A model generated the notes under the pieces. The model worked only from the letters and a program-made list of their open reading frames with translations, had not been told where the DNA came from and did not search any database. From IMG/VR virus record IMGVR_UViG_3300028048_002585: 64,000 bases of DNA. One strand, given 5' to 3'. This DNA comes from an uncultured virus (IMG/VR IMGVR_UViG_3300028048_002585) (taxonomy: Duplodnaviria; Heunggongvirae; Uroviricota; Caudoviricetes). This document shows positions 1-64,000 of the stretch, piece by piece; the stretch's first letter is position 1, and every line of letters begins with the position of its first letter. A program made the translations under genes and the position numbers.

Positions 1-121
1 TGCCGGGAACTGTTAAATCAGAGCACCTTTCAGATGCTGACAGAACAAACAAATGTGACGGTCTTGAAAAAAGTTTGTTGAGCACAAAATTTACGTCTTG
101 ACAAAGGTCACTTCATAACAG
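1..121 (+). mobile_element. Possible right end of an inserted element (IS110-like non-coding end) interrupting the downstream gene
   Basis: The downstream reading frame with its repeat motif continues back to ~123, then loses motif similarity (in-frame TGA at 99-101). A TTGACA hexamer sits ~20 bp from the junction, as in IS110-family right ends. No transposase is in the window. Confidence 0.4.
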
Positions 122-122
122 T

Positions 123-926
123 CATTATCTGAAGTATGGAATAAGGGAAGGAAGAGCTGCCAGCAGCACCTATAGCGTAAATGTTTATAAAAGCATCTAC
201 TCAGATTTGCAGATCGCATACGGTAATAACAATGCTTCGTATGTTGAGCATTATATCAGATGGGGCTATAAAGAAAACAGAGTTGCTTCTGCTGATTATT
301 ATGCTCCTGTATTTAATGCGAAATATTATGCAGACAAATATAAAGATCTGAAAGCTGCTTTCGGATACGATGAAATACGTTTGTTCAGTCATTTTATCAA
401 TTATGGAATGCGTGAAGGCAGACAGGCATCTCCTGATTTCAATCAGGCAATATACAAGAAAAATTATGAAGATTTAAGAGATACTTTCGGAAATGACAAT
501 ACAAAATATTACCTGCACTATATAAAATACGGTGTCAGAGAAAAACGTAATGCCGTATCTCTTATTAAAAAACCTGAACCTCAACCGGAGCCTAAACCGG
601 TATGTAACCATGAATGGGTATGGCAAACACATGTTGAGACGGTTCATAAGTCCGAGCAGTATCTTGTCAGTGAGCCATGGGATGAGCCTGTATATGAAAA
701 TCACTCATTTTGTAATGGTTGCGGTACAGACCTGACTGCTACATATGGCGGTGCATTAACAGATGCGGGTGGTAGTCATCTTGATGCTTGTGGAACAGGT
801 TATCATTCAGGTAATGTACAGGTCGGTTCTATTCATCATGATGCGGTATATGACACTGATGAGTGGGATGAAGAGGTTGTAGTTAAGGATTACCAATATT
901 GTTCGATATGTGGTGTGAAAAAATAA
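123..926 (+). pseudogene. 5'-truncated surface/secreted protein with four H(Y/F)xxYGxxEGRxAS-type repeats, a PEPQPEP linker and a Cys/His-rich C-terminus
   Basis: ORF 207-926 continues upstream in frame as HYLKYGIREGRAAS from 123, with no proper start, RBS or signal peptide. Confidence 0.6.
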
Positions 927-1072
927 ATGCGTAATATAAATATCTATATGTAATAACAGAATAATATCCATGGTCAAACATGAGTTTGTCATTCTACTTA
1001 TCCCCTACTAAATGAGCTCCGATATTATTCTCGGAGCTCATGTTTCTTTTATACTGGAGTGAGGTGATTTAT

Positions 1073-1804
1073 ATGTATGTATTGGGGGAATTAATTGAAG
1101 ATAATGCGAAGTATTCAACTATCATTGCTGTGGTTCTTGCGATAATAAGTTATTTCGGATGGGATTACGTTACTACTATTATATACAACATCATTTTTTC
1201 GGTTGCTGTTTATAATCTTGTTCCGGATAAAAACCTTGTATACGCTCTCTTATTTTCTTCGCTCCTGTTTGGTTTTGTAAACACCCTTTCAAATGGTGAT
1301 ATCGGTCCGTTTGAAGATGCCCTTCCTACTGTCGCTATGTTTGTGCGTGCAGCTGCTTATATTTTTATCTGGGGTTATTGGGGAATATCTATACTCAACC
1401 GTTATCTGTTTCCGGGAGGAATATTTGATCATCCGGTACTTATATATAGTGTATGGTTAGCCATTACCTTCATCATACCTATAAGTTCATGCAGGGTTTA
1501 TCACATGTATCTTCTCGATATAGATCATCATCATATTTATTCTTTTCCGGCTTTTGTTACTTATCCGATCTACCTGTGCAGAATTTCTGCATTGATATAT
1601 GTGACAGGTTCGGTGATCAGCCATATGAACGTGTCTCATGATATTAAAGGATATATCATAGAACATTGGTCTGACGTGTTTTTCTCTGTTCCGTTTATCG
1701 TGTTCTGTATTCTTTCGATAGGCACTGTACTCAACTGCCTGATCAGATGGATATCCAGTTATCGTTATTATGCGTATGAGAGAAAAGCAAAATTAAAGGA
1801 ATAA
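1073..1804 (+). CDS. Multi-pass membrane protein, unknown function
   Basis: Several hydrophobic segments; GAGGTG RBS before ATG 1073. Confidence 0.75.
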   Translation: MYVLGELIEDNAKYSTIIAVVLAIISYFGWDYVTTIIYNIIFSVAVYNLVPDKNLVYALLFSSLLFGFVNTLSNGDIGPFEDALPTVAMFVRAAAYIFIWGYWGISILNRYLFPGGIFDHPVLIYSVWLAITFIIPISSCRVYHMYLLDIDHHHIYSFPAFVTYPIYLCRISALIYVTGSVISHMNVSHDIKGYIIEHWSDVFFSVPFIVFCILSIGTVLNCLIRWISSYRYYAYERKAKLKE

Positions 1805-1856
1805 ATGAAAAAGAAAAAACTTGCAAATGATATTTAAAATACCATGATTAGAACCT

Positions 1857-1892
1857 AATAGGGTGGTCTGAATTGACCATCCTATTTTTTTT
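1857..1892 (+). terminator. Intrinsic terminator
   Basis: AATAGGGTGGTC/GACCATCCTATT hairpin followed by a T-run. Confidence 0.75.
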
Positions 1893-1893
1893 G

Positions 1894-2276
1894 CGTCAAT
1901 CTGCCGTTTATTTGTAATGCGTCAGTATACATGACGTTTCAACTTTTACCCAAGTTGGGCAGAAGTTAGTTATTCGTTCTTCCGGAATCTTTCCGCTCTG
2001 CCTCAAGAGATATTTAAATCTGACGCACGTTCTATCCTGTATATATATGTCATTTTGTATTATACGTCACTTTATTTGACGTTTATTATATTAATAATAC
2101 ATCAGTTTCCTGCAATTTAGCGTCAGTTTTGTCGTTTTACCTGATATTTGCATATATTTTTACGTCAGTTTATATGACGTATTTTCATACTTATTTCCGT
2201 ATTTTGTTCCTTATTATGCGTCAGTTTTGTATCTGTTTTAATATTTAGCAGGTGTTTTACGTCATTTATATTGACG
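1894..2276. repeat. Array of CGTCA-N7-TGACG palindromes and half-sites (~98-bp period); putative protein-binding or centromere-like region
   Basis: Full palindromes at 1920, 2065, 2163, 2260; half-sites at 1894, 2021, 2121, 2219; no ORF. Confidence 0.75.
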
Positions 2277-2677
2277 CTGTTTGTCTTTTCTATGATCCAG
2301 AGGAATATTGATACACTGGCTATCCATTATCCATATTTGAGGTTCGTTAATTACATCTGGTTATGATATGCGGACACATCGTTGAACTCTGTGGTTTTTA
2401 AATGGATTTATGTGCCCATGATTACTATTTTGCCATGCATTTTTCGGTCTATTCTTTCTCTTATTCGGACATTTTAGACGTTTAACAATTTACTTTTCGT
2501 CAGAGGGATGTACTATTTTAAGTACATAAAGTATATACATACTATACTTGGTGTACTTTTTTGGGTACGCTTTTTTAATTTCATGTTTTTTTTGTCACAT
2601 ATCTGTTCCTGTCATATCCTTCATAAATCAAAGAAAAAGCCCATCGGATACACAATGTATCGATGGACTTAATTCTT

Positions 2678-4906
2678 TTAACTTCTTGAGAATTTCTTGA
2701 AGAGTTTTGAAAGCTCTTCATCAAGCTGTGCAAGTTCGCATATGACGTAGTCTTTCTCATACATTTTCTTAAAAGTACCTGCATCACATCCTATGCGTCC
2801 TTCCTCGAAATATATAGAAAATACTTTTATGCCATTCTTCCTTGCCGCCTGTACCGCTCTCTTAACATGACTTGGATCTCCGGGAGCTCCATCCGAAAGG
2901 ATTACGAGCATCTTCTTTGATTCTGATCTTGAAAGCAGTTCTTTTGTTGCTATCTCTATGTCGTAGCCGTCTTCGTTACCGCAGCCTTCTCTGCCATGCA
3001 GACAGAAATTCCAACAGCAGTTCTTTCTGAGTGATTCTTCCCAGCCTTTGACAGTCTCATGGATAATTTCTCCAGATGAATCAAATGCCGTGATCTTGAT
3101 AGGTATCAGACCTTTAAATCCCTCTTCTATGATCGCCGCAGCCTTACATGCTTCTATCCTCTTGTTTCCACTCATGGAACCGGAATTATCGATCAGTATG
3201 TAAGCACAGCCATCGAATTTCTTGTCTTTGCCCTTCTTTCGGAATATTTCCGTATCTCCCATCCCAAGTCCGTAGATAAGGGAAGGATCTACTATACCCG
3301 AATCGAGGTGACTTACGTTCGGCGTTGAAAGGCTTTTGAAGTACCTTTTGTTCTTCCGGTACATCGCCCTGCCTCTGGCTTCCAGAACAGGTGGAAGATT
3401 ATCTGTAAGCCTGTATTCTCTTTTAAGTTCTACAAAGCCCCAGTCTCCTACGATCTTTCTGACAGATTCGGGATTTAACGGATCGTCTTTATCAGGTACC
3501 TCTTTCTGCGTGCTCTTACGCTCATGTGTATCATGCATGTTGATCGTTTCACACATTTCCGCAGCGTTTTCACGGGATTCTTCAGCTGCCATCTTTGCTT
3601 CTTCGATTACTTTTGAATAAGCATCTTCGACGGCATCCTTGTCTCCGGTTATGTTTTCCACATCTTTTCCTTTACTTGATGTCCTATTTTTGTTCTGCTT
3701 GGCGTTGGAAGAATTACTGCTCTTTTCAGATGTTCCTTCGGACGCTCCTTCAGGTGAACCTTCAGACGCATTGTCTTCAGAAGCATTTTCATCCGAACCG
3801 CCATCGGATTTAGGGTGTTCGCGTTTAACCATCGTGTCACCGTTTTCTGTTATCTTTCCCTCTTTTTCCAGCTTGTCGTATTCTTCATCAGGAAGCGTCA
3901 TAACAAGGTCGGACTGACCGAATAATGAATCCATGGATCCGTCGCCCTTTTCCTCTGTCCTTTCTGAAGAACCGCCTATTTCTGCGCTTCCGCCGTTAGA
4001 TTCGATCATTTTGGATCTGATCTCTTCTATAAGCTTTTCGAGAGCTTTCATCGCTGCTACCTGACCGGCTGCCATTCTGAACGCCTCATACATCAGCGGA
4101 GCAAGTGCCTTGCATAGCTCTATGCCCTGTGCTGCCATTCCTCTGCATGAAGGACTTGTAATAGCCTTGACTATGTACGGCATGTATGAATTGATCTCAT
4201 CCATAAGAGGTGTTCCTGAATAGGTCAAGAAAAAACCCGGGCTGAATAGCTGTGTAACTGAAAGCATGAGTATCTCATTTACGAGTATCCTCAGTTTCTC
4301 CGCAGCATCCAGCGTATTATATGGCCTAAATTTTTCTTCACCCTGTCTCCAGAACATCGCTCTGAAGTATTTCCTTAGTTTTTTAAACCCCGGATATTTC
4401 TTTGAACGAATGATCTCGATACGTCCGTCCTCTAATGAATTTAAAATACCTGCACATATCTGGTCTACTATGCGCCAGTTTACGTAGATTCCTCTGTCTG
4501 CGAGTTCTTCTACATACTTCTGATAATCCCTGTCGTTTCTGAAACGTTTTCCGGGATCCTCAACGGAGGCAATATACTCAAGAACTGATTCCTTGCCTCT
4601 CATAATGCCCCACCCGTATGATTTATTATTGGTTGACAGGTGGTGCTGAATCTCATGACCAAGAGCGAATGTGGTGGCCATCTGAAATTCTTCTTCGGTA
4701 GTGCATTCAAACGTTTTTACAATACCGAGATATCCGAGATGTATCTCATTTCTGACATGATATAATTCTTCATCAGGAAAGAATCCTATCTCGGGGCAGT
4801 TCTGAGCTGTTGTGCTGTGCTCTATCTCTGCCTGAAGTTTAACGCTTCGAAGAAGTCTTTTTGCTATTTTCTCGGACTCTTCCGCGTTTAAGAGATTTTT
4901 TGCCAT
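2678..4906 (-). CDS. vWA-domain protein (CobT/NorD-like partner of a MoxR AAA+ ATPase) with N-terminal HExxH motif
   Basis: MIDAS motif LIDNSGSM, later LVILSDG; GHEIQH and LNSLEDGRIE near the N-terminus; acidic linker. Confidence 0.85.
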   Translation of the reverse strand: MAKNLLNAEESEKIAKRLLRSVKLQAEIEHSTTAQNCPEIGFFPDEELYHVRNEIHLGYLGIVKTFECTTEEEFQMATTFALGHEIQHHLSTNNKSYGWGIMRGKESVLEYIASVEDPGKRFRNDRDYQKYVEELADRGIYVNWRIVDQICAGILNSLEDGRIEIIRSKKYPGFKKLRKYFRAMFWRQGEEKFRPYNTLDAAEKLRILVNEILMLSVTQLFSPGFFLTYSGTPLMDEINSYMPYIVKAITSPSCRGMAAQGIELCKALAPLMYEAFRMAAGQVAAMKALEKLIEEIRSKMIESNGGSAEIGGSSERTEEKGDGSMDSLFGQSDLVMTLPDEEYDKLEKEGKITENGDTMVKREHPKSDGGSDENASEDNASEGSPEGASEGTSEKSSNSSNAKQNKNRTSSKGKDVENITGDKDAVEDAYSKVIEEAKMAAEESRENAAEMCETINMHDTHERKSTQKEVPDKDDPLNPESVRKIVGDWGFVELKREYRLTDNLPPVLEARGRAMYRKNKRYFKSLSTPNVSHLDSGIVDPSLIYGLGMGDTEIFRKKGKDKKFDGCAYILIDNSGSMSGNKRIEACKAAAIIEEGFKGLIPIKITAFDSSGEIIHETVKGWEESLRKNCCWNFCLHGREGCGNEDGYDIEIATKELLSRSESKKMLVILSDGAPGDPSHVKRAVQAARKNGIKVFSIYFEEGRIGCDAGTFKKMYEKDYVICELAQLDEELSKLFKKFSRS

Positions 4907-4950
4907 ATCATTTCTCCTTTCAAGAAAAGCGGCCCGAAGGCCGCTCTCTT

Positions 4951-6657
4951 TTACATATCAAATATTGTAGTGGCTGTGGCGAACAGCGACTCCCGTTCGT
5001 CAACAGGGCACGTATTGATCACCGCATCCTGTACAGCACGCTTTAAGGACTTATATCCGTCTGACTCCACTACCGTAGTGATGGCACGGACAAATCCTCT
5101 GATGTTCAGTACCGCATTGCTGATATCTCCCGCTTTTACGGCACTTCTGCAGTGCTTATAGAATTGCTCGCACTGTACCAGAAGCTTGTTGTCTATCTCT
5201 GCATCGTATCCGTTCTTCTTCAGTTCGGATGCAACAGCTACTTTCAACTGCTCCTTAATAGTCTCCGGCTGTTCGAAGACCATACAGTTAAATCGGCTCA
5301 TCGTAGCCTCGTTCTGCTGTTCTACGCCTTCGTAGTCAGCATTCTGAGTACCACAGAGTACACAATCAGGATTTACAGGCACCTCTCCTCTTCCCGGAAT
5401 GAACAGGAATCCCGTTCCGTCCAGAAGCTGGTTTGAGAAGCTGGCAAAAAAGTTGCTTTCAGCCATGTTCATCTCGTTGAATACCATCAATCCTCCATCA
5501 ACAAGCCAGTCATAAAGCTCCGACTGATCTATTATGATGTTGACAGACTGTGCCTGAGCCGCTTTAAGCTCAAGATCCGCTACGGCACGCTTCATCTCGT
5601 CTCTCTTTGCAATCAGACTATCGAGAGCCTCTCTCATCTTCTGATGTTCGGTTTCTCCTCTTCTTCTTGCAATTTCGAGCTTTCCTCCTCCCAGAAGGAG
5701 TGAAGAAAAATCACCTGACTTTACGCATTCATCTACAAGCAAAGCATATTCGTCTTCGGTAAATGACGCATTCTTGGATTTTTCGCACATAGCTTCGTAA
5801 TAACGCCTTGTCTGTGTGATACTCTCCTCAATCTCGGTCAGATTCTGTCTTGCTTCAGCTGCTGCCTTTGCCATCTCGGTCTTGAAATATTCTGCTGCCG
5901 AATTATCGGTGCTCTTTTCTCCATAGATCGAAGACGGGCTCATCTGCCTTGAAAATGTTATGAGATAGAGAGGCATGTTCATCAGCCATGCAAGTGTCTC
6001 AACAAAGACATTCTTTCCGACTGATTTCTCGCCTTCTTCTATAACGGCATAGCGGTCCATTGCGTAGCGGAGGCCATCCGCTATTTTTCCTTGCTCTCCT
6101 TTTTTCTTGGATGATGCAAGGTAAGGATCCTTGTAAAGAACCCTTAATTTGTGACTTGATTTATTATATTTACGCCACTTTTTCACGACTCTCTTTATAA
6201 GTGCCGTGTCACAGAGGTTTTCGAGCATTACCTTTATTCTTTCTTCCGCTCCCTCTGCGTCGATAATCCCTTCAGCCACTTTTTCATCCATAAATTCCCT
6301 GATTTCTTCAGGAATAGATGCAGTACCGGATAATATCTTCTTTCTTTCCTGCTCTACGAGCTCTCCTGAAATGATATTTCCATCGATGGTATTAAGGGTT
6401 ATCACATAATTGTCCGGGCTCTGTGCAAGATCGGCTATTTCAGCTTCACTCATGACATTGCCCTTATCATCGGTTATCTCTTTTACGAAGGCTATCTGAT
6501 TCGGTTTATCTTCCTTATCTATATAAACAGGAAAACGTCCCATGACCTTCTCTTTTCCGATGATTACTCTGGCTTTTACTCCATTACCTGCGTTAAGTGA
6601 ATCAACTACAGGTCCTCTGGCAGGACAGCCAGAGTTTGTTTGTGTTGTTATTCTCAT
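4951..6657 (-). CDS. MoxR/CobS-like AAA+ ATPase with a long helical insertion
   Basis: Walker A-like GEKSVGKN, Walker B-like LMVFNEMN, TQN and NEATMSRF motifs; adjacent to the vWA gene. Confidence 0.8.
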   Translation of the reverse strand: MRITTQTNSGCPARGPVVDSLNAGNGVKARVIIGKEKVMGRFPVYIDKEDKPNQIAFVKEITDDKGNVMSEAEIADLAQSPDNYVITLNTIDGNIISGELVEQERKKILSGTASIPEEIREFMDEKVAEGIIDAEGAEERIKVMLENLCDTALIKRVVKKWRKYNKSSHKLRVLYKDPYLASSKKKGEQGKIADGLRYAMDRYAVIEEGEKSVGKNVFVETLAWLMNMPLYLITFSRQMSPSSIYGEKSTDNSAAEYFKTEMAKAAAEARQNLTEIEESITQTRRYYEAMCEKSKNASFTEDEYALLVDECVKSGDFSSLLLGGGKLEIARRRGETEHQKMREALDSLIAKRDEMKRAVADLELKAAQAQSVNIIIDQSELYDWLVDGGLMVFNEMNMAESNFFASFSNQLLDGTGFLFIPGRGEVPVNPDCVLCGTQNADYEGVEQQNEATMSRFNCMVFEQPETIKEQLKVAVASELKKNGYDAEIDNKLLVQCEQFYKHCRSAVKAGDISNAVLNIRGFVRAITTVVESDGYKSLKRAVQDAVINTCPVDERESLFATATTIFDM

Positions 6658-6666
6658 TTTTTCTTT

Positions 6667-6727
6667 CTCCTTTCGAGTGTCAATAATTTCATAACTATTA
6701 TGTATAAAAATGTCTCAATCAAAAAAA
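6667..6727 (-). promoter_or_regulatory. Class-1 promoter/leader module (T7-N18-CATAATA...ATTGACAC...AAGGAG)
   Basis: TATTATG at 6696-6702, A-tract 18 nt away at 6721; recurs at many genes. Confidence 0.7.
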
Positions 6728-6780
6728 GAGCAGGGTATTCCTGCATGAAACACCTTGCTCTTCTTTTTTTTATTCAGTTG

Positions 6781-7431
6781 TCATATACTACAGATCGCTC
6801 TGGACGGAATGCGGAATATATCCTCATCTTCCATTAGGAACAGGATCCCCAGTATTGCCGTAGGCACGGGACAGTAATCAGGATTTGCCGCTATATGCAG
6901 CTTTTTTACCTTTCCTATCGAATGTAAAACGCTCTCGTTTATTTCTCTCTGGATGATATCGGCTACAAAAACGACGGCATTTTCTTCACTCATATATTTA
7001 TGAACATCCGAAAATGTTATGCGCAGATACTCTCCGCCTTTTGTCACCATTTCCATGCCGTGAGGGACGTTTACCTCATCAAGGTCTTCTATCGCCCTGT
7101 CATATCTTACTGAAAATACAATGTTAGTGGCTGCATTAGAAGCCTTGTCACTGCTCTCTTCAGCAAACTGCGAGGCCAGATAGTCGAGGTAATCGATCTC
7201 TTTCAGTGCGCTTACCGCCATCTCGTTTATGTCGTCTTCTGTATATCCTTCATACAGCTCTCCGACATAAACAGTTCCCGGATTCATCGGCACTTTTGAT
7301 AAATCCTCATCCTCTTCTGTATTAAGCGTATAGAGGATGTTCTGCTCCCTGTTGTATAACAGGAAACATCGTGCTATCTCCCCGATTCTAAGGGAGTTTA
7401 CACTGTCCATTACCATTTCCATATTATTCAT
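6781..7431 (-). CDS. Hypothetical protein; C-terminal half is a divergent paralog of 8363-8773
   Basis: ORF with GGAGG RBS and class-1 module; aligned motifs VRYDR/VRFDR. Confidence 0.75.
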   Translation of the reverse strand: MNNMEMVMDSVNSLRIGEIARCFLLYNREQNILYTLNTEEDEDLSKVPMNPGTVYVGELYEGYTEDDINEMAVSALKEIDYLDYLASQFAEESSDKASNAATNIVFSVRYDRAIEDLDEVNVPHGMEMVTKGGEYLRITFSDVHKYMSEENAVVFVADIIQREINESVLHSIGKVKKLHIAANPDYCPVPTAILGILFLMEDEDIFRIPSRAICSI

Positions 7432-7438
7432 ATGTTTA

Positions 7439-7538
7439 TCCTCCCATAAAAAGTGTCAATAATTTCATAACTATTATGTATAAATACCAAAAGTGCAAAA
7501 AAAGAGCCGATACAAAATGTATCGACTCAATTTTTTTT
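7439..7538 (-). promoter_or_regulatory. Shared terminator hairpin plus class-1 promoter/leader module
   Basis: GAGCCGATAC/GTATCGACTC hairpin, A-tract 7497-7503, TATTATG 7472-7478. Confidence 0.7.
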
Positions 7539-7872
7539 ACCACCAGCCGCTTCTTTCCTCGTATTCGAGAGGTTCATAATCATCTCTCGTATCTGGCTCT
7601 TCAAGGTCTGTTTTTTCAAAGCCAAGCTTCTCAAGAACATAATCGTTATCGATATTCGGATCGATCCACCATTCTTCAAGGAGATTCTTTATATCACTGC
7701 TGTACTTATCAGCTATCTCTACTTGCTTATTGAGATAGTTATATACGTTATTTTCGGAAAGATATTCTCCATCGCCTTCACAGTAATAGCATGTTTCGCC
7801 GTCTACTATCTCTGTCCCGAATATGTCTTTTACAGTATATTCATTAGAATCATAATATAACCCTAAAAACAT
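7537..7872 (-). CDS. Acidic hypothetical protein
   Basis: 111-aa ORF, RBS AAGGGGGG, directly downstream of radC. Confidence 0.7.
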   Translation of the reverse strand: MFLGLYYDSNEYTVKDIFGTEIVDGETCYYCEGDGEYLSENNVYNYLNKQVEIADKYSSDIKNLLEEWWIDPNIDNDYVLEKLGFEKTDLEEPDTRDDYEPLEYEERSGWW

Positions 7873-7884
7873 ATTTACCCCCCC

Positions 7885-8349
7885 TTACATATATCCCATT
7901 TTAAGAAGGGATTGATATCTGTTTTTGCCTACCACTATATGATCAACAAGTTTTATTCCTACCATTTGGAGAGATTCTTTGATTTTTTTAGTGATTGCAA
8001 TATCAATATCGCTTGGTTCGGGGTCTCCGGACGGATGATTATGTACAAGAATGGCTGAAACAGCTCCTGCAAGAAGCGCTATCTGACAGGTTTCCCTTTC
8101 AGGCATTAATGAACGATCTATCGTTCCTTGAGAAATCATCGTAATGGAAAGCAGGTGAAATGCAGTATCCATCCAGAAGGCATAAACTCTTTCTTGTCCA
8201 AGTTGGTCTATTTTTATGCCTTTTGCTATTTCGTATACCTTGTCATCATCATCCATTTTGTTTTCTTCATAAACATACATATCAGTATCAGAATATTCAA
8301 GATATGGTCGGCCATTTTCCAGTAGAAGGGTTGTCTGTTTAATCTGCAT
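7885..8349 (-). CDS. radC: RadC-like JAB-domain protein
   Basis: ILVHNHPSGDPEPSDID and LVDHIVVG motifs; likely start MQIKQ at 8349. Confidence 0.9.
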   Translation of the reverse strand: MQIKQTTLLLENGRPYLEYSDTDMYVYEENKMDDDDKVYEIAKGIKIDQLGQERVYAFWMDTAFHLLSITMISQGTIDRSLMPERETCQIALLAGAVSAILVHNHPSGDPEPSDIDIAITKKIKESLQMVGIKLVDHIVVGKNRYQSLLKMGYM

Positions 8350-8362
8350 AAACTCACCCCCC

Positions 8363-8773
8363 TTATACTGGTAACGGAGCACACATAATGTTTTGGGGAA
8401 CATCAAAATGCGTGCCGTCACTGAAGAAAAACTGCATGTCGCTGATTTCTGTTACATTCGGCCTGTTTCCATTATTTTCTCCGGTATAGATAAAGATTTC
8501 CGTGAATCTCTTTATACTTTCGATAATCTTTTTTGTCAGGCCTTTTGATGGAATTTCCGAATAATCGGTATCCAGCTCAAATGCAACAAGTCTTACCGAA
8601 TCTGTATCCAGCCTGTATACAGACGTCTGCTTGAAATCGAAGAAAATTTCTTCTCCGCTCCCGATTATTGCAGAGTATGCTCCCGGTACGGGATAATACT
8701 TTGCAATGTCGAACATCCGGTCAAATCTGACCGTCATGCCGAGGCTTTCAACCTTTGGATTGCTTTTTTTCAT
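8363..8773 (-). CDS. Hypothetical protein
   Basis: AAGGAGG RBS before ATG 8773; class-1 module upstream. Confidence 0.75.
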   Translation of the reverse strand: MKKSNPKVESLGMTVRFDRMFDIAKYYPVPGAYSAIIGSGEEIFFDFKQTSVYRLDTDSVRLVAFELDTDYSEIPSKGLTKKIIESIKRFTEIFIYTGENNGNRPNVTEISDMQFFFSDGTHFDVPQNIMCAPLPV

Positions 8774-8780
8774 ATTGTTA

Positions 8781-8876
8781 TCCTCCTTATAAATGTCAAT
8801 AAATTCATCTATATTATGTACAAATAACGGAGGCATAAAAAAAAGAGCCGATACAATGTACCGACTCTCCTTTTTT
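8781..8876 (-). promoter_or_regulatory. Shared terminator hairpin plus class-1 promoter/leader module
   Basis: TATTATG 8812-8818, A-tract 8837-8844, leader AATTTATTGACATT. Confidence 0.7.
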
Positions 8877-8877
8877 A

Positions 8878-11811
8878 TTATGCAGATTCTTTATCAGCCT
8901 TTTCTGCCTTTGCTTTTGCTTTAGCTTTTTCAGCTCTTGCTCTTTTCTTTTCTGCTTCTTTGAATTCTCTTTCCGCTTCAAGAAGTTCTGCTACGTTTTG
9001 AAGTTCCTCTTCGGTTATTCCGGCTCGCTGATCCTCAAGCCTTGCTTTTTCCGCAACGTTATTCTTTTTGATTGCTTCAAGTGCTTCAAGCTGGGCTTCC
9101 ACGGAGCTTGCGTTGATACTGTTTCCGAGTATCTGATAGCTCTCGTTTAAGAATCTGTTATATACGTGCTTTCCCTTTGCTCCGTATGAAACATAGGTGC
9201 TGAGTACATATAACTCATCTCTTGCCCTTGTTGCCGATACGAAAAGAAGTCTTCTTGTCTCTTCGATATCTTCCTGTGTTCTCAGCTCTTTGTTTTCATA
9301 ATCCGATATATCGTCATATACTATCGGGTATTCAAGTCCTTTTGATGAATGCGCCGTTATAAGCTGGACACCCGGATATCTCCTTGTCCTGCGGAATGTC
9401 ATATCCGTACCGAACTTTTCATAATCTCTTGCGTATTCAGCCATATCCTGCACGGTCTTCCTGAGCAGAAGATTTTCGATAAAGCTGTTGTAAAGCTCAT
9501 CCTCATTGCTGTCGATGGCCTTCAGCATATTCTCTATCTCAGCTTTCTTGTTTTTTTCTGAAAGCGAATCAAGGTTTTCTATATCACAGAGGATATCATC
9601 ACAATATTCCTTGATATAGTCCGAGGTTTCATCCATTATTCCTCCGCCGTGCAGACAGTTTGCGTATCTTAAAAGGTCTGCCGTATCTGTCGGATCGTCG
9701 ATAATATTGAATAAACCTATCGCTGCTTTTACTCTCGGATTATCCAAGACTTTTTCAGGACAGCTTATCCTTGTTGGAATCCCTGCCTTATTGAGAACAT
9801 CCACGTAACCGGCTATCGTGCTCTTATTTCTTACTATAATTGCTATATCTTCCGGTTTTGTGCCGGATGCAATCTTTTGGGAAATAGAATCCGCAACCCA
9901 TTGCTGCTGTTCTTCGTCTGAAAGGAATCCCATTGCTACCACATCCTTGCCTTCAGGCCTTGTAGCTATAAGTGACTTCGCTACTCTGTGAACGTTCTTA
10001 TCGTTCACCTTGTTTGCAAAATCAATTATTTTCTTCTGGCTTCTGAAGTTGTTCATCAGGTTAATGGTATCAACCTTTTCACCCATAGCTTCACTGAAGT
10101 TGATAATAAAGTCAGGCGTGGTATTCTTGAATGAATATATTGCCTGGCTGTCATCTCCTACTACCATAAGTGACTCAAACTTTGGCGTATCCCTGAAATT
10201 CTTCAAAATCTCGATCTCTTTTTTGTTCGAATCCTGAAACTCATCGACTATTATGTGTCTGAATCCAAAATTTTCCAAGTAGAATGGATCGTTGTGAAGT
10301 ATCTCAAATACCATACCTTCCATATCTCCGAACTCTATAAGCCCTTTATCTCTGAGTATGCTGTCATACTCGTCATAAAGGTTTATGAGCTTCGAAACTG
10401 AAGACATATTGGCATTTCTCGGTAATTTATTCATAATATCACCGATAGTTTCCTGTCCGTAACCGCATTCCTTTATCTCACTGAATACCTTTTTTGCTGT
10501 AGCAAGTGCTCCCAGCGCATATTTGTTCTTCATTGTGAAATTTCTGTAATCCAGTCCCGGGATCTTTGTTTTGGTAAGCAGATCCGCTATTATGCGCGAT
10601 TTTTCGATCTCATCCATTACGTGAGGCTCTTTTGAAAATCCAAGATCCTGATACTTTTCATGCAGAATATCGTTTCCGAATGCATGGAATGTACATATCC
10701 TGAGTTTATCAAGATCTGCCTCAAGCCCCCAGTCTTCAGCATAGAGCTTTATTCTTTCCTTCATCTCAGCTGCTGCCGTGTTCGTGAACGATATAAGCAG
10801 TATCTCTTCAGGCTTTACTCCGTTAAATAACAGGGTAATGACTCTGAATACGACTACGAGTGTCTTTCCCGAACCGGCTCCCGCATTGATTCGGACGATG
10901 CCCTTGTCATATTCTATAGCTTCTGACTGATCAGCAGTGAACTGTATGTCGGCTACATGCCTCTTCAGCTCACCTTCAACGGATATCGGACCGTCACAAT
11001 ATGCTTTACAGATGTCGTAAAGCGCACAGTCCTCACAATCCTGCTTGTTACAGGTAGTGTCGTCATGTCCGTTGTAGAAATCTCTGCACTTCTGCGTCAT
11101 TCTCTTGTCAAGAATGGTCTGCGAACCGTCATATGCATCCGTCATGGAACGGATATTCTTTTCACCAAAATCATCAAACTTACCTTCAAGAGGCTTGTCG
11201 TCAGTCTGGCGAAGGAAATAGTAAGATGCCTTTACGATAACTCTTGTGCCGGGCTTTATAAAGTTTTTACCGTACTGCAGCATGGCATACAGCCCTATAT
11301 CGTTATCTGCTGCTACACTAGAGATCGGCTTTCCTGTCTTGACCTTTATGATCTCGACGGCGCCCTCATAAATGGTGTCATGCACCCATGTACCGGTTTC
11401 GGGATCCTTAAAGTATCCTTTCTGCGGAGTCGGGTCAAGTACCACAAAGTCAGGAGTTACTTTTACTTCCATCATTTCCGGTACTACTTCGATATCTGCT
11501 GGCACGGCTCTTATGATAGCTCTGTCCTCGTAATCAAGGTATCTCTTTATTTCGCTGAAAGCGTCTTTCTTATGCGCTTCCCTTTCAAGCTCGTTATAAG
11601 ATATATGCTCGAATTTCTCGTCGATCATATCCTTGAGCTCTGAATCTGAGAGAATCTCGCTTCCTTCAAACATCGCCTTATCAAGGATATCCTTGACAGC
11701 TATGGCTTTGTCGTAGTTCTCTCTCTTCTTTTCTTCGGCTTTGAATCCGAAGTTCCTGCCTTTGTTGCAGGCATTCGAGCCTGTAAGCTCAAACATTTTG
11801 AAATTCTTCAT
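8878..11811 (-). CDS. UvrD/PcrA-family SF1 helicase with N-terminal RecB/Cas4-like Fe-S nuclease-type domain
   Basis: AGAGSGKT, IVDEFQD, VGDDSQAIY, NNFRS, TAHSSKGLE, RRLLFVSATRA; N-terminal Cys15 plus CEDCALYDIC, TPDFV and IIKVKTG. Confidence 0.85.
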   Translation of the reverse strand: MKNFKMFELTGSNACNKGRNFGFKAEEKKRENYDKAIAVKDILDKAMFEGSEILSDSELKDMIDEKFEHISYNELEREAHKKDAFSEIKRYLDYEDRAIIRAVPADIEVVPEMMEVKVTPDFVVLDPTPQKGYFKDPETGTWVHDTIYEGAVEIIKVKTGKPISSVAADNDIGLYAMLQYGKNFIKPGTRVIVKASYYFLRQTDDKPLEGKFDDFGEKNIRSMTDAYDGSQTILDKRMTQKCRDFYNGHDDTTCNKQDCEDCALYDICKAYCDGPISVEGELKRHVADIQFTADQSEAIEYDKGIVRINAGAGSGKTLVVVFRVITLLFNGVKPEEILLISFTNTAAAEMKERIKLYAEDWGLEADLDKLRICTFHAFGNDILHEKYQDLGFSKEPHVMDEIEKSRIIADLLTKTKIPGLDYRNFTMKNKYALGALATAKKVFSEIKECGYGQETIGDIMNKLPRNANMSSVSKLINLYDEYDSILRDKGLIEFGDMEGMVFEILHNDPFYLENFGFRHIIVDEFQDSNKKEIEILKNFRDTPKFESLMVVGDDSQAIYSFKNTTPDFIINFSEAMGEKVDTINLMNNFRSQKKIIDFANKVNDKNVHRVAKSLIATRPEGKDVVAMGFLSDEEQQQWVADSISQKIASGTKPEDIAIIVRNKSTIAGYVDVLNKAGIPTRISCPEKVLDNPRVKAAIGLFNIIDDPTDTADLLRYANCLHGGGIMDETSDYIKEYCDDILCDIENLDSLSEKNKKAEIENMLKAIDSNEDELYNSFIENLLLRKTVQDMAEYARDYEKFGTDMTFRRTRRYPGVQLITAHSSKGLEYPIVYDDISDYENKELRTQEDIEETRRLLFVSATRARDELYVLSTYVSYGAKGKHVYNRFLNESYQILGNSINASSVEAQLEALEAIKKNNVAEKARLEDQRAGITEEELQNVAELLEAEREFKEAEKKRARAEKAKAKAKAEKADKESA

Positions 11812-11819
11812 TTTTCTTA

Positions 11820-11906
11820 TCCTCCTTATAAAGTGTCAATAAATTCATTTATATTATGTATAAATATTGGAGGCATAAAAAAAGACGCAGCTTTATGACT
11901 GCGTCC
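11820..11906 (-). promoter_or_regulatory. Terminator plus class-1 promoter/leader module
   Basis: GACGCAG/CTGCGTC hairpin, A-tract 11877-11883, TATTATG 11852-11858. Confidence 0.7.
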
Positions 11907-11937
11907 TGTGAAATACTGTTCTATAAATTAATTATCG

Positions 11938-12759
11938 TTATATATTTCCGCTCTTTTTTTCTTTCCTTTTTCTTAATCTTGCAAAGAACCCAAGATTAAG
12001 GTTCTCCTCAGCCTCCCTAGAAGCCTCATCACGGGCTTTTTCGAGTTCAGCCATCTCCTGTCTCATTTTTTCTATTTCGGCACTTAAATCGTCATTCTGA
12101 GCATTCACAGAGGCAATCTGCGTATCTCTCTGTGCTATAAGTTCGTTTTTAGCACTTATTTCGACTTCTGAATCTGATATGATTTTTTTCTGCTCCTTTA
12201 TCTCTTCTTCCTGCTCTTTATTTCTGTCTGCGATCTTCTTGATAAGACCCTCCTTACTGGCGAGCATTTTTTCCATATCATCTTTTGCTTTATTTACATC
12301 CTTAAGCTTTTCCTCTGCATATTCCAGCCTTTCAGATTTAAGTTTTAGCTCCTCTTCCGTTTTTGCGTGATCTTCTATAAGCATATATTTTGTTGTATCA
12401 AGGGCTGCCGGTGAATCTTTAAGCTGCTTCTGAAGTTCAAGCATCTCTGATGTCAGGGCATGATTCTTTTCTTTGTACAGATCCCTTTCATCCTTAAGTT
12501 CCTTAATCTCTTTTCTCAGGCTTAGAACTTCTTCCGGTTCTGTCTCCGTGACGATTACCTGTTTTGCTCTTTTATGATCAAGAGCAGTTACTCCTTCGTC
12601 ATCCAGATATCTTGTCCTTCCGACTTCATATATATGGTCATTCAACAGATCACTTTCATCCGTTAGTTTCTTGACCATTTTGCGTACCGCTTCATATGAA
12701 ATCTGTCTTGTTGTGGCATATTCCTTTAATGACATGCCCTGCTGTAAGTTTTCCATCAT
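11938..12759 (-). CDS. HTH-coiled-coil protein with C-terminal GFFARL amphipathic motif (pSK1 Par/TubY-like)
   Basis: N-terminal SLKEYATTRQISYEAVRK HTH-like segment, long coiled coil, LGFFARLR terminus. Confidence 0.65.
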   Translation of the reverse strand: MMENLQQGMSLKEYATTRQISYEAVRKMVKKLTDESDLLNDHIYEVGRTRYLDDEGVTALDHKRAKQVIVTETEPEEVLSLRKEIKELKDERDLYKEKNHALTSEMLELQKQLKDSPAALDTTKYMLIEDHAKTEEELKLKSERLEYAEEKLKDVNKAKDDMEKMLASKEGLIKKIADRNKEQEEEIKEQKKIISDSEVEISAKNELIAQRDTQIASVNAQNDDLSAEIEKMRQEMAELEKARDEASREAEENLNLGFFARLRKRKEKKSGNI

Positions 12760-12782
12760 ATCCTCTTTCATTTTCACTGCAT

Positions 12783-13366
12783 AAACAACCATGTTGTGTA
12801 CTTACCCAAACACGTTGTACAACCATCTTGTTTTTAATGCAAATCAGTTGTGCATAGCTTCTGTAATACATGTCGCGTTGGTTGTGATGCATATATAAAT
12901 ATTCCTATATATTGTACTTCGTCATCTATCCATTATTTATAAGGGTTTTCACTGTTTTTGTCAAGTTTTATCTTCAACAATAGTTTGTTTATATCGCCCT
13001 TTTCTCCACAACCAGTTGTATGAAAAAGTTGTGTCATAAAACACAACCACGTTGCGTTGAATCCAACCTTGTTGTTTATGTGTTCACAACCTTGTTGTCT
13101 CCGGCACAACTCTTTTGTGTGATTCCACATTAAAACAACCGTATTGTGCAACTTTAGTTGTGCAGGCATCATTATACAACCCGAGGTTGTACAACAGGTT
13201 GCATATCTCACAACATTGTTGTATATCGTACAACCTGTTTGTGTGTAAAAAGATATACAAACAATCGCTAACCCCTATGAAATGGGCTATTTAGTTGAAA
13301 TATCGAATCTCCTGAGACAACAAAGTTGCATATGAAAACAACTGAGTTGTACAACTAATGGTTGTA
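12783..13366. repeat. Dense array of ACAAC-N2/3-GTTGT inverted repeats (cluster 1)
   Basis: For example ACAACcatGTTGT, ACAACcttGTTGT, ACAACattGTTGT, ACAACtgaGTTGT, plus many half-sites. Confidence 0.8.
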
Positions 13367-13391
13367 TATTCAGAATATGCCCATTCACATA

Positions 13392-13414
13392 CTTTTACCC
13401 ATCATGGGTAGAAG
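13392..13414. promoter_or_regulatory. parS-like palindrome CTTTTACCCA-N3-TGGGTAGAAG
   Basis: Near-identical to the palindrome right after parB (19023) and to 1943-1965. Confidence 0.5.
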
Positions 13415-13510
13415 ATGACTAAATCTGTTTTTTGCTAAGTTTGTCTGTTATAATATACATGTTTCATCATTACTTCAATTCCATTAATACATTTTTCGGA
13501 GATTATCAGT

Positions 13511-14323
13511 TTGGATAAAAGTCATTTATTTGTCTCACTTGGAAAACAGAATAACCGATTCGAGGAGACCGTCAGAAAATGGAAGGGAGCAGCAGGAGAG
13601 TTTGATTTTGTAAATCATATTGAATGTATAAGAACAATTCCTGGTTATTATAAAGTAATTAATTCAGTGTTACTTCCATATGGTTCAGTAAAAACGGAGA
13701 TCGACATAGTCTTCATTCACTCAAAAACTATTATGTGTATAGAATTCAAAAATCTAAGTGGTTGGATATTCGGAAATGAGAATCAGCGGAACTGGACGCA
13801 GACATTTAAAAATGGTGACAAGTATCATTTCTATAACCCGATCCTTCAGAATGAATCTCATCGTGAAGCGTTGGCGAGTTTATTGAGAACGGAACCTGAT
13901 AATATAGATTCACTTGTTGTATTTGCTAACAAATGTACTTTGAAAGACGTTACCAGTAGGAGAGTGGCAGTTATAAAATCAGGTGAATTTGAACAATATA
14001 TAAATTCATTCTTGCAAAGCCGCGAAGATAGATTTACGGAAAAGAATATAAATGCAGTTTATGAATTATTGAAAATGTATGTTCCGTCAAGACGGGAAAT
14101 GAATGAGCATAGGGACAGAGTGAAAAAATACAGAGAGGGAAATCAATGTCCGAGTTGCTCGCGACAATTGGAACTGAAAAACAGAAAATGTAGTGATGGA
14201 AAAACTCTTTATTATTTTCAATGTATGAACTGCGGATTCAATAGAGAAGCAACGTTTTTAGAAGTCATGGAATTTGGTACAGAGGAAGATAAAATCTGGG
14301 CATGGAAAAATCTTATAAAATAA
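13511..14323 (+). CDS. NERD-domain nuclease-like protein with C-terminal zinc ribbon
   Basis: TEIDIVFI, IEFKNLSGWIFG, FYNPILQN motifs; CPSC...CMNC. Confidence 0.85.
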   Translation: MDKSHLFVSLGKQNNRFEETVRKWKGAAGEFDFVNHIECIRTIPGYYKVINSVLLPYGSVKTEIDIVFIHSKTIMCIEFKNLSGWIFGNENQRNWTQTFKNGDKYHFYNPILQNESHREALASLLRTEPDNIDSLVVFANKCTLKDVTSRRVAVIKSGEFEQYINSFLQSREDRFTEKNINAVYELLKMYVPSRREMNEHRDRVKKYREGNQCPSCSRQLELKNRKCSDGKTLYYFQCMNCGFNREATFLEVMEFGTEEDKIWAWKNLIK

Positions 14324-14374
14324 AAAAGTGAGTAATCTATACATTTATGAAATGATGAGATTGCAAGTGTATGG

Positions 14375-15178
14375 TCATAATCCGAATTTAGATAAAATCA
14401 GAGCGTATGAGCTCAGCTGTTCGTCAGATGTTTTATAACGAACGGAGAAAATAATCACGTTATTATTGCCCTGATAAGATATCATCAGATCTCCATAATC
14501 ATTAATGTCCTTAACCACCTTCTTAATTACTGCAGCATTTAAATTCTTATATATCCTGTATGATGGCTGCTCAAGATTCAGCATCTTGATTATTTCATCG
14601 GGTTCATATTTATATTCTTCAACAAGTCCCCGGGTATTGCCATCTTTCTTTGCAAAATATAGTGATCTATTAAATCTTGACAGAAGAGCGGCGTAGATTT
14701 GATATGAATATACACTGCTAAACTCCATAACTGATAATAGCGGAAATTGTACATATGATCTTAAGTTAAAAAAATGTTTTTCAAGGTCCTGGGAGATTTT
14801 CACTTCATATATCGTTTTCTTTTTCATGGCAATTTCGGATAGAAGAGGAGTAGTGCCTAATACAGGAATCTTGGGAAGCATAAATAACGCATCCCTTATC
14901 TTCTTATATGTGGCTCCGGATGCAGGTAGATGAAAAATATTGATAAAATGATTGAAATCTATCTCAATGGTTTCCTGTTTATTACTTCTTTTGCCATCAT
15001 AGGACGGAATCTTAGCCAGGATATACATAAATATCCGTTGCTCATAAAGGGTGTAAGAGTAACAACTGTTAGTGGCAAATTCATTACTGAATGCAACATA
15101 ATAATTTCTGAAGTTGTCTATAGATTCAACTGATAACATAAAAATCCTCAAAATCAGTTTCGATACTTTTATCGCCAT
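14375..15178 (-). CDS. Rep_3-family plasmid replication initiator (copy A)
   Basis: SNEF..YSYTLYEQRIFMYILAKI, SVYSYQIY, VIKKVVKDIN winged-helix pattern; true start may be 15139. Confidence 0.75.
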   Translation of the reverse strand: MAIKVSKLILRIFMLSVESIDNFRNYYVAFSNEFATNSCYSYTLYEQRIFMYILAKIPSYDGKRSNKQETIEIDFNHFINIFHLPASGATYKKIRDALFMLPKIPVLGTTPLLSEIAMKKKTIYEVKISQDLEKHFFNLRSYVQFPLLSVMEFSSVYSYQIYAALLSRFNRSLYFAKKDGNTRGLVEEYKYEPDEIIKMLNLEQPSYRIYKNLNAAVIKKVVKDINDYGDLMISYQGNNNVIIFSVRYKTSDEQLSSYALILSKFGL

Positions 15179-15199
15179 ATTTCGATATATTTATCGCCA
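15158..15199. repeat. Two 22-bp-period direct repeats TTTCGATAnnTTTATCGCCA at the rep start (iteron/operator-like)
   Basis: Copies at 15158 and 15180. Confidence 0.6.
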
Positions 15200-15819
15200 C
15201 GAGTGCAAAAAAATAGTTTTAATTAATTATAATTATCTTATTTTGATAACTTTCGTTAGCCACAAGAGACCGGTTTCAGGAAACGGCTTCAAGGCAGAGT
15301 TATCCTAAGAAAGGATCTAACAACTCTACCAAGATATGAGACCGTATGTCAGGTATCCGTATTCTTGTCCTATCAGTCTGAATTAAATCAGTGTGTCTAC
15401 CATGCACCAACAGACATTTTCCACATGGGATCCTTTTCAGGAATCAGACACATATCCTTCCGCGTGATTACCATAGCGGACTCTGTATGCCCCCGAGCTC
15501 TACTTTTAACCATATGATAATTATTTATAATTTTCACTTAGGCTTATTGAGGTCTTGAAGCTCATTTTAACCCCTTTCGTTATCAGGATCTGGATAGGAA
15601 AGCAGCAGATCCCGAGCCGGACTATTTTATTGTTAAGCTAGTCATACTGTATATTATATTATACTGGAATACCGTTCCAGATATCGAGACAAGAAGTGTA
15701 GTAAGCGCCTCTTAATCCGACCTCCTTATTAGCTAAGGCAGCTCTGAAAGATTAATGCTGTCAGTCATGCGCTATTTAAACCGAAGTTAAAAATGAGCGA
15801 CTTTAAGTAAGGCTCTTAC

Positions 15820-15848
15820 TTGACAGTAATTTTCCCATATAATATAAT
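15820..15848 (+). promoter_or_regulatory. Perfect sigma70/sigmaA promoter TTGACA-17-TATAAT
   Basis: TTGACA 15820-15825, TATAAT 15843-15848. Confidence 0.85.
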
Positions 15849-15853
15849 ATTCA

Positions 15854-16002
15854 TAGCAAATCGACAGTTTGCTATACCATCATATCAGCGGTTACTATCC
15901 AGTAGTCGCACTTATAGATCAGGTATCGGAAGGTACTTCGTCAAAAGGTTCCGATTCCTGTAATATGGTTAGAAGAGAAGCAGTTTGATTCTGCTTCTTT
16001 TT
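15854..16002 (+). ncRNA. Putative ~150-nt small RNA, opposite in direction to rep (ctRNA-like)
   Basis: Consensus promoter, hairpins (TAGCAAA/TTTGCTA; CAGGTATCGGAA/TTCCGATTCCTG), terminator GAAGCAG/CTGCTTC plus T-run; no convincing ORF. Confidence 0.65.
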
Positions 16003-16124
16003 CTATTTTAGATCGAAGGATGATTTTTTAATACATTATTCGACAATATTTATTATAGAAAATGAAATAGTACAAAGCAATATGTTGTGATTTTTTCTCT
16101 TTTTCCCACAAAATATGGATTCTG

Positions 16125-16500
16125 AAATACAACCGAATTGCATTCACGGTTGTTCTTTTTTCTGGTTGTGTTATATACAACTGAAATTTGGATAAAAACT
16201 GGATTAGATACAACATGGTTGTGCTGTTTGTAAACACAACCGGTTGTATAATGGTTAGTTGACACTATTATTTGTATTAAAGTGAAATCCAGTGAAAAGA
16301 TTAAAGCTATATTTAATCGTGATTTACATAAGATTGTTATGATGAATCTCTTTACTACACAACAAGGTTGTTTAAGAGAATGAACGGGATGGATTATCAC
16401 AATCATGTTGTGAGTGGTTGGTTGTATAGATGTTTATAAACTATAGAAATGAAAATTATGGTTGTATAGGGTTGTACAACTTGGTTTTGTGCAATTTGTA
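16125..16500. repeat. ACAAC-N2/3-GTTGT array (cluster 2)
   Basis: ACAACatgGTTGT, ACAACcgGTTGT, ACAACaagGTTGT, ACAATcatGTTGT and half-sites. Confidence 0.75.
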
Positions 16501-16529
16501 TAGGTTTAATTTCCGTAATTTGTCCGTGA

Positions 16530-17150
16530 CTAAGGTTTTTCAATTTCCTGACGGATTTTTTTCTTATATTTGTAAAACGTGTTACGAGACAATTTTAATG
16601 ACAGCATCACCTCCGTATCGGTCTGTGTTCCTCCAAAATCTAAGAGGTTTTCTTTCATATATGACACAGAGTATCTTTCTTTTTTCGTTACTATGATGCT
16701 TCCCTTTTTGCTTAATGCTGTGACAGGAGAGTAGGTAATTCTACGGCTGTTTAATTCGCGGTCAATTTGAGATGTCAGGATTTCGGTTGCTGTAGCCATG
16801 ATCAGCTCTGTTTCCTTTATCGATGTTCCGCTTGTAAGATTGATCAGTGTTCGTTTAAATATTAAAGACGATAGTGCCGGAGAACTGATTATTTCAATAT
16901 CTGTTCCTGAGTTGAATATTAACTGGTATGTTTCTGCAGCAGGAGAGTCCGGGAGACTAAGGTCGGTGATGGAAGAAAAGAGTATAGGTTCCTTAATGTT
17001 TAGTAGGTTATCTCTTACGTCTTCTGAACGTGTAATATGGATATATGATGTTATATCATTTCTCATAAGAATGTTCTTTTGGATTTCTATATTATTATTA
17101 GTATTGATTATCCCCAGTGCCATAATTCGTTTCCTCATATCTATTTTCAA
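16530..17150 (-). CDS. Resolvase-like protein with C-terminal HTH, catalytic motif not recognisable
   Basis: C-terminal DTEVMLSLKLSRNTFYKYKK typical of serine-recombinase HTH; no YxRVS motif. Confidence 0.55.
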   Translation of the reverse strand: MKIDMRKRIMALGIINTNNNIEIQKNILMRNDITSYIHITRSEDVRDNLLNIKEPILFSSITDLSLPDSPAAETYQLIFNSGTDIEIISSPALSSLIFKRTLINLTSGTSIKETELIMATATEILTSQIDRELNSRRITYSPVTALSKKGSIIVTKKERYSVSYMKENLLDFGGTQTDTEVMLSLKLSRNTFYKYKKKIRQEIEKP

Positions 17151-17215
17151 ATATTTTATGTCGTTAGATTGAATCCTATCACGTAGATCCTCTCCTGTAA
17201 AGAAATAAAATCCAT

Positions 17216-17272
17216 AATATTAATACTAAAATTAATACTTTGGTCGTAGTATTAATACTAATATTAATACTA
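17216..17272. repeat. ATTAATACT repeats between the divergent resolvase-like gene and parA (operator-like)
   Basis: Four copies of ATTAATACT, including the palindrome AGTATTAATACT. Confidence 0.55.
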
Positions 17273-17353
17273 CGCGATTTTTTAATAACGATTCTTTCTC
17301 AAACAACATAGTTGTGTTATAATCTAAAGACTTGTATTATTCGGAGGTTTTTT

Positions 17354-18136
17354 ATGGGTAAAGTTATTGCTATTGCGAATCAGAAAGGTGGAGTTACCAA
17401 GACAACAACAACTGTTAATCTTGGAGCCGGTCTTTCAAAAAGTGGAAAGAAAGTTCTTATGATAGACGCTGATGCTCAGGGTTCACTCACGGCGAGTCTC
17501 GGATTCGGAGAGCCGGATGAGATAGAAACAGTCCTTCCGACAATCCTGTCACACATAGCTCAGGATGAAGACTTTGATAAAGAGACAGGTGTTCTGAAAC
17601 ATGAAGAGGGAATGGATGTAATGCCATGTAATATCGATCTCTCAGTATTTGAAGTGAACATGATCAATATGATGAGTAGAGAGTATCTCTTGAAAAAGTA
17701 TATAGATAAGGTGAGAGATGATTATGACTATATCCTTATCGATTGCATGCCTTCTCTGGGTATCATGACGATAAATGCACTTGCAGCTTCTGACAGTGTG
17801 ATCATACCGGTACAGGCAACATATCTTCCAATAAAAGGTCTTGAACAGCTGATAAAGACTATCGGGCAGGTAAAAAGACAGCTCAATCCGTCTCTTGGAA
17901 TAGATGGCATCCTTATTAATATGGTTGATGAGAGAGTGAAGTTCTCTAAGGAGATAATAGAGCTTCTTAATAATACTTATGGACAGGTAGTTAAGATATT
18001 CAATACGAAGATTCCTACTTCCATCCGTGCTGCTGAGTGTACCGCTGAGGGTGTTTCCATCTTTAGCCATGATCCAAAGGGTAAGGTAGCTAAGGCATAC
18101 GGAGAGCTGATCGAGGAGGTGCTTGAAAATGAGTAA
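17354..18136 (+). CDS. parA: ParA/Soj family partition ATPase
   Basis: NQKGGVTKTTT, IDADAQG, IDCMPSLG. Confidence 0.95.
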   Translation: MGKVIAIANQKGGVTKTTTTVNLGAGLSKSGKKVLMIDADAQGSLTASLGFGEPDEIETVLPTILSHIAQDEDFDKETGVLKHEEGMDVMPCNIDLSVFEVNMINMMSREYLLKKYIDKVRDDYDYILIDCMPSLGIMTINALAASDSVIIPVQATYLPIKGLEQLIKTIGQVKRQLNPSLGIDGILINMVDERVKFSKEIIELLNNTYGQVVKIFNTKIPTSIRAAECTAEGVSIFSHDPKGKVAKAYGELIEEVLENE

Positions 18137-19022
18137 GGAGAGCAGTGCATCGAAAATAAAGCTGAACAGCATAGATTCTCTTTTCGGAAATACAAATACA
18201 TCAAATGAGATAGATGCAACAAAAGAGGAAGTAATTGAAGTAAATCTCTCGGATCTGCATACGTTCAAGAATCATCCGTTCAGAGTTGTGGATGATGAGA
18301 AAATGCAGGAAACAGTAGAAAGTATTAAAGAACATGGTGTTCTTGTTCCTGGGATAGTAAGAAGGAGAATTAATGGGGGATATGAGATCATATCCGGCCA
18401 TAGAAGAAAGAGAGCATGTGAGCTTGCCGGACTTGCGACAATGCCGGTATTTGTCAGAGATTTGACTGATGACGAGGCTGTAATCGTAATGGTGGATAGC
18501 AACATTCAGCGAGAAGAGATACTCCCTAGTGAGAAAGCCAAGGCCTATAAAATGAAGTATGAGGCTATGAAACATCAGGGCATTATGAAGGGGCAGGGGA
18601 GTAGTCTTGAACAGATGAGTGATGAGTTGGGAGAGAGCAAGACCACTATTCAGAGGTATATTACCATCGCTGATATGAATGATGACCTTCTTCAGATGAT
18701 AGATGAAAAAAAGATAGGTCTTACTCAGGGTGTCAAGCTATCTTCCTTACCAGAAGAGGAACAGGAACAGTTATCAGATATTATAAAGGAAACATCCATA
18801 GTTCCGTCGAACGAACAGTCTTCGAAAATAAAAGATATGAGTAAGAACGGTACCTTTGAGGAGGAGAGTGTAAGAGCACTCTTAACAGATAAGCCTGTAA
18901 CAAAAAAGAAGAGCATTACTATTAAGATAGACAAGGTAAGGGAATATGTCCCAGAAAGTTATACAGATGAGCAGATTATAAGTCTTATATTCAATCTACT
19001 TGATGAGTGGAAAAATAATTAG
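18129..19022 (+). CDS. parB: ParB/Spo0J family partition protein
   Basis: YEIISGHRRKRA box, DSNIQRE, HTH; overlaps the parA end. Confidence 0.95.
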   Translation: MSKESSASKIKLNSIDSLFGNTNTSNEIDATKEEVIEVNLSDLHTFKNHPFRVVDDEKMQETVESIKEHGVLVPGIVRRRINGGYEIISGHRRKRACELAGLATMPVFVRDLTDDEAVIVMVDSNIQREEILPSEKAKAYKMKYEAMKHQGIMKGQGSSLEQMSDELGESKTTIQRYITIADMNDDLLQMIDEKKIGLTQGVKLSSLPEEEQEQLSDIIKETSIVPSNEQSSKIKDMSKNGTFEEESVRALLTDKPVTKKKSITIKIDKVREYVPESYTDEQIISLIFNLLDEWKNN

Positions 19023-19045
19023 CTTTTACCCATGATGGGTAAAAG
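19023..19045. promoter_or_regulatory. parS-like perfect palindrome CTTTTACCCA-TGA-TGGGTAAAAG
   Basis: 10-bp arms immediately after the parB stop; related copies elsewhere. Confidence 0.55.
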
Positions 19046-19095
19046 TGAACCGGCAGCGTAATTATCACTGCCGGTTTTTATTGTTAAGGGATGTG

Positions 19096-20943
19096 TCATC
19101 TCCGATATATAGGCTTGTATATCATGTCTTTCTTTTCTTCGTCGTATCCTACGATCTCCGAGATTTCCTGCACTTTGAAATCTTGAAGGAATACTATGGT
19201 CTGAAAAGACTTCATCATCCTTTTTGCCTGCTCATAGGATGTTGCATATCCCCTCATCGCGAGGTCGGCCATCTTATCAAGGGTTTCTGTAGAAGATGGA
19301 GAATGGATAGTAATGGCTGTTCTGCATCCGGAGTTTGAAAGAGTAATAGCAGAACAGATTTCCGCTCCCTTTGCCTCTCCTATGATAAATACGTTGGCAC
19401 CAGATACAAGAGCAAGTTTCCCGAGTTCTTCAAGTGAACAGGGCTTTTCCCCTTTTTGGGGATTATCTACTATATGCTCAAAAATAACTCCTTTTCTTGA
19501 AGTAAAAAGCTCGTCATTTTCCTGTATTACGAGGATTTCCGCAGAGCTTTCATATGCCTCTTCGAGAAACCAGTTCATTATCGTAGTCTTTCCACTTCCC
19601 GGAGGTCCTGCAAATACTACACCTCTGCTTCTTTTTCCGCAATCCAGCAGATAATTCTTTATCTTTTCATCAAACATTCCTTCTCGTATAAGGTCATCAC
19701 CAAGTTTTTTGTGTCTCGGAACCTTTCTGATATGCATTATTGGCATACCGGAACTTGTTATGTAAGGAGCGGTCAGTGCAAATCGTAATATATAATTCGG
19801 ATCGCTGTCATCGGTAAAGGTCTGCGTCGGAACCTTCAGATTGATGTTATTCTTGATAGCGATTCCATTGATGAATCTGAGAAAGTCTTCTTCGTCGATA
19901 AAGGTTATGTTGGACAAGTACGCCTTGCCCCTTATCCTGACTCTTATCGAATCGTAGGCTGTTATCTTTATATCAGATATATCTTCGTCGTTTATCAGAT
20001 CCTGTAGAAGATACATCTCAAAGAGGGCATTATGAAGTTTTTCCTTAAGTAGATGATAATCCTCTTTCGGGAGCAGTCCTGTTTCAATATATGTTCTTTC
20101 TATATACGCTTCAATTGATGTATTGAAGGTTTTGAGTTTGTCTTCTCCCTCCCGCAGAACATTGTAGTAACTGTCTTTTTCAACTTCCGTGATATATTTC
20201 ATGCAGGTATTGAATATCTCTATGAATTTTTCGTATGGGAGCCTTGTATCGAGCTTCATGTCAAGGGTCTTGAGATCGTAGACATAATCTATCTTATCGT
20301 TTATTTCCGGCATATCCTCGGGCTCATATGAAGTCATTCTGTTGAGAAAAGGAATATCACTTTCGGCGTTATACTCCTGTTGCTGGTAACTTACGACCAT
20401 TTTGTGTGTCTGGACTTCATCATATGTATAATGATTATATGCATTTTCAGGTATTATAAGGCGGCTATATGATTCTTCGTCCCACCCGTCAAACCTGCCT
20501 TCATCCCCGATATAAGCAAAAATGTCCGAAAAGTTAGGCCATTCCTTCTTTCCGTCAGCTGTTACCTGCAGATTGTAAACTCTTAACATAAAAACAGAGC
20601 TGAGATATGAATTTATGACGCTTGTCTTTATTGAAAGGATATCCATATCGTAGTCATTTCTTTTTGACTCTATATACTGAAGGATAGAAGCAGAGAGTGC
20701 TTTTCTTCCAATGGATGATGGATGATATGTCTGAACAAAATATACGTCGTTCTTAAATGATCCGTCGGGTGAAACGCCTTCTCTGTCCGGAAGTACGACG
20801 TTTACCAGTTCCTGATATGGTGTATTTTTGGCAAATGCCACCAGCTCCGAATCGGAACTGTATTGGTTTATGATGGGAAGAATGGTGTTAAGTCCCTTCA
20901 TATCCTTTATCGCATACATTTTAAATCTTTTTTTCGGTTCCAT
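19096..20943 (-). CDS. CpaF/TadA/VirB11-family secretion ATPase with long N-terminal extension
   Basis: ISDIKI, HIRK, AGPPGSGKTT, IQENDEL, IIGEAKG, ITIHS motifs. Confidence 0.85.
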   Translation of the reverse strand: MEPKKRFKMYAIKDMKGLNTILPIINQYSSDSELVAFAKNTPYQELVNVVLPDREGVSPDGSFKNDVYFVQTYHPSSIGRKALSASILQYIESKRNDYDMDILSIKTSVINSYLSSVFMLRVYNLQVTADGKKEWPNFSDIFAYIGDEGRFDGWDEESYSRLIIPENAYNHYTYDEVQTHKMVVSYQQQEYNAESDIPFLNRMTSYEPEDMPEINDKIDYVYDLKTLDMKLDTRLPYEKFIEIFNTCMKYITEVEKDSYYNVLREGEDKLKTFNTSIEAYIERTYIETGLLPKEDYHLLKEKLHNALFEMYLLQDLINDEDISDIKITAYDSIRVRIRGKAYLSNITFIDEEDFLRFINGIAIKNNINLKVPTQTFTDDSDPNYILRFALTAPYITSSGMPIMHIRKVPRHKKLGDDLIREGMFDEKIKNYLLDCGKRSRGVVFAGPPGSGKTTIMNWFLEEAYESSAEILVIQENDELFTSRKGVIFEHIVDNPQKGEKPCSLEELGKLALVSGANVFIIGEAKGAEICSAITLSNSGCRTAITIHSPSSTETLDKMADLAMRGYATSYEQAKRMMKSFQTIVFLQDFKVQEISEIVGYDEEKKDMIYKPIYRR

Positions 20944-22109
20944 TATTTATCCTCATTTATTTTATTGACTTTATAATCATAAGCCCTGCCATGAATGCCA
21001 GATATTTCGAGCTTGTATTGACCAGGTTCTAATGTCATGACGGCGTTAAGAGTTCCCTTGTCATAATCACTCAATGTATAGGCACCGTCATTTCCTATAA
21101 CCTTTACTACAGGAGTAGACAGTTCATATGGGCTGTTTTCGGGATCTTCGTATGTAAAGGTAACAGATACCTTTGTCTGTTGATTGACGGTAAACTCCTC
21201 TGTATATGTTACGTCCTTTGTATCGTCAAGAGCGTATTTTTGTTCTTCGGTTGTATTATCTTCATCTGGTATGTTGTTCGGTACATTGAAATCAGTTCTT
21301 TCCGTATATGCCTTGCCTTTTACATATCGGAAGACTCCGTCTCCGTCTACCTTGTAAAAGCCTGAGTTAAAGTAATCGGGGATATATATCTCTATTATCT
21401 TTGAACGAAGGAATGCATAATTGTTTATGGTGTATCCTTCCATGGACGTGAGAATCCTTGTATCAGCCTTCAATACATAATTTTTCAGCTTTGTTCCAAT
21501 ATAAAGGTCTGTGGAGTAGAGTTTATCTTTTGTAAGTCCTATTATGGTCCCGCCACGGGATATGTTTCCGGATCTGAGCTGTGCACCACCGATGTTGTCT
21601 ATGATCACCTGCGTCGAGTCAAGCTCCATAAGTCTTGAAGCATCGGATCTCTTATTTATATTGCTGTTTTTTGAATCGTCCTTGGTGGTGGCATCGAAGG
21701 CGTATCTTCCCGAATCCATTCTTGAAAGATTGCATATTCCGACAGAGTAACCGAGATCTTCGAATCTTTCAAATGTAACCGATTCGTCCAGATTCGCAGA
21801 TGTATAATATATAAGAGAATCCCCCACATACATTGTCGGAATCTCTTCCCAGTCGTCAGTATAAAAGAGACTTCTCTTGTCTGATGCGCTACTTACCGCA
21901 TTATCCTGATCAAATGTCGCTTCACCGTTTTTATAGAGAGGATAGTATTTTCCGTCATGAAGGATATAGTACCTTCCATCCTCAAGCTCATTCATATCGG
22001 ATATGACTACGGATGTTTTTTGGGTTTCTTCTTTTTTTCCTCGCTGCTCACATCCCGTGATGAAGAAAAGCAGAAGAAGTAATATTGATATTTTTGTTAT
22101 TGTTTTCAT
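20943..22109 (-). CDS. Lipoprotein of unknown function
   Basis: Lipobox signal LLLLFFITGC; translationally coupled to the ATPase. Confidence 0.8.
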   Translation of the reverse strand: MKTITKISILLLLLFFITGCEQRGKKEETQKTSVVISDMNELEDGRYYILHDGKYYPLYKNGEATFDQDNAVSSASDKRSLFYTDDWEEIPTMYVGDSLIYYTSANLDESVTFERFEDLGYSVGICNLSRMDSGRYAFDATTKDDSKNSNINKRSDASRLMELDSTQVIIDNIGGAQLRSGNISRGGTIIGLTKDKLYSTDLYIGTKLKNYVLKADTRILTSMEGYTINNYAFLRSKIIEIYIPDYFNSGFYKVDGDGVFRYVKGKAYTERTDFNVPNNIPDEDNTTEEQKYALDDTKDVTYTEEFTVNQQTKVSVTFTYEDPENSPYELSTPVVKVIGNDGAYTLSDYDKGTLNAVMTLEPGQYKLEISGIHGRAYDYKVNKINEDK

Positions 22110-22215
22110 AATGGCCTCTTTTTTAACAGTTAAATATTTGTCTCTATATATATTATGTATAAATTTTCAGATAAAACGAAAAAAGAGAGAGAAGACTGAC
22201 TTCTCCCTCAATTTT

Positions 22216-23907
22216 TTACTTTCTCATTGCTGCCATTGTAGCGATCGCATCTTTAAAAGGTGTGTTTGCCTCATCGTCAGCCTTCTCAACCACTTCATAA
22301 TCGATAAAATCGATCTGGGCACTTTTCTTTCCCATAAAGTAATGTGTTGAAAGAGTACCTACGAGGTTTACAACTGTAGGTTTTTCAACATCGGCCATTT
22401 TTTCAGCCATCTCAAATCCGATAGCCGTGGCATCTGCTCCGAGCAGTTTGATTCCGTCCACTCCCGCAAGGGCTTTGTATACCTTGTTACGGGGAATAAC
22501 ATGGAAATTATTCACTTTTACGAGAACAGGCTCGTTGCCCTGTCCGAATGGCGAATATTTCTCCACTTCTTCAAGTGATCTCGTAATATCTTCTTCCGAA
22601 ATCTCTATATCGAACGAAGTCTCGTCTTCTTCGGTAGGTTTGTACCCAGAAGCCGCTGCTGAATCATTTACAGCCTTTTTAAAACTTTCCAGTTTGGATT
22701 TCTCGATAGATAATCCTGCGGCTCCGGCATGACCGCCGTGTCTGATTATTTCTGAAGCCGCCTGGTCAAGTATCTGCTTGATCGATATATTCTCAGGGGC
22801 TCTTGCTGAACCTTTAAGAATATCTTTCTCCGTACCGTCAGTAAGTACGATGGCGGGACGTTTGGTACTTTCACAAAGCTTTCCTGCAACTATTCCTATG
22901 ACTCCCTCGTTGATCTCGGGTACATAGACGACATTGATTAGATTTTCAGCCTCTATGAGCGATTCATTTGCACTCTTCATTGCAAGTGATACCTGATGTT
23001 TTCTCTCTTCGTTAAGTGTATATACTTTATCCGAGAGTGATTTGCCTATATTCTGATTTGGTGCAAGCAGTAGCTGTACGGAAAGCATGCTTCCGTGATC
23101 AAGCAGTCTTCCCGGAGCGTTGAGTGCTGGCGCTATCTTGAAACCAATATCTGTTTCTGAGATATGATCATTAAGACCTAGTCTGTTCAGAAGTGCTTTA
23201 AGTCCCGGATTCTTTGTGTCAGGCATTATCCTGAGTCCATTGCGTACAAATACATAATTTTCCTCGCGGAGTTCCATTACATCAGCTACTGTGGCAATGG
23301 CAGTGAGTGGAAGAAACTGCTGTCCCTTCTTTTCTCCTATAAGTGATACAGCTATCTTATAAGCTATACCCGCTCCGCAGTATCCATCATAAGTGTATCC
23401 CGGCATTCCCGCCTTCGGATCTATGATGAGGTCTGCTTTAGGAAGTACAATTCTGCCATTTTCAACTACAGGTTCATGATGATCGGTAATGATGACCGTA
23501 CATCCTCTTTTTTTTGCGTAATCAACTGTGTCAACCGCCGCAATACCGTTATCAACGGTAATGATAAGGCTTCCTTCAGGGACTTCGTCTATCATCTGTT
23601 TAGACAGGCCGAATCCTTCAGAAAATCTTTTTGGAGTTCTGTAACTGACATCTTCACAACCATACTCTGTAAGAGCTTTATACATGATGAATGTTGCTGA
23701 TACTCCGTCCACATCGTAGTCGCCCATGATACGGATAGGAGACTGCTTATGTCTGTTCACAATCTCCTTAAACTGGTCCATTCCGGGAATGATATATTTT
23801 CCGTCGTATGAATTATTGAACCAGTCATTGATCTCGCTGGTAGATTTTACCCCGAGATGATCAAGGCATATTTCACCGATGCTTGATAGGTTTGTTCTTT
23901 TTTTCAT
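22216..23907 (-). CDS. recJ: Single-stranded DNA exonuclease RecJ
   Basis: GDYDVDG, ITVDNG, TDHH, ATVADV, GSAR, GGHAGAAG, PFGQGN; start after AAGGAGG at 23907. Confidence 0.95.
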   Translation of the reverse strand: MKKRTNLSSIGEICLDHLGVKSTSEINDWFNNSYDGKYIIPGMDQFKEIVNRHKQSPIRIMGDYDVDGVSATFIMYKALTEYGCEDVSYRTPKRFSEGFGLSKQMIDEVPEGSLIITVDNGIAAVDTVDYAKKRGCTVIITDHHEPVVENGRIVLPKADLIIDPKAGMPGYTYDGYCGAGIAYKIAVSLIGEKKGQQFLPLTAIATVADVMELREENYVFVRNGLRIMPDTKNPGLKALLNRLGLNDHISETDIGFKIAPALNAPGRLLDHGSMLSVQLLLAPNQNIGKSLSDKVYTLNEERKHQVSLAMKSANESLIEAENLINVVYVPEINEGVIGIVAGKLCESTKRPAIVLTDGTEKDILKGSARAPENISIKQILDQAASEIIRHGGHAGAAGLSIEKSKLESFKKAVNDSAAASGYKPTEEDETSFDIEISEEDITRSLEEVEKYSPFGQGNEPVLVKVNNFHVIPRNKVYKALAGVDGIKLLGADATAIGFEMAEKMADVEKPTVVNLVGTLSTHYFMGKKSAQIDFIDYEVVEKADDEANTPFKDAIATMAAMRK

Positions 23908-23915
23908 TTTTTTAT

Positions 23916-23978
23916 CCTCCTTATAAGTGTCAATAATATTCACATGTATTATGTATAAATACTTGATGTTTAAAAAAA
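23916..23978 (-). promoter_or_regulatory. Class-1 promoter/leader module
   Basis: TATTATG 23947-23953, A-tract 23972-23978, leader TTATTGACAC. Confidence 0.7.
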
Positions 23979-24146
23979 TTGACAGCATAGTTTAATTTAT
24001 AAGACGATTTTTATAGTGTCAGAAAACCGACTAAAAATCGACACAGAAAGCGAAAAGCCTTATTCTATCGGTATTTATTCCATTATTAGAGTGTGGTAAT
24101 ATTATGAAAGACGGTGTAAACGCCATAAAACTTTGGAGGTAATCAA

Positions 24147-25175
24147 GTGAGTAAATACCTCAAATACAATTCAAAACTTGTTCTTTCCCGAAAGCCTGAG
24201 CTATCGTCTTCATCAGCTAAACTCATGTATTACGCTTTCTATCTTTTTCAGGAGGCAGGGTATAGACGGTTTGAAATGGACAAGGAAAGAGCTCTTGAAG
24301 AGATAAGGGAATTCAATAATAAATCCCATAAGGACATTGTGTGGGATTCTTTTATAGAAAATATTGAGAAAATGTTTTTTTTCGTTCCGGAAAAAAATGG
24401 TTATCTGAAAGTTGACTTATTTGAGGTAGTTGAGATAGGAAGTGACAATATAACGCTGGATATGTCACCTTTATTCAGCTCATATCTAAGAAGTGGTGAT
24501 TACTGGCTCGATACGGAAGGTTTCTGCAGACTTCCCTGTTATCCCGGGTGTTATTCTGTATATATATATGAAAGGCTGCGTTATGAGTATTGCATAAACA
24601 GCGGGGAAGTGGTATACCTCAATTTTTCCAATTCTGAGCTTCTTCTTTCAAGCGGACATGTAAATTTTTATGAGGAGAAAGTCAGGAATGGCTATGAAAA
24701 TATGATGGATGAGGAGTTTATATATACGGAGTATCTCAGAAAGTCCGAGAATTTTAAGCTCTTTGCTCCAAGAATGCTCATGTCGAGGATATGGCAGCCT
24801 GCTCTGGACAGGATAAACAGGACTTCTGGTATAGAGTTCACGGCCGAGATGAAGCCTGTCCCCGTCCCTAAAATGAAAAAACAGATCAATGGTGTCATGA
24901 TAAAGCTCGGTCCCTCATCGGATAAAATGAAGCTTTCCAATGTTTCCGCACAGACTATATTTAATATTTTCCTTATATTGAATGATTTTGATACAAAGGA
25001 ACTTGCGGATGTCTTAATAGCGAATGAATTTAATGAAACAAAAATCCGTACTCTCGTAGAGGAAAACAGAAATCTTTCCAAAAAGGAACTTTATGATTTT
25101 CTTACCAAAAAGTCCATGAAAAAGATTACGGAGCGGTTTCAGAAACAGTTGGAAAATGAATGGAATATGCTATAA
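24147..25175 (+). CDS. Divergent Rep_3-like protein (copy B)
   Basis: NSKLVLSRKPELSSSSAKL, YSVYIYERLR, RIWQPALDRIN resemble the Rep_3 pattern. Confidence 0.5.
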   Translation: MSKYLKYNSKLVLSRKPELSSSSAKLMYYAFYLFQEAGYRRFEMDKERALEEIREFNNKSHKDIVWDSFIENIEKMFFFVPEKNGYLKVDLFEVVEIGSDNITLDMSPLFSSYLRSGDYWLDTEGFCRLPCYPGCYSVYIYERLRYEYCINSGEVVYLNFSNSELLLSSGHVNFYEEKVRNGYENMMDEEFIYTEYLRKSENFKLFAPRMLMSRIWQPALDRINRTSGIEFTAEMKPVPVPKMKKQINGVMIKLGPSSDKMKLSNVSAQTIFNIFLILNDFDTKELADVLIANEFNETKIRTLVEENRNLSKKELYDFLTKKSMKKITERFQKQLENEWNML

Positions 25176-25324
25176 ATTGTGCCTTGGCAATATGCTGAGG
25201 CATTTATTTTTGTCAAAATGTCCTTGATTCTATATCCATATAATATCCGTATTTTTTCAGTTCATCCTTATTTATACATAATATGGTTAGAAAAATATTG
25301 ACATATAAAAAGGAGGATGACGAT

Positions 25325-25522
25325 ATGGATGAAATGATGAGAATCTGTCCGGAGTGTGGCAGAGAGGTATCGCGTGATAATATGGCTTTTACACGCGACT
25401 GTCAAGGAATAACCTTCAGGCTGCTCTGCATTGACTGCTATGATAAGGTCATGAACAATGAGCCTTTCTTTGACGGACAATACTATGACGAGTTCGATGA
25501 AAATATCGAGCCCGACTTCTGA
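25325..25522 (+). CDS. Small zinc-binding protein
   Basis: CPEC...CIDC; AAGGAGG RBS; class-1-like leader. Confidence 0.7.
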   Translation: MDEMMRICPECGREVSRDNMAFTRDCQGITFRLLCIDCYDKVMNNEPFFDGQYYDEFDENIEPDF

Positions 25523-25537
25523 GAAGGAGGTGTGCTT

Positions 25538-25747
25538 ATGGAAAACGGTGTAACCTTCTTTAATTCATCAAGAACTTGTGGTGCCTACCATAAGTCTATG
25601 GTCGAGTTTCTTTGGTCTGTTTTTAACGGAGAGCTTTCCGTATCACAGATCAGGGATGGAAAAGAGTATGATATCCCTGAAACTTCCCTTGTTTATCAGG
25701 ATATAAAAAATTGTCTTGATAATAAGAAAGACATAGTTGTCTATTAA
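25538..25747 (+). CDS. Small hypothetical protein
   Basis: AAGGAGG RBS; followed by a terminator. Confidence 0.65.
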   Translation: MENGVTFFNSSRTCGAYHKSMVEFLWSVFNGELSVSQIRDGKEYDIPETSLVYQDIKNCLDNKKDIVVY

Positions 25748-25754
25748 AAAAAAT

Positions 25755-25850
25755 TGAGGTTTGTACGTAATGTTGCAGACCTCATTTTTTTTGTGCGATT
25801 CGTTTTTATACATAATAGTTATGAAATTATTGACACATTTTAAAGGAGGA
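25755..25850 (+). promoter_or_regulatory. Terminator plus class-1 promoter/leader module
   Basis: T-tract 25785-25792, CATAATA 25811-25817, ATTGACAC, AAGGAGG. Confidence 0.75.
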
Positions 25851-25857
25851 TAAGTAT

Positions 25858-26559
25858 ATGAAAAATGTAGCCAACGCTCAGAGCTGCGCAATGCTCTTCA
25901 ACCCGATGACAGAGGATGTAACAAACCTCTTATCTTACGAGGAAGTAAAGGATAAGCTGATGATTATGCTTGTAAGAGCTTTATCTCCAGAACTGTCGGA
26001 AGAAATGCCACACAAGAGAATTCTTGATATGGACCTCGTCTACAGAGTCAGGGTTACGGATGTCAAGGAAGGTGAACTTATGCTGGTGGTCACAAACGAA
26101 TTTCTGTCTTATTGGGATATTTCGAAAGAGAGGCTTCACGAGGATGCGATGAAGGTTGCTTTGGAAAAGGAGCCGCTTAATATTTTGAAGTTAAGCACAA
26201 TGCTGGACATAATGGGGGCACCTATAGATGCAGACGATGAAATCGTATCTTGTCCGCTGGTATATTGTTCCAACAGTTCGCAATATTACGGGGCATCCGT
26301 ATTGGCATATCCGGGGTTCTTCAAGAGAGCTTCGGAGATTATGAATGGAAGCTTTTGGATACTTCCTTCATCAATCCATGAAGTGTTACTTCTTCCCGAC
26401 ACGGGATTAGAAGATCCTAAGATGCTGGCTGGAACGGTTGCGCAAATAAATCGCGGATGCGTGTCTCCAAGTGATGTCTTAACGGATACTATTTATCACT
26501 ATGACAGTGATAAAAGTGTCTTCAAGATCGCGCAGAACTGGACGAACTGGTTTCTTTAG
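25858..26559 (+). CDS. DUF5688-like protein (short paralog)
   Basis: YGASVLAYP, FWILPSSIHEVLLLP, VLTDTIYHYD motifs. Confidence 0.75.
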   Translation: MKNVANAQSCAMLFNPMTEDVTNLLSYEEVKDKLMIMLVRALSPELSEEMPHKRILDMDLVYRVRVTDVKEGELMLVVTNEFLSYWDISKERLHEDAMKVALEKEPLNILKLSTMLDIMGAPIDADDEIVSCPLVYCSNSSQYYGASVLAYPGFFKRASEIMNGSFWILPSSIHEVLLLPDTGLEDPKMLAGTVAQINRGCVSPSDVLTDTIYHYDSDKSVFKIAQNWTNWFL

Positions 26560-26593
26560 GAACGCGGCGATTAGTGTCACGCATAGCTAACTA

Positions 26594-26690
26594 AAAAATT
26601 GAGTCGATACTTATGTATCGGCTCTTTTTTTTACGGCCTCTTTTTTTATACATAATAGTTATGAAATTATTGACACATTTTAAAGGAGGA
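26594..26690 (+). promoter_or_regulatory. Shared terminator hairpin plus class-1 promoter/leader module
   Basis: GAGTCGATAC/GTATCGGCTC plus T8; CATAATA 26651-26657. Confidence 0.75.
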
Positions 26691-26697
26691 TAAGCAT

Positions 26698-27735
26698 ATG
26701 AAAAATGCAGCCAACGCCCAGAACAGCGTTATGTTCTTTAACCCGTCAACAGGTGATATCCGTATGGACTTCGAAACATTTGTAAAACGTCTTTCTGAAG
26801 ACGCCTGCAATGAACTTCGAAATGAGGGCATCGACATCACTGCTGAAGAACATCGTACCATATCAAAGCCTGGTACACAGTATGAAGGTGTAGGTTTTAC
26901 ACTTGGTTCTGACGACAGTGTGAAAATGGGACCATGTCTGAACATGTCGGAAATTTATGAGGAATATTCATCCGGACGTGACTATGACGATTTGTTCGCC
27001 GCAGTTGTGGAAGTGTTGAAAAGCTCATTAACCCCACCAGATTGTTTCAATGTAGATATATTGAGAGACTACAATAAGGTAAAAGAACGTCTTTACCTGC
27101 AGGTTGTATCGTCAAAAGATCCGTCATTAAAAGAATTTGCACATAAAAATCTCTTTCATGATATAGAGGTTATATATCGCATAATGATAGAAGAAGACGA
27201 AAATATCAATACATCTGCGATTGTTTCAAACGGGTCATTAGAGGACTGGGGTATATCACTGGAACAGCTTCACGAGGATGCTCTTTCAGCTACAATGAAA
27301 AATTACGGTCTTTGTTTCGGAAGTATATTTGAGACATTGAAGAAGATGGGGGCAGTTCCTCCATTTATGGATGAATCTGATTTTGAGAGTCCGATGCCTA
27401 TAGTTGTAGCATCAAATGAAAAAGGTTGCCTTGGAGCAGCGGTTCTCTCTTACCCGGATTTCTTCGAGAAGGCCGAGGAAGTTATGGGCGGAAGCTTCTG
27501 GCTTCTGCCATCTTCCATTCATGAAGTTTTGATGGTACCTGATACCGGTGATGATGGTATGGCTGAAATGTTGCTCGAAATGGTAACAATGGTAAATGCC
27601 AGTGGAGCAGTAGCGCCACAAGATGTACTCACAGATAACGCTTATTATTTTGACAGTGAGAGAAAAACTCTTGTGACGGCTGAATCTTATGCTGCTGATC
27701 ATGATGATTCAAATGAAGATGAACAGCTTTATTAG
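26698..27735 (+). CDS. DUF5688-like protein (long paralog)
   Basis: GAAVLSYP, FWLLPSSIHEVLMVP, VLTDNAYYFD. Confidence 0.75.
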   Translation: MKNAANAQNSVMFFNPSTGDIRMDFETFVKRLSEDACNELRNEGIDITAEEHRTISKPGTQYEGVGFTLGSDDSVKMGPCLNMSEIYEEYSSGRDYDDLFAAVVEVLKSSLTPPDCFNVDILRDYNKVKERLYLQVVSSKDPSLKEFAHKNLFHDIEVIYRIMIEEDENINTSAIVSNGSLEDWGISLEQLHEDALSATMKNYGLCFGSIFETLKKMGAVPPFMDESDFESPMPIVVASNEKGCLGAAVLSYPDFFEKAEEVMGGSFWLLPSSIHEVLMVPDTGDDGMAEMLLEMVTMVNASGAVAPQDVLTDNAYYFDSERKTLVTAESYAADHDDSNEDEQLY

Positions 27736-27743
27736 GATAATCT

Positions 27744-27840
27744 AAAAAAAGGGAGTCGATACTTATGTATCGGCTCTTTTTTTTGGCCTTTCTATATTTG
27801 TACATAATATGTGTGAAATTATTGACACATAATAAGGAGG
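27744..27840 (+). promoter_or_regulatory. Shared terminator hairpin plus class-1 promoter/leader module
   Basis: Same hairpin as 26601; CATAATA 27803-27809. Confidence 0.75.
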
Positions 27841-27846
27841 TGCATT

Positions 27847-28425
27847 ATGGAAGGAATCATTACACTATCTGATATTATTTTTCTCCTGATCGTCTTTGCC
27901 GCAGCAGTCCTGTATATTACATTCAGACTAATCGTAGACAAATTTACTGTCTATATAGACATGGATGGCGTTCTGGCGCAGTGGAATACATGGGCTACTT
28001 TGGAAGACACATATAAGCCCGGGTATTTTCTTAACTGTATTCCACAGGAGAACCTCATAAGAGCGGTAAAGCTCTTGCAAATATTTGGAATCAGAGTATG
28101 CATTCTTTCTGCAGTCTGCAACGAACAGGCCGCTAAAGAAAAGTCCCTGTGGCTTGACCGGTATGTAGGAAGGTTTGTGCAACGTATATTTGTACCTTAT
28201 GGTACGAATAAGGCCGACTACGTAGGAGCTGGAAGAAATTCACTGCTGATAGATGACTTTTCAGTTAATCTTCATCAATGGAGTGCTACTGGAAATACGG
28301 GTGTCAAATTCTATAACGGAATAAACGGCACTAAAGGAACTTGGACCGGTCTGTCCATTTCACATGAGATGAGCTCTGTCATTCTGGCATTCAGAATATT
28401 CTGTTCATTAAGACAATGTGATTAA
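27847..28425 (+). CDS. HAD-family 5'(3')-deoxyribonucleotidase-like protein with N-terminal TM helix
   Basis: YIDMDGVLA, LLIDD, NLHQW motifs. Confidence 0.8.
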   Translation: MEGIITLSDIIFLLIVFAAAVLYITFRLIVDKFTVYIDMDGVLAQWNTWATLEDTYKPGYFLNCIPQENLIRAVKLLQIFGIRVCILSAVCNEQAAKEKSLWLDRYVGRFVQRIFVPYGTNKADYVGAGRNSLLIDDFSVNLHQWSATGNTGVKFYNGINGTKGTWTGLSISHEMSSVILAFRIFCSLRQCD

Positions 28426-28487
28426 TTAAAAAAATGTACCCCTGCATATTGCAGGGGTATGTTTTTTAAATATTCAAGATGTTTGTA

Positions 28488-28516
28488 TTGTTATATACGT
28501 CAACATAATTTAAAAT
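28488..28516 (+). promoter_or_regulatory. Class-2 promoter TTGTTA-TATACGTCAA..-TAAAAT
   Basis: 17-bp spacer with conserved TATACGTCAA; follows a terminator at ~28430-28467. Confidence 0.7.
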
Positions 28517-28552
28517 AAAATTAAATAAATCATAGTTTTTAAAAAAACGGAT

Positions 28553-29023
28553 ATGAGGAACGAAAATATGTTTGGAGTAAAAAAGATATTTGAATATGAT
28601 GCGTCACTGTATAGCAGACATCAGTATAAAATGCTCAGGGATGAGATAAAGAACGGAGAGGTCGATGAACTTTATCTGAGAAGAGTAGCGGATCCCAAGA
28701 ACAGCGAATCCAAGATGAGAAATCTGATCGTGGTCTACAAGATGTTCCGTCTCGATCCCGATATGACCGATTATCTGTTCGATCTTGATAACGGAATGGC
28801 TCTTACCATAGTGTATATTGCCAGAGCATTCACATATGGAATAACGAAGGACGAAATAACAAGGCTTCTTTATGAGAAGGCAATAAGTCAGACTGAAGCA
28901 TGCATGAATATTAATGTGTATATTAAACAGCACAGCAGGGGACTCGACAAGACATATCTTAAATATGCAACATTTGATGATGAAGATATAGATTCTGGAA
29001 TAAAAGGAGTGAAGAGAATATGA
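28553..29023 (+). CDS. Hypothetical protein
   Basis: 156-aa ORF overlapping the next start (ATGA). Confidence 0.7.
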   Translation: MRNENMFGVKKIFEYDASLYSRHQYKMLRDEIKNGEVDELYLRRVADPKNSESKMRNLIVVYKMFRLDPDMTDYLFDLDNGMALTIVYIARAFTYGITKDEITRLLYEKAISQTEACMNINVYIKQHSRGLDKTYLKYATFDDEDIDSGIKGVKRI

Positions 29024-30879
29024 AGATTAAGAAATTACAGATACTTGATTTTCAGGGTATCGATGGAAGATATGAATATGAATTTAAGGATACCATAAAT
29101 GCACTCTGTCTCAGTAACGGTTCTGGAAAAACATCATTTATGAATGCTCTCCGTTATGCCATCACGGGGGAAAAGCCTTCGGGAGAATTTATCAGAAGAG
29201 GTTCACAGACCGTGGCTGTAGGTCTTACATTTCATGACGGTGTTGGGATCATAAGACAGGATTATTCTGATAAAAAATCAGCTCGTTATTTCATAAGCGG
29301 CAAGCCCGTTACAAAGGCCGCCCTTGACGGGTACCTACAGGACAGAGCAGGGGTATCACAGGATACGATGAAGATTGCAACGTCTTCTGATGTTCTAGCT
29401 GCTCTCAAGCCAAAGGAGTTTGGGAGCCTGCTCCTTTCTTATATACCTGAGAAGCTCACAAAGGAAAGAATCAAGGAAATGGCGGCATCGCCTGAAAAAC
29501 CGCTCCTTAATGAAGAGATTGCTGAAATAGATGCATTTTTCCCGGATACAGAGTTTGATACGGATGAGATAAAGGCATTTTATAAAAAAATGACTGAGCT
29601 TAGAAAAGCTATCAAGAAGTATATCAGCGAAGCAGAGGGATTTCTCAATCATTTCGGAGAGATTCCTGAAAGTATGGAATCAGAAGAAACACTTCAAAAG
29701 ATTCTTGCAGACCTTCAGGACAGACAGAAGGGTGCTTCTCTCTATAGCGAACAGATGAAGCTGTATGAACAGAAGATAAAAGAGAGAAATGATATTCTGA
29801 AGATGAAAGAGGAATATAACAAGGAGATCAGCATAATAGAAACCGAGCTCAAGAAAATGCCTAATGTGGATATTTCTAAAGAGCGTAAGGAAGCCCTTGA
29901 TAAGGAACTTGAAGAAAAGCAGAAAATCCTTGATGATGCAAACAAGGTGTATTCCGCTCTCAGTATTACTGTAGACAATCTCAAAAAGGCAATCGATAAT
30001 CTCGACAAGCCTGTATGCCCGCTTTCAGAAAAACTCAAGTGCACAACTGATAAAACACCTCTTCGTGACGAGTGGCAGAAAGCACTTGATGAGGGTAAGG
30101 CAGGAATGGCTACACAGTATAAGATTTCGGAGAAAGCTTATGCGGAGAAGAAAGACATCATTGCAAAGATAGATAAGTTCAATAATGACGTTCTAATACA
30201 TAACAGGATGAATTCACTCATGGAGAGAATGGAAAGCCTTCTCAGAAAATGTGCTGTAAAGGTTCCTGATATGCCTGTTGAACCGAAAAAATATGAAGGA
30301 AAGGATTATTCGGAAGAAATCAAGAAGGTACTTGATAAGATCGCACTTGCCAAGAATCTCGAACAGATAAAAAAGACACGTACAGAGTGTGAAAATCAAC
30401 GTAAGAGGCTCGGATATATCAATAACCTCGTATCTCTCTTTGATGAAAAGGGCAGGGTTATGGATAAGATTGCTGAATACTATATGGAAGCATTTGAGAA
30501 CCAGTGCAATTCAAAAGCCGAAAAGCTGAAGCCGGGAATGAGACTGAAGTTTGTTGCTTCAAACGGTGTTACGGTTCTTACCGATATAAGAGGAAACGGC
30601 GAGTATGTTGAATTCAGCAGCCTAAGCGGTGGAGAGAAGGCATATGTGCTGTTCATACTTCTTGATATGCTGAATAATTTGACAGGCCTCAGAATGCTGA
30701 TGCTGGATGAATTATCAGTCCTTGACGGAAACGCGTTCAGAGAGCTTGTAAAGATTCTGAAGGATAATGAAGATGATTACGATTTCATCGTGATAGCATC
30801 CGCTGAGCACGATGATAATATGAAGACACTTAATGACTATGGTATCAGAAAAATAAGATTTGACGCAGTGGAGGATTGA
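29020..30879 (+). CDS. SbcC/Rad50-like SMC ATPase
   Basis: NGSGKTS, coiled coils, CPLSEKLKC hook-like segment, LSGGE, LMLDE. Confidence 0.85.
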   Translation: MKIKKLQILDFQGIDGRYEYEFKDTINALCLSNGSGKTSFMNALRYAITGEKPSGEFIRRGSQTVAVGLTFHDGVGIIRQDYSDKKSARYFISGKPVTKAALDGYLQDRAGVSQDTMKIATSSDVLAALKPKEFGSLLLSYIPEKLTKERIKEMAASPEKPLLNEEIAEIDAFFPDTEFDTDEIKAFYKKMTELRKAIKKYISEAEGFLNHFGEIPESMESEETLQKILADLQDRQKGASLYSEQMKLYEQKIKERNDILKMKEEYNKEISIIETELKKMPNVDISKERKEALDKELEEKQKILDDANKVYSALSITVDNLKKAIDNLDKPVCPLSEKLKCTTDKTPLRDEWQKALDEGKAGMATQYKISEKAYAEKKDIIAKIDKFNNDVLIHNRMNSLMERMESLLRKCAVKVPDMPVEPKKYEGKDYSEEIKKVLDKIALAKNLEQIKKTRTECENQRKRLGYINNLVSLFDEKGRVMDKIAEYYMEAFENQCNSKAEKLKPGMRLKFVASNGVTVLTDIRGNGEYVEFSSLSGGEKAYVLFILLDMLNNLTGLRMLMLDELSVLDGNAFRELVKILKDNEDDYDFIVIASAEHDDNMKTLNDYGIRKIRFDAVED

Positions 30880-32942
30880 TTTTGTTTATCAACTGTACGA
30901 TAGACAAGTTCATATATAGAAACAAGAAAAGCGGAGAGAGTGTTTTTTCCGTCATACCGGACGGAATAAATGCTTTCCGCGAACAACTCACCGTATTTGG
31001 CAACCTTCAGTGCCGCGGCTTTGTTCAAGAGTTCCCGTCTATGCTTCCTGTGAGGATAAACGTAAGTAAGGGCAGTGACGGATACGAGGTATGGGACATA
31101 AAGCCATATGCTTACAGTGATAACGCTGTCATAAATTTTATCTCCTCGGGATATTTTAAAGGATATGGTTTGAAGAAGGCGGAAAATGTCGTGAAGAATC
31201 TCGGTAAGGATATCTTTGACAGAGAATATGGTGAACCTTATATAAGGGAGCGGCTTTCCGGTATTCTTGAGTATGAAAATCTTGCGGAAACCATTGTCCG
31301 TCTGGGAGGCAGTTTCAGGGATGTAGACAGATATTATTCAGAGCATAAACAGTATAAGGATATAACGGATAATCCGTACAGCCTGTGCGATATCCTTGAT
31401 TTTAAGACTGTTGACAGGTTTGCACTGAAGATAAAGGATGTCTATAACCTTGACAGATATATAGCTATGATAGACAGTGCTCTTAAATGTGCCGAGTCTT
31501 CAGGAAGCACATGTATGGAAGTACAACAGCTCTACGGGGCTGTAAAGAAATACGACGAAAATGTCGATCCTGTATATCTTATGACTGTACTTTTATCGGA
31601 ATCAGGAGCTGGCGGAAGATATGTCGTGTTAAATGAGGAACTTCTGTTCCGTAGGGAAATGTATGAATATGAAAAAGGAACGGAAATGTCAGTTCTCAAT
31701 ATGCTCGGAAATGAAAGGACATTCCCCGAATTCAGCAGTTCTTTGATAAGTGAAACAGAAGGCGAGAAGAATATCGTATATTCCGAGAAACAGAAAGAGG
31801 CTATATCACTGATATCGTCAAGCGGTATAAAGATCATTACTGGCGGTCCTGGTACGGGTAAGACGACTATTATAGACGGGATTATATCCGTATTTGGAAA
31901 GATGTTTCCTGATAAGAGGATAATTCTTGCCGCTCCTACGGCTAACGCAGCAAAGAGAATGCGAGAGAAAACAGGCTGTAATGCCATGACTGTCCATAAG
32001 ATGCTCGGTATCAAACCTTTCAAGAATGGTAAAGAACTTGATTTCAAAAATATTGATGATGACTTGATAATTATAGACGAAAGTTCATTTATAGATATTA
32101 GGCTTGCTTATGTATTGATGCAGGCCGTAAAAAAGTCAGCAACCCTTATATTTGTCGGTGATGCCGATCAGCTTCCATCTGTTGGTCCGGGGAACTTTTT
32201 TCTTGATATGATCCGTTCCGGACATTTGCCTGTATGTGTTCTGGATACGATATACAGACAGGGAAAAACCTCCAATATTGTCATAAATGCAGAAAAGATA
32301 AAGAATGGGGAAGGCGGACTCTGTGAGGGCGAAGATTTTGAGATAATAAAGATTGAAGCTTCAGATGATAAGACTGCTTTTAAGGATAAGATTACAGAGA
32401 TATTCAGAACATATTATAAGAAAGACAGTCCGTTTTCGGTAAGGCTTTATTCGCCTGTCAAGAAAAGGAATTACGAGGTCGGGACGAGAAGCCTTAATGA
32501 TTACCTTCAGGAGATATATAAGAGTTCGGACAAATGTATTACTTTCGGCATGACAAAGTATTACGTAGGGGATCCGATAATCTTTACAAGAAATAATTAT
32601 GATGCAGGATATTGTAACGGGGATGAGGGCATCATTACCGAGCTTACCTCGGATATGATGACCATAAAAACTGATGACGGTTACATAGAGCTATATGATT
32701 TTGATGACGTAGAGCTTGCTTATGCCATTACAACACATAAATCACAGGGCAGTGAGTGTGATATAGGGATAGTAGTAATTCCTTCCGCTCCGGTGTCGAT
32801 GCTTAACCGCAATATTCTCTATGTGGCATCGACCAGAGCAAGAAATAGGACTATAGTCATATATGAAGGAAGGGCTCTTGAGATAGCTATAGAGAACAAA
32901 TATAAGAATAAACGAATAACCGGATTGTTTTACAGAACATAA
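30876..32942 (+). CDS. recD2: RecD2-like SF1B helicase
   Basis: NPYSL, GGPGTGKTT, IIDESS, GDADQLPSVGPG, YRQ, AYAITTHKSQGSE, YVASTRA. Confidence 0.9.
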   Translation: MILFINCTIDKFIYRNKKSGESVFSVIPDGINAFREQLTVFGNLQCRGFVQEFPSMLPVRINVSKGSDGYEVWDIKPYAYSDNAVINFISSGYFKGYGLKKAENVVKNLGKDIFDREYGEPYIRERLSGILEYENLAETIVRLGGSFRDVDRYYSEHKQYKDITDNPYSLCDILDFKTVDRFALKIKDVYNLDRYIAMIDSALKCAESSGSTCMEVQQLYGAVKKYDENVDPVYLMTVLLSESGAGGRYVVLNEELLFRREMYEYEKGTEMSVLNMLGNERTFPEFSSSLISETEGEKNIVYSEKQKEAISLISSSGIKIITGGPGTGKTTIIDGIISVFGKMFPDKRIILAAPTANAAKRMREKTGCNAMTVHKMLGIKPFKNGKELDFKNIDDDLIIIDESSFIDIRLAYVLMQAVKKSATLIFVGDADQLPSVGPGNFFLDMIRSGHLPVCVLDTIYRQGKTSNIVINAEKIKNGEGGLCEGEDFEIIKIEASDDKTAFKDKITEIFRTYYKKDSPFSVRLYSPVKKRNYEVGTRSLNDYLQEIYKSSDKCITFGMTKYYVGDPIIFTRNNYDAGYCNGDEGIITELTSDMMTIKTDDGYIELYDFDDVELAYAITTHKSQGSECDIGIVVIPSAPVSMLNRNILYVASTRARNRTIVIYEGRALEIAIENKYKNKRITGLFYRT

Positions 32943-32954
32943 AAAGGAGTAACA

Positions 32955-33563
32955 ATGCTGACATTTGGAAAAGTATTTATGATAGATAAGCGCACAGAGA
33001 CATATGAAAAAGCACTAGAGAGAGAAGCTCTGATGGTTGAAGAAAGGTTTAAGAACAGTTTTAGGAAGATTAAGCATTGCGGATTGGTTATATTTTTAAA
33101 ATCTGCCTTTCTGTATGGGTTGATACTCGGTATGTTTGTCACTCTGTATGAAAATCGTGGTATAAGGATTCCAATCGTCAGTATGATCGGTACGGTTTTC
33201 ATTGTAACAATACTCACCACATATCTTGCTATGAGAAATAAGAGCATCGAGCTGTTAAAGGAAGACAGGTCTGACTTTGACAGATTTGTTTTTAAGAAAA
33301 TGATATTTACGAACATCCGTGTTATTAAGAACGGAATGTCAAATAGATCTGTAAAAATACTTGGATACGATGTGAATAAAAAAGATACCATTCTTATAAG
33401 CATTAATGATGGCAAAGGATGGATGGAGAAAGAGCTGTTCTGCAAATTTCTTATAAAGGAAAGCGACGACAATATCCTTGAATTTCACGATGACCATATT
33501 GAGGCATTTATATCCAGGGATATGATAAATACATTAATTACAAAGGAAGGAAGAAAGAAATGA
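32955..33563 (+). CDS. Membrane protein (two TM helices)
   Basis: Hydrophobic pair; AAGGAG RBS. Confidence 0.7.
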   Translation: MLTFGKVFMIDKRTETYEKALEREALMVEERFKNSFRKIKHCGLVIFLKSAFLYGLILGMFVTLYENRGIRIPIVSMIGTVFIVTILTTYLAMRNKSIELLKEDRSDFDRFVFKKMIFTNIRVIKNGMSNRSVKILGYDVNKKDTILISINDGKGWMEKELFCKFLIKESDDNILEFHDDHIEAFISRDMINTLITKEGRKK

Positions 33564-36238
33564 GTCAGCATGCATTACTGATAGCAGAAAAACCTGATCT
33601 GATGCGTCAGATTGAGGCAGTCTATAACAAAAACAAGAATGTGATACCTTATGAGATAACCTTCTGTGCTCAGCGTGGTCATCTGGTTACACTTATGCTG
33701 CCGGACGAGATAGATCCGGCACAGAAGAGATGGGCGTGGGAGACTCTTCCGTTCGAACCGGAAAACTGCGGAGGATGGAAGTATAAGGTCATAACCGAGC
33801 AGAAGCAGGGTAATTTCCTTACATCTCAGGAGCGGTATAAGTCTATAGAATCGGAACTAAAGTCGGGTAAATATGATTATGTCATACATGCAGGGGATCC
33901 CGATCAGGAAGGAGAGCTGCTGGTGAGGCTTGTTCTTGAAATGGCAGGAAACAAACTTCCGGTAATGAGATTCTGGACGAATGACCTTACTGAAGCTCAT
34001 ATTCTTAATGCTCTTCAAAATCTGAGGAATGATGATACGGATATAATGCTTCGCAATCTTTCTGATGCTGCATACGGACGCCAGCATTCAGATTACCGCT
34101 TTGGCATGAATGTCAGCCGTGCAGCAACTCTTCAGATGAATGCCCGTATAGCCATAGCCTGCGGAAGAGTTAAGTCGCCTATCCTTGCGATAGTATGCAA
34201 GAGAGAGGATGAAATAAAAAATTTCAAGGCGAAAACAGTTTATGGAGTGAAGGCTGAATACTCTGAGGGTTTCAGCGGAACTCTTTTCAGTAAGGAAAAT
34301 ATAGATGAGAGCGACTCCGATGAAGATAAGAAGAATGGTGTTGTATGGTTTGAAACCCGTAACGAAGCACAGGAAGTGATAAACAGCCTTGATGACAGAG
34401 CAAGCGTTATAGAATATAAATCCGAAGAAGTATCTACATATGCTCCTAAGCTGTTTAAACTTGCAACCCTTCAGATCGAGGCGGGCAAACTGGGATATAA
34501 TGACGGTTATACTCTTCAGATAATTCAGGGATTGTATGAGAAGAAACTTCTTTCGTATCCGAGAACGGACTGTGAATTTCTTAGCAGTAACGAAGATTTT
34601 TACGGAATACTCAAAGCTTTGCTTGCTGTTCCCGAGTTTGAGCCTTATATAAGGGGCATATCGAATCAGGCGATAGAAAGAGTGCGTCATACAAAGAAAT
34701 GGATAAATGACAAGGCTCTTGAGGAATCTGGACATTCCGCTCTCAGGCCTACAACTCTTTCCCCGGATCTTTCTCAACTTTCAGAGGATGAAAAAACAAT
34801 CTATAGCATTGTATGCAGAAGATTCGTTGCCATGTTCCTTCCTCCGCTTATCCAGAACAAGAGACGCCTTGTTACTGATATAGACGGTAAAACATTTGTG
34901 AGTACAGGAAAAACGGTCATTGATCCGGGCTATTCTGTAATCTTTGGTACTAAATTTACTGATAATGTCATTCCGGAGCATACTGTAGGTGATGGTATTG
35001 ACGTAGATTCTTTCGATGTAACGGAAAAAACTTCCCAGTGTCCAAAGAGATATACTTCTCCTGATCTTATCGCGGTATGTGAAAATCCGGCTAAATTTCT
35101 TGAGGATGAAAAGCTGAAGAGTCTTGGTAAAAGGCTCAAGATAGGAACTCCGGCTACACGTTCGGGTATTATTGAACAGCTGATGAATAAGGATAAGTAT
35201 CTTGATATAAAACGAGAGGGAAAGAAGAACTACATTATACCGACGGATCTCGGTATGGCTATAATCAGAAATCTCGGTCCGTGCGATATCTGTAAGGTAG
35301 ATCTTACTGGCGAATGGGAAGAGAAGCTTGAAGATGTAAGAACAGGGAAAATGACTCTTCAGAAGCTGGAAGATGAGATGAGACAGGGTGTAAGGGATAT
35401 GATTGCGGATATAAAGAGGACACCTATGACTCCGTTCTCTTTCAGAAGCTCTACCAAGGTTGTAGGTACATGCAAGAGCTGTGGTAAAGATATCATAGAA
35501 AGTGAGAAAGGGTTCTCCTGTACAGGCTATAAAAAGGACGGAAGCGGCTGTAATCTTATGCTGTGGAAAAATAAATGGGGAACCGTTTTCACATATGATG
35601 ACTTTGTAAGCCTTATCGACGAAAAGAAAGAGATAGAGAAACAGATTACCGTAAGCCTTAAGACATGGAAGCAGAAGATAAGGTATAACTTCGATAAGCA
35701 TGATGTAGAATATGTCGAGGATGTGGGAATTGAAATGTGCACATGTCCTTCGTGTCTAAAAAAGATCGTTGCAACAGAACGAAGATTTTACTGCAGAGGC
35801 TGCGATTTGTCCATACAGAGAGCCTTTGTGGGAACAGATCTGACAAATGAGCAGATGATTAAGCTCCTTTCGGGAGAACAGCTGATAGTCACATGTAAGA
35901 AAGATGATAAGACATGGGAACAGAAGATACTGTTCAATAAAGAAACAAAAAAGATAGATTTTTTTACAAATAAATCAGATTACAAGTGTCCTTGCTGTAA
36001 AGGAAAGCCTAACCTTATCTCGACAGACAGAATGCTGAAGTGCCCTGATCAGAAGTGCGGATTTACACTCTGGAAGGTTGTAGCCGGTGTTACCCTCAGT
36101 GACGAAAGTATTACGATGCTCATCAATCAGGGAAGCACAGGAGTCATAAGGGGCTTTAAATCAAAGAAGAACAGCACTTTTGATGCCCGCCTGAAGCTGA
36201 ACAAGAGAAAAAAAGCTGTAGAATTTGATTTTGGATAA
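33560..36238 (+). CDS. topB: Type IA DNA topoisomerase (Topo III-like) with C-terminal zinc-ribbon repeats
   Basis: IAEKP, AGDPDQEGE, GRVKSP, SYPRTD, IGTPATR; repeated CxxC. Confidence 0.92.
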   Translation: MSQHALLIAEKPDLMRQIEAVYNKNKNVIPYEITFCAQRGHLVTLMLPDEIDPAQKRWAWETLPFEPENCGGWKYKVITEQKQGNFLTSQERYKSIESELKSGKYDYVIHAGDPDQEGELLVRLVLEMAGNKLPVMRFWTNDLTEAHILNALQNLRNDDTDIMLRNLSDAAYGRQHSDYRFGMNVSRAATLQMNARIAIACGRVKSPILAIVCKREDEIKNFKAKTVYGVKAEYSEGFSGTLFSKENIDESDSDEDKKNGVVWFETRNEAQEVINSLDDRASVIEYKSEEVSTYAPKLFKLATLQIEAGKLGYNDGYTLQIIQGLYEKKLLSYPRTDCEFLSSNEDFYGILKALLAVPEFEPYIRGISNQAIERVRHTKKWINDKALEESGHSALRPTTLSPDLSQLSEDEKTIYSIVCRRFVAMFLPPLIQNKRRLVTDIDGKTFVSTGKTVIDPGYSVIFGTKFTDNVIPEHTVGDGIDVDSFDVTEKTSQCPKRYTSPDLIAVCENPAKFLEDEKLKSLGKRLKIGTPATRSGIIEQLMNKDKYLDIKREGKKNYIIPTDLGMAIIRNLGPCDICKVDLTGEWEEKLEDVRTGKMTLQKLEDEMRQGVRDMIADIKRTPMTPFSFRSSTKVVGTCKSCGKDIIESEKGFSCTGYKKDGSGCNLMLWKNKWGTVFTYDDFVSLIDEKKEIEKQITVSLKTWKQKIRYNFDKHDVEYVEDVGIEMCTCPSCLKKIVATERRFYCRGCDLSIQRAFVGTDLTNEQMIKLLSGEQLIVTCKKDDKTWEQKILFNKETKKIDFFTNKSDYKCPCCKGKPNLISTDRMLKCPDQKCGFTLWKVVAGVTLSDESITMLINQGSTGVIRGFKSKKNSTFDARLKLNKRKKAVEFDFG

Positions 36239-36581
36239 AGTAAGAGATGTATAATGAAACGAAGTGGCAGCGTGAGTCAACGCTGTCATTTTTATATTCT
36301 CCAAATTTGTTCGGGTACTAAGAAGAACAGTCTAAATTATTATATTCTGAATTATAATAATTTAAAATATAATAATTCATGTTTTTGTTATAAAAAATAC
36401 GAAGATATGTATGCATTTTTATAAATATGGTTAATTAAATGAAATATTCAACAGATATTAATAAGTTTTTTAGTGATTTTTTGGGGTGATAATCTATATT
36501 TTGGTGATTTTTATTTTTTTTTATACATAATATATATAGAGGAACAATTTCCGAATATATTTTTACCGAAAGGATTGTGTT

Positions 36582-36980
36582 ATGGAAAAAGACGATAACT
36601 TAATTGAAGGTGTTAACGAGGATCCTTCTGTAGGGCATATAATCACCCGTGATGAAGCGATAGCTCTCTTATATAAAATATCTTCACAGATAGATAAAAG
36701 GTTCATTGCCCCGCTTGGTGAGGTTATCTACTGTCTTCAGGCAGAGCAGATTAATTTCCATGTATGGGGAGGAAATCCTAATGAAACCGCATACCTGTTT
36801 TTATCCCCTAATTCTCATCGTATAACAGATATCGAACGTGAAGAGCTCCGGAGAATATTTAAAAAATACCGATATGGTCTATCATCATCTGATATGGACG
36901 AACGTAAGCTTGCAGCGGATGAATATGATGCTTATCTGCAGAGTTTTATTTTGAGAGGAGATAAGAAAGATGAAAGCTGA
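36582..36980 (+). CDS. Hypothetical protein
   Basis: 132-aa ORF after a TTATACATAATA motif at 36521. Confidence 0.65.
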   Translation: MEKDDNLIEGVNEDPSVGHIITRDEAIALLYKISSQIDKRFIAPLGEVIYCLQAEQINFHVWGGNPNETAYLFLSPNSHRITDIEREELRRIFKKYRYGLSSSDMDERKLAADEYDAYLQSFILRGDKKDES

Positions 36981-37263
36981 AGATAAGGAAATGAAAAGAA
37001 ATGACCTGTGTCTTAACGTCTTTTCTTCGAGATTACAGTATCTGATGAAGAAGAGAGGAATCTCTATAACCCAGATGGCTGAATTCTGCGGAGTTACTAC
37101 AAGTACATTTTCATCATATTATCATGGAAAAGCTGATCCTAAACTATCCGTAGTGATGTTGATCGCGCATCGGCTTAACGTGACTGTTGATGAACTATGC
37201 GATCTTGACGTTATCAAAATCGTATGCTGGCAGAATAAGCAGTATTTGTGGGAAAAACATTAA
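36970..37263 (+). CDS. XRE-family HTH regulator
   Basis: RGISITQMAEFCGVTTSTFSSY..P..IAHRLNVTVDEL. Confidence 0.85.
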   Translation: MKAEDKEMKRNDLCLNVFSSRLQYLMKKRGISITQMAEFCGVTTSTFSSYYHGKADPKLSVVMLIAHRLNVTVDELCDLDVIKIVCWQNKQYLWEKH

Positions 37264-37373
37264 TACTTGTTAAGGAAAACAAGAAAATGGCCCATGATGG
37301 CCTACCTGCTGCGCAGGACATTATAAAACCGCCTCAACGTGCAATACGAAGGGCGGTTTTATATTTGCTATAT

Positions 37374-38840
37374 TTAGCTGAACTGATCATCTATCCAGTC
37401 ATCGCTTTGAGTGTCGGTAAATGATGCATCGTATTCTTCAATACTGTTAGTGACCTCATCATCGTCCTGGCCTCCGGTCATAAACGGATCATCGTCATCG
37501 GACTCCTGGGCAGATTCAACTTCGCTTTCATCAGTTTCCGGAACTTTACCGATCATTTTATTGTAATTATCGTACTCAGCTGTCAGCTGCGCTTTCATCT
37601 GTATATATTCTTCTTCATCCGACATTTTGTCCTTTTCTTGTTTCTTGATATTTTCCGTCAGGTTCTTTTTCTTATTTCCTGTAATCGTATGCTTCATAGG
37701 ATGCTTTGCAATATATATCATAAATATAATGACTGCTACTGAAAGAGTCAGGCCGATAATAAGCCCTACATCGACAGAAGATTTCTGTTCTTCCTCCGGC
37801 ATAACCGCTTCCTCTGTAGTCTTTTCTATATCATCTTCAGGAATGGCTTCTATCTCTGTTTTGCTTCCTGCATATTCCTTTGGTATGAACGAGCATACAT
37901 TGTCCGTATTTATGGACCATTTTCCGTATTCTGCATGAGAAACATCCAGCTGTACAAAGGTGTCTGTCCATGTAAGAAATATATTCATGGAAGATGTACG
38001 GAGCTGTGTCGTATCCTCTGAGAGTTCGCTAGTAGTTCCGTCGGGTGATGTAAGAGTTACAACGGTAGGACGGGGAGAACCTTCCTCATCGACAGGATAT
38101 CTTACTACAATCGTAAGAACAGGACTTCGTTCGGTTATTTCGAATACGTAGTTGGTTCCTTTTTTGGATCCTGTGTCTGTTACGGATTCCTGTTCAGAGA
38201 GAGAGTAGATGTCGTCATAATTATATACAATACCCGCATCATTCTCCATTTCGGCAAGAAGACTCTCATTGTGTACCCTTGCTTTCTGTGCCATTGAAAG
38301 AGCGTTATATGAATATCGGGTCTTCTTTATGTCTTCCGAACTCTTTGATTCTTCAGAGTAAAGATTATATATATCTTCTTCAACCTTGGCTGCAGATTCT
38401 CCGTCGGAATTAAGATATGCCACCTCATTAGAGTTATAGTTTTCTCCGTGGGGGAGCGGATCCCCATTCTCTGGAGGATTTAGAAGCACTCCATCCGCTC
38501 CAAGAATGTATATTCCTATATTTGTATCGTGTTGCATTATTCCGTCGGCACCAAAGTAATACCATACATTCTGAGGCTTATACCATCCCTTTATGATCTT
38601 TCCGTCTACAACGTAACGCTTTCCCGCATTTGAATCCTGCCACACGCCGGGCTCTGCATCTGTCGGGCTGGCTTTTTCTTCTTTCTCTGGTACTGGTTCA
38701 TCTTCAGATGAATTTTCACCCTGTTCCTGTGTATCAGCCGTATTGGTATGGAATATCTGTGTTTCAGTTACTTTGCCCGGGCTGAATGTCATCATTAATG
38801 ACGTGATTATGGATATTGTAAGTAACTTAGTCTTTAACAT
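37374..38840 (-). CDS. Secreted cell-wall-binding-repeat protein with C-terminal TM anchor and acidic tail
   Basis: Signal peptide, GWY..WYYFGADGIM repeat, TM LIIGLTLSVAVIIFMIYI. Confidence 0.75.
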   Translation of the reverse strand: MLKTKLLTISIITSLMMTFSPGKVTETQIFHTNTADTQEQGENSSEDEPVPEKEEKASPTDAEPGVWQDSNAGKRYVVDGKIIKGWYKPQNVWYYFGADGIMQHDTNIGIYILGADGVLLNPPENGDPLPHGENYNSNEVAYLNSDGESAAKVEEDIYNLYSEESKSSEDIKKTRYSYNALSMAQKARVHNESLLAEMENDAGIVYNYDDIYSLSEQESVTDTGSKKGTNYVFEITERSPVLTIVVRYPVDEEGSPRPTVVTLTSPDGTTSELSEDTTQLRTSSMNIFLTWTDTFVQLDVSHAEYGKWSINTDNVCSFIPKEYAGSKTEIEAIPEDDIEKTTEEAVMPEEEQKSSVDVGLIIGLTLSVAVIIFMIYIAKHPMKHTITGNKKKNLTENIKKQEKDKMSDEEEYIQMKAQLTAEYDNYNKMIGKVPETDESEVESAQESDDDDPFMTGGQDDDEVTNSIEEYDASFTDTQSDDWIDDQFS

Positions 38841-38960
38841 TTTAAAACCTCTTATATTTGTATTTTGTACCAAAACCCTCAAGGTTTTGACTTTATACGT
38901 TTTAATAAGAAAACGTGAGTAAAAAAAATGAAAAAAATGTATTAACTAGACCGTCTGTCC

Positions 38961-39120
38961 TTGATGATTTAGTACAAAATGGTAATTTAAGCACTTTATT
39001 TTAAACAAAATATTGAATATTTATTAAAAAAATTAGCGTTTTCCTTGATGGTTTAGTACAAAATATCATTATAACGTTATAATTCTGCCTATTTTCTCAT
39101 TCCTTGATGGTTTAGTACAA
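38961..39120 (+). repeat. Three dispersed iterons downstream of rep (control-type)
   Basis: TTGATG(G/A)TTTAGTACAA at 38961, 39045, 39104. Confidence 0.85.
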
Positions 39121-39124
39121 AATA

Positions 39125-40171
39125 TTATGAAAAATCACTTAATGCCTCGTCAGTAAGTTCCTCTATCTTGTATATTTCGTTTCCTTTTACAAATACACCA
39201 TTTTCTATACTGAATACACTCTTATCATAGTTGTTTTCTTCTTCAGGACCAAAGTCCTTGATCTTATTAAGTGCTTCTTCTATGGCTTTGTCAGTTTCAT
39301 ATAATTCCATAGGCGTTTTATATCTAGTTATACAAATTACTGCTTCATTTTTTTTGTCCTCAATGACGTCTTCAATGATTACTGCTCCAAGTTGGTTTAT
39401 TGTTTTCATTGAAGGCTTAATGATTTTATTTTTTAGTCGGGACACATATTGAAGACTTTTCGGCAAGCAAAATGATTTGCAGGTCTGAACAAGTTCAAAG
39501 GGTATATTATATAATTTCTTGTCAAGGTCTTCTGTCAGTTTGATGTAGCTCTTCTTTATTTCATCGTCATAATTTTTATATTCTTTTCCATATCTTGCAC
39601 GGAATTGTTTGATTTCCTGACCTCGTTCCTTATCCATTTGGGCTTTTATATTCATATATACTCTTTGAGGATATTTACCTCTTAATCGAAGTACGTATTG
39701 TCCGGGATTTTTTGTAAAATTGTATTTTTTGTTTACTAGAAAGGGCATTAGTCTTTCGTCTATCTCTACAACAGCAAAACGATTATTTGGATTAACAAAT
39801 TCAGTTCGGCGCAGGATAAAACGCAAATCCGTAAATGAATTGTTAGGTCTTAAAATCTCTATGTTTTTAATTGTGAGCATTTTGATAGCATTGGATATTT
39901 CATTATATGATTCACCGTTTCTTGGCATGCCGGTTGATGCACAGAATCTTTTAAATGTGATGGGATATATTGTTCTATAGATAGGATTCCCAGCTTCATC
40001 ATAGTCAACTTTCGAATCTACATTCATTGCAAGATAATGTACAATCTTTAGTTCTACCTCTCCGAAGTCGTATGATCCATAAAATATAAAATCATTATGA
40101 AGTTCTACATCTCTCTTATAGAGGGTAGCTATGTCATACATTTTATCATTTTCATTAATTTTCTTTTCCAT
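39125..40171 (-). CDS. Rep_3-family plasmid replication initiator (copy C, iteron-associated)
   Basis: HNDFI..YDFGEVELKIV, LMPFL, LRGKYPQRVY, IIKPSMKTIN; iterons on both sides. Confidence 0.85.
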   Translation of the reverse strand: MEKKINENDKMYDIATLYKRDVELHNDFIFYGSYDFGEVELKIVHYLAMNVDSKVDYDEAGNPIYRTIYPITFKRFCASTGMPRNGESYNEISNAIKMLTIKNIEILRPNNSFTDLRFILRRTEFVNPNNRFAVVEIDERLMPFLVNKKYNFTKNPGQYVLRLRGKYPQRVYMNIKAQMDKERGQEIKQFRARYGKEYKNYDDEIKKSYIKLTEDLDKKLYNIPFELVQTCKSFCLPKSLQYVSRLKNKIIKPSMKTINQLGAVIIEDVIEDKKNEAVICITRYKTPMELYETDKAIEEALNKIKDFGPEEENNYDKSVFSIENGVFVKGNEIYKIEELTDEALSDFS

Positions 40172-40198
40172 ATGTAGTATCCTTTTAACGTGATTGCT

Positions 40199-40325
40199 TT
40201 GATGGTTTAGTACAATATCTTTGATGGTTTAGTACAATATCTTTGATGATTTAGTACAAGGTTCTTGACGGTTTGGTACAAGATTCTTGACGGTTTAGTA
40301 CAAGATTCTTGACGGTTTAGTACAA
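40199..40325 (+). repeat. Six 22-bp-period iterons (likely replication origin)
   Basis: TTGAYGRTTTRGTACAA at 40199, 40221, 40243, 40265, 40287, 40309. Confidence 0.9.
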
Positions 40326-40560
40326 CCCTATTTTTTTGATGCCTGTATTTATTGGATTTACGCAATTTTGTCCTCTACAACATATAAACGTTTTAACATT
40401 ACTAACGTATTATATAACGGTCAATTAAACAGGCCGAACTCTACAATCCCTGATTTGAACCTCTATATATATTATGTATAACTTTCGTTTAAAATCGCCC
40501 AAAAACAGCTTTTGCTGATTTATGTACGAATTTATACATAATGTATTTAGGAGGTGTGAT

Positions 40561-41178
40561 ATGATTCCAATGTATCCAGTATCGGTATTCAGCACTAAAG
40601 AGCTGAGCCATAGAAACAGAAGAAAGCTTGCCTCATTCGGTCTGATTTGGGATGGGGTAGAGTATTCGGGCATCGTCAGGGAGAAAACTCTTCACAGAAT
40701 CAAGAAATACTGTTCAATTCATAAATACCGTTTCCGCATAGAAAATAATCTCGGACGGAGAGGAAGTGATTACAGGCGAAGATACTTTATCATGAATAAG
40801 CCTGTCTTCCGTGACAAGTATATCTGTGTATATTGTGGCAAACTGCTCAAAAAAGATGATGTGACAATCGACCATCTTTATCCCATAGGAAAGGCGTCCA
40901 AGAGCATCAGCTATCAGAAGAAACTCAACCGAAGAGGATTGAAGAATATAAATGACGGAAAAAATCTCGTGTCTGCCTGCTATAAATGCAATGCACTTAA
41001 AGGGACAGACACGGGTATCTGGATCCTTAAGGGGAAGATAGGTCTTATCTACCCTCTATGGATAGTGAGATATTTTTTCCGTCTGGTAATCATAGTATCA
41101 GCCTTCGTTATGCTCTGGTGGCTCTGGCGGTATTATGATGTTTCATCACTTATCGGCAGATTCATGCATCCCTTTTAA
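40561..41178 (+). CDS. HNH endonuclease-domain protein with C-terminal TM helix
   Basis: CVYCG, TIDHLYP, NLVSACYKCNALKG; hydrophobic C-terminus. Confidence 0.8.
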   Translation: MIPMYPVSVFSTKELSHRNRRKLASFGLIWDGVEYSGIVREKTLHRIKKYCSIHKYRFRIENNLGRRGSDYRRRYFIMNKPVFRDKYICVYCGKLLKKDDVTIDHLYPIGKASKSISYQKKLNRRGLKNINDGKNLVSACYKCNALKGTDTGIWILKGKIGLIYPLWIVRYFFRLVIIVSAFVMLWWLWRYYDVSSLIGRFMHPF

Positions 41179-41471
41179 AGAGTGGAAGGGAAGTCCGTGT
41201 CGATTTCCGGGATGTCTATGGTATCGACTGTGCTGTAATTGTGCATGATATGGGAAATCTCCCTTATCTTGTCGTCCTTCAGTGCAATTTCCCTTACTGC
41301 AGGGAATATACCTTCCTGTATATATTTGGTTCCATTTTCACCGTTCTGAACTGCAAATACTGCAAAAAACGGGATATTACTTTCCTTACACAGATTAGTC
41401 AGGGTATCGAGAGACTCTTTGATTTTCTCATTAAATTCTTCTGTTTTGTCGTAACTTACAATGTTTGACAT
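41175..41471 (-). CDS. Hypothetical protein
   Basis: AAGGAG RBS; last gene of the minus-strand operon. Confidence 0.65.
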   Translation of the reverse strand: MSNIVSYDKTEEFNEKIKESLDTLTNLCKESNIPFFAVFAVQNGENGTKYIQEGIFPAVREIALKDDKIREISHIMHNYSTVDTIDIPEIDTDFPSTL

Positions 41472-41500
41472 GTTATATTCTCCTTTGTTATATATATTTT

Positions 41501-42304
41501 TTAAAACTCTTCGACCATCTGATCAAGCATATCGACGGATCCGCTGCCATACTGTGGCATTTCAGCTCCGGCTGTCTGACGGATATATGAAGACGTGGAA
41601 GGAATATCCGAAATAGCGGATATTATACCATCCATAAGATTGTCTGATGTCGCAGCGGGCTTCTGTAAGCCCGGCTGTGTCTTAAAAGGTATGATGCTGG
41701 CCTCATTCTGGGGCATCGGCTTTACATTATTTTCAGCAATTTCTTCATAAGACTCTGGGATAGAGCCTGTTATGTTCAGCTCTGGAGAAACGGGATTTTC
41801 TATCTTGTCTATTTCACCACGGCTATCAAGCTCACGATAGTTTCGGCTCTTTTTCTTCTTCTCCTCATGATCCTTTACCATATCGGGGAATGAAATGCTC
41901 TTCTTTGAGGCGGGAATATCTATAAGATCGTATGACGAAGAATCTAACGAATCTATGTATGTTTTTTCCGCAATAACATCCTCATTTTTCGTGAAAAAAA
42001 CTGATAACGACTGGGTGAGAAGACAGGAGCGTATGAGAGTCTTGATGAACTGTGTTCTCTTGCCTCGTTTGATACTCTGCAGAAGACGGATGGCCTTCTT
42101 ATCTTTAGTCACAAAGTCTGACCTGCCGGATCTGTTTTCGGGAATATCGAGAAGCCTGCAATCAGGCAGAGACATTTTGATATGTCTGCCGTTCGCATAT
42201 GACTCTAATGCCTGTTTTGCAAGTTTCGATATGGATACGCCCATGGTCTGCAGAGCAATAAGGTCCGTGTCATGATTTTTATATAACCTTAAACTCTGTC
42301 GCAT
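41501..42304 (-). CDS. Putative ParR-like adaptor (ribbon-helix-helix-like N-terminus, disordered tail)
   Basis: Directly after the ParM-like gene; two RHH-like segments (SLRL..HDTDLI..ISKLAKQAL; AIRLLQSI..RTQFIKTLIR). Confidence 0.5.
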   Translation of the reverse strand: MRQSLRLYKNHDTDLIALQTMGVSISKLAKQALESYANGRHIKMSLPDCRLLDIPENRSGRSDFVTKDKKAIRLLQSIKRGKRTQFIKTLIRSCLLTQSLSVFFTKNEDVIAEKTYIDSLDSSSYDLIDIPASKKSISFPDMVKDHEEKKKKSRNYRELDSRGEIDKIENPVSPELNITGSIPESYEEIAENNVKPMPQNEASIIPFKTQPGLQKPAATSDNLMDGIISAISDIPSTSSYIRQTAGAEMPQYGSGSVDMLDQMVEEF

Positions 42305-42307
42305 ATG

Positions 42308-43507
42308 TTATGCCTCCTTTTTTTCGGGCTCGGTAAAGGAGAGTGGTCCGAATGTGCTCTCAAGTGATGAACAGCGGTACATGTAATAACCTCTTACATT
42401 TGCAAAAATGGTTGAAAGAGAAGTATCGCTCTGATTACCGGAAATGATGGTAAGGGTTGCCATATTCTTGAATACTTCCTTTATTTCTCTTTCCCAAGCA
42501 GCACCTGTTCCGCCAGTCACTATAAGATAATCTATCTCGTGAATAGGATATATCTGTGTCATCTTCTCAATCGCAAGATTGCATACTGTTCTTGAAGACT
42601 CTTCAAGAAGATCAGCAAAAGGCTCATCCTTTGTGGAATATGTTCTTCTGTCAAACGTCCTTACGGTACCGCTTTCGAGATACTTCTGCATATCCGTTAC
42701 AGAGAAGGATACTCCGTACTTCTTGTTGATTTTATCTATGGTGTCCTGAAATACCCTCTTCATACCAAGGCTTGAGAATGTCTCTGAATTCTTTACGGAG
42801 TGATTTGAGATATAGAATAAATCGAATGTTCCAAATCCTGCATCAAATACAAGAATATTCTTATTGAGTTCGTTTTGGGAAAAATGCGAGAATTTGTTCT
42901 TGCTGTCCTTGAAAGCGGAGTAAAGTGTTCCCATAGGCTGCATTATTATATTTATGTCCGATGAATCCAGCTCAAAATTAAACTCCTGCGGTGCTTTGCT
43001 TCCTATCTTGACAGAGAAGTGATGGGAGCCGGCAAGAACATCTCTTAAATCCCTGCTGTCTGCCTGAGCATACTTTGGCGGAAGGCCTGTCTGAATGACG
43101 AGCTTACGGCTTCCGATCTGTCCATGTCTGTTCGGCATCATTCCGAGAGCGATTCCGACACGGGCACATACCTTATATTCAGGTGAATAGTATCTGTTTC
43201 TTCCGTAAAGTGCCTCATCTGATTCAATGGCATCATTGTATGTTGAATCCAGCTGCGCGTGGCTTCCTACAAGCCATGTTTCTCCTGTTTCAAGATCCTT
43301 ATATGTAATGTGATCAGACGGAAGATCTCCGATGGTTCCTCTGTCAACGTACTGCTTTGCAAAGAAAGGGACGGAAGCAACGCATAAAGGACTCATAACC
43401 TTTACTGCTGAATATCCGATATCGATTGCTACTGGAAATATGCCCTGGATCTGTCCGTTCTGTCTCGGCTCATATATAGTTCGTGTCTTAAAACTTTTGG
43501 TTTCCAT
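42308..43507 (-). CDS. parM: ParM/StbA actin-like ATPase
   Basis: AIDIGYSAVK, TGLP, QPMG, VFDAGFGTFD, VTGGTG, ANVRGY. Confidence 0.88.
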   Translation of the reverse strand: METKSFKTRTIYEPRQNGQIQGIFPVAIDIGYSAVKVMSPLCVASVPFFAKQYVDRGTIGDLPSDHITYKDLETGETWLVGSHAQLDSTYNDAIESDEALYGRNRYYSPEYKVCARVGIALGMMPNRHGQIGSRKLVIQTGLPPKYAQADSRDLRDVLAGSHHFSVKIGSKAPQEFNFELDSSDINIIMQPMGTLYSAFKDSKNKFSHFSQNELNKNILVFDAGFGTFDLFYISNHSVKNSETFSSLGMKRVFQDTIDKINKKYGVSFSVTDMQKYLESGTVRTFDRRTYSTKDEPFADLLEESSRTVCNLAIEKMTQIYPIHEIDYLIVTGGTGAAWEREIKEVFKNMATLTIISGNQSDTSLSTIFANVRGYYMYRCSSLESTFGPLSFTEPEKKEA

Positions 43508-43511
43508 ATAT

Positions 43512-43835
43512 TTAATCCTCCTTTATTGAATCCGTTATGTATTTGACTATATCTATATGATTGTTTAAGGCTTTTAATTTTATTTCTTCGAGGTCTTCCC
43601 TTTGCTCACTGTGAACCTGCAGATGTTTTATTATTATCTGATATAGGGCGAGCGTCACTTCTTCCGGTTTTGTTACGCAAGCCTGTTTTAACATTTCAAC
43701 AATCGGTTCGGTGAGATTCATAACTGCCGAGTCAATTGTGTTGAACTTTTGAGAAAGCTTTTTTCTTTGCTCTTCAGTCAGTCCGTTATCCTTATCATGA
43801 TTGGCGATGTCGCTGAAGTCTATGATTTCGGTCAT
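43512..43835 (-). CDS. Hypothetical protein
   Basis: 107-aa ORF in operon; AAGGAG RBS. Confidence 0.7.
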   Translation of the reverse strand: MTEIIDFSDIANHDKDNGLTEEQRKKLSQKFNTIDSAVMNLTEPIVEMLKQACVTKPEEVTLALYQIIIKHLQVHSEQREDLEEIKLKALNNHIDIVKYITDSIKED

Positions 43836-43855
43836 GATAGTCTCCTTTATTTTTT

Positions 43856-44557
43856 TTATTGTTCGGTGGTTTCTTCTGTCGATTTTATCTCTTTGATCTT
43901 CTGTACATCTTTTTCGAGGTTCTGTTTTGCTTCTCTGTAGTCGATCATCAGATCAGCTGTTGCAATGCCGGTAATATCGTCAAGGTGTACAGGGCCGTAA
44001 TCTCTTGAATCATTGGAATTGTTTCGGTTATCGCCCAGACAATAGTATTCATCATTTCCGAGAACTATTTCGTCTTCAGGATAGTTTGTCATTTTTTCAA
44101 AATCGTCATTCAGTTTTTCTCCATTGATATATACATAGCCATCCTTGAAAGAGATTGTTTCTCCGGGAAGTCCGACAATCCTTTTTATCAGAGGCTTTCC
44201 ATCTACCTTAAAACAGATGACGACTCCCCGTTTCAGATAGGATGGTATGATTTTTGTCGTTGTTCTGAGTATTTCACCGTTATGAAGTGTCGGCTCCATG
44301 GAAGAACCTGTTACGACGACTGGATGAAACATAACTCGCGCGATTATCATGGCTATCGCAGCAAGTAGTGCAACGGCAACAATGCACCGAAGCATTTTTC
44401 TTGAAGTGTCTCTTATTTTTGGAGGCGGGATGTTTCCGCCTCTCAACTGATGGAGTCTCGCATTGGAAAAATTGTCTCTTTTTGCACCGAAACTTCCTTC
44501 ATCCGTGTTTTCTTCAATCCATTTTTCAATTTGTTCTATAAATTCTTTGTCGTCCAT
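43856..44557 (-). CDS. lepB: Signal peptidase I
   Basis: TM, GSSMEPTL, IKRIVGLPGE, GDNRNNSNDSR. Confidence 0.92.
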   Translation of the reverse strand: MDDKEFIEQIEKWIEENTDEGSFGAKRDNFSNARLHQLRGGNIPPPKIRDTSRKMLRCIVAVALLAAIAMIIARVMFHPVVVTGSSMEPTLHNGEILRTTTKIIPSYLKRGVVICFKVDGKPLIKRIVGLPGETISFKDGYVYINGEKLNDDFEKMTNYPEDEIVLGNDEYYCLGDNRNNSNDSRDYGPVHLDDITGIATADLMIDYREAKQNLEKDVQKIKEIKSTEETTEQ

Positions 44558-44575
44558 ATTCCTCACTTTGCATAC

Positions 44576-44742
44576 TGACGTATATGTTCTTTGATAATAT
44601 CACTCTAAAACATATTGACGTATATTGCAATACTAATTTTTGTATTTCCGTCAATTTCTTTGACGCTGATTTTGACGTCACTATATCTGACGTATTTTCG
44701 TTTCATATGTATTATGTATAAATTATGTGTGCTTAAAAAAAA
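44576..44742. promoter_or_regulatory. Operon control region: CGTCA-N7-TGACG palindromes plus class-2 (44630-44602, minus) and class-1 (44710-44742, minus) promoters
   Basis: Palindromes at 44649 and 44676; TTGCAA-17-TAGAGT; TATTATG 44710 with A-tract 44735. Confidence 0.7.
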
Positions 44743-44889
44743 GAGCATTAATGTGGAGTAGTTTAAACTGATATTTTATGGGTGGAATGTCTTTTCATGT
44801 GTTTTTTTGCAACAGTTTTTACTTTTTATACATAATATATATGACAGGAAATTCTTGAGAAGGAGAGCGGCTCTGCCGCAGACAAGCTT

Positions 44890-45651
44890 ATGATTAATAA
44901 GGTTAAAGTCATTGGAACACTGGTCGGGACAGGAAGAGGGTTTCTCGGTTATAACGAGATAATCGTCCGGATCGAAAAGAGGGGTCAGAAGAAATACAAT
45001 GTAAGCCTCGTTCTTGAAGAAACACTCACTCCTGACGTAGTTGTAGGAGCTAAGGTGGAGATTGACGGCATAGTAAGGGCTGTCAGAATGTCAGACCTTG
45101 ATGGTAAGACAAAAGTAGTACAGTATCTCGCTGCACGTTCAGTGAGGATATCCCATGAAAAGTCCTCTCTTCAGAAAGAATATGGGATTGTTTCATATAA
45201 TAAGAAGAATGATGATTTTACCATCATTCTTGAAGGACTGGTAAGAGAAGTCAGATCCTACGGAAAACCAAATCAGATGCTGATCATGGAAATCGAAGAC
45301 GAAAAGAGGAGGCGGGGAACGGTTTCGGTATTAGCCGATACAAAAGATATCCCTTATCTCCGGGGTATGATCCATGAAAGGGATACAGTGATCGTATCAG
45401 CCATCACTCAGGCGTCTCCCGATGCAAAGCCGTTTGTCATGAAAAAAGATATCGGCGTAAAGTTGTATATCGATGATATTGGAATTAAAAAGAGAGCAAA
45501 GAAAAAGGATACTTCTTCCCAATCGAAGGCAAAGGAAGTGAAGATGAATCCAAAGAGGTCGGTAGAGCTTCCTATTGAGATCCTGCCACCTGAAGATGAT
45601 CAGCCAAATACAGATAATAACGAATCAGATTTTGATAATATATTTGAATAA
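44890..45651 (+). CDS. Putative tandem OB-fold ssDNA-binding protein
   Basis: Two repeats (NKVKVIG..GAKVEIDG; FTIILEG..DTVIVSA) and an acidic tail ending DNIFE. Confidence 0.45.
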   Translation: MINKVKVIGTLVGTGRGFLGYNEIIVRIEKRGQKKYNVSLVLEETLTPDVVVGAKVEIDGIVRAVRMSDLDGKTKVVQYLAARSVRISHEKSSLQKEYGIVSYNKKNDDFTIILEGLVREVRSYGKPNQMLIMEIEDEKRRRGTVSVLADTKDIPYLRGMIHERDTVIVSAITQASPDAKPFVMKKDIGVKLYIDDIGIKKRAKKKDTSSQSKAKEVKMNPKRSVELPIEILPPEDDQPNTDNNESDFDNIFE

Positions 45652-45706
45652 TCCTGTCAACCCGCCATTTGTGGCGGGTTTTTTATTAATTAATTAATTT
45701 TTATTA

Positions 45707-45735
45707 TTGATATATACGTCAATATGTATTAAAAT
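45707..45735 (+). promoter_or_regulatory. Class-2 promoter TTGATA-TATACGTCAA..-TAAAAT
   Basis: 17-bp spacer; follows the terminator at 45659-45684. Confidence 0.7.
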
Positions 45736-45786
45736 AGATTTAGATAAAGATAAAAAACATTCGCCTTGATAATCGGAGGATATGTC

Positions 45787-45933
45787 ATGAGTGGAGAAAT
45801 CGTTATTAGGGATTTACCTGAATGGCTTCAGAACATGATCTACAAGAAGCTTATTGGAAGGATGTCTTCGTTAGATGCGGAGAGCTATATGAACGGTACG
45901 ATTGATAACCTGAATGAAATATTTGGAAGATAA
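45787..45933 (+). CDS. 48-aa small protein (MSGEIVIRDLPEW...), not in the ORF track
   Basis: GGAGG RBS, open frame, first gene after a class-2 promoter. Confidence 0.6.
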   Translation: MSGEIVIRDLPEWLQNMIYKKLIGRMSSLDAESYMNGTIDNLNEIFGR

Positions 45934-45951
45934 AAAAGAGGGGAGATTACT

Positions 45952-46896
45952 ATGGAAAACAATAAGGTTTTAAAGGGCTGTGAGGACCCGAAGGGTATAT
46001 TTTCGGCATTTCGAGAGGATGGCAGAAGTATTCATGTAGAGGCACATTTTTCACCTGCTGCTCCTGAAGATAATGAACATCCTCTGAAGGTGTTCGGAAG
46101 ACTTTCAAGATTAAAATTCACTATCATTGATAAGAAAGATACAAAAAAGAAATACTGTGAAGCAAGTGTACAGTATGACAAGATAGCTAACATGCGCAAA
46201 ACCGGAGATTATGCATTTAACAAGATAATGGATGCAAAATCATCCGTTGTATCGACCGAAACGAGTCCTGCTTATACGGTAAGGATGACCAATGGTCCTT
46301 TTAGGGGGATGACGCCTGCTGAGATAATGAGCAACCCGGGAAACAAGGATACTCTCAACAAGCACTATGCTTTTCTCGATGAAAACTGCAGTAAGTATCC
46401 TAATAACAAAAAGCAGATGGATGCGATAATGGATGCTGCAAATCTTATGAAAGAAGGAAAGCTCAAGACGGTGGTCAACGCGAACAGTTTTGTTACGATT
46501 CTTGAGGCTGTTCCGCTCCCACAGATATACAGAGACGGCGTAGTCTTTGATTCCGCTACGAGCAGCTATATCTACCAGAAGAGAGAAGATAAGCTCTGTC
46601 CTGTGAATGAGATAGAGATAGTGTGTGATACGAGCAGGAATTCTCCTTACATAGTGACAATTTCAAATTATTTTGCTCCGGTTGTTAAAAATAAGGAAAA
46701 CGGAAAGCTGAATGCCATAAAGAAGAATATGGCGGATGAAGTGAGATATGTATTCAACCTCACTACAGCTGAATGGAATTCGTTTATGGAATATGAAAAG
46801 ATCGCGGAAGAAATCTTTATTAACACTTATGGCTTCAATATGCAGAAAGAAGCGGAAAAGTGGTTTAAAAAGAACCGTGAAGGAATAATAGCTTAA
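45952..46896 (+). CDS. Hypothetical protein
   Basis: 314-aa ORF with RBS. Confidence 0.75.
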   Translation: MENNKVLKGCEDPKGIFSAFREDGRSIHVEAHFSPAAPEDNEHPLKVFGRLSRLKFTIIDKKDTKKKYCEASVQYDKIANMRKTGDYAFNKIMDAKSSVVSTETSPAYTVRMTNGPFRGMTPAEIMSNPGNKDTLNKHYAFLDENCSKYPNNKKQMDAIMDAANLMKEGKLKTVVNANSFVTILEAVPLPQIYRDGVVFDSATSSYIYQKREDKLCPVNEIEIVCDTSRNSPYIVTISNYFAPVVKNKENGKLNAIKKNMADEVRYVFNLTTAEWNSFMEYEKIAEEIFINTYGFNMQKEAEKWFKKNREGIIA

Positions 46897-46967
46897 AGAG
46901 AATCATTGTCGATCCCCACCCATCTGCGGATGGGGAAAGATAATGGCGTTAAATAAGAGGGATAATT

Positions 46968-47306
46968 ATGGATGATTATATTAGATTCGATTTTACAGAT
47001 AAGCTTCTGACTTTTGTCGCAAGAACGTCGGATTCGTCCGAACAGGCAAAACGCAGCCATTATGATATCCTCTTCTTTAAAGATGAAAAGGGTAACATAT
47101 ATAAATATCCTGCAAGAGTAGATAAGAGAGGACGGGACATGACTGTCTTCGGGAAGTGCTGCCGGAAGGATGATATCGGAGGAAAATACTATGTCTCAGG
47201 ATCGGCAGGACTCATCAGCCTTCCGTTTGACGGCTACGATACGGATGTTTACGAAATATATGAAGCGAGAACAGAGACAAGGTTTGCAGCGGAATGTGCT
47301 GTATAG
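46968..47306 (+). CDS. Hypothetical protein
   Basis: 112-aa ORF with RBS. Confidence 0.65.
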   Translation: MDDYIRFDFTDKLLTFVARTSDSSEQAKRSHYDILFFKDEKGNIYKYPARVDKRGRDMTVFGKCCRKDDIGGKYYVSGSAGLISLPFDGYDTDVYEIYEARTETRFAAECAV

Positions 47307-47552
47307 AAGTTCAACAACGTAAAAACCCGGCATATCGGGAAGTTGGCACCTTCCTGACATAACCGGTTTTTAAATAAGCGGTATATCTCCCCAAGATATC
47401 CGTGGGGGACGGGGTCTTCGGGCTCCGTCCTTCATGCATTTTTATAGATGGATTATATAACTTTTATGTGATTTTGGCAATTTATCAAAACATTTATACA
47501 TAATATATATGGGAGAAGTTTTGTTTTCAAAACATTTCTGGGGAGGTTTTAT

Positions 47553-47774
47553 ATGAGAGATGATGATTTTGAGAAACTGAATAATGAGGCGGGCTTTTCA
47601 AAGAAGAATACGAAATATATCGTATTTACGGCGTTGCTCCTTGTCTATTTTATAGTGATACTCCTGCTCGATTCGCTGGGTATCATATCTGTTTTAGTGA
47701 GAAGGATCCTTATGTACGGGATGTTTCTCGTCATGCTCATTGTATATGCGATTCTTAGAAGAAGGGAGAAATAA
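47553..47774 (+). CDS. Small membrane protein
   Basis: Two TM helices; GGAGG RBS; CATAATA motif at 47499. Confidence 0.7.
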   Translation: MRDDDFEKLNNEAGFSKKNTKYIVFTALLLVYFIVILLLDSLGIISVLVRRILMYGMFLVMLIVYAILRRREK

Positions 47775-47776
47775 AT

Positions 47777-48484
47777 ATGGATGCCTTGAATATATCAAGA
47801 GCCTGTGATTATCTCATGGGCAAGACGAACAGGTACACTCCCAAGACGGTTTCTATCGAGCCCGGTAGGAAATTGAAGGAAAAGGAAATGAAGGCTCTTG
47901 AAGTCATTGCTTTCTTTGTCACGGATTATATGAACTGGACTCCGCTTGATGCTGTTGATCACCTTACAAATGATATAGTTGAATGCTTCGGACTTATGGA
48001 GTTTTTCAAGTATGTGATAATAGATGACAATATGAGAAAAATCGATAAAAATAAGCCTTTGAGCGACATTACAATTAAGTACATCCTCAGCAAGGCATTT
48101 CCCGATGTTGTTATTTTTGACGAGGAAGAGGGTGTCATCGATGTATGGGATGCGGTTCAGAACGGAGATATAACCAAGTGGCCTAGCAAGTTCTTTTCTG
48201 ATGAGAACGGAACGAGAAGGCGAATGATCATCTTTAAGGAGTTTCTCAGGCGCTATATTTCGGTAAACGAAAAGGATCTTTATGAGGAGTTCAAGAAGTC
48301 CGCTGCCATCAATAATGAGTTGAGAAAGAGGAAGCTCTTCTATGTGTTCTCACCATATTATGTACAGCCTATAGATCTGCTGCATGAGTATCTTCAGAAC
48401 GAAGACAGAGAAGACGAGTTCCTTTATGTTCTTTATAAGTACGAAAATATATGTCCGATATCTTTACCGGTCACAAAATGGTAA
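47777..48484 (+). CDS. Hypothetical protein
   Basis: 235-aa ORF coupled to the previous gene. Confidence 0.7.
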   Translation: MDALNISRACDYLMGKTNRYTPKTVSIEPGRKLKEKEMKALEVIAFFVTDYMNWTPLDAVDHLTNDIVECFGLMEFFKYVIIDDNMRKIDKNKPLSDITIKYILSKAFPDVVIFDEEEGVIDVWDAVQNGDITKWPSKFFSDENGTRRRMIIFKEFLRRYISVNEKDLYEEFKKSAAINNELRKRKLFYVFSPYYVQPIDLLHEYLQNEDREDEFLYVLYKYENICPISLPVTKW

Positions 48485-48520
48485 ACAAAAAGGCCGCCTT
48501 TTGAGGACGACCTAAATGTT

Positions 48521-49081
48521 TTAATCAACAAGTTTGATCCTGTCTATGATGGACACGATCAGCGCCTGTTTCTGCTGAAGAGTTCCGGAAGCCGTAAACT
48601 CTTCGTAAGACGAACAGCCTGAAAGGTTTTTCGCCTTGAGTCTCATTTCCTCGTCTATAAGACTGTCGAAGATAATGAGAAATTCGTTTACACCTTTCTC
48701 GTCAAGAGAAAGCGTGTATTCATCTGCGTCAACGGATGAAAAGGTAGAATGTAGAAATTCCTGAAGCATTTGTTCAGCTGATGCACGGTCTGCCACATCC
48801 TTGATTATGTTTTTATCCAGAATGTAACGAATATTTGCATATCCTTTGAGTCCTTTTTCCGAAAGTATCTCGGATATAGACTTACCTGAGCATGAACCAC
48901 AGCCTTCCGGAACGATCGGATCCTCATGGATTACTTCTGCTTTTTCAAGCCTGCTTTCAGGAGCGGTGGCCGGTGACAGAAGACCGGTAAGGAATTCTTC
49001 CATTGATGCGGTGCAGTCATCAATGTAGATGACTACGGAAGTTCCGTCTCGGAACATCCTGATTTTCATACTATTTTCCAT
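48521..49081 (-). CDS. Hypothetical protein
   Basis: AAGGAGG RBS; class-1 module at 49088-49151. Confidence 0.75.
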   Translation of the reverse strand: MENSMKIRMFRDGTSVVIYIDDCTASMEEFLTGLLSPATAPESRLEKAEVIHEDPIVPEGCGSCSGKSISEILSEKGLKGYANIRYILDKNIIKDVADRASAEQMLQEFLHSTFSSVDADEYTLSLDEKGVNEFLIIFDSLIDEEMRLKAKNLSGCSSYEEFTASGTLQQKQALIVSIIDRIKLVD

Positions 49082-49171
49082 TTCGTTTCCTCCTTCATGG
49101 TGTCAATTATTCTATATATATTATGTATAAATATGGAGGGAACAAAAAAAACTACATATGGGGATTTACTA

Positions 49172-49200
49172 TTGACTTATACGTCAAGTGGTATTACGAT
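49172..49200 (+). promoter_or_regulatory. Class-2 promoter TTGACT-TATACGTCAA..-TACGAT
   Basis: 17-bp spacer; contains the palindrome TTGAC-N6-GTCAA. Confidence 0.7.
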
Positions 49201-49206
49201 AAAATC

Positions 49207-49423
49207 GTAAGGACTGGCAAGTCTTACATCACCCGTAAATTTAAAGTGTAGAAGGCATTTGCCTGATACGAGAGTGCGAATCTCTCCGGGTGAATTGGAA
49301 TTAGGTAGAATTTGGAATGCTGATCTGTATCGGCATGTTTCCTCCTTTCTACCCAATGTCAATAAATTTCTGGCAGGCTGGAAAGACAGCCGATCCCCAT
49401 AGAATTTCTATGGGGATTTTTTT
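49207..49423 (+). ncRNA. Putative ~215-nt structured sRNA with tRNA-like domain and leader-antisense segment
   Basis: Bounded by a promoter and the strong terminator ATCCCCATAGA/TCTATGGGGAT-T7; consecutive hairpins; no convincing + strand ORF. Confidence 0.65.
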
Positions 49424-49509
49424 ATTCCGTTCGGAGTATTGCGGGTTCGATTCCTGCAGGCGAGATTATGGAGCTGTGCTCTAATTTTTTACAAGGAGGC
49501 CAGAATGTT

Positions 49510-49791
49510 ATGGCATATACGAAAAAGGAACTCGTTGAAAAGGTTGCTTCCAAGGCTGAAGCATCAAAGAAGGTTACTGAAGATGTAATAGGCGCTCTGT
49601 TTGAGGTTATTACAGAAGCACTGGTTGAAGGTGAGTCAGTCAGCATCCCGAAATTTGGAACGTTTTCCCAGTCTGAGCGTGCTGCGAGAACAGGTGTCAA
49701 TCCTTCCACAAAGGAAAAGATTGAGATCAAGGCCTGTAAGACTGCAAAGTGGAAGGCTTCAAAAAATGTAAAAGATGCTCTTAACGGATGA
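49510..49791 (+). CDS. hup: HU family DNA-binding protein
   Basis: TKKELVEKVA, FGTF, RAARTGVNPST, KWKASK. Confidence 0.95.
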   Translation: MAYTKKELVEKVASKAEASKKVTEDVIGALFEVITEALVEGESVSIPKFGTFSQSERAARTGVNPSTKEKIEIKACKTAKWKASKNVKDALNG

Positions 49792-49849
49792 GTGTATCCC
49801 GATGCCTGCCTTCGGGCAGGCAGGGATGTCTGGAAAAGGGGGTGGAATT

Positions 49850-50632
49850 ATGTATGATAATCTTTGTAAAAAAATAGTAAAGTTGATGAATCTCAACAGA
49901 TATCTTTCCAAACAGGAACAGCGGTTCGTTGTTGAATGGAAGGAAAGACTAGATATGAAGGATGAAATTATTCTTGAGGCCGTTAAAAGAGCTGTAAACT
50001 ACAAGAAAGCTCGTGCAAGTTTTCCTTATATAAATGCGGTTCTTGAAAACTGGGCAGAGAAGAATGTTGGCAGTTTTACTGACATAATGAAGCTTGATGA
50101 TGAGTACAGAAAAAAGAAAGAAGAAAAAAGTTCTTCCGAGAATAAGAATGATGCTATTCTTGCAGGAACAGGAGTAGGGAAGAATTATCATTCTGTTCAG
50201 CTCAATATAGCTGTTGAAAGAATAAGAGATACAGCAAAGCTTCCAACAAGAGGTAGTGAGTATGCGGCAGGTTATGACCTGTATGCAGATATAGATAAAG
50301 AAATAGATATAGAGCCACACGAGGTTGTAAAGATTGGAACAGGCCTTAAGATAGCTGTGCCGGAAGGATATTTCGGGGCAATATTTGCCCGGAGCGGTCT
50401 TGCGACTAAAGAACAGCTTGCTCCTGCAAACTGTGTGGGAGTCTGTGATAGTGATTACAGAGGAGAGTATATTATAGCTTTACAGAATAATGGAAATGTG
50501 AAAAGGACAGTTAAGCCCGGAGAAAGAATAGCGCAGCTTGTAATTATGCCATTCCTTCAAGTCGGTTTTGTAGAGGGAAAGCTTGATGAGACAGTAAGAG
50601 GCGAAGGTGGCTTTGGCAGTACAGGGAAGTAG
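49850..50632 (+). CDS. dut: DnaD-domain / dUTPase fusion
   Basis: N-terminal IILEAVKRA..FPYINAVLENW; five dUTPase motifs AAGYDL, RSGLA, DSDYRGE, GERIAQ, RGEGGFGSTG. Confidence 0.85.
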   Translation: MYDNLCKKIVKLMNLNRYLSKQEQRFVVEWKERLDMKDEIILEAVKRAVNYKKARASFPYINAVLENWAEKNVGSFTDIMKLDDEYRKKKEEKSSSENKNDAILAGTGVGKNYHSVQLNIAVERIRDTAKLPTRGSEYAAGYDLYADIDKEIDIEPHEVVKIGTGLKIAVPEGYFGAIFARSGLATKEQLAPANCVGVCDSDYRGEYIIALQNNGNVKRTVKPGERIAQLVIMPFLQVGFVEGKLDETVRGEGGFGSTGK

Positions 50633-50635
50633 GTA

Positions 50636-50869
50636 GTGTTTTTGATCAGAATAGAATCATGTCCGATATGTGGCAGTAATAATATAGATACAGTGGTACA
50701 GACAGGTAGCAGGGACAAGGATAAATTAAAAAGATTCAGATCCTGGGCTTTCTGTAGGGAATGTAAGCATCGTTCAATGATCTCTTCAGGAATCTTTGAG
50801 TCTGAAGAAGAGGCGAGAAGAACAGCGATCCGATTGTGGAATGAAGCCTGCAGGTCGAAACTTGGATAA
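50636..50869 (+). CDS. Lar-like restriction-alleviation zinc-ribbon protein
   Basis: CPICG..CREC..EEEA..AIRLWN. Confidence 0.6.
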   Translation: MFLIRIESCPICGSNNIDTVVQTGSRDKDKLKRFRSWAFCRECKHRSMISSGIFESEEEARRTAIRLWNEACRSKLG

Positions 50870-50885
50870 TCAGGGAGAGAAAAAA

Positions 50886-51266
50886 ATGCCTGGACAAGAA
50901 ATGATTGTCAGAGAAAATCCTAACAGCTTTTACAGGGAAACACCCTGCTCAGTCGTTGCTGTGGGGACTGCACTTAATATGCAGGGGAGAAATCTCAAAA
51001 TTTCAGACATACCTGATAATCTGAAAAATGATGGGTATCTAACTCTCAGGGATATGAACAGATTTGTACGATCTCATCTTGATGTCAGAAAAAGAGAAGA
51101 CTTTAAGAGGGGAGAGAGGAAGAAACTCTGGGTGATGATTTCAGATAATAAGGAAAAAGCAATAATATGTGTCCTTGGACATTATATATATGTGGAAGGT
51201 AATACATATTATTCGTTCTTCGATAATGCGTATGATGATGTTGTTACCGTGTGGTGGCTGAAATAG
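50886..51266 (+). CDS. Hypothetical protein
   Basis: ORF with GGAG RBS. Confidence 0.65.
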   Translation: MPGQEMIVRENPNSFYRETPCSVVAVGTALNMQGRNLKISDIPDNLKNDGYLTLRDMNRFVRSHLDVRKREDFKRGERKKLWVMISDNKEKAIICVLGHYIYVEGNTYYSFFDNAYDDVVTVWWLK

Positions 51267-51390
51267 GTAAAAGGTCACACCAGAATTAAACAATATCCTT
51301 GATTAAGACGAGAACTCTAAATTCTGTCCATAATTATGAGACAGAATATGACATCTCGGATAATGTCGATTCGATGTTACTGTTTTAAGA

Positions 51391-51433
51391 GGCTGATTTG
51401 GCAGCCTAATGGTGAGGCAGGTTATCTTTAGCG
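51391..51433 (+). repeat. 43-bp direct repeat, copy 1
   Basis: GGCTGATTTGGCAGCCTAATGGTGAGGCAGGTTATCTTTAGCG. Confidence 0.85.
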
Positions 51434-51588
51434 ATATCCGTAACGCATTCACTAAGCCTTTGTAAGTTTTAAGATTCCCAAAACTTAATAGGTGTAAATT
51501 TGAGGTTTTGAAACCCTATGAATTTACACGGGTACCATGAAAATAAGTGATGTTTTAAAAATATTATGGAAAGCGTTTATTTATATTT

Positions 51589-53664
51589 ATGACATTTGAT
51601 GAATTTGCAGAAAAATATAATATATTGTTAAATGAGCAACAGAAGGAGGCGGCACAGACTGTTGATGGTCCATGCCTTCTTTTAGCGGTTCCCGGGAGCG
51701 GGAAAACAACTGTTCTGGTTACAAGGCTCGGATATATGATATATGGATGCGGTATAGCTCCGGAAAGCATTCTTACACTTACATATACTGTTTCTGCAAC
51801 GAAAGATATGTCGGAAAGATATGTTAAGATATTCGGAAATGAGCATGAAAGACAGCTTGAATTCAGGACTATAAATGGAGTATGTGCCCGTATTCTTATC
51901 TGGTACAGTAGTCGTATAGGTCGATCCAGTTTTGATCTTGAATCCGATGAGGGACAGAAGATAAAAAGAATAACTCGGATTTATCAGGATTTAACACATC
52001 AATATCCTGCCGAAAGTGATATTCAGGAGATATCGACGTATATAACATATATAAAGAATATGATGCTTGAAGATGAGGAGATTGATAAGCTCGGAAATGA
52101 TTGCGAGTATCCGCTCCGCGATATATATAATGCGTATAACCGAAGTCTGAAAACAGATCAGATGATGGATTATGATGATCAGATGATATATGCATATAAG
52201 ATACTGATGTCTGATCCTGTAGCATTGGATTATTTTAGAAACAAATATCGTTACATCTGTGTAGATGAAGCACAGGACACATCTAAGATACAGCACGCCA
52301 TAATCTCACTGCTTGCGGGTAAGAACGGCAATCTGTTTATGGTGGGCGATGAAGACCAGTCTATATATGGATTCCGTGCAGCTTTTCCTGAAGCTCTTCT
52401 TTCTTTTGAAGATGAACATCCGGGAGCTAAAATACTTCTCATGGAAGAGAATTTCAGATCTAATGCTAATATTGTTAGTGCAGCGGACGCTTTTATTCAG
52501 AAAAACACCATGAGACATAAGAAGACTTTGCGTGCGCATAGAGAGAGTGGCTCAACAATAGAAGAGATAAAAGTTAATGATAGATATGGTCAGCACAAAT
52601 ATTTGCTTGAAGTTGCAAGAAATTGTACCGAAGAGACAGCGGTATTATATAGAGACAATGAAAGTGTAATTCCTTTTATTGATCTTCTTGATAGAGAGGG
52701 TATTTCTTTTCGTGTAAGAAATGAAGAGCTTTCTTTCTTTTCTAACAAAGTAGTTCAGGATATAGTTTCGATCTTGAAGTTTGCTCTTGATCAGCGTGAT
52801 GCTGAAAGCTTTTTGAAGATATATTATAAGCTTGGAATATACATGACAAAAGAAGATGCGTTTAGACTTGTTAATATGGCCAACGGAAGCAGTATTACGG
52901 ATGTTGGCCGAAAATGTAAATTTATGAATAAAAATTCATTCCAGAATTTCATTGATTTCTGTAACGATATAAATCATCTTAAAACAGTATCCCCGGTTTA
53001 TGCTATTGGCTATATAGAAAATAATATGGGTTATGGAAGATATCTTCATGGCAGGCATATAAGCTCGGGCAAACTGGAAATACTCAGGATGATATTCAGA
53101 AATGTTTCTCGTCTGGATGATGCCCTGACAAGGTTGGATGAATTGAAGACTATAATTACTAATAACTTCTATGATAATGATTGCAAGCTTGTCCTCTCAA
53201 CAATACATAGTAGTAAGGGACTTGAGTATAAAAATGTATATATCATTGATGTCATAGACGGAGTTTTTCCTGATAAGACATATGATAATGTCTATCAGCT
53301 CAGTAAAGATGAAAGGGCTGTTTATGAAGAAGCAAGAAGAGTTTTTTACGTAGGGATAACACGAGCTAAAGATAATCTTTTCTTATTCAGGACAGGGGCT
53401 GCTGCTACATTTATTAATGAAACTCATAAACAGATACACAGGAGCATAGATTTTAATGCTCATAAGAAAAATAAGGATATAGAGGATTTTGCAATCTATT
53501 GTGACAGATTTAAAGAAGGCGGTGATGTTAAGCATTTTAAATACGGTATCGGTGTAATAGTTGCTGTGAAAGCACCTATAGTGGAAATAAAGTTCAAGAA
53601 AGATATAAAGAAATGTGATATGAAAATTCTATATGAAAGCAATGCAATAAAATTTATATTATGA
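51589..53664 (+). CDS. UvrD/PcrA-family DNA helicase
   Basis: AVPGSGKTT, VDEAQD, GDEDQSIY, NFRS, STIHSSKGLE, RRVFYVGITRA. Confidence 0.92.
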   Translation: MTFDEFAEKYNILLNEQQKEAAQTVDGPCLLLAVPGSGKTTVLVTRLGYMIYGCGIAPESILTLTYTVSATKDMSERYVKIFGNEHERQLEFRTINGVCARILIWYSSRIGRSSFDLESDEGQKIKRITRIYQDLTHQYPAESDIQEISTYITYIKNMMLEDEEIDKLGNDCEYPLRDIYNAYNRSLKTDQMMDYDDQMIYAYKILMSDPVALDYFRNKYRYICVDEAQDTSKIQHAIISLLAGKNGNLFMVGDEDQSIYGFRAAFPEALLSFEDEHPGAKILLMEENFRSNANIVSAADAFIQKNTMRHKKTLRAHRESGSTIEEIKVNDRYGQHKYLLEVARNCTEETAVLYRDNESVIPFIDLLDREGISFRVRNEELSFFSNKVVQDIVSILKFALDQRDAESFLKIYYKLGIYMTKEDAFRLVNMANGSSITDVGRKCKFMNKNSFQNFIDFCNDINHLKTVSPVYAIGYIENNMGYGRYLHGRHISSGKLEILRMIFRNVSRLDDALTRLDELKTIITNNFYDNDCKLVLSTIHSSKGLEYKNVYIIDVIDGVFPDKTYDNVYQLSKDERAVYEEARRVFYVGITRAKDNLFLFRTGAAATFINETHKQIHRSIDFNAHKKNKDIEDFAIYCDRFKEGGDVKHFKYGIGVIVAVKAPIVEIKFKKDIKKCDMKILYESNAIKFIL

Positions 53665-53675
53665 TATATAATGTG

Positions 53676-53719
53676 GGCTGATTTGGCAGTCTAATGGTGA
53701 GGCAGGGTTATCTTTAGCG
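53676..53719 (+). repeat. Direct repeat, copy 2 (44 bp)
   Basis: One substitution and one inserted G relative to copy 1. Confidence 0.85.
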
Positions 53720-53806
53720 TATTCAAGCCAATGTTGACATATGCGTTCAGTATACTATATAATAGTTCCATAAATTAAATAAACGAACTTTTATGGAGAT
53801 TTATAT

Positions 53807-54652
53807 ATGGCAAAACGATTTCTTACTCCAACTGAACAGGAAAAAATATTTAGGGCTTATTCTATGAATTTCGAAGGGGAATTTCATAGGATGAGTCCTT
53901 ATTGTTTTGGCACGCAATATGGTTACACAATCAATATGTGCCCAGAACTCAATGAAAAAGGGAAAGAGACAGGAAGGATACTTGTAAATCATTATTCTAC
54001 AGATGGAATTCCTAAGTTTGTAGATATCTGGGAGAGAGAGGGAAAAGAGCTGCATTTCAAATATAGGAATCTTAACTCAGCTCCAGTAGGATCTGTAGAA
54101 GATGAGAATGAGGCTCTTAAGGCTCAGATTGAGGCTTTTAAAAGACTTGAAATGTATAGAGCTGCCATGTCTGGTAAGCTTCAAGGTAAGAAACTTAGGG
54201 AATATTGTGAGACAGTAACAGAACAAAGAGACTCCTTTATGGATATGTATAACAAATTCGTTTTGAGAATGCAGGCGTATAAGAGGGAAAAAGACGAGTA
54301 TTTTCACCAGTCAGATGAATGTTTGAGGCTTTCATTGGAGAGGGATGAATTGGCAAAGGGAAAGAAAAAGGCAGAAAAAGAGATAGCGAGATTAAAAGAA
54401 AGCTTGAGAAGAACAACGGAAGAACTCCTTAAAGTATCTAAAGATCCTGACAGACCCGTTTCTACTGAACTGATACATAACGCAAGGGGAGCAGGAAGGA
54501 AGAAGATATCAAAAGAAAAAGTAGAAGAAATGCGAAACAGGATCCTTAAGATGAAGGAAGATGGTATGACGAACAGTGAGATCATGAAAAAGCTTGGTAT
54601 TGGGAAGACAACTCTGTATAGATATTATAATAGTGATAGTACTGAAAATTAA
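53807..54652 (+). CDS. Coiled-coil protein with C-terminal HTH
   Basis: RGAGRK..GMTNSEIMKKLGIGKTTLYRY; upstream TTGACA-18-TATAAT (53734-53763). Confidence 0.7.
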   Translation: MAKRFLTPTEQEKIFRAYSMNFEGEFHRMSPYCFGTQYGYTINMCPELNEKGKETGRILVNHYSTDGIPKFVDIWEREGKELHFKYRNLNSAPVGSVEDENEALKAQIEAFKRLEMYRAAMSGKLQGKKLREYCETVTEQRDSFMDMYNKFVLRMQAYKREKDEYFHQSDECLRLSLERDELAKGKKKAEKEIARLKESLRRTTEELLKVSKDPDRPVSTELIHNARGAGRKKISKEKVEEMRNRILKMKEDGMTNSEIMKKLGIGKTTLYRYYNSDSTEN

Positions 54653-54785
54653 TAAGTGGCACCAAGTTGGGTGGAATACGGGACAGCTTTATGGAGTAGA
54701 ATACAATCAGATCAGACCTAACCAGATAAGATAAGTGTATAGGAAGCGTAATGGAAGAGCCAAAACTGATTGGAGGGTATGGCGT

Positions 54786-56018
54786 ATGGGATTAGAACAA
54801 GAATATAAAATTACAGATAAAATTATTATTTCAGATGTACAGAAGTTTATAGATCAGGCATGTGAACGCACCAAGCAGAATGTCGAGATTGATAGAATAA
54901 AAGAGTTTATTATGACGGAAAAAGGGACAATCTACTACTTTGGTAACGATATGGTTTTAAGAGAGGATCCTAATAGCACATATATAACCAAATGTTTTAT
55001 AGATACTGGCCTTTTGGATACGGAGTGTAAACCTCTTTTTCTAACATTGTTAAAAGAAGGTAACGAGTTTCGTGGATATTTTATCATGACTGTAAACTAT
55101 ATGTTTAATACATATAGTGCGAAATATTTTCAGGGCAATATATCGAAGCTCCGGGATAAAGAAAACCAATTCTATCTTATATACAATAAAAATAAAAGTG
55201 AAAGAGAAAATAAATTTATTGAGTTTGAGAACAGTGAAACAAATGCAAAGCAAGATACAGTTAAGGAAGAACCCGAAATAAGCCCTGTCACGAGAAGAGT
55301 TTCCGGTATGATAGATTCTAATGATTTTGCGTCTGTAAAAGGTCTTGATTCTCATATCAAGGTAATTGGTTCAAAAATCAAGTATGTTATAGATAACAAA
55401 CTGACGGCGTACTATATACAGAATGACCTCAACGATGTGATTGTCAACATTGGTCTGAGGGATAAATTTGGAAACAGTATCCTTCTTATGTACAGGTATC
55501 ATGTCAAATATGCAATATTCTACCCTGAAGAAATCATCACATCAAAGGAAAAAGCAGTATCATGCAATTTCAGGAAAGAGCAGCTTACAAGTCTTGACCT
55601 TGCACCTATTTCTTTCATTATAATAGATGGAGAAGCGGGACATGTATCAGATGATATAGCTGACTACGATATTTCCTATGAAGCTTTGGTACATATTATA
55701 TATGAAAGAAGAGACAGATTTCCGGCTGGAAGTGAAAACCTGACAGACAGAGATATAGCTATGAAGATAAGGACAGCTCTGGTAGACGGGGTTGAAAGGT
55801 GCAAGCTGGATAAGAGCTATGCTAAACCTATTTTCTCAAGTAAGAGAATGGAGATGGAGTGGGCTCTTCCTCTTAAGATATTCAGCAATGAAGAGCCAGA
55901 ACTTATACTCGTTATAAGAAAATGCGAAAATTTCTTTGCTGTAAAGACAGTTCTTCCGTATGATGAAGCTGTAAAAGACAGGATAAGAAGCTCATCAATG
56001 TATCAGAGCGACTGGTAA
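54786..56018 (+). CDS. DUF3825-like protein
   Basis: C-terminal AKPIF..WALPL..LILVI..KTVL pattern resembles DUF3825. Confidence 0.5.
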   Translation: MGLEQEYKITDKIIISDVQKFIDQACERTKQNVEIDRIKEFIMTEKGTIYYFGNDMVLREDPNSTYITKCFIDTGLLDTECKPLFLTLLKEGNEFRGYFIMTVNYMFNTYSAKYFQGNISKLRDKENQFYLIYNKNKSERENKFIEFENSETNAKQDTVKEEPEISPVTRRVSGMIDSNDFASVKGLDSHIKVIGSKIKYVIDNKLTAYYIQNDLNDVIVNIGLRDKFGNSILLMYRYHVKYAIFYPEEIITSKEKAVSCNFRKEQLTSLDLAPISFIIIDGEAGHVSDDIADYDISYEALVHIIYERRDRFPAGSENLTDRDIAMKIRTALVDGVERCKLDKSYAKPIFSSKRMEMEWALPLKIFSNEEPELILVIRKCENFFAVKTVLPYDEAVKDRIRSSSMYQSDW

Positions 56019-56049
56019 AAGAGGGTATTTTGTGTGAGAGGATTAAGAT

Positions 56050-56829
56050 TTGCAGCTAAAACCGATTGATAAAATTCAATATATACCATTCAGGCATTAC
56101 GAGGGCCGATTATACTATTTCTCTCCGGAAGGCATTGTAAAGAGATGTCGGGATCATGAATTACATCCTAAAGTAGAAGAGCTGTATCGGAATAATTATG
56201 AAAATGAATATTTGTACATAAGGAAAGAATATTCTTTTGAAGAATATGTAAAGCAGCAGATTGAATGGTTCCGGATGGATGAAGTAAGTTTTGTAGATTA
56301 TGATTATGACTACGAAAAGACTTCTTTACAACTCCGAAAAGCCGCTGCAAAGCTTAAACCCGGCGACACATATGAAGACTTTAAAAAATATATCGAAGAG
56401 AGTTGTGAATATTATAAGAACTTGTATGAGGTCATGAAAGAGAAGCAGGGCGTATATCATGACCGTGCAGAAGGTTTAGATAGGTTCATAGTGAAAATAT
56501 TAAGGCCGATCATCCTCCGTGAGCCGGAGAATACTAACCGTAAGACATTCGATATCATAAAGGTACAGATGGATATTATCACTCATTGGGATACGGACCG
56601 GACACAATATATAAAAGACAATAAGGAAGAAATAGTCAGGAAAGCTATAGAGAAGATAGCCCAGGATAGATATTTCAAATATTATGGAGTGAATGTAAAC
56701 GTACTGGCACTGACAAAGATGCTGAGGCTGAATGATAATATGATCGAGCTGATTTTTGAGCTGAAGAAAGACCTAAAAGATATTTTCAAAAAAGATGGTG
56801 ATAGAGAGATTGATGAGGACATCGATTAA
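56050..56829 (+). CDS. Hypothetical protein
   Basis: 259-aa ORF, TTG start with GAGG RBS. Confidence 0.7.
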   Translation: MQLKPIDKIQYIPFRHYEGRLYYFSPEGIVKRCRDHELHPKVEELYRNNYENEYLYIRKEYSFEEYVKQQIEWFRMDEVSFVDYDYDYEKTSLQLRKAAAKLKPGDTYEDFKKYIEESCEYYKNLYEVMKEKQGVYHDRAEGLDRFIVKILRPIILREPENTNRKTFDIIKVQMDIITHWDTDRTQYIKDNKEEIVRKAIEKIAQDRYFKYYGVNVNVLALTKMLRLNDNMIELIFELKKDLKDIFKKDGDREIDEDID

Positions 56830-56908
56830 GCATGGAGAAACCATAATGCCAGTGAATATCACGGAGAAATCAACGATATTTAGGGATATGATATTATAGT
56901 ACAGAGAT

Positions 56909-57154
56909 GTGCAGAATGTAGTTTTGATATTCGCAGTCATAGGAGCTTTGGCTGTTTTATATATTATTATCAAGATAATATGGCTAATATGTTCCGGAGG
57001 AGTAAAGCTTGAAGCTACACTTACAGATATGAAACAGGATAAGAAGATACGAGCGCAGGAAAAAGAGATTGAGCGCCTAAATAATGAGGTAGATAAATTA
57101 CAGGGGTTTGAGAAAGAGCTGGATGAAATAAAAAAGAAGATGGGCCAAAGATAG
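56909..57154 (+). CDS. Small TM-anchored coiled-coil protein
   Basis: N-terminal hydrophobic helix then coiled coil. Confidence 0.55.
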   Translation: MQNVVLIFAVIGALAVLYIIIKIIWLICSGGVKLEATLTDMKQDKKIRAQEKEIERLNNEVDKLQGFEKELDEIKKKMGQR

Positions 57155-57251
57155 ATTATTATTACTGAATATTATCCATAGGAAACAACTATTGTAGCAA
57201 TATGTTCTCGTTTTGCGTAATAGATTATATTAAAAAAAATGGAGTAAGTGT

Positions 57252-58601
57252 ATGATAGAAGTCAATAAGAAATACGGATGCTTGACCGTATTAGATAATG
57301 GAGATGAGTATAAATCGTCTGAATTGTATTCTACGTTTGTTGAAGAATACAAAAAGGCAAAAGAGGCAGCTCGTCCTATACTGGAAGAACTTGAAGCAAT
57401 TAAGCAGCTTATGGATGAAAATCCGGCATTTAAAGAATTAGCAAATGGAAAAAGAAAACCAACCGGTGAAAAAGAAAGAGAGTTTGCTGAGAGAGAACGG
57501 ATGTTTCGAATAAATGCCTATTATAGTCCAGAGTGGCATGCATTATTACCAGCACAATATAAGGTGGAAAAGCATTATAAGTGTCAATGTAAGTGCGGTA
57601 AGATTCATTATTATAACGAGGAAACAATATTATCAAAGCCTAGTTATTGCTTCCGTCCGATTGCTATCGCAGATAATACGTTTAATTATAGTATAAGTGC
57701 GAAAAATGCAACTCACAGAAAAGAGAAGAAATATGAAAAAATGGAGAATGTAAGGCTTTGGTCAAAGCCGCCTTCTGGAGCACCTTTGCAGTATATAATA
57801 CATAGTAAAGAACCTGAAGATCTAAGCCTTCCATCTGAAGAGTATTGTGAACTATATAATAAATACAAAATTAAACAGTTACTGAAAAAGGAAGAAGAAT
57901 ATAAGATAATAGTATCAGAGCTTCCGAGAGTAAATGCCAAGAATTACGACATTGACTATACCGGAAAGCAGTATGAATCTTTATATATAGAAAAATGTGT
58001 TGATGATCATTTAGAAAGTAAGCCACGTTTTTCTTATAGACAACCGATGCTAGGGCGTAAACGTAAGTACTGGCATAATATTACGGTATACAAGCAATAT
58101 AAATGCGTATGTACCGTATGTGGTAAGGAGCAATTGATCACTTGCGATAAATTTGGTATATATCCGCCTACAGAATATGGATACCGGGCATACAATGGAT
58201 ATTGGAGTGATGTTCTTTGTGATTGTCATCCAATTTCTTCATTCCAATGGATTGTCACTAAACTACTGATGGATAATAACATACATTACAAGGTTGAATA
58301 CACATTTGATGACTTATATGGTATCCACGGGCAGAATAAACTAAGGTTTGATTTTGCAATACTAAATGATGACGGTTCTATTAAGTGTCTGATTGAATGT
58401 CAGGGAGAGCAGCATTATAAACCAGTTGAAGAATTTGGCGGTGAAAGGCAGTTTGAAGAACAGAAAAAAAATGATCAGCTTAAAAGGGAATATGCAAAAG
58501 CACATAGTATTCAGCTGATAGAGATATCATATAAAGATAAGGCGATTGAGAAGATAGAAGACATATTACTGAAAAGTGATATAATTCAAAATAAGGGATA
58601 A
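57252..58601 (+). CDS. Protein with Cys motifs and C-terminal Vsr/DUF559-like PD-(D/E)XK nuclease domain
   Basis: CQCKCG, CVCTVCG; LRFDFAI..LIECQGEQHY..NDQLKREYA..LIEI. Confidence 0.7.
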   Translation: MIEVNKKYGCLTVLDNGDEYKSSELYSTFVEEYKKAKEAARPILEELEAIKQLMDENPAFKELANGKRKPTGEKEREFAERERMFRINAYYSPEWHALLPAQYKVEKHYKCQCKCGKIHYYNEETILSKPSYCFRPIAIADNTFNYSISAKNATHRKEKKYEKMENVRLWSKPPSGAPLQYIIHSKEPEDLSLPSEEYCELYNKYKIKQLLKKEEEYKIIVSELPRVNAKNYDIDYTGKQYESLYIEKCVDDHLESKPRFSYRQPMLGRKRKYWHNITVYKQYKCVCTVCGKEQLITCDKFGIYPPTEYGYRAYNGYWSDVLCDCHPISSFQWIVTKLLMDNNIHYKVEYTFDDLYGIHGQNKLRFDFAILNDDGSIKCLIECQGEQHYKPVEEFGGERQFEEQKKNDQLKREYAKAHSIQLIEISYKDKAIEKIEDILLKSDIIQNKG

Positions 58602-58639
58602 CATGAAATTATAGAGGAAACTGAAGGGGGAAATCAGCT

Positions 58640-59764
58640 ATGCCCAATGCAGAGTTTTTGAAACAAGCAAAAAAAGGTAAAAATGACGAATTTTACACTC
58701 AGTATGAGGATATACAAAAAGAAATGAATGCATATCTTGAATATAATCCTGATACGTTTCGAGATAAAACTGTATTATTACCTTGTGATGATCCTGAATG
58801 GAGCAATTTTACGAAATTTTTTGCTCAAAACTTTGAAAAGTATGGTTTGAAAAAACTTATAAGCACAAGTTATGCAACTGAAAGTAAAAATAAGAATATT
58901 CCACCAAACTATCAATTTACCGTTGAAGATTTTCTTACAGACTATGAAAAGAATTCTCCTAAATTCGATAGAGACATTACTTCAAGAAGAGGTAAAGTAT
59001 TTATATTAGACAGAGATAGTAACAATTCCGGAACTATCAATATTGAAGATCTTGATTGGGAATACTTGGATGGAGACGGAGATTTCCGTTCTGATGAGGT
59101 ATGTAGGTTAAGAGATGAAGCTGATATAATAATAACGAATCCACCATTTTCTTTATTTCGCGAATTTTTAGCCTGGGTTATAGAAAAAGACAAGAAGTTT
59201 ATGATGATAGGAAATATTAATTGTATTTCCTATAAAGAAGTGTTTCCTCTGATAAAAGACAATAAAGCATGGCTTGGAAATGGTATGGGCAGATGGATTT
59301 CCGGGTTCATAGTTCCGGATAAATATGAGTTGTATGGAACTGAGGCTCGAATAGAAAATGGTAAAAGAATAGTAGCAACAAATAATTGTCTATGGCTTAC
59401 TAATATTGAGCATGGTAGGAGGCACAAACCGTTGCCATTGATGACCATGGAAGAAAACTTGAAATTTAGTAAACACAAACAAATTAAAGAAATGGGATAT
59501 CCTAAATATGACAATTATGATGCAATAGAAGTGCCCTTTTATGATGCTATTCCCAAGGATTATGAGGGATTGATAGGTGTTCCTGTAACATTTCTTGATA
59601 AGTATTGTCCTGATCAATTTGATATAGTTGGATGTAGTGATAATGGTGCTGTTCCAGATAACTATAAGTTACCTCATTTTAAGAAACATAATGAACCATA
59701 TGTAGATGGTAAGAAAGTATATAAGCGTATATTCATCAGAAGGAAAGGGGTTGCTAATGGCTAA
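58640..59764 (+). CDS. Adenine-specific methyltransferase, EcoRI-like family (copy 1)
   Basis: KNDEFYT, LPCDDP, GDGDFRS, ITNPPFSLF. Confidence 0.9.
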   Translation: MPNAEFLKQAKKGKNDEFYTQYEDIQKEMNAYLEYNPDTFRDKTVLLPCDDPEWSNFTKFFAQNFEKYGLKKLISTSYATESKNKNIPPNYQFTVEDFLTDYEKNSPKFDRDITSRRGKVFILDRDSNNSGTINIEDLDWEYLDGDGDFRSDEVCRLRDEADIIITNPPFSLFREFLAWVIEKDKKFMMIGNINCISYKEVFPLIKDNKAWLGNGMGRWISGFIVPDKYELYGTEARIENGKRIVATNNCLWLTNIEHGRRHKPLPLMTMEENLKFSKHKQIKEMGYPKYDNYDAIEVPFYDAIPKDYEGLIGVPVTFLDKYCPDQFDIVGCSDNGAVPDNYKLPHFKKHNEPYVDGKKVYKRIFIRRKGVANG

Positions 59765-60941
59765 TGAGAATTTAGGTAAAGCAAAAACTGTTAAAAATGA
59801 TGAGTTTTATACTTTATACGAATATATACAAAAGGAAATGAATGCTTATCTTGAGTATAATCCAGATGTATTTAGAGATAAAACTGTATTATGCCCTTGT
59901 GATGATCCTGAGTGGAGTAATTTTACTCGTTTTTTTGCGCAAAACTTTGAAATGCTTGGTATAAAAAAGCTTATAAGTACGAGCTATGCGTTAGAAGCAA
60001 AAAAAAACAAGTATGAAAAATATCATCAAATTACATTATTTGAATTAAATTCTTCGCAATATGATGAAGAAAAAGCAGAAAGAAAGGGTAAGATATTTAC
60101 ACTTTCAAGGCACACAAAGAAAAAAATTAACTATGACGACCTGGAATGGGACTATCTTGAGGGAGACGGAGATTTTAGATCAGAAGAGGTAAAGAAGCTT
60201 CGTGATGAGGCTGATATTATAATCACAAATCCACCATTTTCTTTATTTAGAGAATTTATATCATGGATATATGAAGCAAACAAAAAGTGTATTATTGTTG
60301 GGAATCAGAATAATGTTACCTATCCAGATGTATTTTCTTTTATCATGAGTAATAAACTTTGGATTGGTGCCACATGTAATAGTGAAGATATGGTTTTTAT
60401 GGTTCCGGAAGGGGCGGTTGTGTCTCCAAAAGATAAAGAGAAAGCCGAGAAGATGGGCTATAAAGGCAATTATACTCGAATGGGTAATATATGTTGGTAT
60501 ACTAATATTGAACATGGTAGAAGGCATCAATTATTGAGTCTTATGACTATGGATGATAATGTAAAGTATAGCAAACATAAGGTAATAAAAGAGAATGGTT
60601 ATTTAAACTATAACAATTATGATGCTATAGACATTCCTTTCGTGGATGCAATACCATCTGATTATGATGGAAAGATGGGTGTTCCAGTAACATTTTTAGA
60701 CAAATATTGTCCTGAACAATTTGAAATTATTGGGATTTCTAATTTGAAAGAGATTCCTTTAGAGGGTGTTAAACCAGTTGGAGAAAAATGGGTTTCCGAA
60801 TATCGTAAAAGTGGAGGAACAGGTCATATTAGCCCTAATATGCATTGTTTAATAGGCTATAATAAAAGTAATACCCCAGTATCATACTATCGAAGAATAA
60901 TAATAAGGAGAAAACAAAGTGAAAACAACATTAATAACTGA
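59757..60941 (+). CDS. Adenine-specific methyltransferase, EcoRI-like family (copy 2)
   Basis: Same motifs; start MANENL overlaps the stop region of copy 1. Confidence 0.9.
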   Translation: MANENLGKAKTVKNDEFYTLYEYIQKEMNAYLEYNPDVFRDKTVLCPCDDPEWSNFTRFFAQNFEMLGIKKLISTSYALEAKKNKYEKYHQITLFELNSSQYDEEKAERKGKIFTLSRHTKKKINYDDLEWDYLEGDGDFRSEEVKKLRDEADIIITNPPFSLFREFISWIYEANKKCIIVGNQNNVTYPDVFSFIMSNKLWIGATCNSEDMVFMVPEGAVVSPKDKEKAEKMGYKGNYTRMGNICWYTNIEHGRRHQLLSLMTMDDNVKYSKHKVIKENGYLNYNNYDAIDIPFVDAIPSDYDGKMGVPVTFLDKYCPEQFEIIGISNLKEIPLEGVKPVGEKWVSEYRKSGGTGHISPNMHCLIGYNKSNTPVSYYRRIIIRRKQSENNINN

Positions 60942-62085
60942 TTATACAGTTAATGATATATGTAAGGGTTTTGTCTATAACGAATACGAGGGAAAGGGCT
61001 TATACGGTTTATCTGGAAAGTTAGTTATTCAGCCGGAATATCAGAGAAATTATATTTACGCAGATGGAAAGAAAGATGTTGCTGTTATAGAATCTCTTCT
61101 TAAAGGCTATCCTTTAGGACTTATTTACTTTGTTAAGGTTGATGATGATAAATATGAAGTCCTGGATGGTCAGCAGAGAATTACAAGTTTTGGTAGATTT
61201 AAGACAGGTAAGTTCCCAATTATAGACGATAATGGCATGCAGCAGTATTTTGATGGTTTGGATCCGGATCTTCAGAACAAGATTCTTGATAGTAAACTAA
61301 CAATATACATCTGTGAAGGTGATGAACCGGAGATAAAGGCTTGGTTTAAGACTATAAATATCGCAGGCGTACCTCTTAATAATCAGGAACTTCTTAATGC
61401 TATTTATTCGGGTCCGTTTGTTACAGCAGCTAAAGAAGAGTTTAGTAATAGTAATAATGCTAATATTCAAAAATGGAGTGCTTATATAAAGGGGGAGGTA
61501 AATAGGCAGCAATACCTTGAAACAGCTCTTATGTGGGTTTCTAAAGGTAATATAGATGCTTATATGAGCAGTCATAGGAAAGATGATAATATAAAAGAAT
61601 TAAAATCTTATTTCAATAGTGTGATAGATTGGATATCAAGTGTATTTTCTGATGTAGAATCTTCTATGAGGGGCTTGCCTTGGGGCGAACTGTATGAAAA
61701 GTATCATAAAAATTCATACAATCCATCTGAAGTACATGAAAAGCTTCAGGAGCTACTTTCTGATGAGAGTGTAACAGACAAGAAGGGTATATATGAATAC
61801 ATATTAGATGGTTGTAAGAATCCAAAGTTTCTTAATATCAGAATATTTGATGATAGAACAAAAAAGAGTGTTTATGCTAAGCAGACAGCCGAGGCTAAAG
61901 AAAAAAATGTATCCAATTGTCCTTATTGTGCTATGTCCGATAATCAGGCTATGATGAAAAGATTATGGAAATATGCTGAAATGGAAGCAGATCATGTTAC
62001 TGCTTGGAGCAAAGGCGGATCTACAAGTGTAGAGAATTGTCAAATGCTATGCAAAACACATAATGCATCTAAAGGAAATAGATAG
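60919..62085 (+). CDS. DUF262 + HNH endonuclease (putative restriction component)
   Basis: QPEYQR, LDGQQR, FKTIN; EADHVTAWSKGG..NCQMLCKTHNASK. Confidence 0.88.
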   Translation: MKTTLITDYTVNDICKGFVYNEYEGKGLYGLSGKLVIQPEYQRNYIYADGKKDVAVIESLLKGYPLGLIYFVKVDDDKYEVLDGQQRITSFGRFKTGKFPIIDDNGMQQYFDGLDPDLQNKILDSKLTIYICEGDEPEIKAWFKTINIAGVPLNNQELLNAIYSGPFVTAAKEEFSNSNNANIQKWSAYIKGEVNRQQYLETALMWVSKGNIDAYMSSHRKDDNIKELKSYFNSVIDWISSVFSDVESSMRGLPWGELYEKYHKNSYNPSEVHEKLQELLSDESVTDKKGIYEYILDGCKNPKFLNIRIFDDRTKKSVYAKQTAEAKEKNVSNCPYCAMSDNQAMMKRLWKYAEMEADHVTAWSKGGSTSVENCQMLCKTHNASKGNR

Positions 62086-62230
62086 TTGTATAAGTTATAA
62101 AACAATAAATTAATTAGAATAATTTAGAAAAGATTGTGAGACTATGTAATATAAATAGAGAAGTAAGATGTAAGATGAATCAGCTTGAGAAATCAGGCTG
62201 ATTTTTTATTTGCTGTTGTTAAAATCATTA

Positions 62231-62259
62231 TTGTTATATACGTCAATATAAACTAAAAT
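62231..62259 (+). promoter_or_regulatory. Class-2 promoter
   Basis: TTGTTA-TATACGTCAATATAAAC-TAAAAT after the terminator at 62178-62207. Confidence 0.75.
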
Positions 62260-62310
62260 AATATTATAAAGATGATTCGAATTTTATTATAAACGAATGG
62301 AGGATAGGGT

Positions 62311-62625
62311 ATGAAGAAGAAAATAACCGATCGCCTCAGCTTTATACTTACCGAGGCGGACATGAAGAGACTTAAGGTTGAGGAAAAGGATATCCTTAAG
62401 ATCACTGCTGATGTTCATGGAATGAAGGTTGTGCAGGCTAAAAAGTTCATAAATAACATAATCAATATAGTTCATTCGGCGTTTGAGATGATCGTAATCC
62501 ATGGATATAATCACGGCGTCGCAATTAAAAATATGCTCGCGGAGCAGCTCTGTAATGAGCATATAGAGGAGAAATACCCGGATGAAGTAAATATGGGTAT
62601 AACTCATATACTCATATCGTTATAA
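62311..62625 (+). CDS. Smr (small MutS-related) domain protein
   Basis: ADVHGM..AKKFI..VIHGYNHG..NMGIT. Confidence 0.75.
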   Translation: MKKKITDRLSFILTEADMKRLKVEEKDILKITADVHGMKVVQAKKFINNIINIVHSAFEMIVIHGYNHGVAIKNMLAEQLCNEHIEEKYPDEVNMGITHILISL

Positions 62626-62655
62626 CCGGATAATATGAATTGGAGGAGATAGTAT

Positions 62656-62868
62656 ATGGTGTTCAGTAAAGAAAAAATGATTGAAAGACTTAAAAAGAGC
62701 GGAAGAGGGGCAGAAATAACTGCTGATATAGTGGCTATCATGGACGATCTTGATGGTCAGGAAGCAACATCCAGCTGTTGGGACAGATGGGTAAAGGGAG
62801 AACCGGTGCTCTGGGTAATCGGAAAGTCCGGTGAAGGCCAGTATGTTAATGAGAATGATTGCGTATAA
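62656..62868 (+). CDS. Small hypothetical protein
   Basis: GGAGG RBS; operon member. Confidence 0.7.
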   Translation: MVFSKEKMIERLKKSGRGAEITADIVAIMDDLDGQEATSSCWDRWVKGEPVLWVIGKSGEGQYVNENDCV

Positions 62869-62884
62869 GTATAACGAGGGTGAT

Positions 62885-63100
62885 ATGAATGAGATGGTAA
62901 TTTGTGGGGAAAAGCTTAAGATAGGCGACAGAATACGAGTTGTAAGTCAGTGGCCGTATATGCGCACTCCCAAGTGGGCTGCGGGATATAAGGGAACTAT
63001 CGTGAGATTCAATAAGTACACCATCTCTGTCAAATTGGACGATTTCCCTAATGAGATATGTAGAATTGATTATGGAGACTGGGAAAAGATAGATATGTAA
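62885..63100 (+). CDS. Small SH3/KOW-like hypothetical protein
   Basis: LKIGDRIRV..GYKGTIV pattern. Confidence 0.55.
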   Translation: MNEMVICGEKLKIGDRIRVVSQWPYMRTPKWAAGYKGTIVRFNKYTISVKLDDFPNEICRIDYGDWEKIDM

Positions 63101-63106
63101 AGGAGA

Positions 63107-63337
63107 ATGGCCATGTATACAGAAGAACAGAGAAAAGATGCGTGGAGCATCGCTATAGAGCTCGTAGGATGTTTTGAGGATCTGCTAGATGAAAAGAATA
63201 TAAAGATACCCTGTAGTGATTCAATAGAAGAAAATGACCGACAAGGCGGAAATAACGACGCTAAGCTGTATGGTACGGAATATTACAAGCTTGTTGAGGA
63301 AGTACAGAACACATTGCTTGATAGATTTTATAAATAA
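63107..63337 (+). CDS. Small hypothetical protein
   Basis: AAGGAG RBS. Confidence 0.7.
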   Translation: MAMYTEEQRKDAWSIAIELVGCFEDLLDEKNIKIPCSDSIEENDRQGGNNDAKLYGTEYYKLVEEVQNTLLDRFYK

Positions 63338-63350
63338 GGGAGGAATTATT

Positions 63351-63713
63351 ATGAGTATACCTCTGGGATATATTAATAATGAGCAGTTACAGGATATTAG
63401 GGGAAAACGGGTCCGATTCCGGGATCTGCAGCAGTATGTGGGCAAGAAGGTTCTTCTTGAGATGCCACGCGAGTCTGCTATCGATTATAGGGTGGTAAGG
63501 ATTACATGGTTTCTTCCAGATGTAGAAGGTGTGTACGATGCATTTACTTTAGACGAAATTGGAAGGACTGATAAGGCAGGTATCAGTATTAAGGATGGAA
63601 GAAAAGAGCATGGTTCCATTAGTGAGCTTTATACTAATGGCGGCAGATGGGACGATGATTCAATTCCTTACCGGGAAACAGTGTATGAGATAAAAGGAGA
63701 AAGCTATGAATGA
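63351..63713 (+). CDS. Hypothetical protein
   Basis: GGAGG RBS before ATG 63351. Confidence 0.7.
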   Translation: MSIPLGYINNEQLQDIRGKRVRFRDLQQYVGKKVLLEMPRESAIDYRVVRITWFLPDVEGVYDAFTLDEIGRTDKAGISIKDGRKEHGSISELYTNGGRWDDDSIPYRETVYEIKGESYE

Positions 63714-63820
63714 CACTTCGGGAAGGAAATCATTTGCGGTGATCTTTAATAATGTATAAGCAAAAATCCTTACAGATTTTCATTATCTGTGAGGATTTTT
63801 ATTATGTATAAATTTTGTTA

Positions 63821-63849
63821 TTGTTATATACGTCAATATAATTTAAAAT
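63821..63849 (+). promoter_or_regulatory. Class-2 promoter
   Basis: TTGTTA-TATACGTCAATATAATT-TAAAAT; near-identical context to 62231. Confidence 0.75.
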
Positions 63850-63896
63850 AATATTATAAGATGTAGAAAAGATGCGAGATGGGGAGGCACTGAAAA

Positions 63897-64000
63897 ATGA
63901 AAAATTATTGTGTCGTATATCTTAGTCCGGGCGGAATGCATTATCGATATAGGTGTACTGCCAATAGCAAGAAAGAGGCAAGACGAATATGTCGGAACAG
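63897..64000 (+). CDS. Partial ORF running off the window
   Basis: GGAGG RBS, ATG 63897, open to the window end. Confidence 0.55.
   Translation, partial: MKNYCVVYLSPGGMHYRYRCTANSKKEARRICRN

Follow-up and report, generated by a model that had tools for sequence, protein, structure and literature searches.

The 64-kb window (the whole 64,000-nucleotide stretch of DNA that was analyzed) carries a repeated element that we interpret as a bacterial promoter family with at least 18 members, based on a nearly invariant 13-bp word, TTTATACATAATA. These elements are promoters and are not of the standard sigma-A design; their statistics, their geometry, the missing -35 and TG elements, their portability to other genes, and the RNA-library contigs that begin just downstream of them were observed directly. 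In the explanation that we favor, the word would be a long, one-block "-10" element without -35 or TG, transcription would start at a purine 6 nt past it, and RNA polymerase would read it by means of a dedicated specificity factor, either a sigma or a protein resembling one, plasmid-encoded elsewhere or supplied by the host. It is because both -35 and TG are missing that a dedicated factor is proposed. A 15-bp box in the leader of class A copies would be a control site common to these units, most probably an operator, through which DNA-handling genes form one sub-regulon with small acidic genes of a probable establishment or anti-defense role. The box-free word of class B heads replication, partition, and other units. 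We give this explanation as a whole (promoter family, dedicated factor, and operator box) a probability of roughly 45%.

Promoter word and its geometry

The pattern T7-N18-CATAATA was found 10 times in the 64-kb window versus 0.03 expected (at most 1 in 100 shuffles), and all ten sites listed in an earlier note on this DNA were recovered at the same positions and on the same strands. TTT(A/G)TA directly precedes CATAATA at each of these ten strict sites, as that note had described. CATAATA alone occurs 44 times in the window versus 18.3 expected; the 12-mer core word TTATACATAATA has 15 exact copies and, with up to one mismatch, 19 versus 1.04 expected. A weight-matrix scan of the window yielded 18 strong sites, all intergenic. 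The eight looser copies that had been reported also exist, seven as the exact 13-mer (22151, 25277, 36526, 40470, 44831, 47499, and 63800) and one, at 40537, ending in CATAATG; CATAATA is present at 17 of the 18 sites. The claim that the sites point toward a downstream gene was borne out at 17 of 18, where a start codon follows; at 63800, the one site that departs from this, there is a hairpin alone. Between 6.6 and 49.2 kb, the word family really does head most transcription units. The description of the family as replicon-wide went too far, since the weight-matrix scan found no copy in three regions (0 to 6.6, 12 to 22, and 49.2 to 63.7 kb), where canonical promoters are used; its description as a non-canonical promoter family stands on the statistics, the missing -35 and TG, and the RNA-library contigs.

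Relative to the predicted +1, TTTATA occupies -18 to -13 and CATAAT -12 to -7. The fifth base after CATAATA (predicted -1) is T in 18 of 18 sites, and the sixth (predicted +1) is a purine in 17. As previously proposed, no sigma-A -35 is in position: the best match averaged 2.78/6 at the 18 sites versus 2.52/6 at random positions, and matches of at least 4/6 occurred at 2 of 18 sites versus 13% of random positions. No site has a TG extension at -15/-14; these positions read AT at 16 sites and GT at the other 2. TTGACA does lie downstream, in the leader, at nine of the ten strict sites, as had been noticed; it is a leader element and not a -35, because RNA-library contigs begin upstream of the start point that a promoter with this -35 would have. 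It forms part of the conserved 15-bp box, which the earlier note had overlooked.

A possible, though on balance unlikely, alternative is that these are ordinary sigma-A "-10-only" promoters, with no special factor, in a cassette copied around the plasmid lineage as a strong expression module. The A/T-rich segment from -20 to -13 and the T-tract would then be an UP-like or curved element, and the leader box an mRNA or translation element, or an operator. In its favor, CATAAT matches TATAAT at five of six positions in all 18 sites and keeps both key bases, A at -11 and T at -7, and a pyrimidine at -1 with a purine at +1, 7 nt past the hexamer, is typical start geometry for the sigma-70 family. 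Against it stand the background-level -35 and the lack of TG at any of the 18 sites. In addition, the non-consensus C at -12 and the TTTATA segment (-18 to -13) hardly vary, next to spacers of 0.30 identity; we know of no reason in sigma-A recognition for these near-invariant bases. The same replicon also uses textbook sigma-A promoters elsewhere: TTGACA-N17/18-TATAAT is present, with two 12/12 canonical matches in the window (15820-15848 and 53734-53763), and a canonical TGnTATAAT precedes parA and the NERD gene.

The resemblance of CATAATA to a sporulation-type -10 element, pointed out earlier, was confirmed. The sigma-G consensus has CATnnTA at -10 and GnATR at -35, 17 to 18 bp upstream, and the sigma-K -10 consensus is CATAnnnTA. 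CATnnTA fits 17 of 18 sites, about half of the sites fit the sigma-K form, and the C in first position is invariant, in keeping with a host sigma of the sporulation type (akin to sigma-G, K, or E) that would turn these genes on in sporulating cells. No base is conserved at the sigma-G, F, K, or E -35 positions, however; GnATR was not found there, and the slot holds the T-run or variable sequence, so the missing sigma-G -35 was also correctly noted. This reading would confine the expression of replication and partition genes to sporulation, four bulk rumen or gut runs contain RNA, and the nearest plasmid relatives come from Butyrivibrio and Ruminococcus. We consider it very unlikely.

Class A cassettes, class B sites, and the genes they head

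Class A cassettes (n = 9) share a fixed order of upstream terminator, T-tract, diverged N10, word, leader box, Shine-Dalgarno, and ATG. The T7-8 tract lies at -38 to -31, the 15-bp box TGAAWTTATTGACAC, containing TTGACA, at +1 to +15, and the ATG at +32 to +35; the span from hairpin to ATG is about 90 bp and AT-rich. Mean pairwise identity among the nine copies is 1.00 for the T-run, 0.30 for N10, 0.93 for the word, 0.51 for N4, and 0.95 for the box, and the spacers are thus diverged in sequence yet fixed in length. No consistent dyad symmetry was found in the leader box. The exact 18-nt geometry claimed earlier holds for class A cassettes and for 44710; it does not extend to class B, which has the same word without leader box and with T-runs 19 to 24 nt away, or none. 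The T-run had been read as part of the promoter, and it had been overlooked that at seven of the ten strict sites it is the tail of the upstream gene's terminator hairpin (-14.7 to -23.6 kcal/mol); the other three have no upstream hairpin. Class A orientation is minus for five copies up to 23947, plus for four, and minus for one at 49119.

On the minus strand, the class A promoter at 6690..6727 (T7-N18-CATAATA; predicted +1 G at 6690; box 6678-6691; hairpin -23.6 kcal/mol) heads an AAA_5 gene (4951-6657) and a VWA gene (2678-4906), both assigned by Pfam. The one at 7466..7503 (box 7454-7467; hairpin -17.4) heads an acidic 216-aa ORF (6781-7431), and a TTTGTA variant at 8806..8843 (box 8794-8807; hairpin -19.8) heads a 134-aa ORF, RadC (7885-8421), and a YqaI-like gene (7537-7872). 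Farther along the same strand, 11846..11883 (box 11834-11847; hairpin -14.7) precedes a 977-aa UvrD-like helicase (8878-11811), and 23941..23978, with a box 1 nt longer and without upstream hairpin, a RecJ-like gene (22216 to about 23905). On the plus strand, a degenerate class A copy at 25271..25289 (T6 at 19 nt, box weakened) heads two ORFs, of 65 aa (zinc-ribbon) and 71 aa; two DUF5688 genes (25858-26559 and 26698-27735) follow the class A promoters at 25786..25823 (box 25822-25835) and 26626..26663 (box 26662-26675), respectively. A second TTTGTA variant, at 27778..27815 (plus; box 27814-27827), heads a 192-aa ORF and probably also SMC-like, RecD-like, and topoisomerase genes up to 36238. 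At 49113..49150 (minus), a T8-N18 promoter that is a class A/B hybrid (box with two mismatches, no hairpin) heads an acidic 186-aa ORF (48521-49081).

Class B promoters are found at 22145..22163 (minus; the word followed by TATATAGAG, T6 21 nt upstream, hairpin -17.9), heading a 388-aa ORF and a T2SSE-type ATPase (19096-22109), and at 36520..36538 (plus), heading a 132-aa ORF and an XRE-type HTH regulator (36970-37263). Another, at 40464..40482 (minus), has a leader of about 290 nt and heads a second Rep3 initiator (39125-40171); divergent from it, the variant word ending in CATAATG at 40531..40549 (plus) heads an HNH gene (40561-41178). Class B copies at 44825..44843 and 47493..47511 (both plus) head a 253-aa basic ORF (44890-45651) and a 73-aa membrane ORF with a 235-aa ORF, respectively. 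The T8-N18 promoter at 44704..44741 (minus), without leader box or upstream hairpin, has a 140-nt leader with ACGTCA palindromes and heads an S26 peptidase and actin-like partition operon. An orphan copy at 63794..63812 (minus) faces a hairpin and T-run alone, and its expected +1 is C. A replication gene and the partition operon rely on the word, which would be risky if the factor were private.

Use of the word by replication and partition genes fits reading by sigma-A, and the lack of a fixed T-tract in class B speaks against it. A 52-nt repeat is common to 25803-25854 and 26643-26694, and terminator stems are also common to several cassettes. These common stems again agree with the sigma-A account and indicate that whole modules were copied.

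RNA-library contigs and related elements

The RNA data come from four metatranscriptome runs on rumen or gut samples, as assembled contigs that carry no strand and no true 5' end; 32 of 160 pieces are listed. Among the pieces listed, five sites have contigs starting 13 to 22 nt past the predicted +1: 25277 (starts at 25302-25311), 25811 (25838-25845), 26651 (26676-26683, in four of four runs), 27803 (27831 and 27835), and 36526 (one contig, at 36552). At three of these five, no 31-mer repeat in the window could break assembly. The 52-nt repeat could break contigs at 25811 and 26651. Among the same pieces, contigs cover gene bodies in four runs and none bridges a class A cassette. Over 20 kb, contig depth varies between 0 and 26; carry-over of DNA would be expected to be even. 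Contig depth is unreliable, but among the pieces listed class A genes have the highest in all four runs, a poor fit to tight repression via the leader box; steady-state expression in rumen RNA libraries is compatible with sigma-A reading. One X16 contig includes the 27803 promoter itself, and in an X16 variant contig the changed sequence upstream of 27803 keeps T7-N18. An X17 piece (40304-40560) spans the divergent pair 40470/40537.

The contig starts also bear on whether the word is read by an element-borne, non-bacterial-type or single-subunit polymerase, from a T7-like one-block promoter or with TTTATA as a TATA-like box that sets the start some 25 nt farther downstream. A single, long, unvarying block and a purine-rich start are phage-like in style, and the contigs start 2 to 5 nt past the position 26 to 27 nt downstream of the TTTATA center, a slightly better fit than the -10 reading gives. 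A similar lag is seen, however, at control gene 24147, which has a TGn-type promoter and contigs starting 8 to 10 nt after the predicted start. The conserved T at -1 and purine at +1 exactly 6 nt past the word, the window's bacterial context (SD sites, hairpin terminators, HU, ParAB, and Rep3), and the failure to find any polymerase-like ORF in the window further render this reading hardly credible.

A second rumen contig (L014) has only the cassettes in common with the window: the same cassette stands before unrelated genes, and both of its class A copies keep T7-N18 with different spacers. Cassettes flanking unrelated genes in two elements would suit recombination or module-exchange junctions, or RNA processing sites in longer transcripts, that are not primarily promoters, as would a possible joint of 24330 to 36507 in run X17, which ends beside a cassette and has 21 letters only on one of its sides. 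The strong terminators upstream of seven of ten strict copies mean that downstream genes need their own start, and the orientation of 17 of 18 sites toward genes, the -10-like core with its start geometry, and the class A cassettes left unbridged by the contigs listed likewise oppose this view, to which we attach very little probability.

The word appears to be lineage-specific: the three cultured rumen megaplasmids with the highest similarity, 926 kb in all, have no exact copy of it, and 30 one-mismatch hits versus 31 for the reversed control. This absence weighs against the sigma-A account. A search of 185,579 species genomes for the class A pattern returned one match, attributable to chance.

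Candidate reading factor and known systems

As to the alternative or plasmid-encoded sigma factor or activator proposed in the earlier note, Pfam (also with E up to 0.5), NCBIfam, and PHROGs revealed no sigma or sigma-like protein in the 64-kb window, in scans that covered 64, 37, 42, and 36 ORFs, and PHROGs found no gp55-like ORF there. The lack of a sigma in 64 kb favors sigma-A; we nevertheless think that the housekeeping sigma alone is less likely than a dedicated factor. A C-terminal HTH_7 is present in the ORF at 53807-54652, which lies behind a perfect TTGACA-N18-TATAAT and whose nearest language-model clusters are partly labelled Sigma70_r4 (scores 0.83 to 0.92, a lead only). This HTH protein would be one candidate factor in a more far-reaching and unlikely version of the dedicated-factor reading, a private transcription code in which an unrecognized sigma-like factor, bootstrapped from a textbook sigma-A promoter, reads the 13-bp one-block word, and the fixed 38-nt terminator-to-promoter distance hands a just-terminated polymerase to the next cassette. 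If true, genes could be swapped as self-contained, insulated expression modules.

The cassettes, carried by an uncultured rumen plasmid, represent a genuine, new version of the promoter cassettes that recur across plasmids. Frpo-type leading-region promoters depend on a long hairpin in one transferred strand to re-form -35 and -10, and all units share an orientation; such a single-stranded-DNA promoter was rejected here, as class A units lie on both strands and the only hairpin is the upstream terminator.

The EGeRS2/Reg576 establishment regulon of Bacillus pumilus p576 comprises several operons headed by one conserved promoter-plus-operator, with strong canonical sigma-A promoters (TTtACt-N14-TGnTATAAT) and flanking dual TTATCCC heptamers bound by a ribbon-helix-helix repressor (PMC6294495, PMC8708921). 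The cassettes resemble EGeRS2 in repeating a promoter-plus-control sequence before establishment-type genes that vary between related plasmids, and differ in lacking -35, TG, and the heptamers: dual TTATCCC with up to three mismatches gave 8 matches in the window versus 7.21 expected, none at a cassette. The pLS20-family EGeRS1 elements are 420 to 750 bp, GC-rich (51%), and highly structured, with no constitutive promoter shown; they share with the cassettes conserved repeats before establishment operons and insulation from upstream read-through (PMC8708921). Membership in EGeRS1 was rejected, the cassettes being about 90 bp, AT-rich, and promoter-like.

A precedent for private-sigma reading is SigN (ZpdN) of Bacillus subtilis pBS32, a plasmid-encoded factor that reads a one-plasmid promoter set; its promoters are two-box, with the printed example TTTACGTTT ... 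GATATAAT (PMC6751061). Unlike SigN, whose sigma gene is known, the present family has one block and no sigma gene seen in the 64-kb window. Phage T4 late promoters, with the word TATAAATA and no -35, are read by gp55 with gp33 and are tied to the sliding clamp. They match the present family in having a single extended -10-type word without -35, there read by a minimal sigma-like factor; the word here is different, and T4 is a phage system with a sliding clamp. In the PeSL elements of T4-like phages, a terminator hairpin abuts a standard early promoter of the host polymerase between gene modules. The cassettes likewise adjoin terminator and promoter and are repeated between modules, a likely hot spot for module exchange, and differ in that a non-canonical word takes the place of the standard promoter and is followed by a conserved leader box.

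The promoter word and its cassettes

The earlier note had reported ten T7-N18-CATAATA sites, and its coordinates and strands proved exact; shuffled sequence gave a mean of 0.03 such sites and a maximum of 1. CATAATA alone occurs 44 times in the window against 18.3 expected. The 12-mer TTATACATAATA is present in 15 exact copies and in 19 copies with at most one mismatch (1.04 expected), one of which, 10427 on the plus strand, is intragenic and was counted as chance. Scanning the window with a weight matrix derived from 17 sites returned 18 strong sites (scores of 19.4 to 30.7) and one marginal match at 55692 (14.3), and 20 mononucleotide shuffles gave 0 to 2 matches at the same threshold. All 18 strong sites lie between genes or within artefactual 5' ORF extensions, and 17 of them face a start codon. 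They range from 6.7 to 49.2 kb, with one orphan copy at 63.8 kb. An alignment anchored on CATAATA gives (T/A)(A/T)TTTATACATAATA as the sequence common to all sites. The fifth base past this word is T at 18 of 18 sites, and the sixth is a purine at 17 of 18. Promoters of the sigma-70 family usually start with a pyrimidine/purine at -1/+1 and the hexamer at -12 to -7, and the two conserved bases thus place CATAAT at -12 to -7 with a pyrimidine/purine at -1/+1. We consider it very probable that the 18 sites are promoters. The orphan copy (63752-63812) faces only a hairpin and a T-run, which also end the plus-strand gene 63234-63713; the copy may represent a very small antisense RNA or, alternatively, a decayed cassette.

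Sites, named by their CATAATA position, were grouped by what surrounds the word. Class A, with the word in a fixed cassette, comprises 6696, 7472, 8812, 11852, 23947, 25811, 26651, and 27803, together with the hybrid 49119 and a degenerate copy, 25277. Here, the word is followed by four variable bases, a 15-bp leader box (TGAAWTTATTGACAC), about eight variable bases, and AAGGAGG; the ATG lies 32 to 35 nt from the predicted start (36 nt at 25277). Class B (22151, 36526, 40470, 44831, and 47499) has TATAT(A/G) past the word and diverges beyond, with the T-run absent or 19 to 24 nt away. Site 44710 has T8-N18 geometry and no leader box. No mismatch-free copy of the leader box was found elsewhere in the window, and none of the six copies checked showed consistent dyad symmetry.

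A strong hairpin (-14.7 to -23.6 kcal/mol), often following an A-run, ends in the T-run at seven of the ten strict T7-N18 sites, so that there the T-run is the terminator of the upstream gene. Sites 23947, 44710, and 49119 lie in divergent-promoter regions with no hairpin (0 to -5 kcal/mol) and retain T7-8 at an unchanged distance, which indicates that the tract is part of the cassette and more than a terminator alone. A purine directly follows the T-run in all 13 copies, a bias that is only weakly significant given the base composition. Nine class A copies were compared block by block, seven from the window and two from L014, a metagenome contig. Mean pairwise identity was 1.00 for the T-run, 0.30 for the 10-nt spacer, 0.93 for the word, 0.51 for the four bases past it, 0.95 for the leader box, and 0.48 for the eight bases past the box. 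Judged from these alignments, near-random spacers of constant length that separate near-invariant blocks argue for selection on blocks and spacing, not for recent copying. The leader box is most simply a putative operator, at which a regulator would act. Its lack of dyad symmetry, together with the apparently good expression of class A genes, makes a role at the mRNA level or in pausing an open alternative.

Class A cassettes precede an AAA_5/VWA pair, RadC with a YqaI-like gene, a 977-aa UvrD-like helicase, a RecJ-like gene, two DUF5688 genes, a nucleotidase-like ORF followed by SMC-like, RecD-like, and type IA topoisomerase genes, and several small, very acidic ORFs (pI 4.1 to 4.9). Class B sites and 44710 serve the second Rep3 initiator, an S26 peptidase and actin-like partition operon, an XRE-type regulator, a basic 253-aa ORF, and membrane ORFs. 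With gene functions predicted from domains only, the split fits a common promoter with a control element added on an establishment and DNA-handling subset. The 253-aa ORF (44890-45651) ends in an acidic tail, shows a weak Pfam match suggestive of an OB-fold (E = 0.11), and may encode a plasmid single-strand-binding protein. A PDB sequence search with three unknown ORFs returned nothing below E = 0.03, and Protein Atlas gave no usable match for ORF 45952-46896. ACGTCA-N7-TGACGT palindromes, candidates for a centromere or an adaptor-binding site, occur in three copies near 2.1 to 2.3 kb (2064-2276) and in two copies (44649-44693) in the 140-nt leader of the peptidase and partition operon. The lower-G+C module at 49200-63700 (33 to 39%) carries no copies of the word. 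It encodes HU, a DnaD-like/dUTPase fusion, Lar, UvrD, a GmrSD/HNH gene, and two adjacent EcoRI-type adenine methyltransferases; this module and the two Rep3 genes suggest a cointegrate of two backbones.

RNA-library contigs near predicted starts

Window sequence was found in cattle and sheep rumen or gut metagenomes from 15 studies (part of the plasmid) and in six RNA runs. The region 21501-41500 was compared with four metatranscriptome runs, which represent three samples and three studies. These data are assembled contigs that carry neither strand nor true ends, a class of evidence that we rate as weak, and 32 of 160 pieces were listed. Among those 32, gene bodies are covered and the terminator-promoter gaps are left open. 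The nearest contig starts among the pieces listed are 25302, 25306, and 25311 for site 25277 (predicted +1 at 25289); 25838, 25844, and 25845 for 25811 (25823); 26676, 26678, and 26683 (twice) for 26651 (26663); 27831 and 27835 for 27803 (27815); and 36552 for 36526 (36538). At these five sites, contigs in the listed pieces thus begin 13 to 22 nt past the predicted +1; at the control gene 24147, which has a TGn-type promoter, the lag from the predicted start is 8 to 10 nt. Among the listed pieces, contig ends such as 25758, 27751, and 25170 adjoin terminators.

The only repeat of at least 31 nt that could break assembly is the pair 25803-25854/26643-26694, and none occurs at 25277, 27803, or 36526. 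Contig depth varies from 0 to 26 along 20 kb and follows one profile across the four runs, a pattern unlike that of DNA carry-over. As counter-evidence, a piece from run X17 (40304-40560) spans the divergent pair 40470/40537, and the promoter of 27803 is contained in one contig from run X16. About 28.8 to 36 kb of the compared region is free of RNA-library contigs, from which no conclusion was drawn. Another X17 contig links 24330 directly to 36507, omitting 12,176 bases, and stops 19 nt short of the word of 36526. Its shorter side is only 21 letters, so the joint may be spurious; if real, it would represent a variant that has lost both the class A cluster and the topoisomerase operon.

Candidate readers of the word

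The best TTGACA match at 16 to 18 bp averages 2.78 of 6 at the sites and 2.52 at random window positions, and matches of at least 4 of 6 occur at two of 18 sites compared with 13% of random positions. TG at -15/-14 is present at none of the 18. A generic sigma-70 scan of the window showed no excess (61 vs 59.2, 68 vs 61.4, and 72 vs 68.8). The window does hold two perfect 12/12 sigma-70 promoters (15820-15848 and 53734-53763), TGtTATAAT upstream of parA and of a NERD gene, and TGgTAATAT upstream of gene 24147. The host's ordinary promoter type therefore occurs on this DNA and is clearly distinct from the word. A promoter read by the housekeeping sigma-A through its -10 alone, aided by A/T tracts, is the main rival explanation, and we hold it to be rather doubtful.

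Two other promoter readings were rejected. A consensus scan paired the TTGACA of the leader box, as a -35, with AAAAAT (TTGACA-16/18-AAAAAT at 6683, 11839, and 23933). This -10 would overlap the start codon, the pairing is not conserved at the remaining sites, and the reading is excluded because RNA-library contigs start upstream of where such a promoter would fire. Inspection by eye showed no usable pair of boxes on the opposite strand, where a promoter would transcribe into the upstream terminator.

Two of the canonical promoters adjoin other features. The perfect TTGACA-N17-TATAAT in 15820-16002 has a hairpin terminator (15972-16002) about 125 to 150 nt downstream, and the interval contains no ORF. 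The unit, which has no Rfam match, lies next to the first Rep3 gene and to clustered repeats of the GGTTGTA type (about 16100-16480); unit and repeats may be a replication-control RNA and iterons. Rfam gave no matches in the whole window, which also has no tRNAs. Directly upstream of the parA TGtTATAAT promoter, a run of TTAATACTA repeats (17216-17275) that includes a 13-pair hairpin is probably a ParB centromere or operator.

Searches of PLSDB and a phage collection with 10 kb found no near-identical DNA, and the cassette as query gave one weak 41-nt match, in a Clostridium taeniosporum plasmid. Against plasmids, the first Rep protein had one distant match and the second none; the second Rep3 and a DUF5688 protein had no relatives among viral contigs. 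The actin-like partition protein and a secretion-type ATPase had their best plasmid matches, at 29 to 42% identity, in Butyrivibrio proteoclasticus pCY360, B. hungatei pNP144, and Ruminococcus albus pRUMAL01. The plasmid is distantly related to the Butyrivibrio megaplasmids, and pCY360 is close to it in G+C (38.95%, against about 33 to 45% along the window). The three megaplasmids (926 kb in total) contain no exact copies of the word and 30 one-mismatch copies, compared with 31 for a reversed control, so that, within these comparisons, the word appears to be confined to the lineage of this plasmid. In pCY360, TTTATCCATAATA, one base off the word, stands before two genes of a region syntenic with the window (4278-4290 and 10257-10269), one copy directly past a terminator hairpin. 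This sequence may be distantly related to the promoter word.

Among 185,579 species genomes, the class A pattern matched one stretch, in a Saprospiraceae MAG, which lacks the TTTATA prefix and was taken as chance. A single virus-like family (L002-L006, L008-L010, L012, L013, and L016) accounts for three viral loci and for eight of the 12 in metagenomes; it has the 27-nt pattern TACATAATA-N4-TGAA-N3-ATTGACA, judged a coincidence because TTGACA-N17-TAGAAT is an ordinary promoter there. Matches in L007 and L011 were also assigned to chance, as were, from the match table, 54 viral-contig loci with one match each to the low-complexity 18-mer TTTATACATAATATATAT, many in giant-virus bins. The sole rumen-type metagenome contig matching the pattern was L014 (L015 is the same contig). 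It has three cassettes within 5 kb: two of class A (T7-N18) with spacers unlike those of the window, and one of class B (T7-N20) with the terminator stem found in the window. Beyond the cassettes, L014 and the window have nothing in common. Its genes carry LPD28, DUF4314, DUF4116, and DUF1810 domains, the first two of which we take to be typical of the "polyvalent protein" modules of conjugative elements. A variant contig in X16 likewise has T7 exactly 18 nt before CATAATA and a different spacer.

The best single reading is that a dedicated specificity factor would read the word, to which we assign a probability of about 0.45. It is favored because the 13-bp block is near-invariant, including a non-consensus C at -12, and lacks a -35 and TG; because canonical promoters coexist on the same DNA; because related megaplasmids lack the word; and because the cassette is portable to other genes. 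No sigma, sigma-like, or polymerase protein was detected among window ORFs with Pfam (64 ORFs), NCBIfam (37), or PHROGs (42), or in a Pfam rescan of 36 ORFs at E up to 0.5. A 281-aa ORF (53807-54652) with an HTH_7 domain at its C terminus lies 44 nt downstream of a perfect TTGACA-N18-TATAAT. Its nearest language-model clusters (0.83 to 0.92) are labeled Sigma70_r4 in part, at scores where chance matches are common. This protein, the sole candidate reading factor in the window, is a lead only. A sporulation sigma is unlikely to be the reader, since the sites conserve no -35 of that type and the word serves replication genes.

Comparison with known plasmid-wide systems

Conjugative plasmids need fast, orderly expression of replication, partition, and counter-defence genes on entering a cell. 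To our knowledge, this wiring has been described for plasmids of Gram-positive bacteria and gut anaerobes only in a few Bacillus cases. In this uncultured rumen plasmid, one invariant word marks most transcription units, against the two-box promoter rule, and the same terminator-promoter-leader cassette precedes unrelated genes in a second element. Should a dedicated factor read the word, the cassettes would form a compact, portable expression system and a handle for finding establishment genes of such plasmids by sequence alone. If the host's ordinary polymerase does so, the word would be a natural strong promoter in Clostridia with neither -35 box nor TG extension.

Sets of identical regulatory cassettes include the kor regulon of IncP plasmids and the T4 late promoters. 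Plasmid-wide sets are described in PMC6294495 and PMC8708921 (EGeRS2 of p576 with its repressor Reg576, and EGeRS1 of pLS20) and of PMC6751061 (the SigN regulon of pBS32). A full-text literature search for the 11-mer TATACATAATA gave no link to bacterial promoters, as judged from the list of papers alone. Set against the p576, pLS20, pBS32, IncP, and T4 systems, the word itself differs, and the plasmid is further set apart by a one-block design without -35 or TG, a fixed terminator-to-promoter geometry, and a leader box that bears TTGACA.

Follow-up and report, generated by a model that had tools for sequence, protein, structure and literature searches.

Genomic Context of the Locus

The window, i.e., the whole 64,000-nt stretch of DNA that was analyzed, belongs to a plasmid-like replicon with two Rep3-type initiators, one of which adjoins 22-bp iterons. 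Our analysis revealed partition and topology genes (ParA/ParB, an actin-like partition protein and a topoisomerase) as well as a number of genes related to DNA handling, namely UvrD-like and RecD-like helicases, a RecJ-like protein, RadC, two DUF5688 proteins and an AAA/vWA protein. A rolling-circle Rep is absent from the window. Contigs with near-identical sequence are found in bovine and sheep gut metatranscriptome runs, and the replicon is assigned to a host of the rumen Firmicute type. No relaxase or coupling protein was found among the 55 window proteins scanned (0/55), and the transfer-linked "establishment" logic invoked by the preliminary description of this DNA has no basis in the window.

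The locus of interest is a 386-bp gap (49082-49467) that separates a minus-strand gene (48521-49081), whose 186-aa product is a member of no known family, from the + strand gene of an HU-type DNA-binding protein (Table 1). The start of the latter was placed at ATG 49510 rather than at 49468. The HU operon comprises HU, DnaD-like-dUTPase and Lar genes, and the stretch 49172-49423, hereafter the unit, lies next to HU and to a gene with a DnaB_2/DnaD-like domain. The HU gene has no class-1 or class-2 promoter (both described below) of its own, as neither motif occurs within 49423-49510.

Table 1. Features of the region around the unit (coordinates of the window)
Feature	Position	Strand	Remarks
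Class-1 terminator-remnant/promoter/leader cassette of the 186-aa gene	49082-49151	-	Predicted target, second-best net energy
Class-2 promoter	49172-49200	+	-35 TTGACT, 17-nt spacer starting with TATACGTCAA, -10 TACGAT
Hairpin at the predicted first transcribed base	49207-49227	+	5' stabiliser-like; start placed from the -10 position
Three-way junction	49229-49293	+	Closed by CACCCGG/CCGGGUG; two small hairpins and an open A/U-rich strand
Long imperfect hairpin	49294-49363	+	3' arm is a reverse cassette-leader copy; 5' arm not leader-like
Orphan minus-strand leader copy GAAATTTATTGACA...AAAGGAGGAAAC	49301-49370	-	ATG 49336, then an 11-codon ORF ending at 49301
Anti-Shine-Dalgarno stretch UUUCCUCCUU	49338-49347	+	UCCU 49343-49346 in an internal loop; remainder paired
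Single-stranded linker AAAUUUCUGGCA	49364-49375	+	Unpaired probability 0.76-1.00
Small hairpin GGCUG-GAAAGA-CAGCC	49376-49391	+	Abuts the terminator
Intrinsic terminator	49392-49423	+	12-pair stem (49392-49418), then T run; minus strand without T run
HU-type DNA-binding protein gene	49510-49791	+	Start ATG 49510 behind AAGGAGG 49493-49499; frame checked by eye

Promoter and Terminator of the Unit

The preliminary description had seen the unit as bounded by a class-2 promoter and a strong terminator, and both were recovered. Alone, the score of the promoter (TTGACT-17-TACGAT, 9/12) says little, since the surrounding 1.6-kb region contains six promoter-like sites and shuffled versions of it contain 3.6 +/- 2.1. 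The promoter is, in addition, one of a family: TATACGTCAA occurs six times in the window against 0.13 occurrences expected, a number reached in none of 100 shuffles, and all six copies open a 17-nt spacer between TTGNNN and TAnnnT. Downstream of each of the five other class-2 copies, in the same orientation, there is a Shine-Dalgarno-like sequence and a start codon. Of all six -35 elements, that at 49172 is the best, and this copy heads no supported ORF; its -35 and spacer together form the palindrome TTGAC-N6-GTCAA. At the other end, the terminator hairpin folded alone has an energy of -17.4 kcal/mol, and it is followed by a T run on the + strand.

The unit had also been called "ORF-less". 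This stands in the sense that none of the five ORFs tested has family support, the Pfam scan giving nothing better than E = 0.13, while in the literal sense it does not, as mechanical ORFs of 37-61 aa exist. Rfam gave no matches in the window at gathering thresholds. Below threshold, the best match was to ylbH on the minus strand; it reached 25.1 bits (gathering score 50) and was carried mainly by the terminator hairpin. ARAGORN reported no tRNA or tmRNA. A short, apparently non-coding stretch is thus framed by its own promoter and its own intrinsic terminator, as in csRNA-like small RNAs (sRNAs). Promoter family and terminator make a good case for transcription of the + strand, and we consider it likely that the unit gives rise to a real + strand transcript. 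The production of this RNA is inferred, and its start point is predicted from the position of the -10.

Fold of the Predicted RNA

The + strand RNA 49207-49425 folds with -84.1 kcal/mol (z = -6.94), and none of 200 shuffled sequences folds as well. The z-scores of the unit are the lowest among 154 windows taken from the 17 intergenic regions, in agreement with its earlier designation as hairpin-rich. Folding was also considered as a means of choosing the strand and was discarded. The + strand fold is the more stable (-84.1 vs. -74.5 kcal/mol for the minus strand) and contains three G-U pairs against one, yet the z-scores are equal (-6.94 for the + strand, -7.04 for the minus strand and -6.89 for single-stranded DNA). 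Since folding does not separate the strands, it is by promoter family and terminator that the unit is assigned to the + strand.

The value obtained for single-stranded DNA, together with the position of the stretch next to the genes of HU and of the DnaB_2/DnaD-like domain protein, would suit a site that works as DNA, for example in single-strand initiation, as a primosome site or in relation to transfer. We find such a site scarcely credible here: promoter and terminator signals frame the stretch exactly, the window codes for neither a relaxase nor a rolling-circle Rep, and nothing specific to sites of this kind was found.

Regarding accessibility, the anti-Shine-Dalgarno stretch had been described as partly paired. 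It is indeed present and partly paired, with only UCCU (49343-49346; unpaired probability 0.98-1.00) exposed in an internal loop and with UCC (49340-49342) and UUCUACC engaged in pairs, so that CCUCC is partly closed. The segment AATGTCAATAAATTTC had been proposed as an unpaired toehold between two hairpins. This applies to its 3' portion, which belongs to the open linker, but not to 49355-49363, which pairs with 49294-49302 in a weak helix of A-U and G-U pairs (unpaired probability 0.01-0.32, except for G49358 with 0.78). Both AAUGUCAAU and UGUCAAU fall within this weak basal helix. The linker is complementary to the 5' end of the leader described below (GAAAUU) as well as to GCCAGAA of the HU start region. 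Finally, the hairpin 49207-49227 is followed by GAUUUUAU when read on the minus strand, where it resembles a weak terminator.

The Shared Leader and the Class-1 Cassette

A leader of the form TTATTGACA...AAGGAGG precedes ten genes of the plasmid, starting at 6657, 7431, 8773, 11811, 23907, 25325, 25858, 26698, 27847 and 49081; the last one is the 186-aa gene. The pattern TTGACAN{3,20}AGGAG has ten matches in the window against 0.68 expected, and none of 100 shuffles reaches ten. Nine of these matches lie before the listed genes and one is the unit itself, while the leader of the gene at 7431 is a GGGAGG variant identified by eye; the list of ten genes given in the preliminary description is thereby reproduced. 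In total, there are 11 leader-carrying copies, and the genes with a full cassette are the ten listed and none further. The stricter pattern TTATTGACAN{3,20}AAGGAGG has seven matches, again including the unit, against 0.00 expected. ATTGACA alone shows no enrichment in the window (14 vs. 13.75 expected).

The leader forms the 3' end of a terminator-promoter-leader cassette of approximately 80 nt. The cassette begins with the terminator hairpin and T run of the upstream gene and continues with the block TTTATACATAATA, for which 23 matches with at most one mismatch were found against 3.0 expected. About ten bases further on, GAAWTTATTGACAC is followed by a short stretch of variable sequence, then by AAGGAGGATAA and the ATG. 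The TATACATAATA block also heads other operons with different leaders, and cassettes are present in both orientations. In the cassette of the 186-aa gene, just half a terminator hairpin remains before the T run. We also considered the TTGACA of the leader as the -35 of a further, downstream promoter; this was rejected, as the copies have no -10-like hexamer at the right distance.

Cassettes of this type are not confined to the window. A metagenome contig of 5128 bp (L009) carries three that are approximately 80% identical to those of the window, while tblastn shows no similarity between its six ORFs and the window. The cassette is thus both conserved and portable, with differing cargo, and the leader must be under constraint. 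Regulation by a protein has to be kept in mind as well: TTATTGACAC in class 1 and the palindrome at the 49172 class-2 copy are possible operator blocks, and the cassettes could be controlled by a protein repressor independently of any RNA, even if no repressor was identified among the scanned window proteins.

The Reverse Leader Copy within the Unit

On the minus strand, positions 49370-49334 repeat the leader and match even the strict pattern, and no class-1 promoter block is present upstream of this copy. In an alignment of 13 cassettes (those of the ten listed genes, two from L009 and the reverse copy of the unit), the homology of the copy extends from about GAAAT to the ATG. With transcription expected to start 7 nt downstream of CATAAT in the promoter block, GAAAT would mark the start site, and the copy hence covers only the part of the cassette that is predicted to be transcribed, i.e., leader and Shine-Dalgarno sequence. 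The leaders would, on this prediction, form part of the mRNAs of their genes.

The mean identity of the reverse copy to the ten leaders is 72%. Its arm of the long hairpin aligns with a score of 11.0, compared with -3.4 +/- 2.7 (maximum 6.9) for 300 shuffles, and retains both conserved leader blocks intact, whereas the opposite arm scores -3.1, no better than chance. Given that the partner arm is not leader-like, the unit is not a decaying symmetric palindrome of two leaders; the opposite arm is shaped for nothing but pairing with the leader-like one. These comparisons show the complementarity to the leader to be true homology and not a chance match. The two identities reported earlier were also confirmed, namely 14 nt with 8792-8805 in the leader of the 8773 gene and 12 nt with 11834-11845 in that of the 11811 gene.

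The opposite strand of the unit holds only this promoterless leader copy and the 11-codon ORF (MPIQISIPNST), the real leader genes being located elsewhere. The minus strand might nevertheless be the functional one, with the orphan leader and its very strong Shine-Dalgarno sequence driving the 11-codon ORF as a leader peptide or small-peptide unit and with the + strand RNA perhaps as its antisense partner. Leader, an 11-nt Shine-Dalgarno complement and ATG are all intact, a promoter-like site scoring 9/12 lies at 49494-49465 on the minus strand, and the hairpin followed by GAUUUUAU could act as a weak terminator (49227-49198). However, the class-1 promoter block is missing upstream, the terminator scan did not pick up this terminator-like hairpin, a 61-aa minus-strand ORF is without family support, and no relatives were found in which conservation of the peptide could show. 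A functional minus strand is thus very improbable in our opinion. A type I toxin-antitoxin locus is not indicated either, since the 11-codon peptide, being short and (by eye) not hydrophobic, is unlike a type I toxin.

Search for Relatives of the Unit

Searches with blastn of 49082-49467 and 46000-53000 against plasmids gave no match, and against phages only a single unrelated match of 384 nt in the dUTPase region. The 186-aa protein has only two homologues in a large protein collection, with 64% and 59% identity, and scans guided by proteins, run on contigs of viral, metagenome and genome origin, yielded no confirmed relative. Pattern scans of viral contigs returned nothing. A loose cassette pattern gave eight loci in genome contigs, which were dismissed as chance, with one match each and no blastn similarity to the window. 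Even L009, which carries the cassettes, has no reverse leader copy within its 5128 bases. On these sequence searches the unit is a candidate from a single sequence, a singleton among the plasmid, phage, viral, metagenome and genome sequences searched.

The leader-like segment might instead be a recombination scar, i.e., an inverted partial cassette copy with the stub of a lost gene and no present role in regulating the other leaders, in which case the fold and signals around it would have a different purpose or none; the lack of relatives was counted in favor of this. Cassettes are indeed found in either orientation and with unrelated gene sets, between which they are portable, and the comparable PeSL cassettes of T4-like phages mediate shuffling (PMC4122927). 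Furthermore, an 11-nt direct repeat, TATGGGGATTT, flanks the unit (49157-49167 and 49409-49419), as after an insertion, and only half of the terminator hairpin is left in the neighboring cassette, that of the 186-aa gene. However, the copy has sharp limits, with the predicted start site on one side and the ATG on the other, both conserved blocks are perfect, and divergence is seen in the opposing arm but not in the leader-like one. In addition, the copy is embedded in the most stable fold of the 17 intergenic regions, between a family promoter and a strong terminator. We therefore regard a mere scar as unlikely.

Predicted Pairing with the Leader Genes

Pairing of the RNA with 55 start regions was evaluated in a windowed, accessibility-corrected scan in which the opening of both RNAs was charged. 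It replaced whole-length duplex energies, which were dominated by long looped duplexes. Nine of the ten leader genes are among the top 11 of the 55 start regions, with net energies from -11.4 (25325) and -10.7 (49081) down to -6.0 kcal/mol, the best predicted partners being the genes at 25325, 49081, 26698, 11811, 8773, 7431 and 25858. The remaining leader gene, at 27847, has a net energy of -3.2 kcal/mol and rank 27. To some extent, the high rank of the leader genes is inherent in the comparison, as a copy of the leader is part of the RNA. Opening of the full site costs approximately 24 kcal/mol, and the modest net energies are explained by this cost and by the pairing of the anti-Shine-Dalgarno sequence and most of the anti-TTGACA segment within the RNA. 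According to the model, pairing between RNA and leaders would thus be feasible with modest energies.

It had been proposed that the unit encodes a trans-acting sRNA which silences ten dispersed genes by means of a toehold and an anti-Shine-Dalgarno sequence. This proposal is borne out as regards the promoter and terminator, the homology to the leader and the leader genes as best predicted partners, while the toehold is only half open and the energies are modest. The open parts are UCCU and the linker; part of CCUCC is paired, and UGUCAAU belongs to the weak basal helix.

Metatranscriptome Contigs over the Region

Unstranded contigs from four metatranscriptome runs of three studies were compared with 47500-51500; such contigs give neither strand nor level, and DNA carry-over is possible. 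The 186-aa leader gene is represented by contigs in all four runs. Since its mRNA is found in 4/4 runs, any silencing of this gene would not be at the mRNA level. The contigs end at 49100 and 49099 in two different studies, just 3' of TTGACA (49106-49101), and at 49089 and 49085 in the other runs. The first two ends hint weakly that the mRNA may begin only after the TTGACA block, which might then belong to the promoter DNA and not to the mRNA. A start after TTGACA would agree with an alternative extended -10, TGnAATTAT/AATAAT (by eye). A start near 49113 combined with trimmed contig ends fits the contig ends of the 186-aa gene too.

The unit itself is touched by one contig in one of the four runs. 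This contig (49310-49500; run X1, 191 nt, depth 2.8, no mismatches) covers 49310-49423 of the unit and crosses the terminator into the HU leader, and is as compatible with read-through into HU as with an sRNA. There is no contig over 49108-49309 in the four runs, and this missing cover carries no weight.

Read-through leads to the main rival explanation, in which the unit is the 5' leader and attenuator of the HU / DnaD-like-dUTPase / Lar operon, the terminator at its end keeps read-through low, and the reverse copy is structural or a cis-acting anti-Shine-Dalgarno element, with no targets in trans. Promoter, structure of approximately 215 nt, terminator, 87 nt and HU start 49510 follow each other on the same strand, and the class-2 promoter at 49172 is the only plasmid-type promoter of the operon, no class-1 or class-2 motif being located between 49423 and 49510. 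The X1 contig spans the terminator. The HU start region ranks third of 55 in the pairing scan (-7.9 kcal/mol), and in the fold of the read-through RNA UUCUGGC of the linker is paired to GCCAGAA, which is located between Shine-Dalgarno sequence and ATG of HU. On the other hand, stepwise and constrained folds show no antiterminator competing with the terminator, and no Rfam family reaches its threshold. After the terminator there is a weak sigma-70-like site (TTGCGG, 19 nt, GATTAT, by eye), and HU contigs start at 49484, 49493 and 49531 in three runs. Moreover, the intact leader blocks in the reverse arm are left unexplained. We consider the HU-leader reading rather unlikely; attenuation by a protein-dependent or RNA-dependent mechanism is possible. 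The HU-leader and sRNA readings can both hold.

A Possible Antisense RNA

Among the readings considered, we prefer an antisense RNA, since no other accounts for a promoter of the family, a terminator working in one direction and a reverse leader copy that is intact, sharply bounded and confined to one arm. The hairpin 49207-49227, which begins exactly at the predicted start site, was counted in its favor as well. The class-2 promoter would start the RNA near 49207 and the transcript would end at the terminator (49423), giving a strongly folded, non-coding RNA of approximately 215 nt. Pairing may begin at the open linker and the weak basal helix (49355-49375) and/or at the UCCU internal loop. 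The resulting duplex would cover the ribosome-binding site, lowering translation, perhaps with cleavage of the duplex. The same RNA may double as the terminated 5' leader of the HU operon. That the RNA pairs with the 5' leaders of the cassette genes and blocks their ribosome-binding sites in this way is a reading we put forward tentatively. More doubtful is the wider idea of a master antisense RNA, expressed from a "maintenance-type" class-2 promoter and addressing the leaders of about ten otherwise unrelated DNA-handling genes. Any gene recombining into a cassette would then automatically come under the control of the RNA.

Relation to Known Systems

Plasmid countertranscripts such as FinP, which acts on traJ, are structured antisense RNAs that cover the ribosome-binding site in the 5' leader and originate from the strand opposite to the one gene they target. 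The unit differs from the FinP/CopA type in that it overlaps no functional target gene, and there is hence no cis-encoded countertranscript here; it would act in trans on about ten dispersed mRNAs.

The csRNAs of streptococci are CiaRH-dependent sRNAs with their own promoter and a terminator hairpin, and are complementary to the Shine-Dalgarno sequence and the start codon of several mRNAs, for which a block of translation initiation has been proposed or shown (PMC3091779). The unit resembles them as a small RNA, in its case a predicted one, with its own promoter, terminator and anti-Shine-Dalgarno sequence. However, in csRNAs the anti-Shine-Dalgarno/anti-AUG segment is unpaired between two stem-loops, while that of the unit lies mostly inside a stable hairpin; and csRNAs are encoded on the chromosome, measure about 90-150 nt and show conservation across species (PMC3091779), while the unit is a plasmid singleton. 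Furthermore, the complementarity of the unit reaches into a plasmid-specific leader block, and it has no sequence relation to csRNAs. The unit would thus work like anti-Shine-Dalgarno sRNAs (csRNAs) and plasmid countertranscripts, and be a member of neither.

As regards the cassettes, PeSLs are composite terminator/promoter cassettes located between variable genes of T4-like phages (PMC4122927). The class-1 cassette is similar, being a small terminator-plus-promoter repeat common to replicons with unrelated flanking genes. It differs in being found on a plasmid-like replicon and in having a conserved leader block with a Shine-Dalgarno sequence, and recombination at the cassettes is presumed. 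PeSLs have no described antisense RNA partner.

The repeated promoters of Bacillus plasmids are under the control of a repressor protein; on p576, the ribbon-helix-helix repressor Reg576 binds TTATCCC heptamers (EGeRS2) (PMC6294495). EGeRS1 of pLS20 is long and structured and of unknown mechanism (PMC8708921). No antisense RNA is described for these systems in the two sources, the second of which has the word "antisense" once, in its reference list. Common to these systems and the cassettes are dispersed operons related to DNA handling or anti-restriction that are headed by the same regulatory sequence, with transient expression after transfer having been proposed (PMC6294495; PMC8708921). The present case differs from Reg576/EGeRS2 in that no repressor or operator was identified in the window. 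In a literature search of limited scope, we found no description of a portable, RNA-addressed plasmid regulon and no paper on a plasmid RNA directed against a leader common to many plasmid genes.

Biological Implications

If the unit were an HU leader or a scar only, the finding would be an ordinary one. If the RNA does act on the leaders, plasmid accessory genes could be co-regulated post-transcriptionally via a portable leader "address" and not by a repressor protein, which would constitute a third mechanism beside the two described for establishment-type regulons of Gram-positive plasmids. One RNA with about ten leaders would, moreover, make a simple system that lends itself to testing. Should the RNA have no effect in trans, the cassettes as a family would still clearly be a plasmid counterpart of the PeSLs of phages, and they show how the gene modules of uncultured rumen plasmids may be wired and exchanged.

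Surroundings of the candidate antisense unit

The candidate antisense unit, in which a class-2 promoter, a folded stretch with a reverse copy of the leader and a terminator follow one another, is bracketed in its entirety by an 11-nt direct repeat, TATGGGGATTT, at 49157-49167 and 49409-49419. The left copy looks like half of a lost terminator hairpin of the adjacent cassette, and the arrangement resembles an insertion of the unit into a terminator that worked in both directions.

On its 3' side lies a gene for an HU-type DNA-binding protein (HU), whose start region ranks third of the 55 predicted partners of the unit RNA. Within the unit, the open linker UUCUGGC (49368-49374) is perfectly complementary to GCCAGAA (49500-49506), located between the Shine-Dalgarno sequence and the start codon of HU. 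A further stretch (49440-49462, + strand), overlapping a weak -35 candidate of HU, contains a GGTTCGATTCC core and resembles part of a tRNA or tmRNA, namely the T-arm together with the 3' acceptor strand. Rfam returned only a weak match there, to a tmRNA 3' end (E = 0.049), and ARAGORN found no tRNA or tmRNA gene at these positions. This stretch could be an attachment-site remnant.

Class-2 promoters and other regions

The promoter heading the unit belongs to a second family, class 2, with the pattern TTGNNN-TATACGTCAA-N7-TAAAAT. Operons under class-2 promoters include SMC/helicase/topoisomerase, signal-peptidase/actin-like partition and several small-gene operons. The family probably carries an operator. 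The class-2 spacer shares an ACGTCA core with a three-copy inverted repeat, TACGTCA-N8-TGACGTA, the copies of which look like repressor binding sites.

Seven 22-bp iterons adjoin the 348-aa Rep3 gene, with three related repeats on its opposite side; replication probably starts here, from an origin of the theta type. Four other intergenic stretches likewise have folding z-scores far below zero (-5 to -6.8) and may represent origins or additional structured RNAs. At 58640-62085, a GmrSD-N/HNH nuclease gene comes after two diverged tandem genes for EcoRI-type adenine methylases, which share 70-77% of their DNA sequence across long segments.

Positions of repeated and structured features
Feature	Location	Coordinates
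Cassette	window	6651-6730, 7427-7506, 8767-8846, 11807-11886, 23901-23980, 25250-25330, 25784-25863, 26624-26703, 27776-27852, 49074-49153
Cassette	L009	1966-2041, 2697-2782, 4011-4125
Class-2 promoter	window	28479-28523, 44594-44644 (-), 45698-45742, 62222-62266, 63812-63856
TACGTCA-N8-TGACGTA	window	2058-2088, 2156-2186, 44669-44699
Iteron and related-repeat regions	around Rep3 gene	40177-40347, 38957-39133
Folded intergenic stretches	window	15829-16028, 13093-13342, 1855-2054, 36239-36438

The terminator-promoter-leader cassette

A cassette of approximately 80 nt, composed of terminator, promoter and leader, recurs ahead of 11 genes in the window. For one of these, the minus-strand 186-aa gene neighboring the unit, RNA-library contigs from two studies stop at 49100 and 49099, immediately past the TTGACA block (region 49085-49100); the transcript could start at these ends or be processed there. 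The cassette is also present, at approximately 80% identity, in the metagenome contig L009, whose genes are unrelated to those of the window. It is a plasmid counterpart of PeSL, the terminator/promoter cassettes of T4-like phages.
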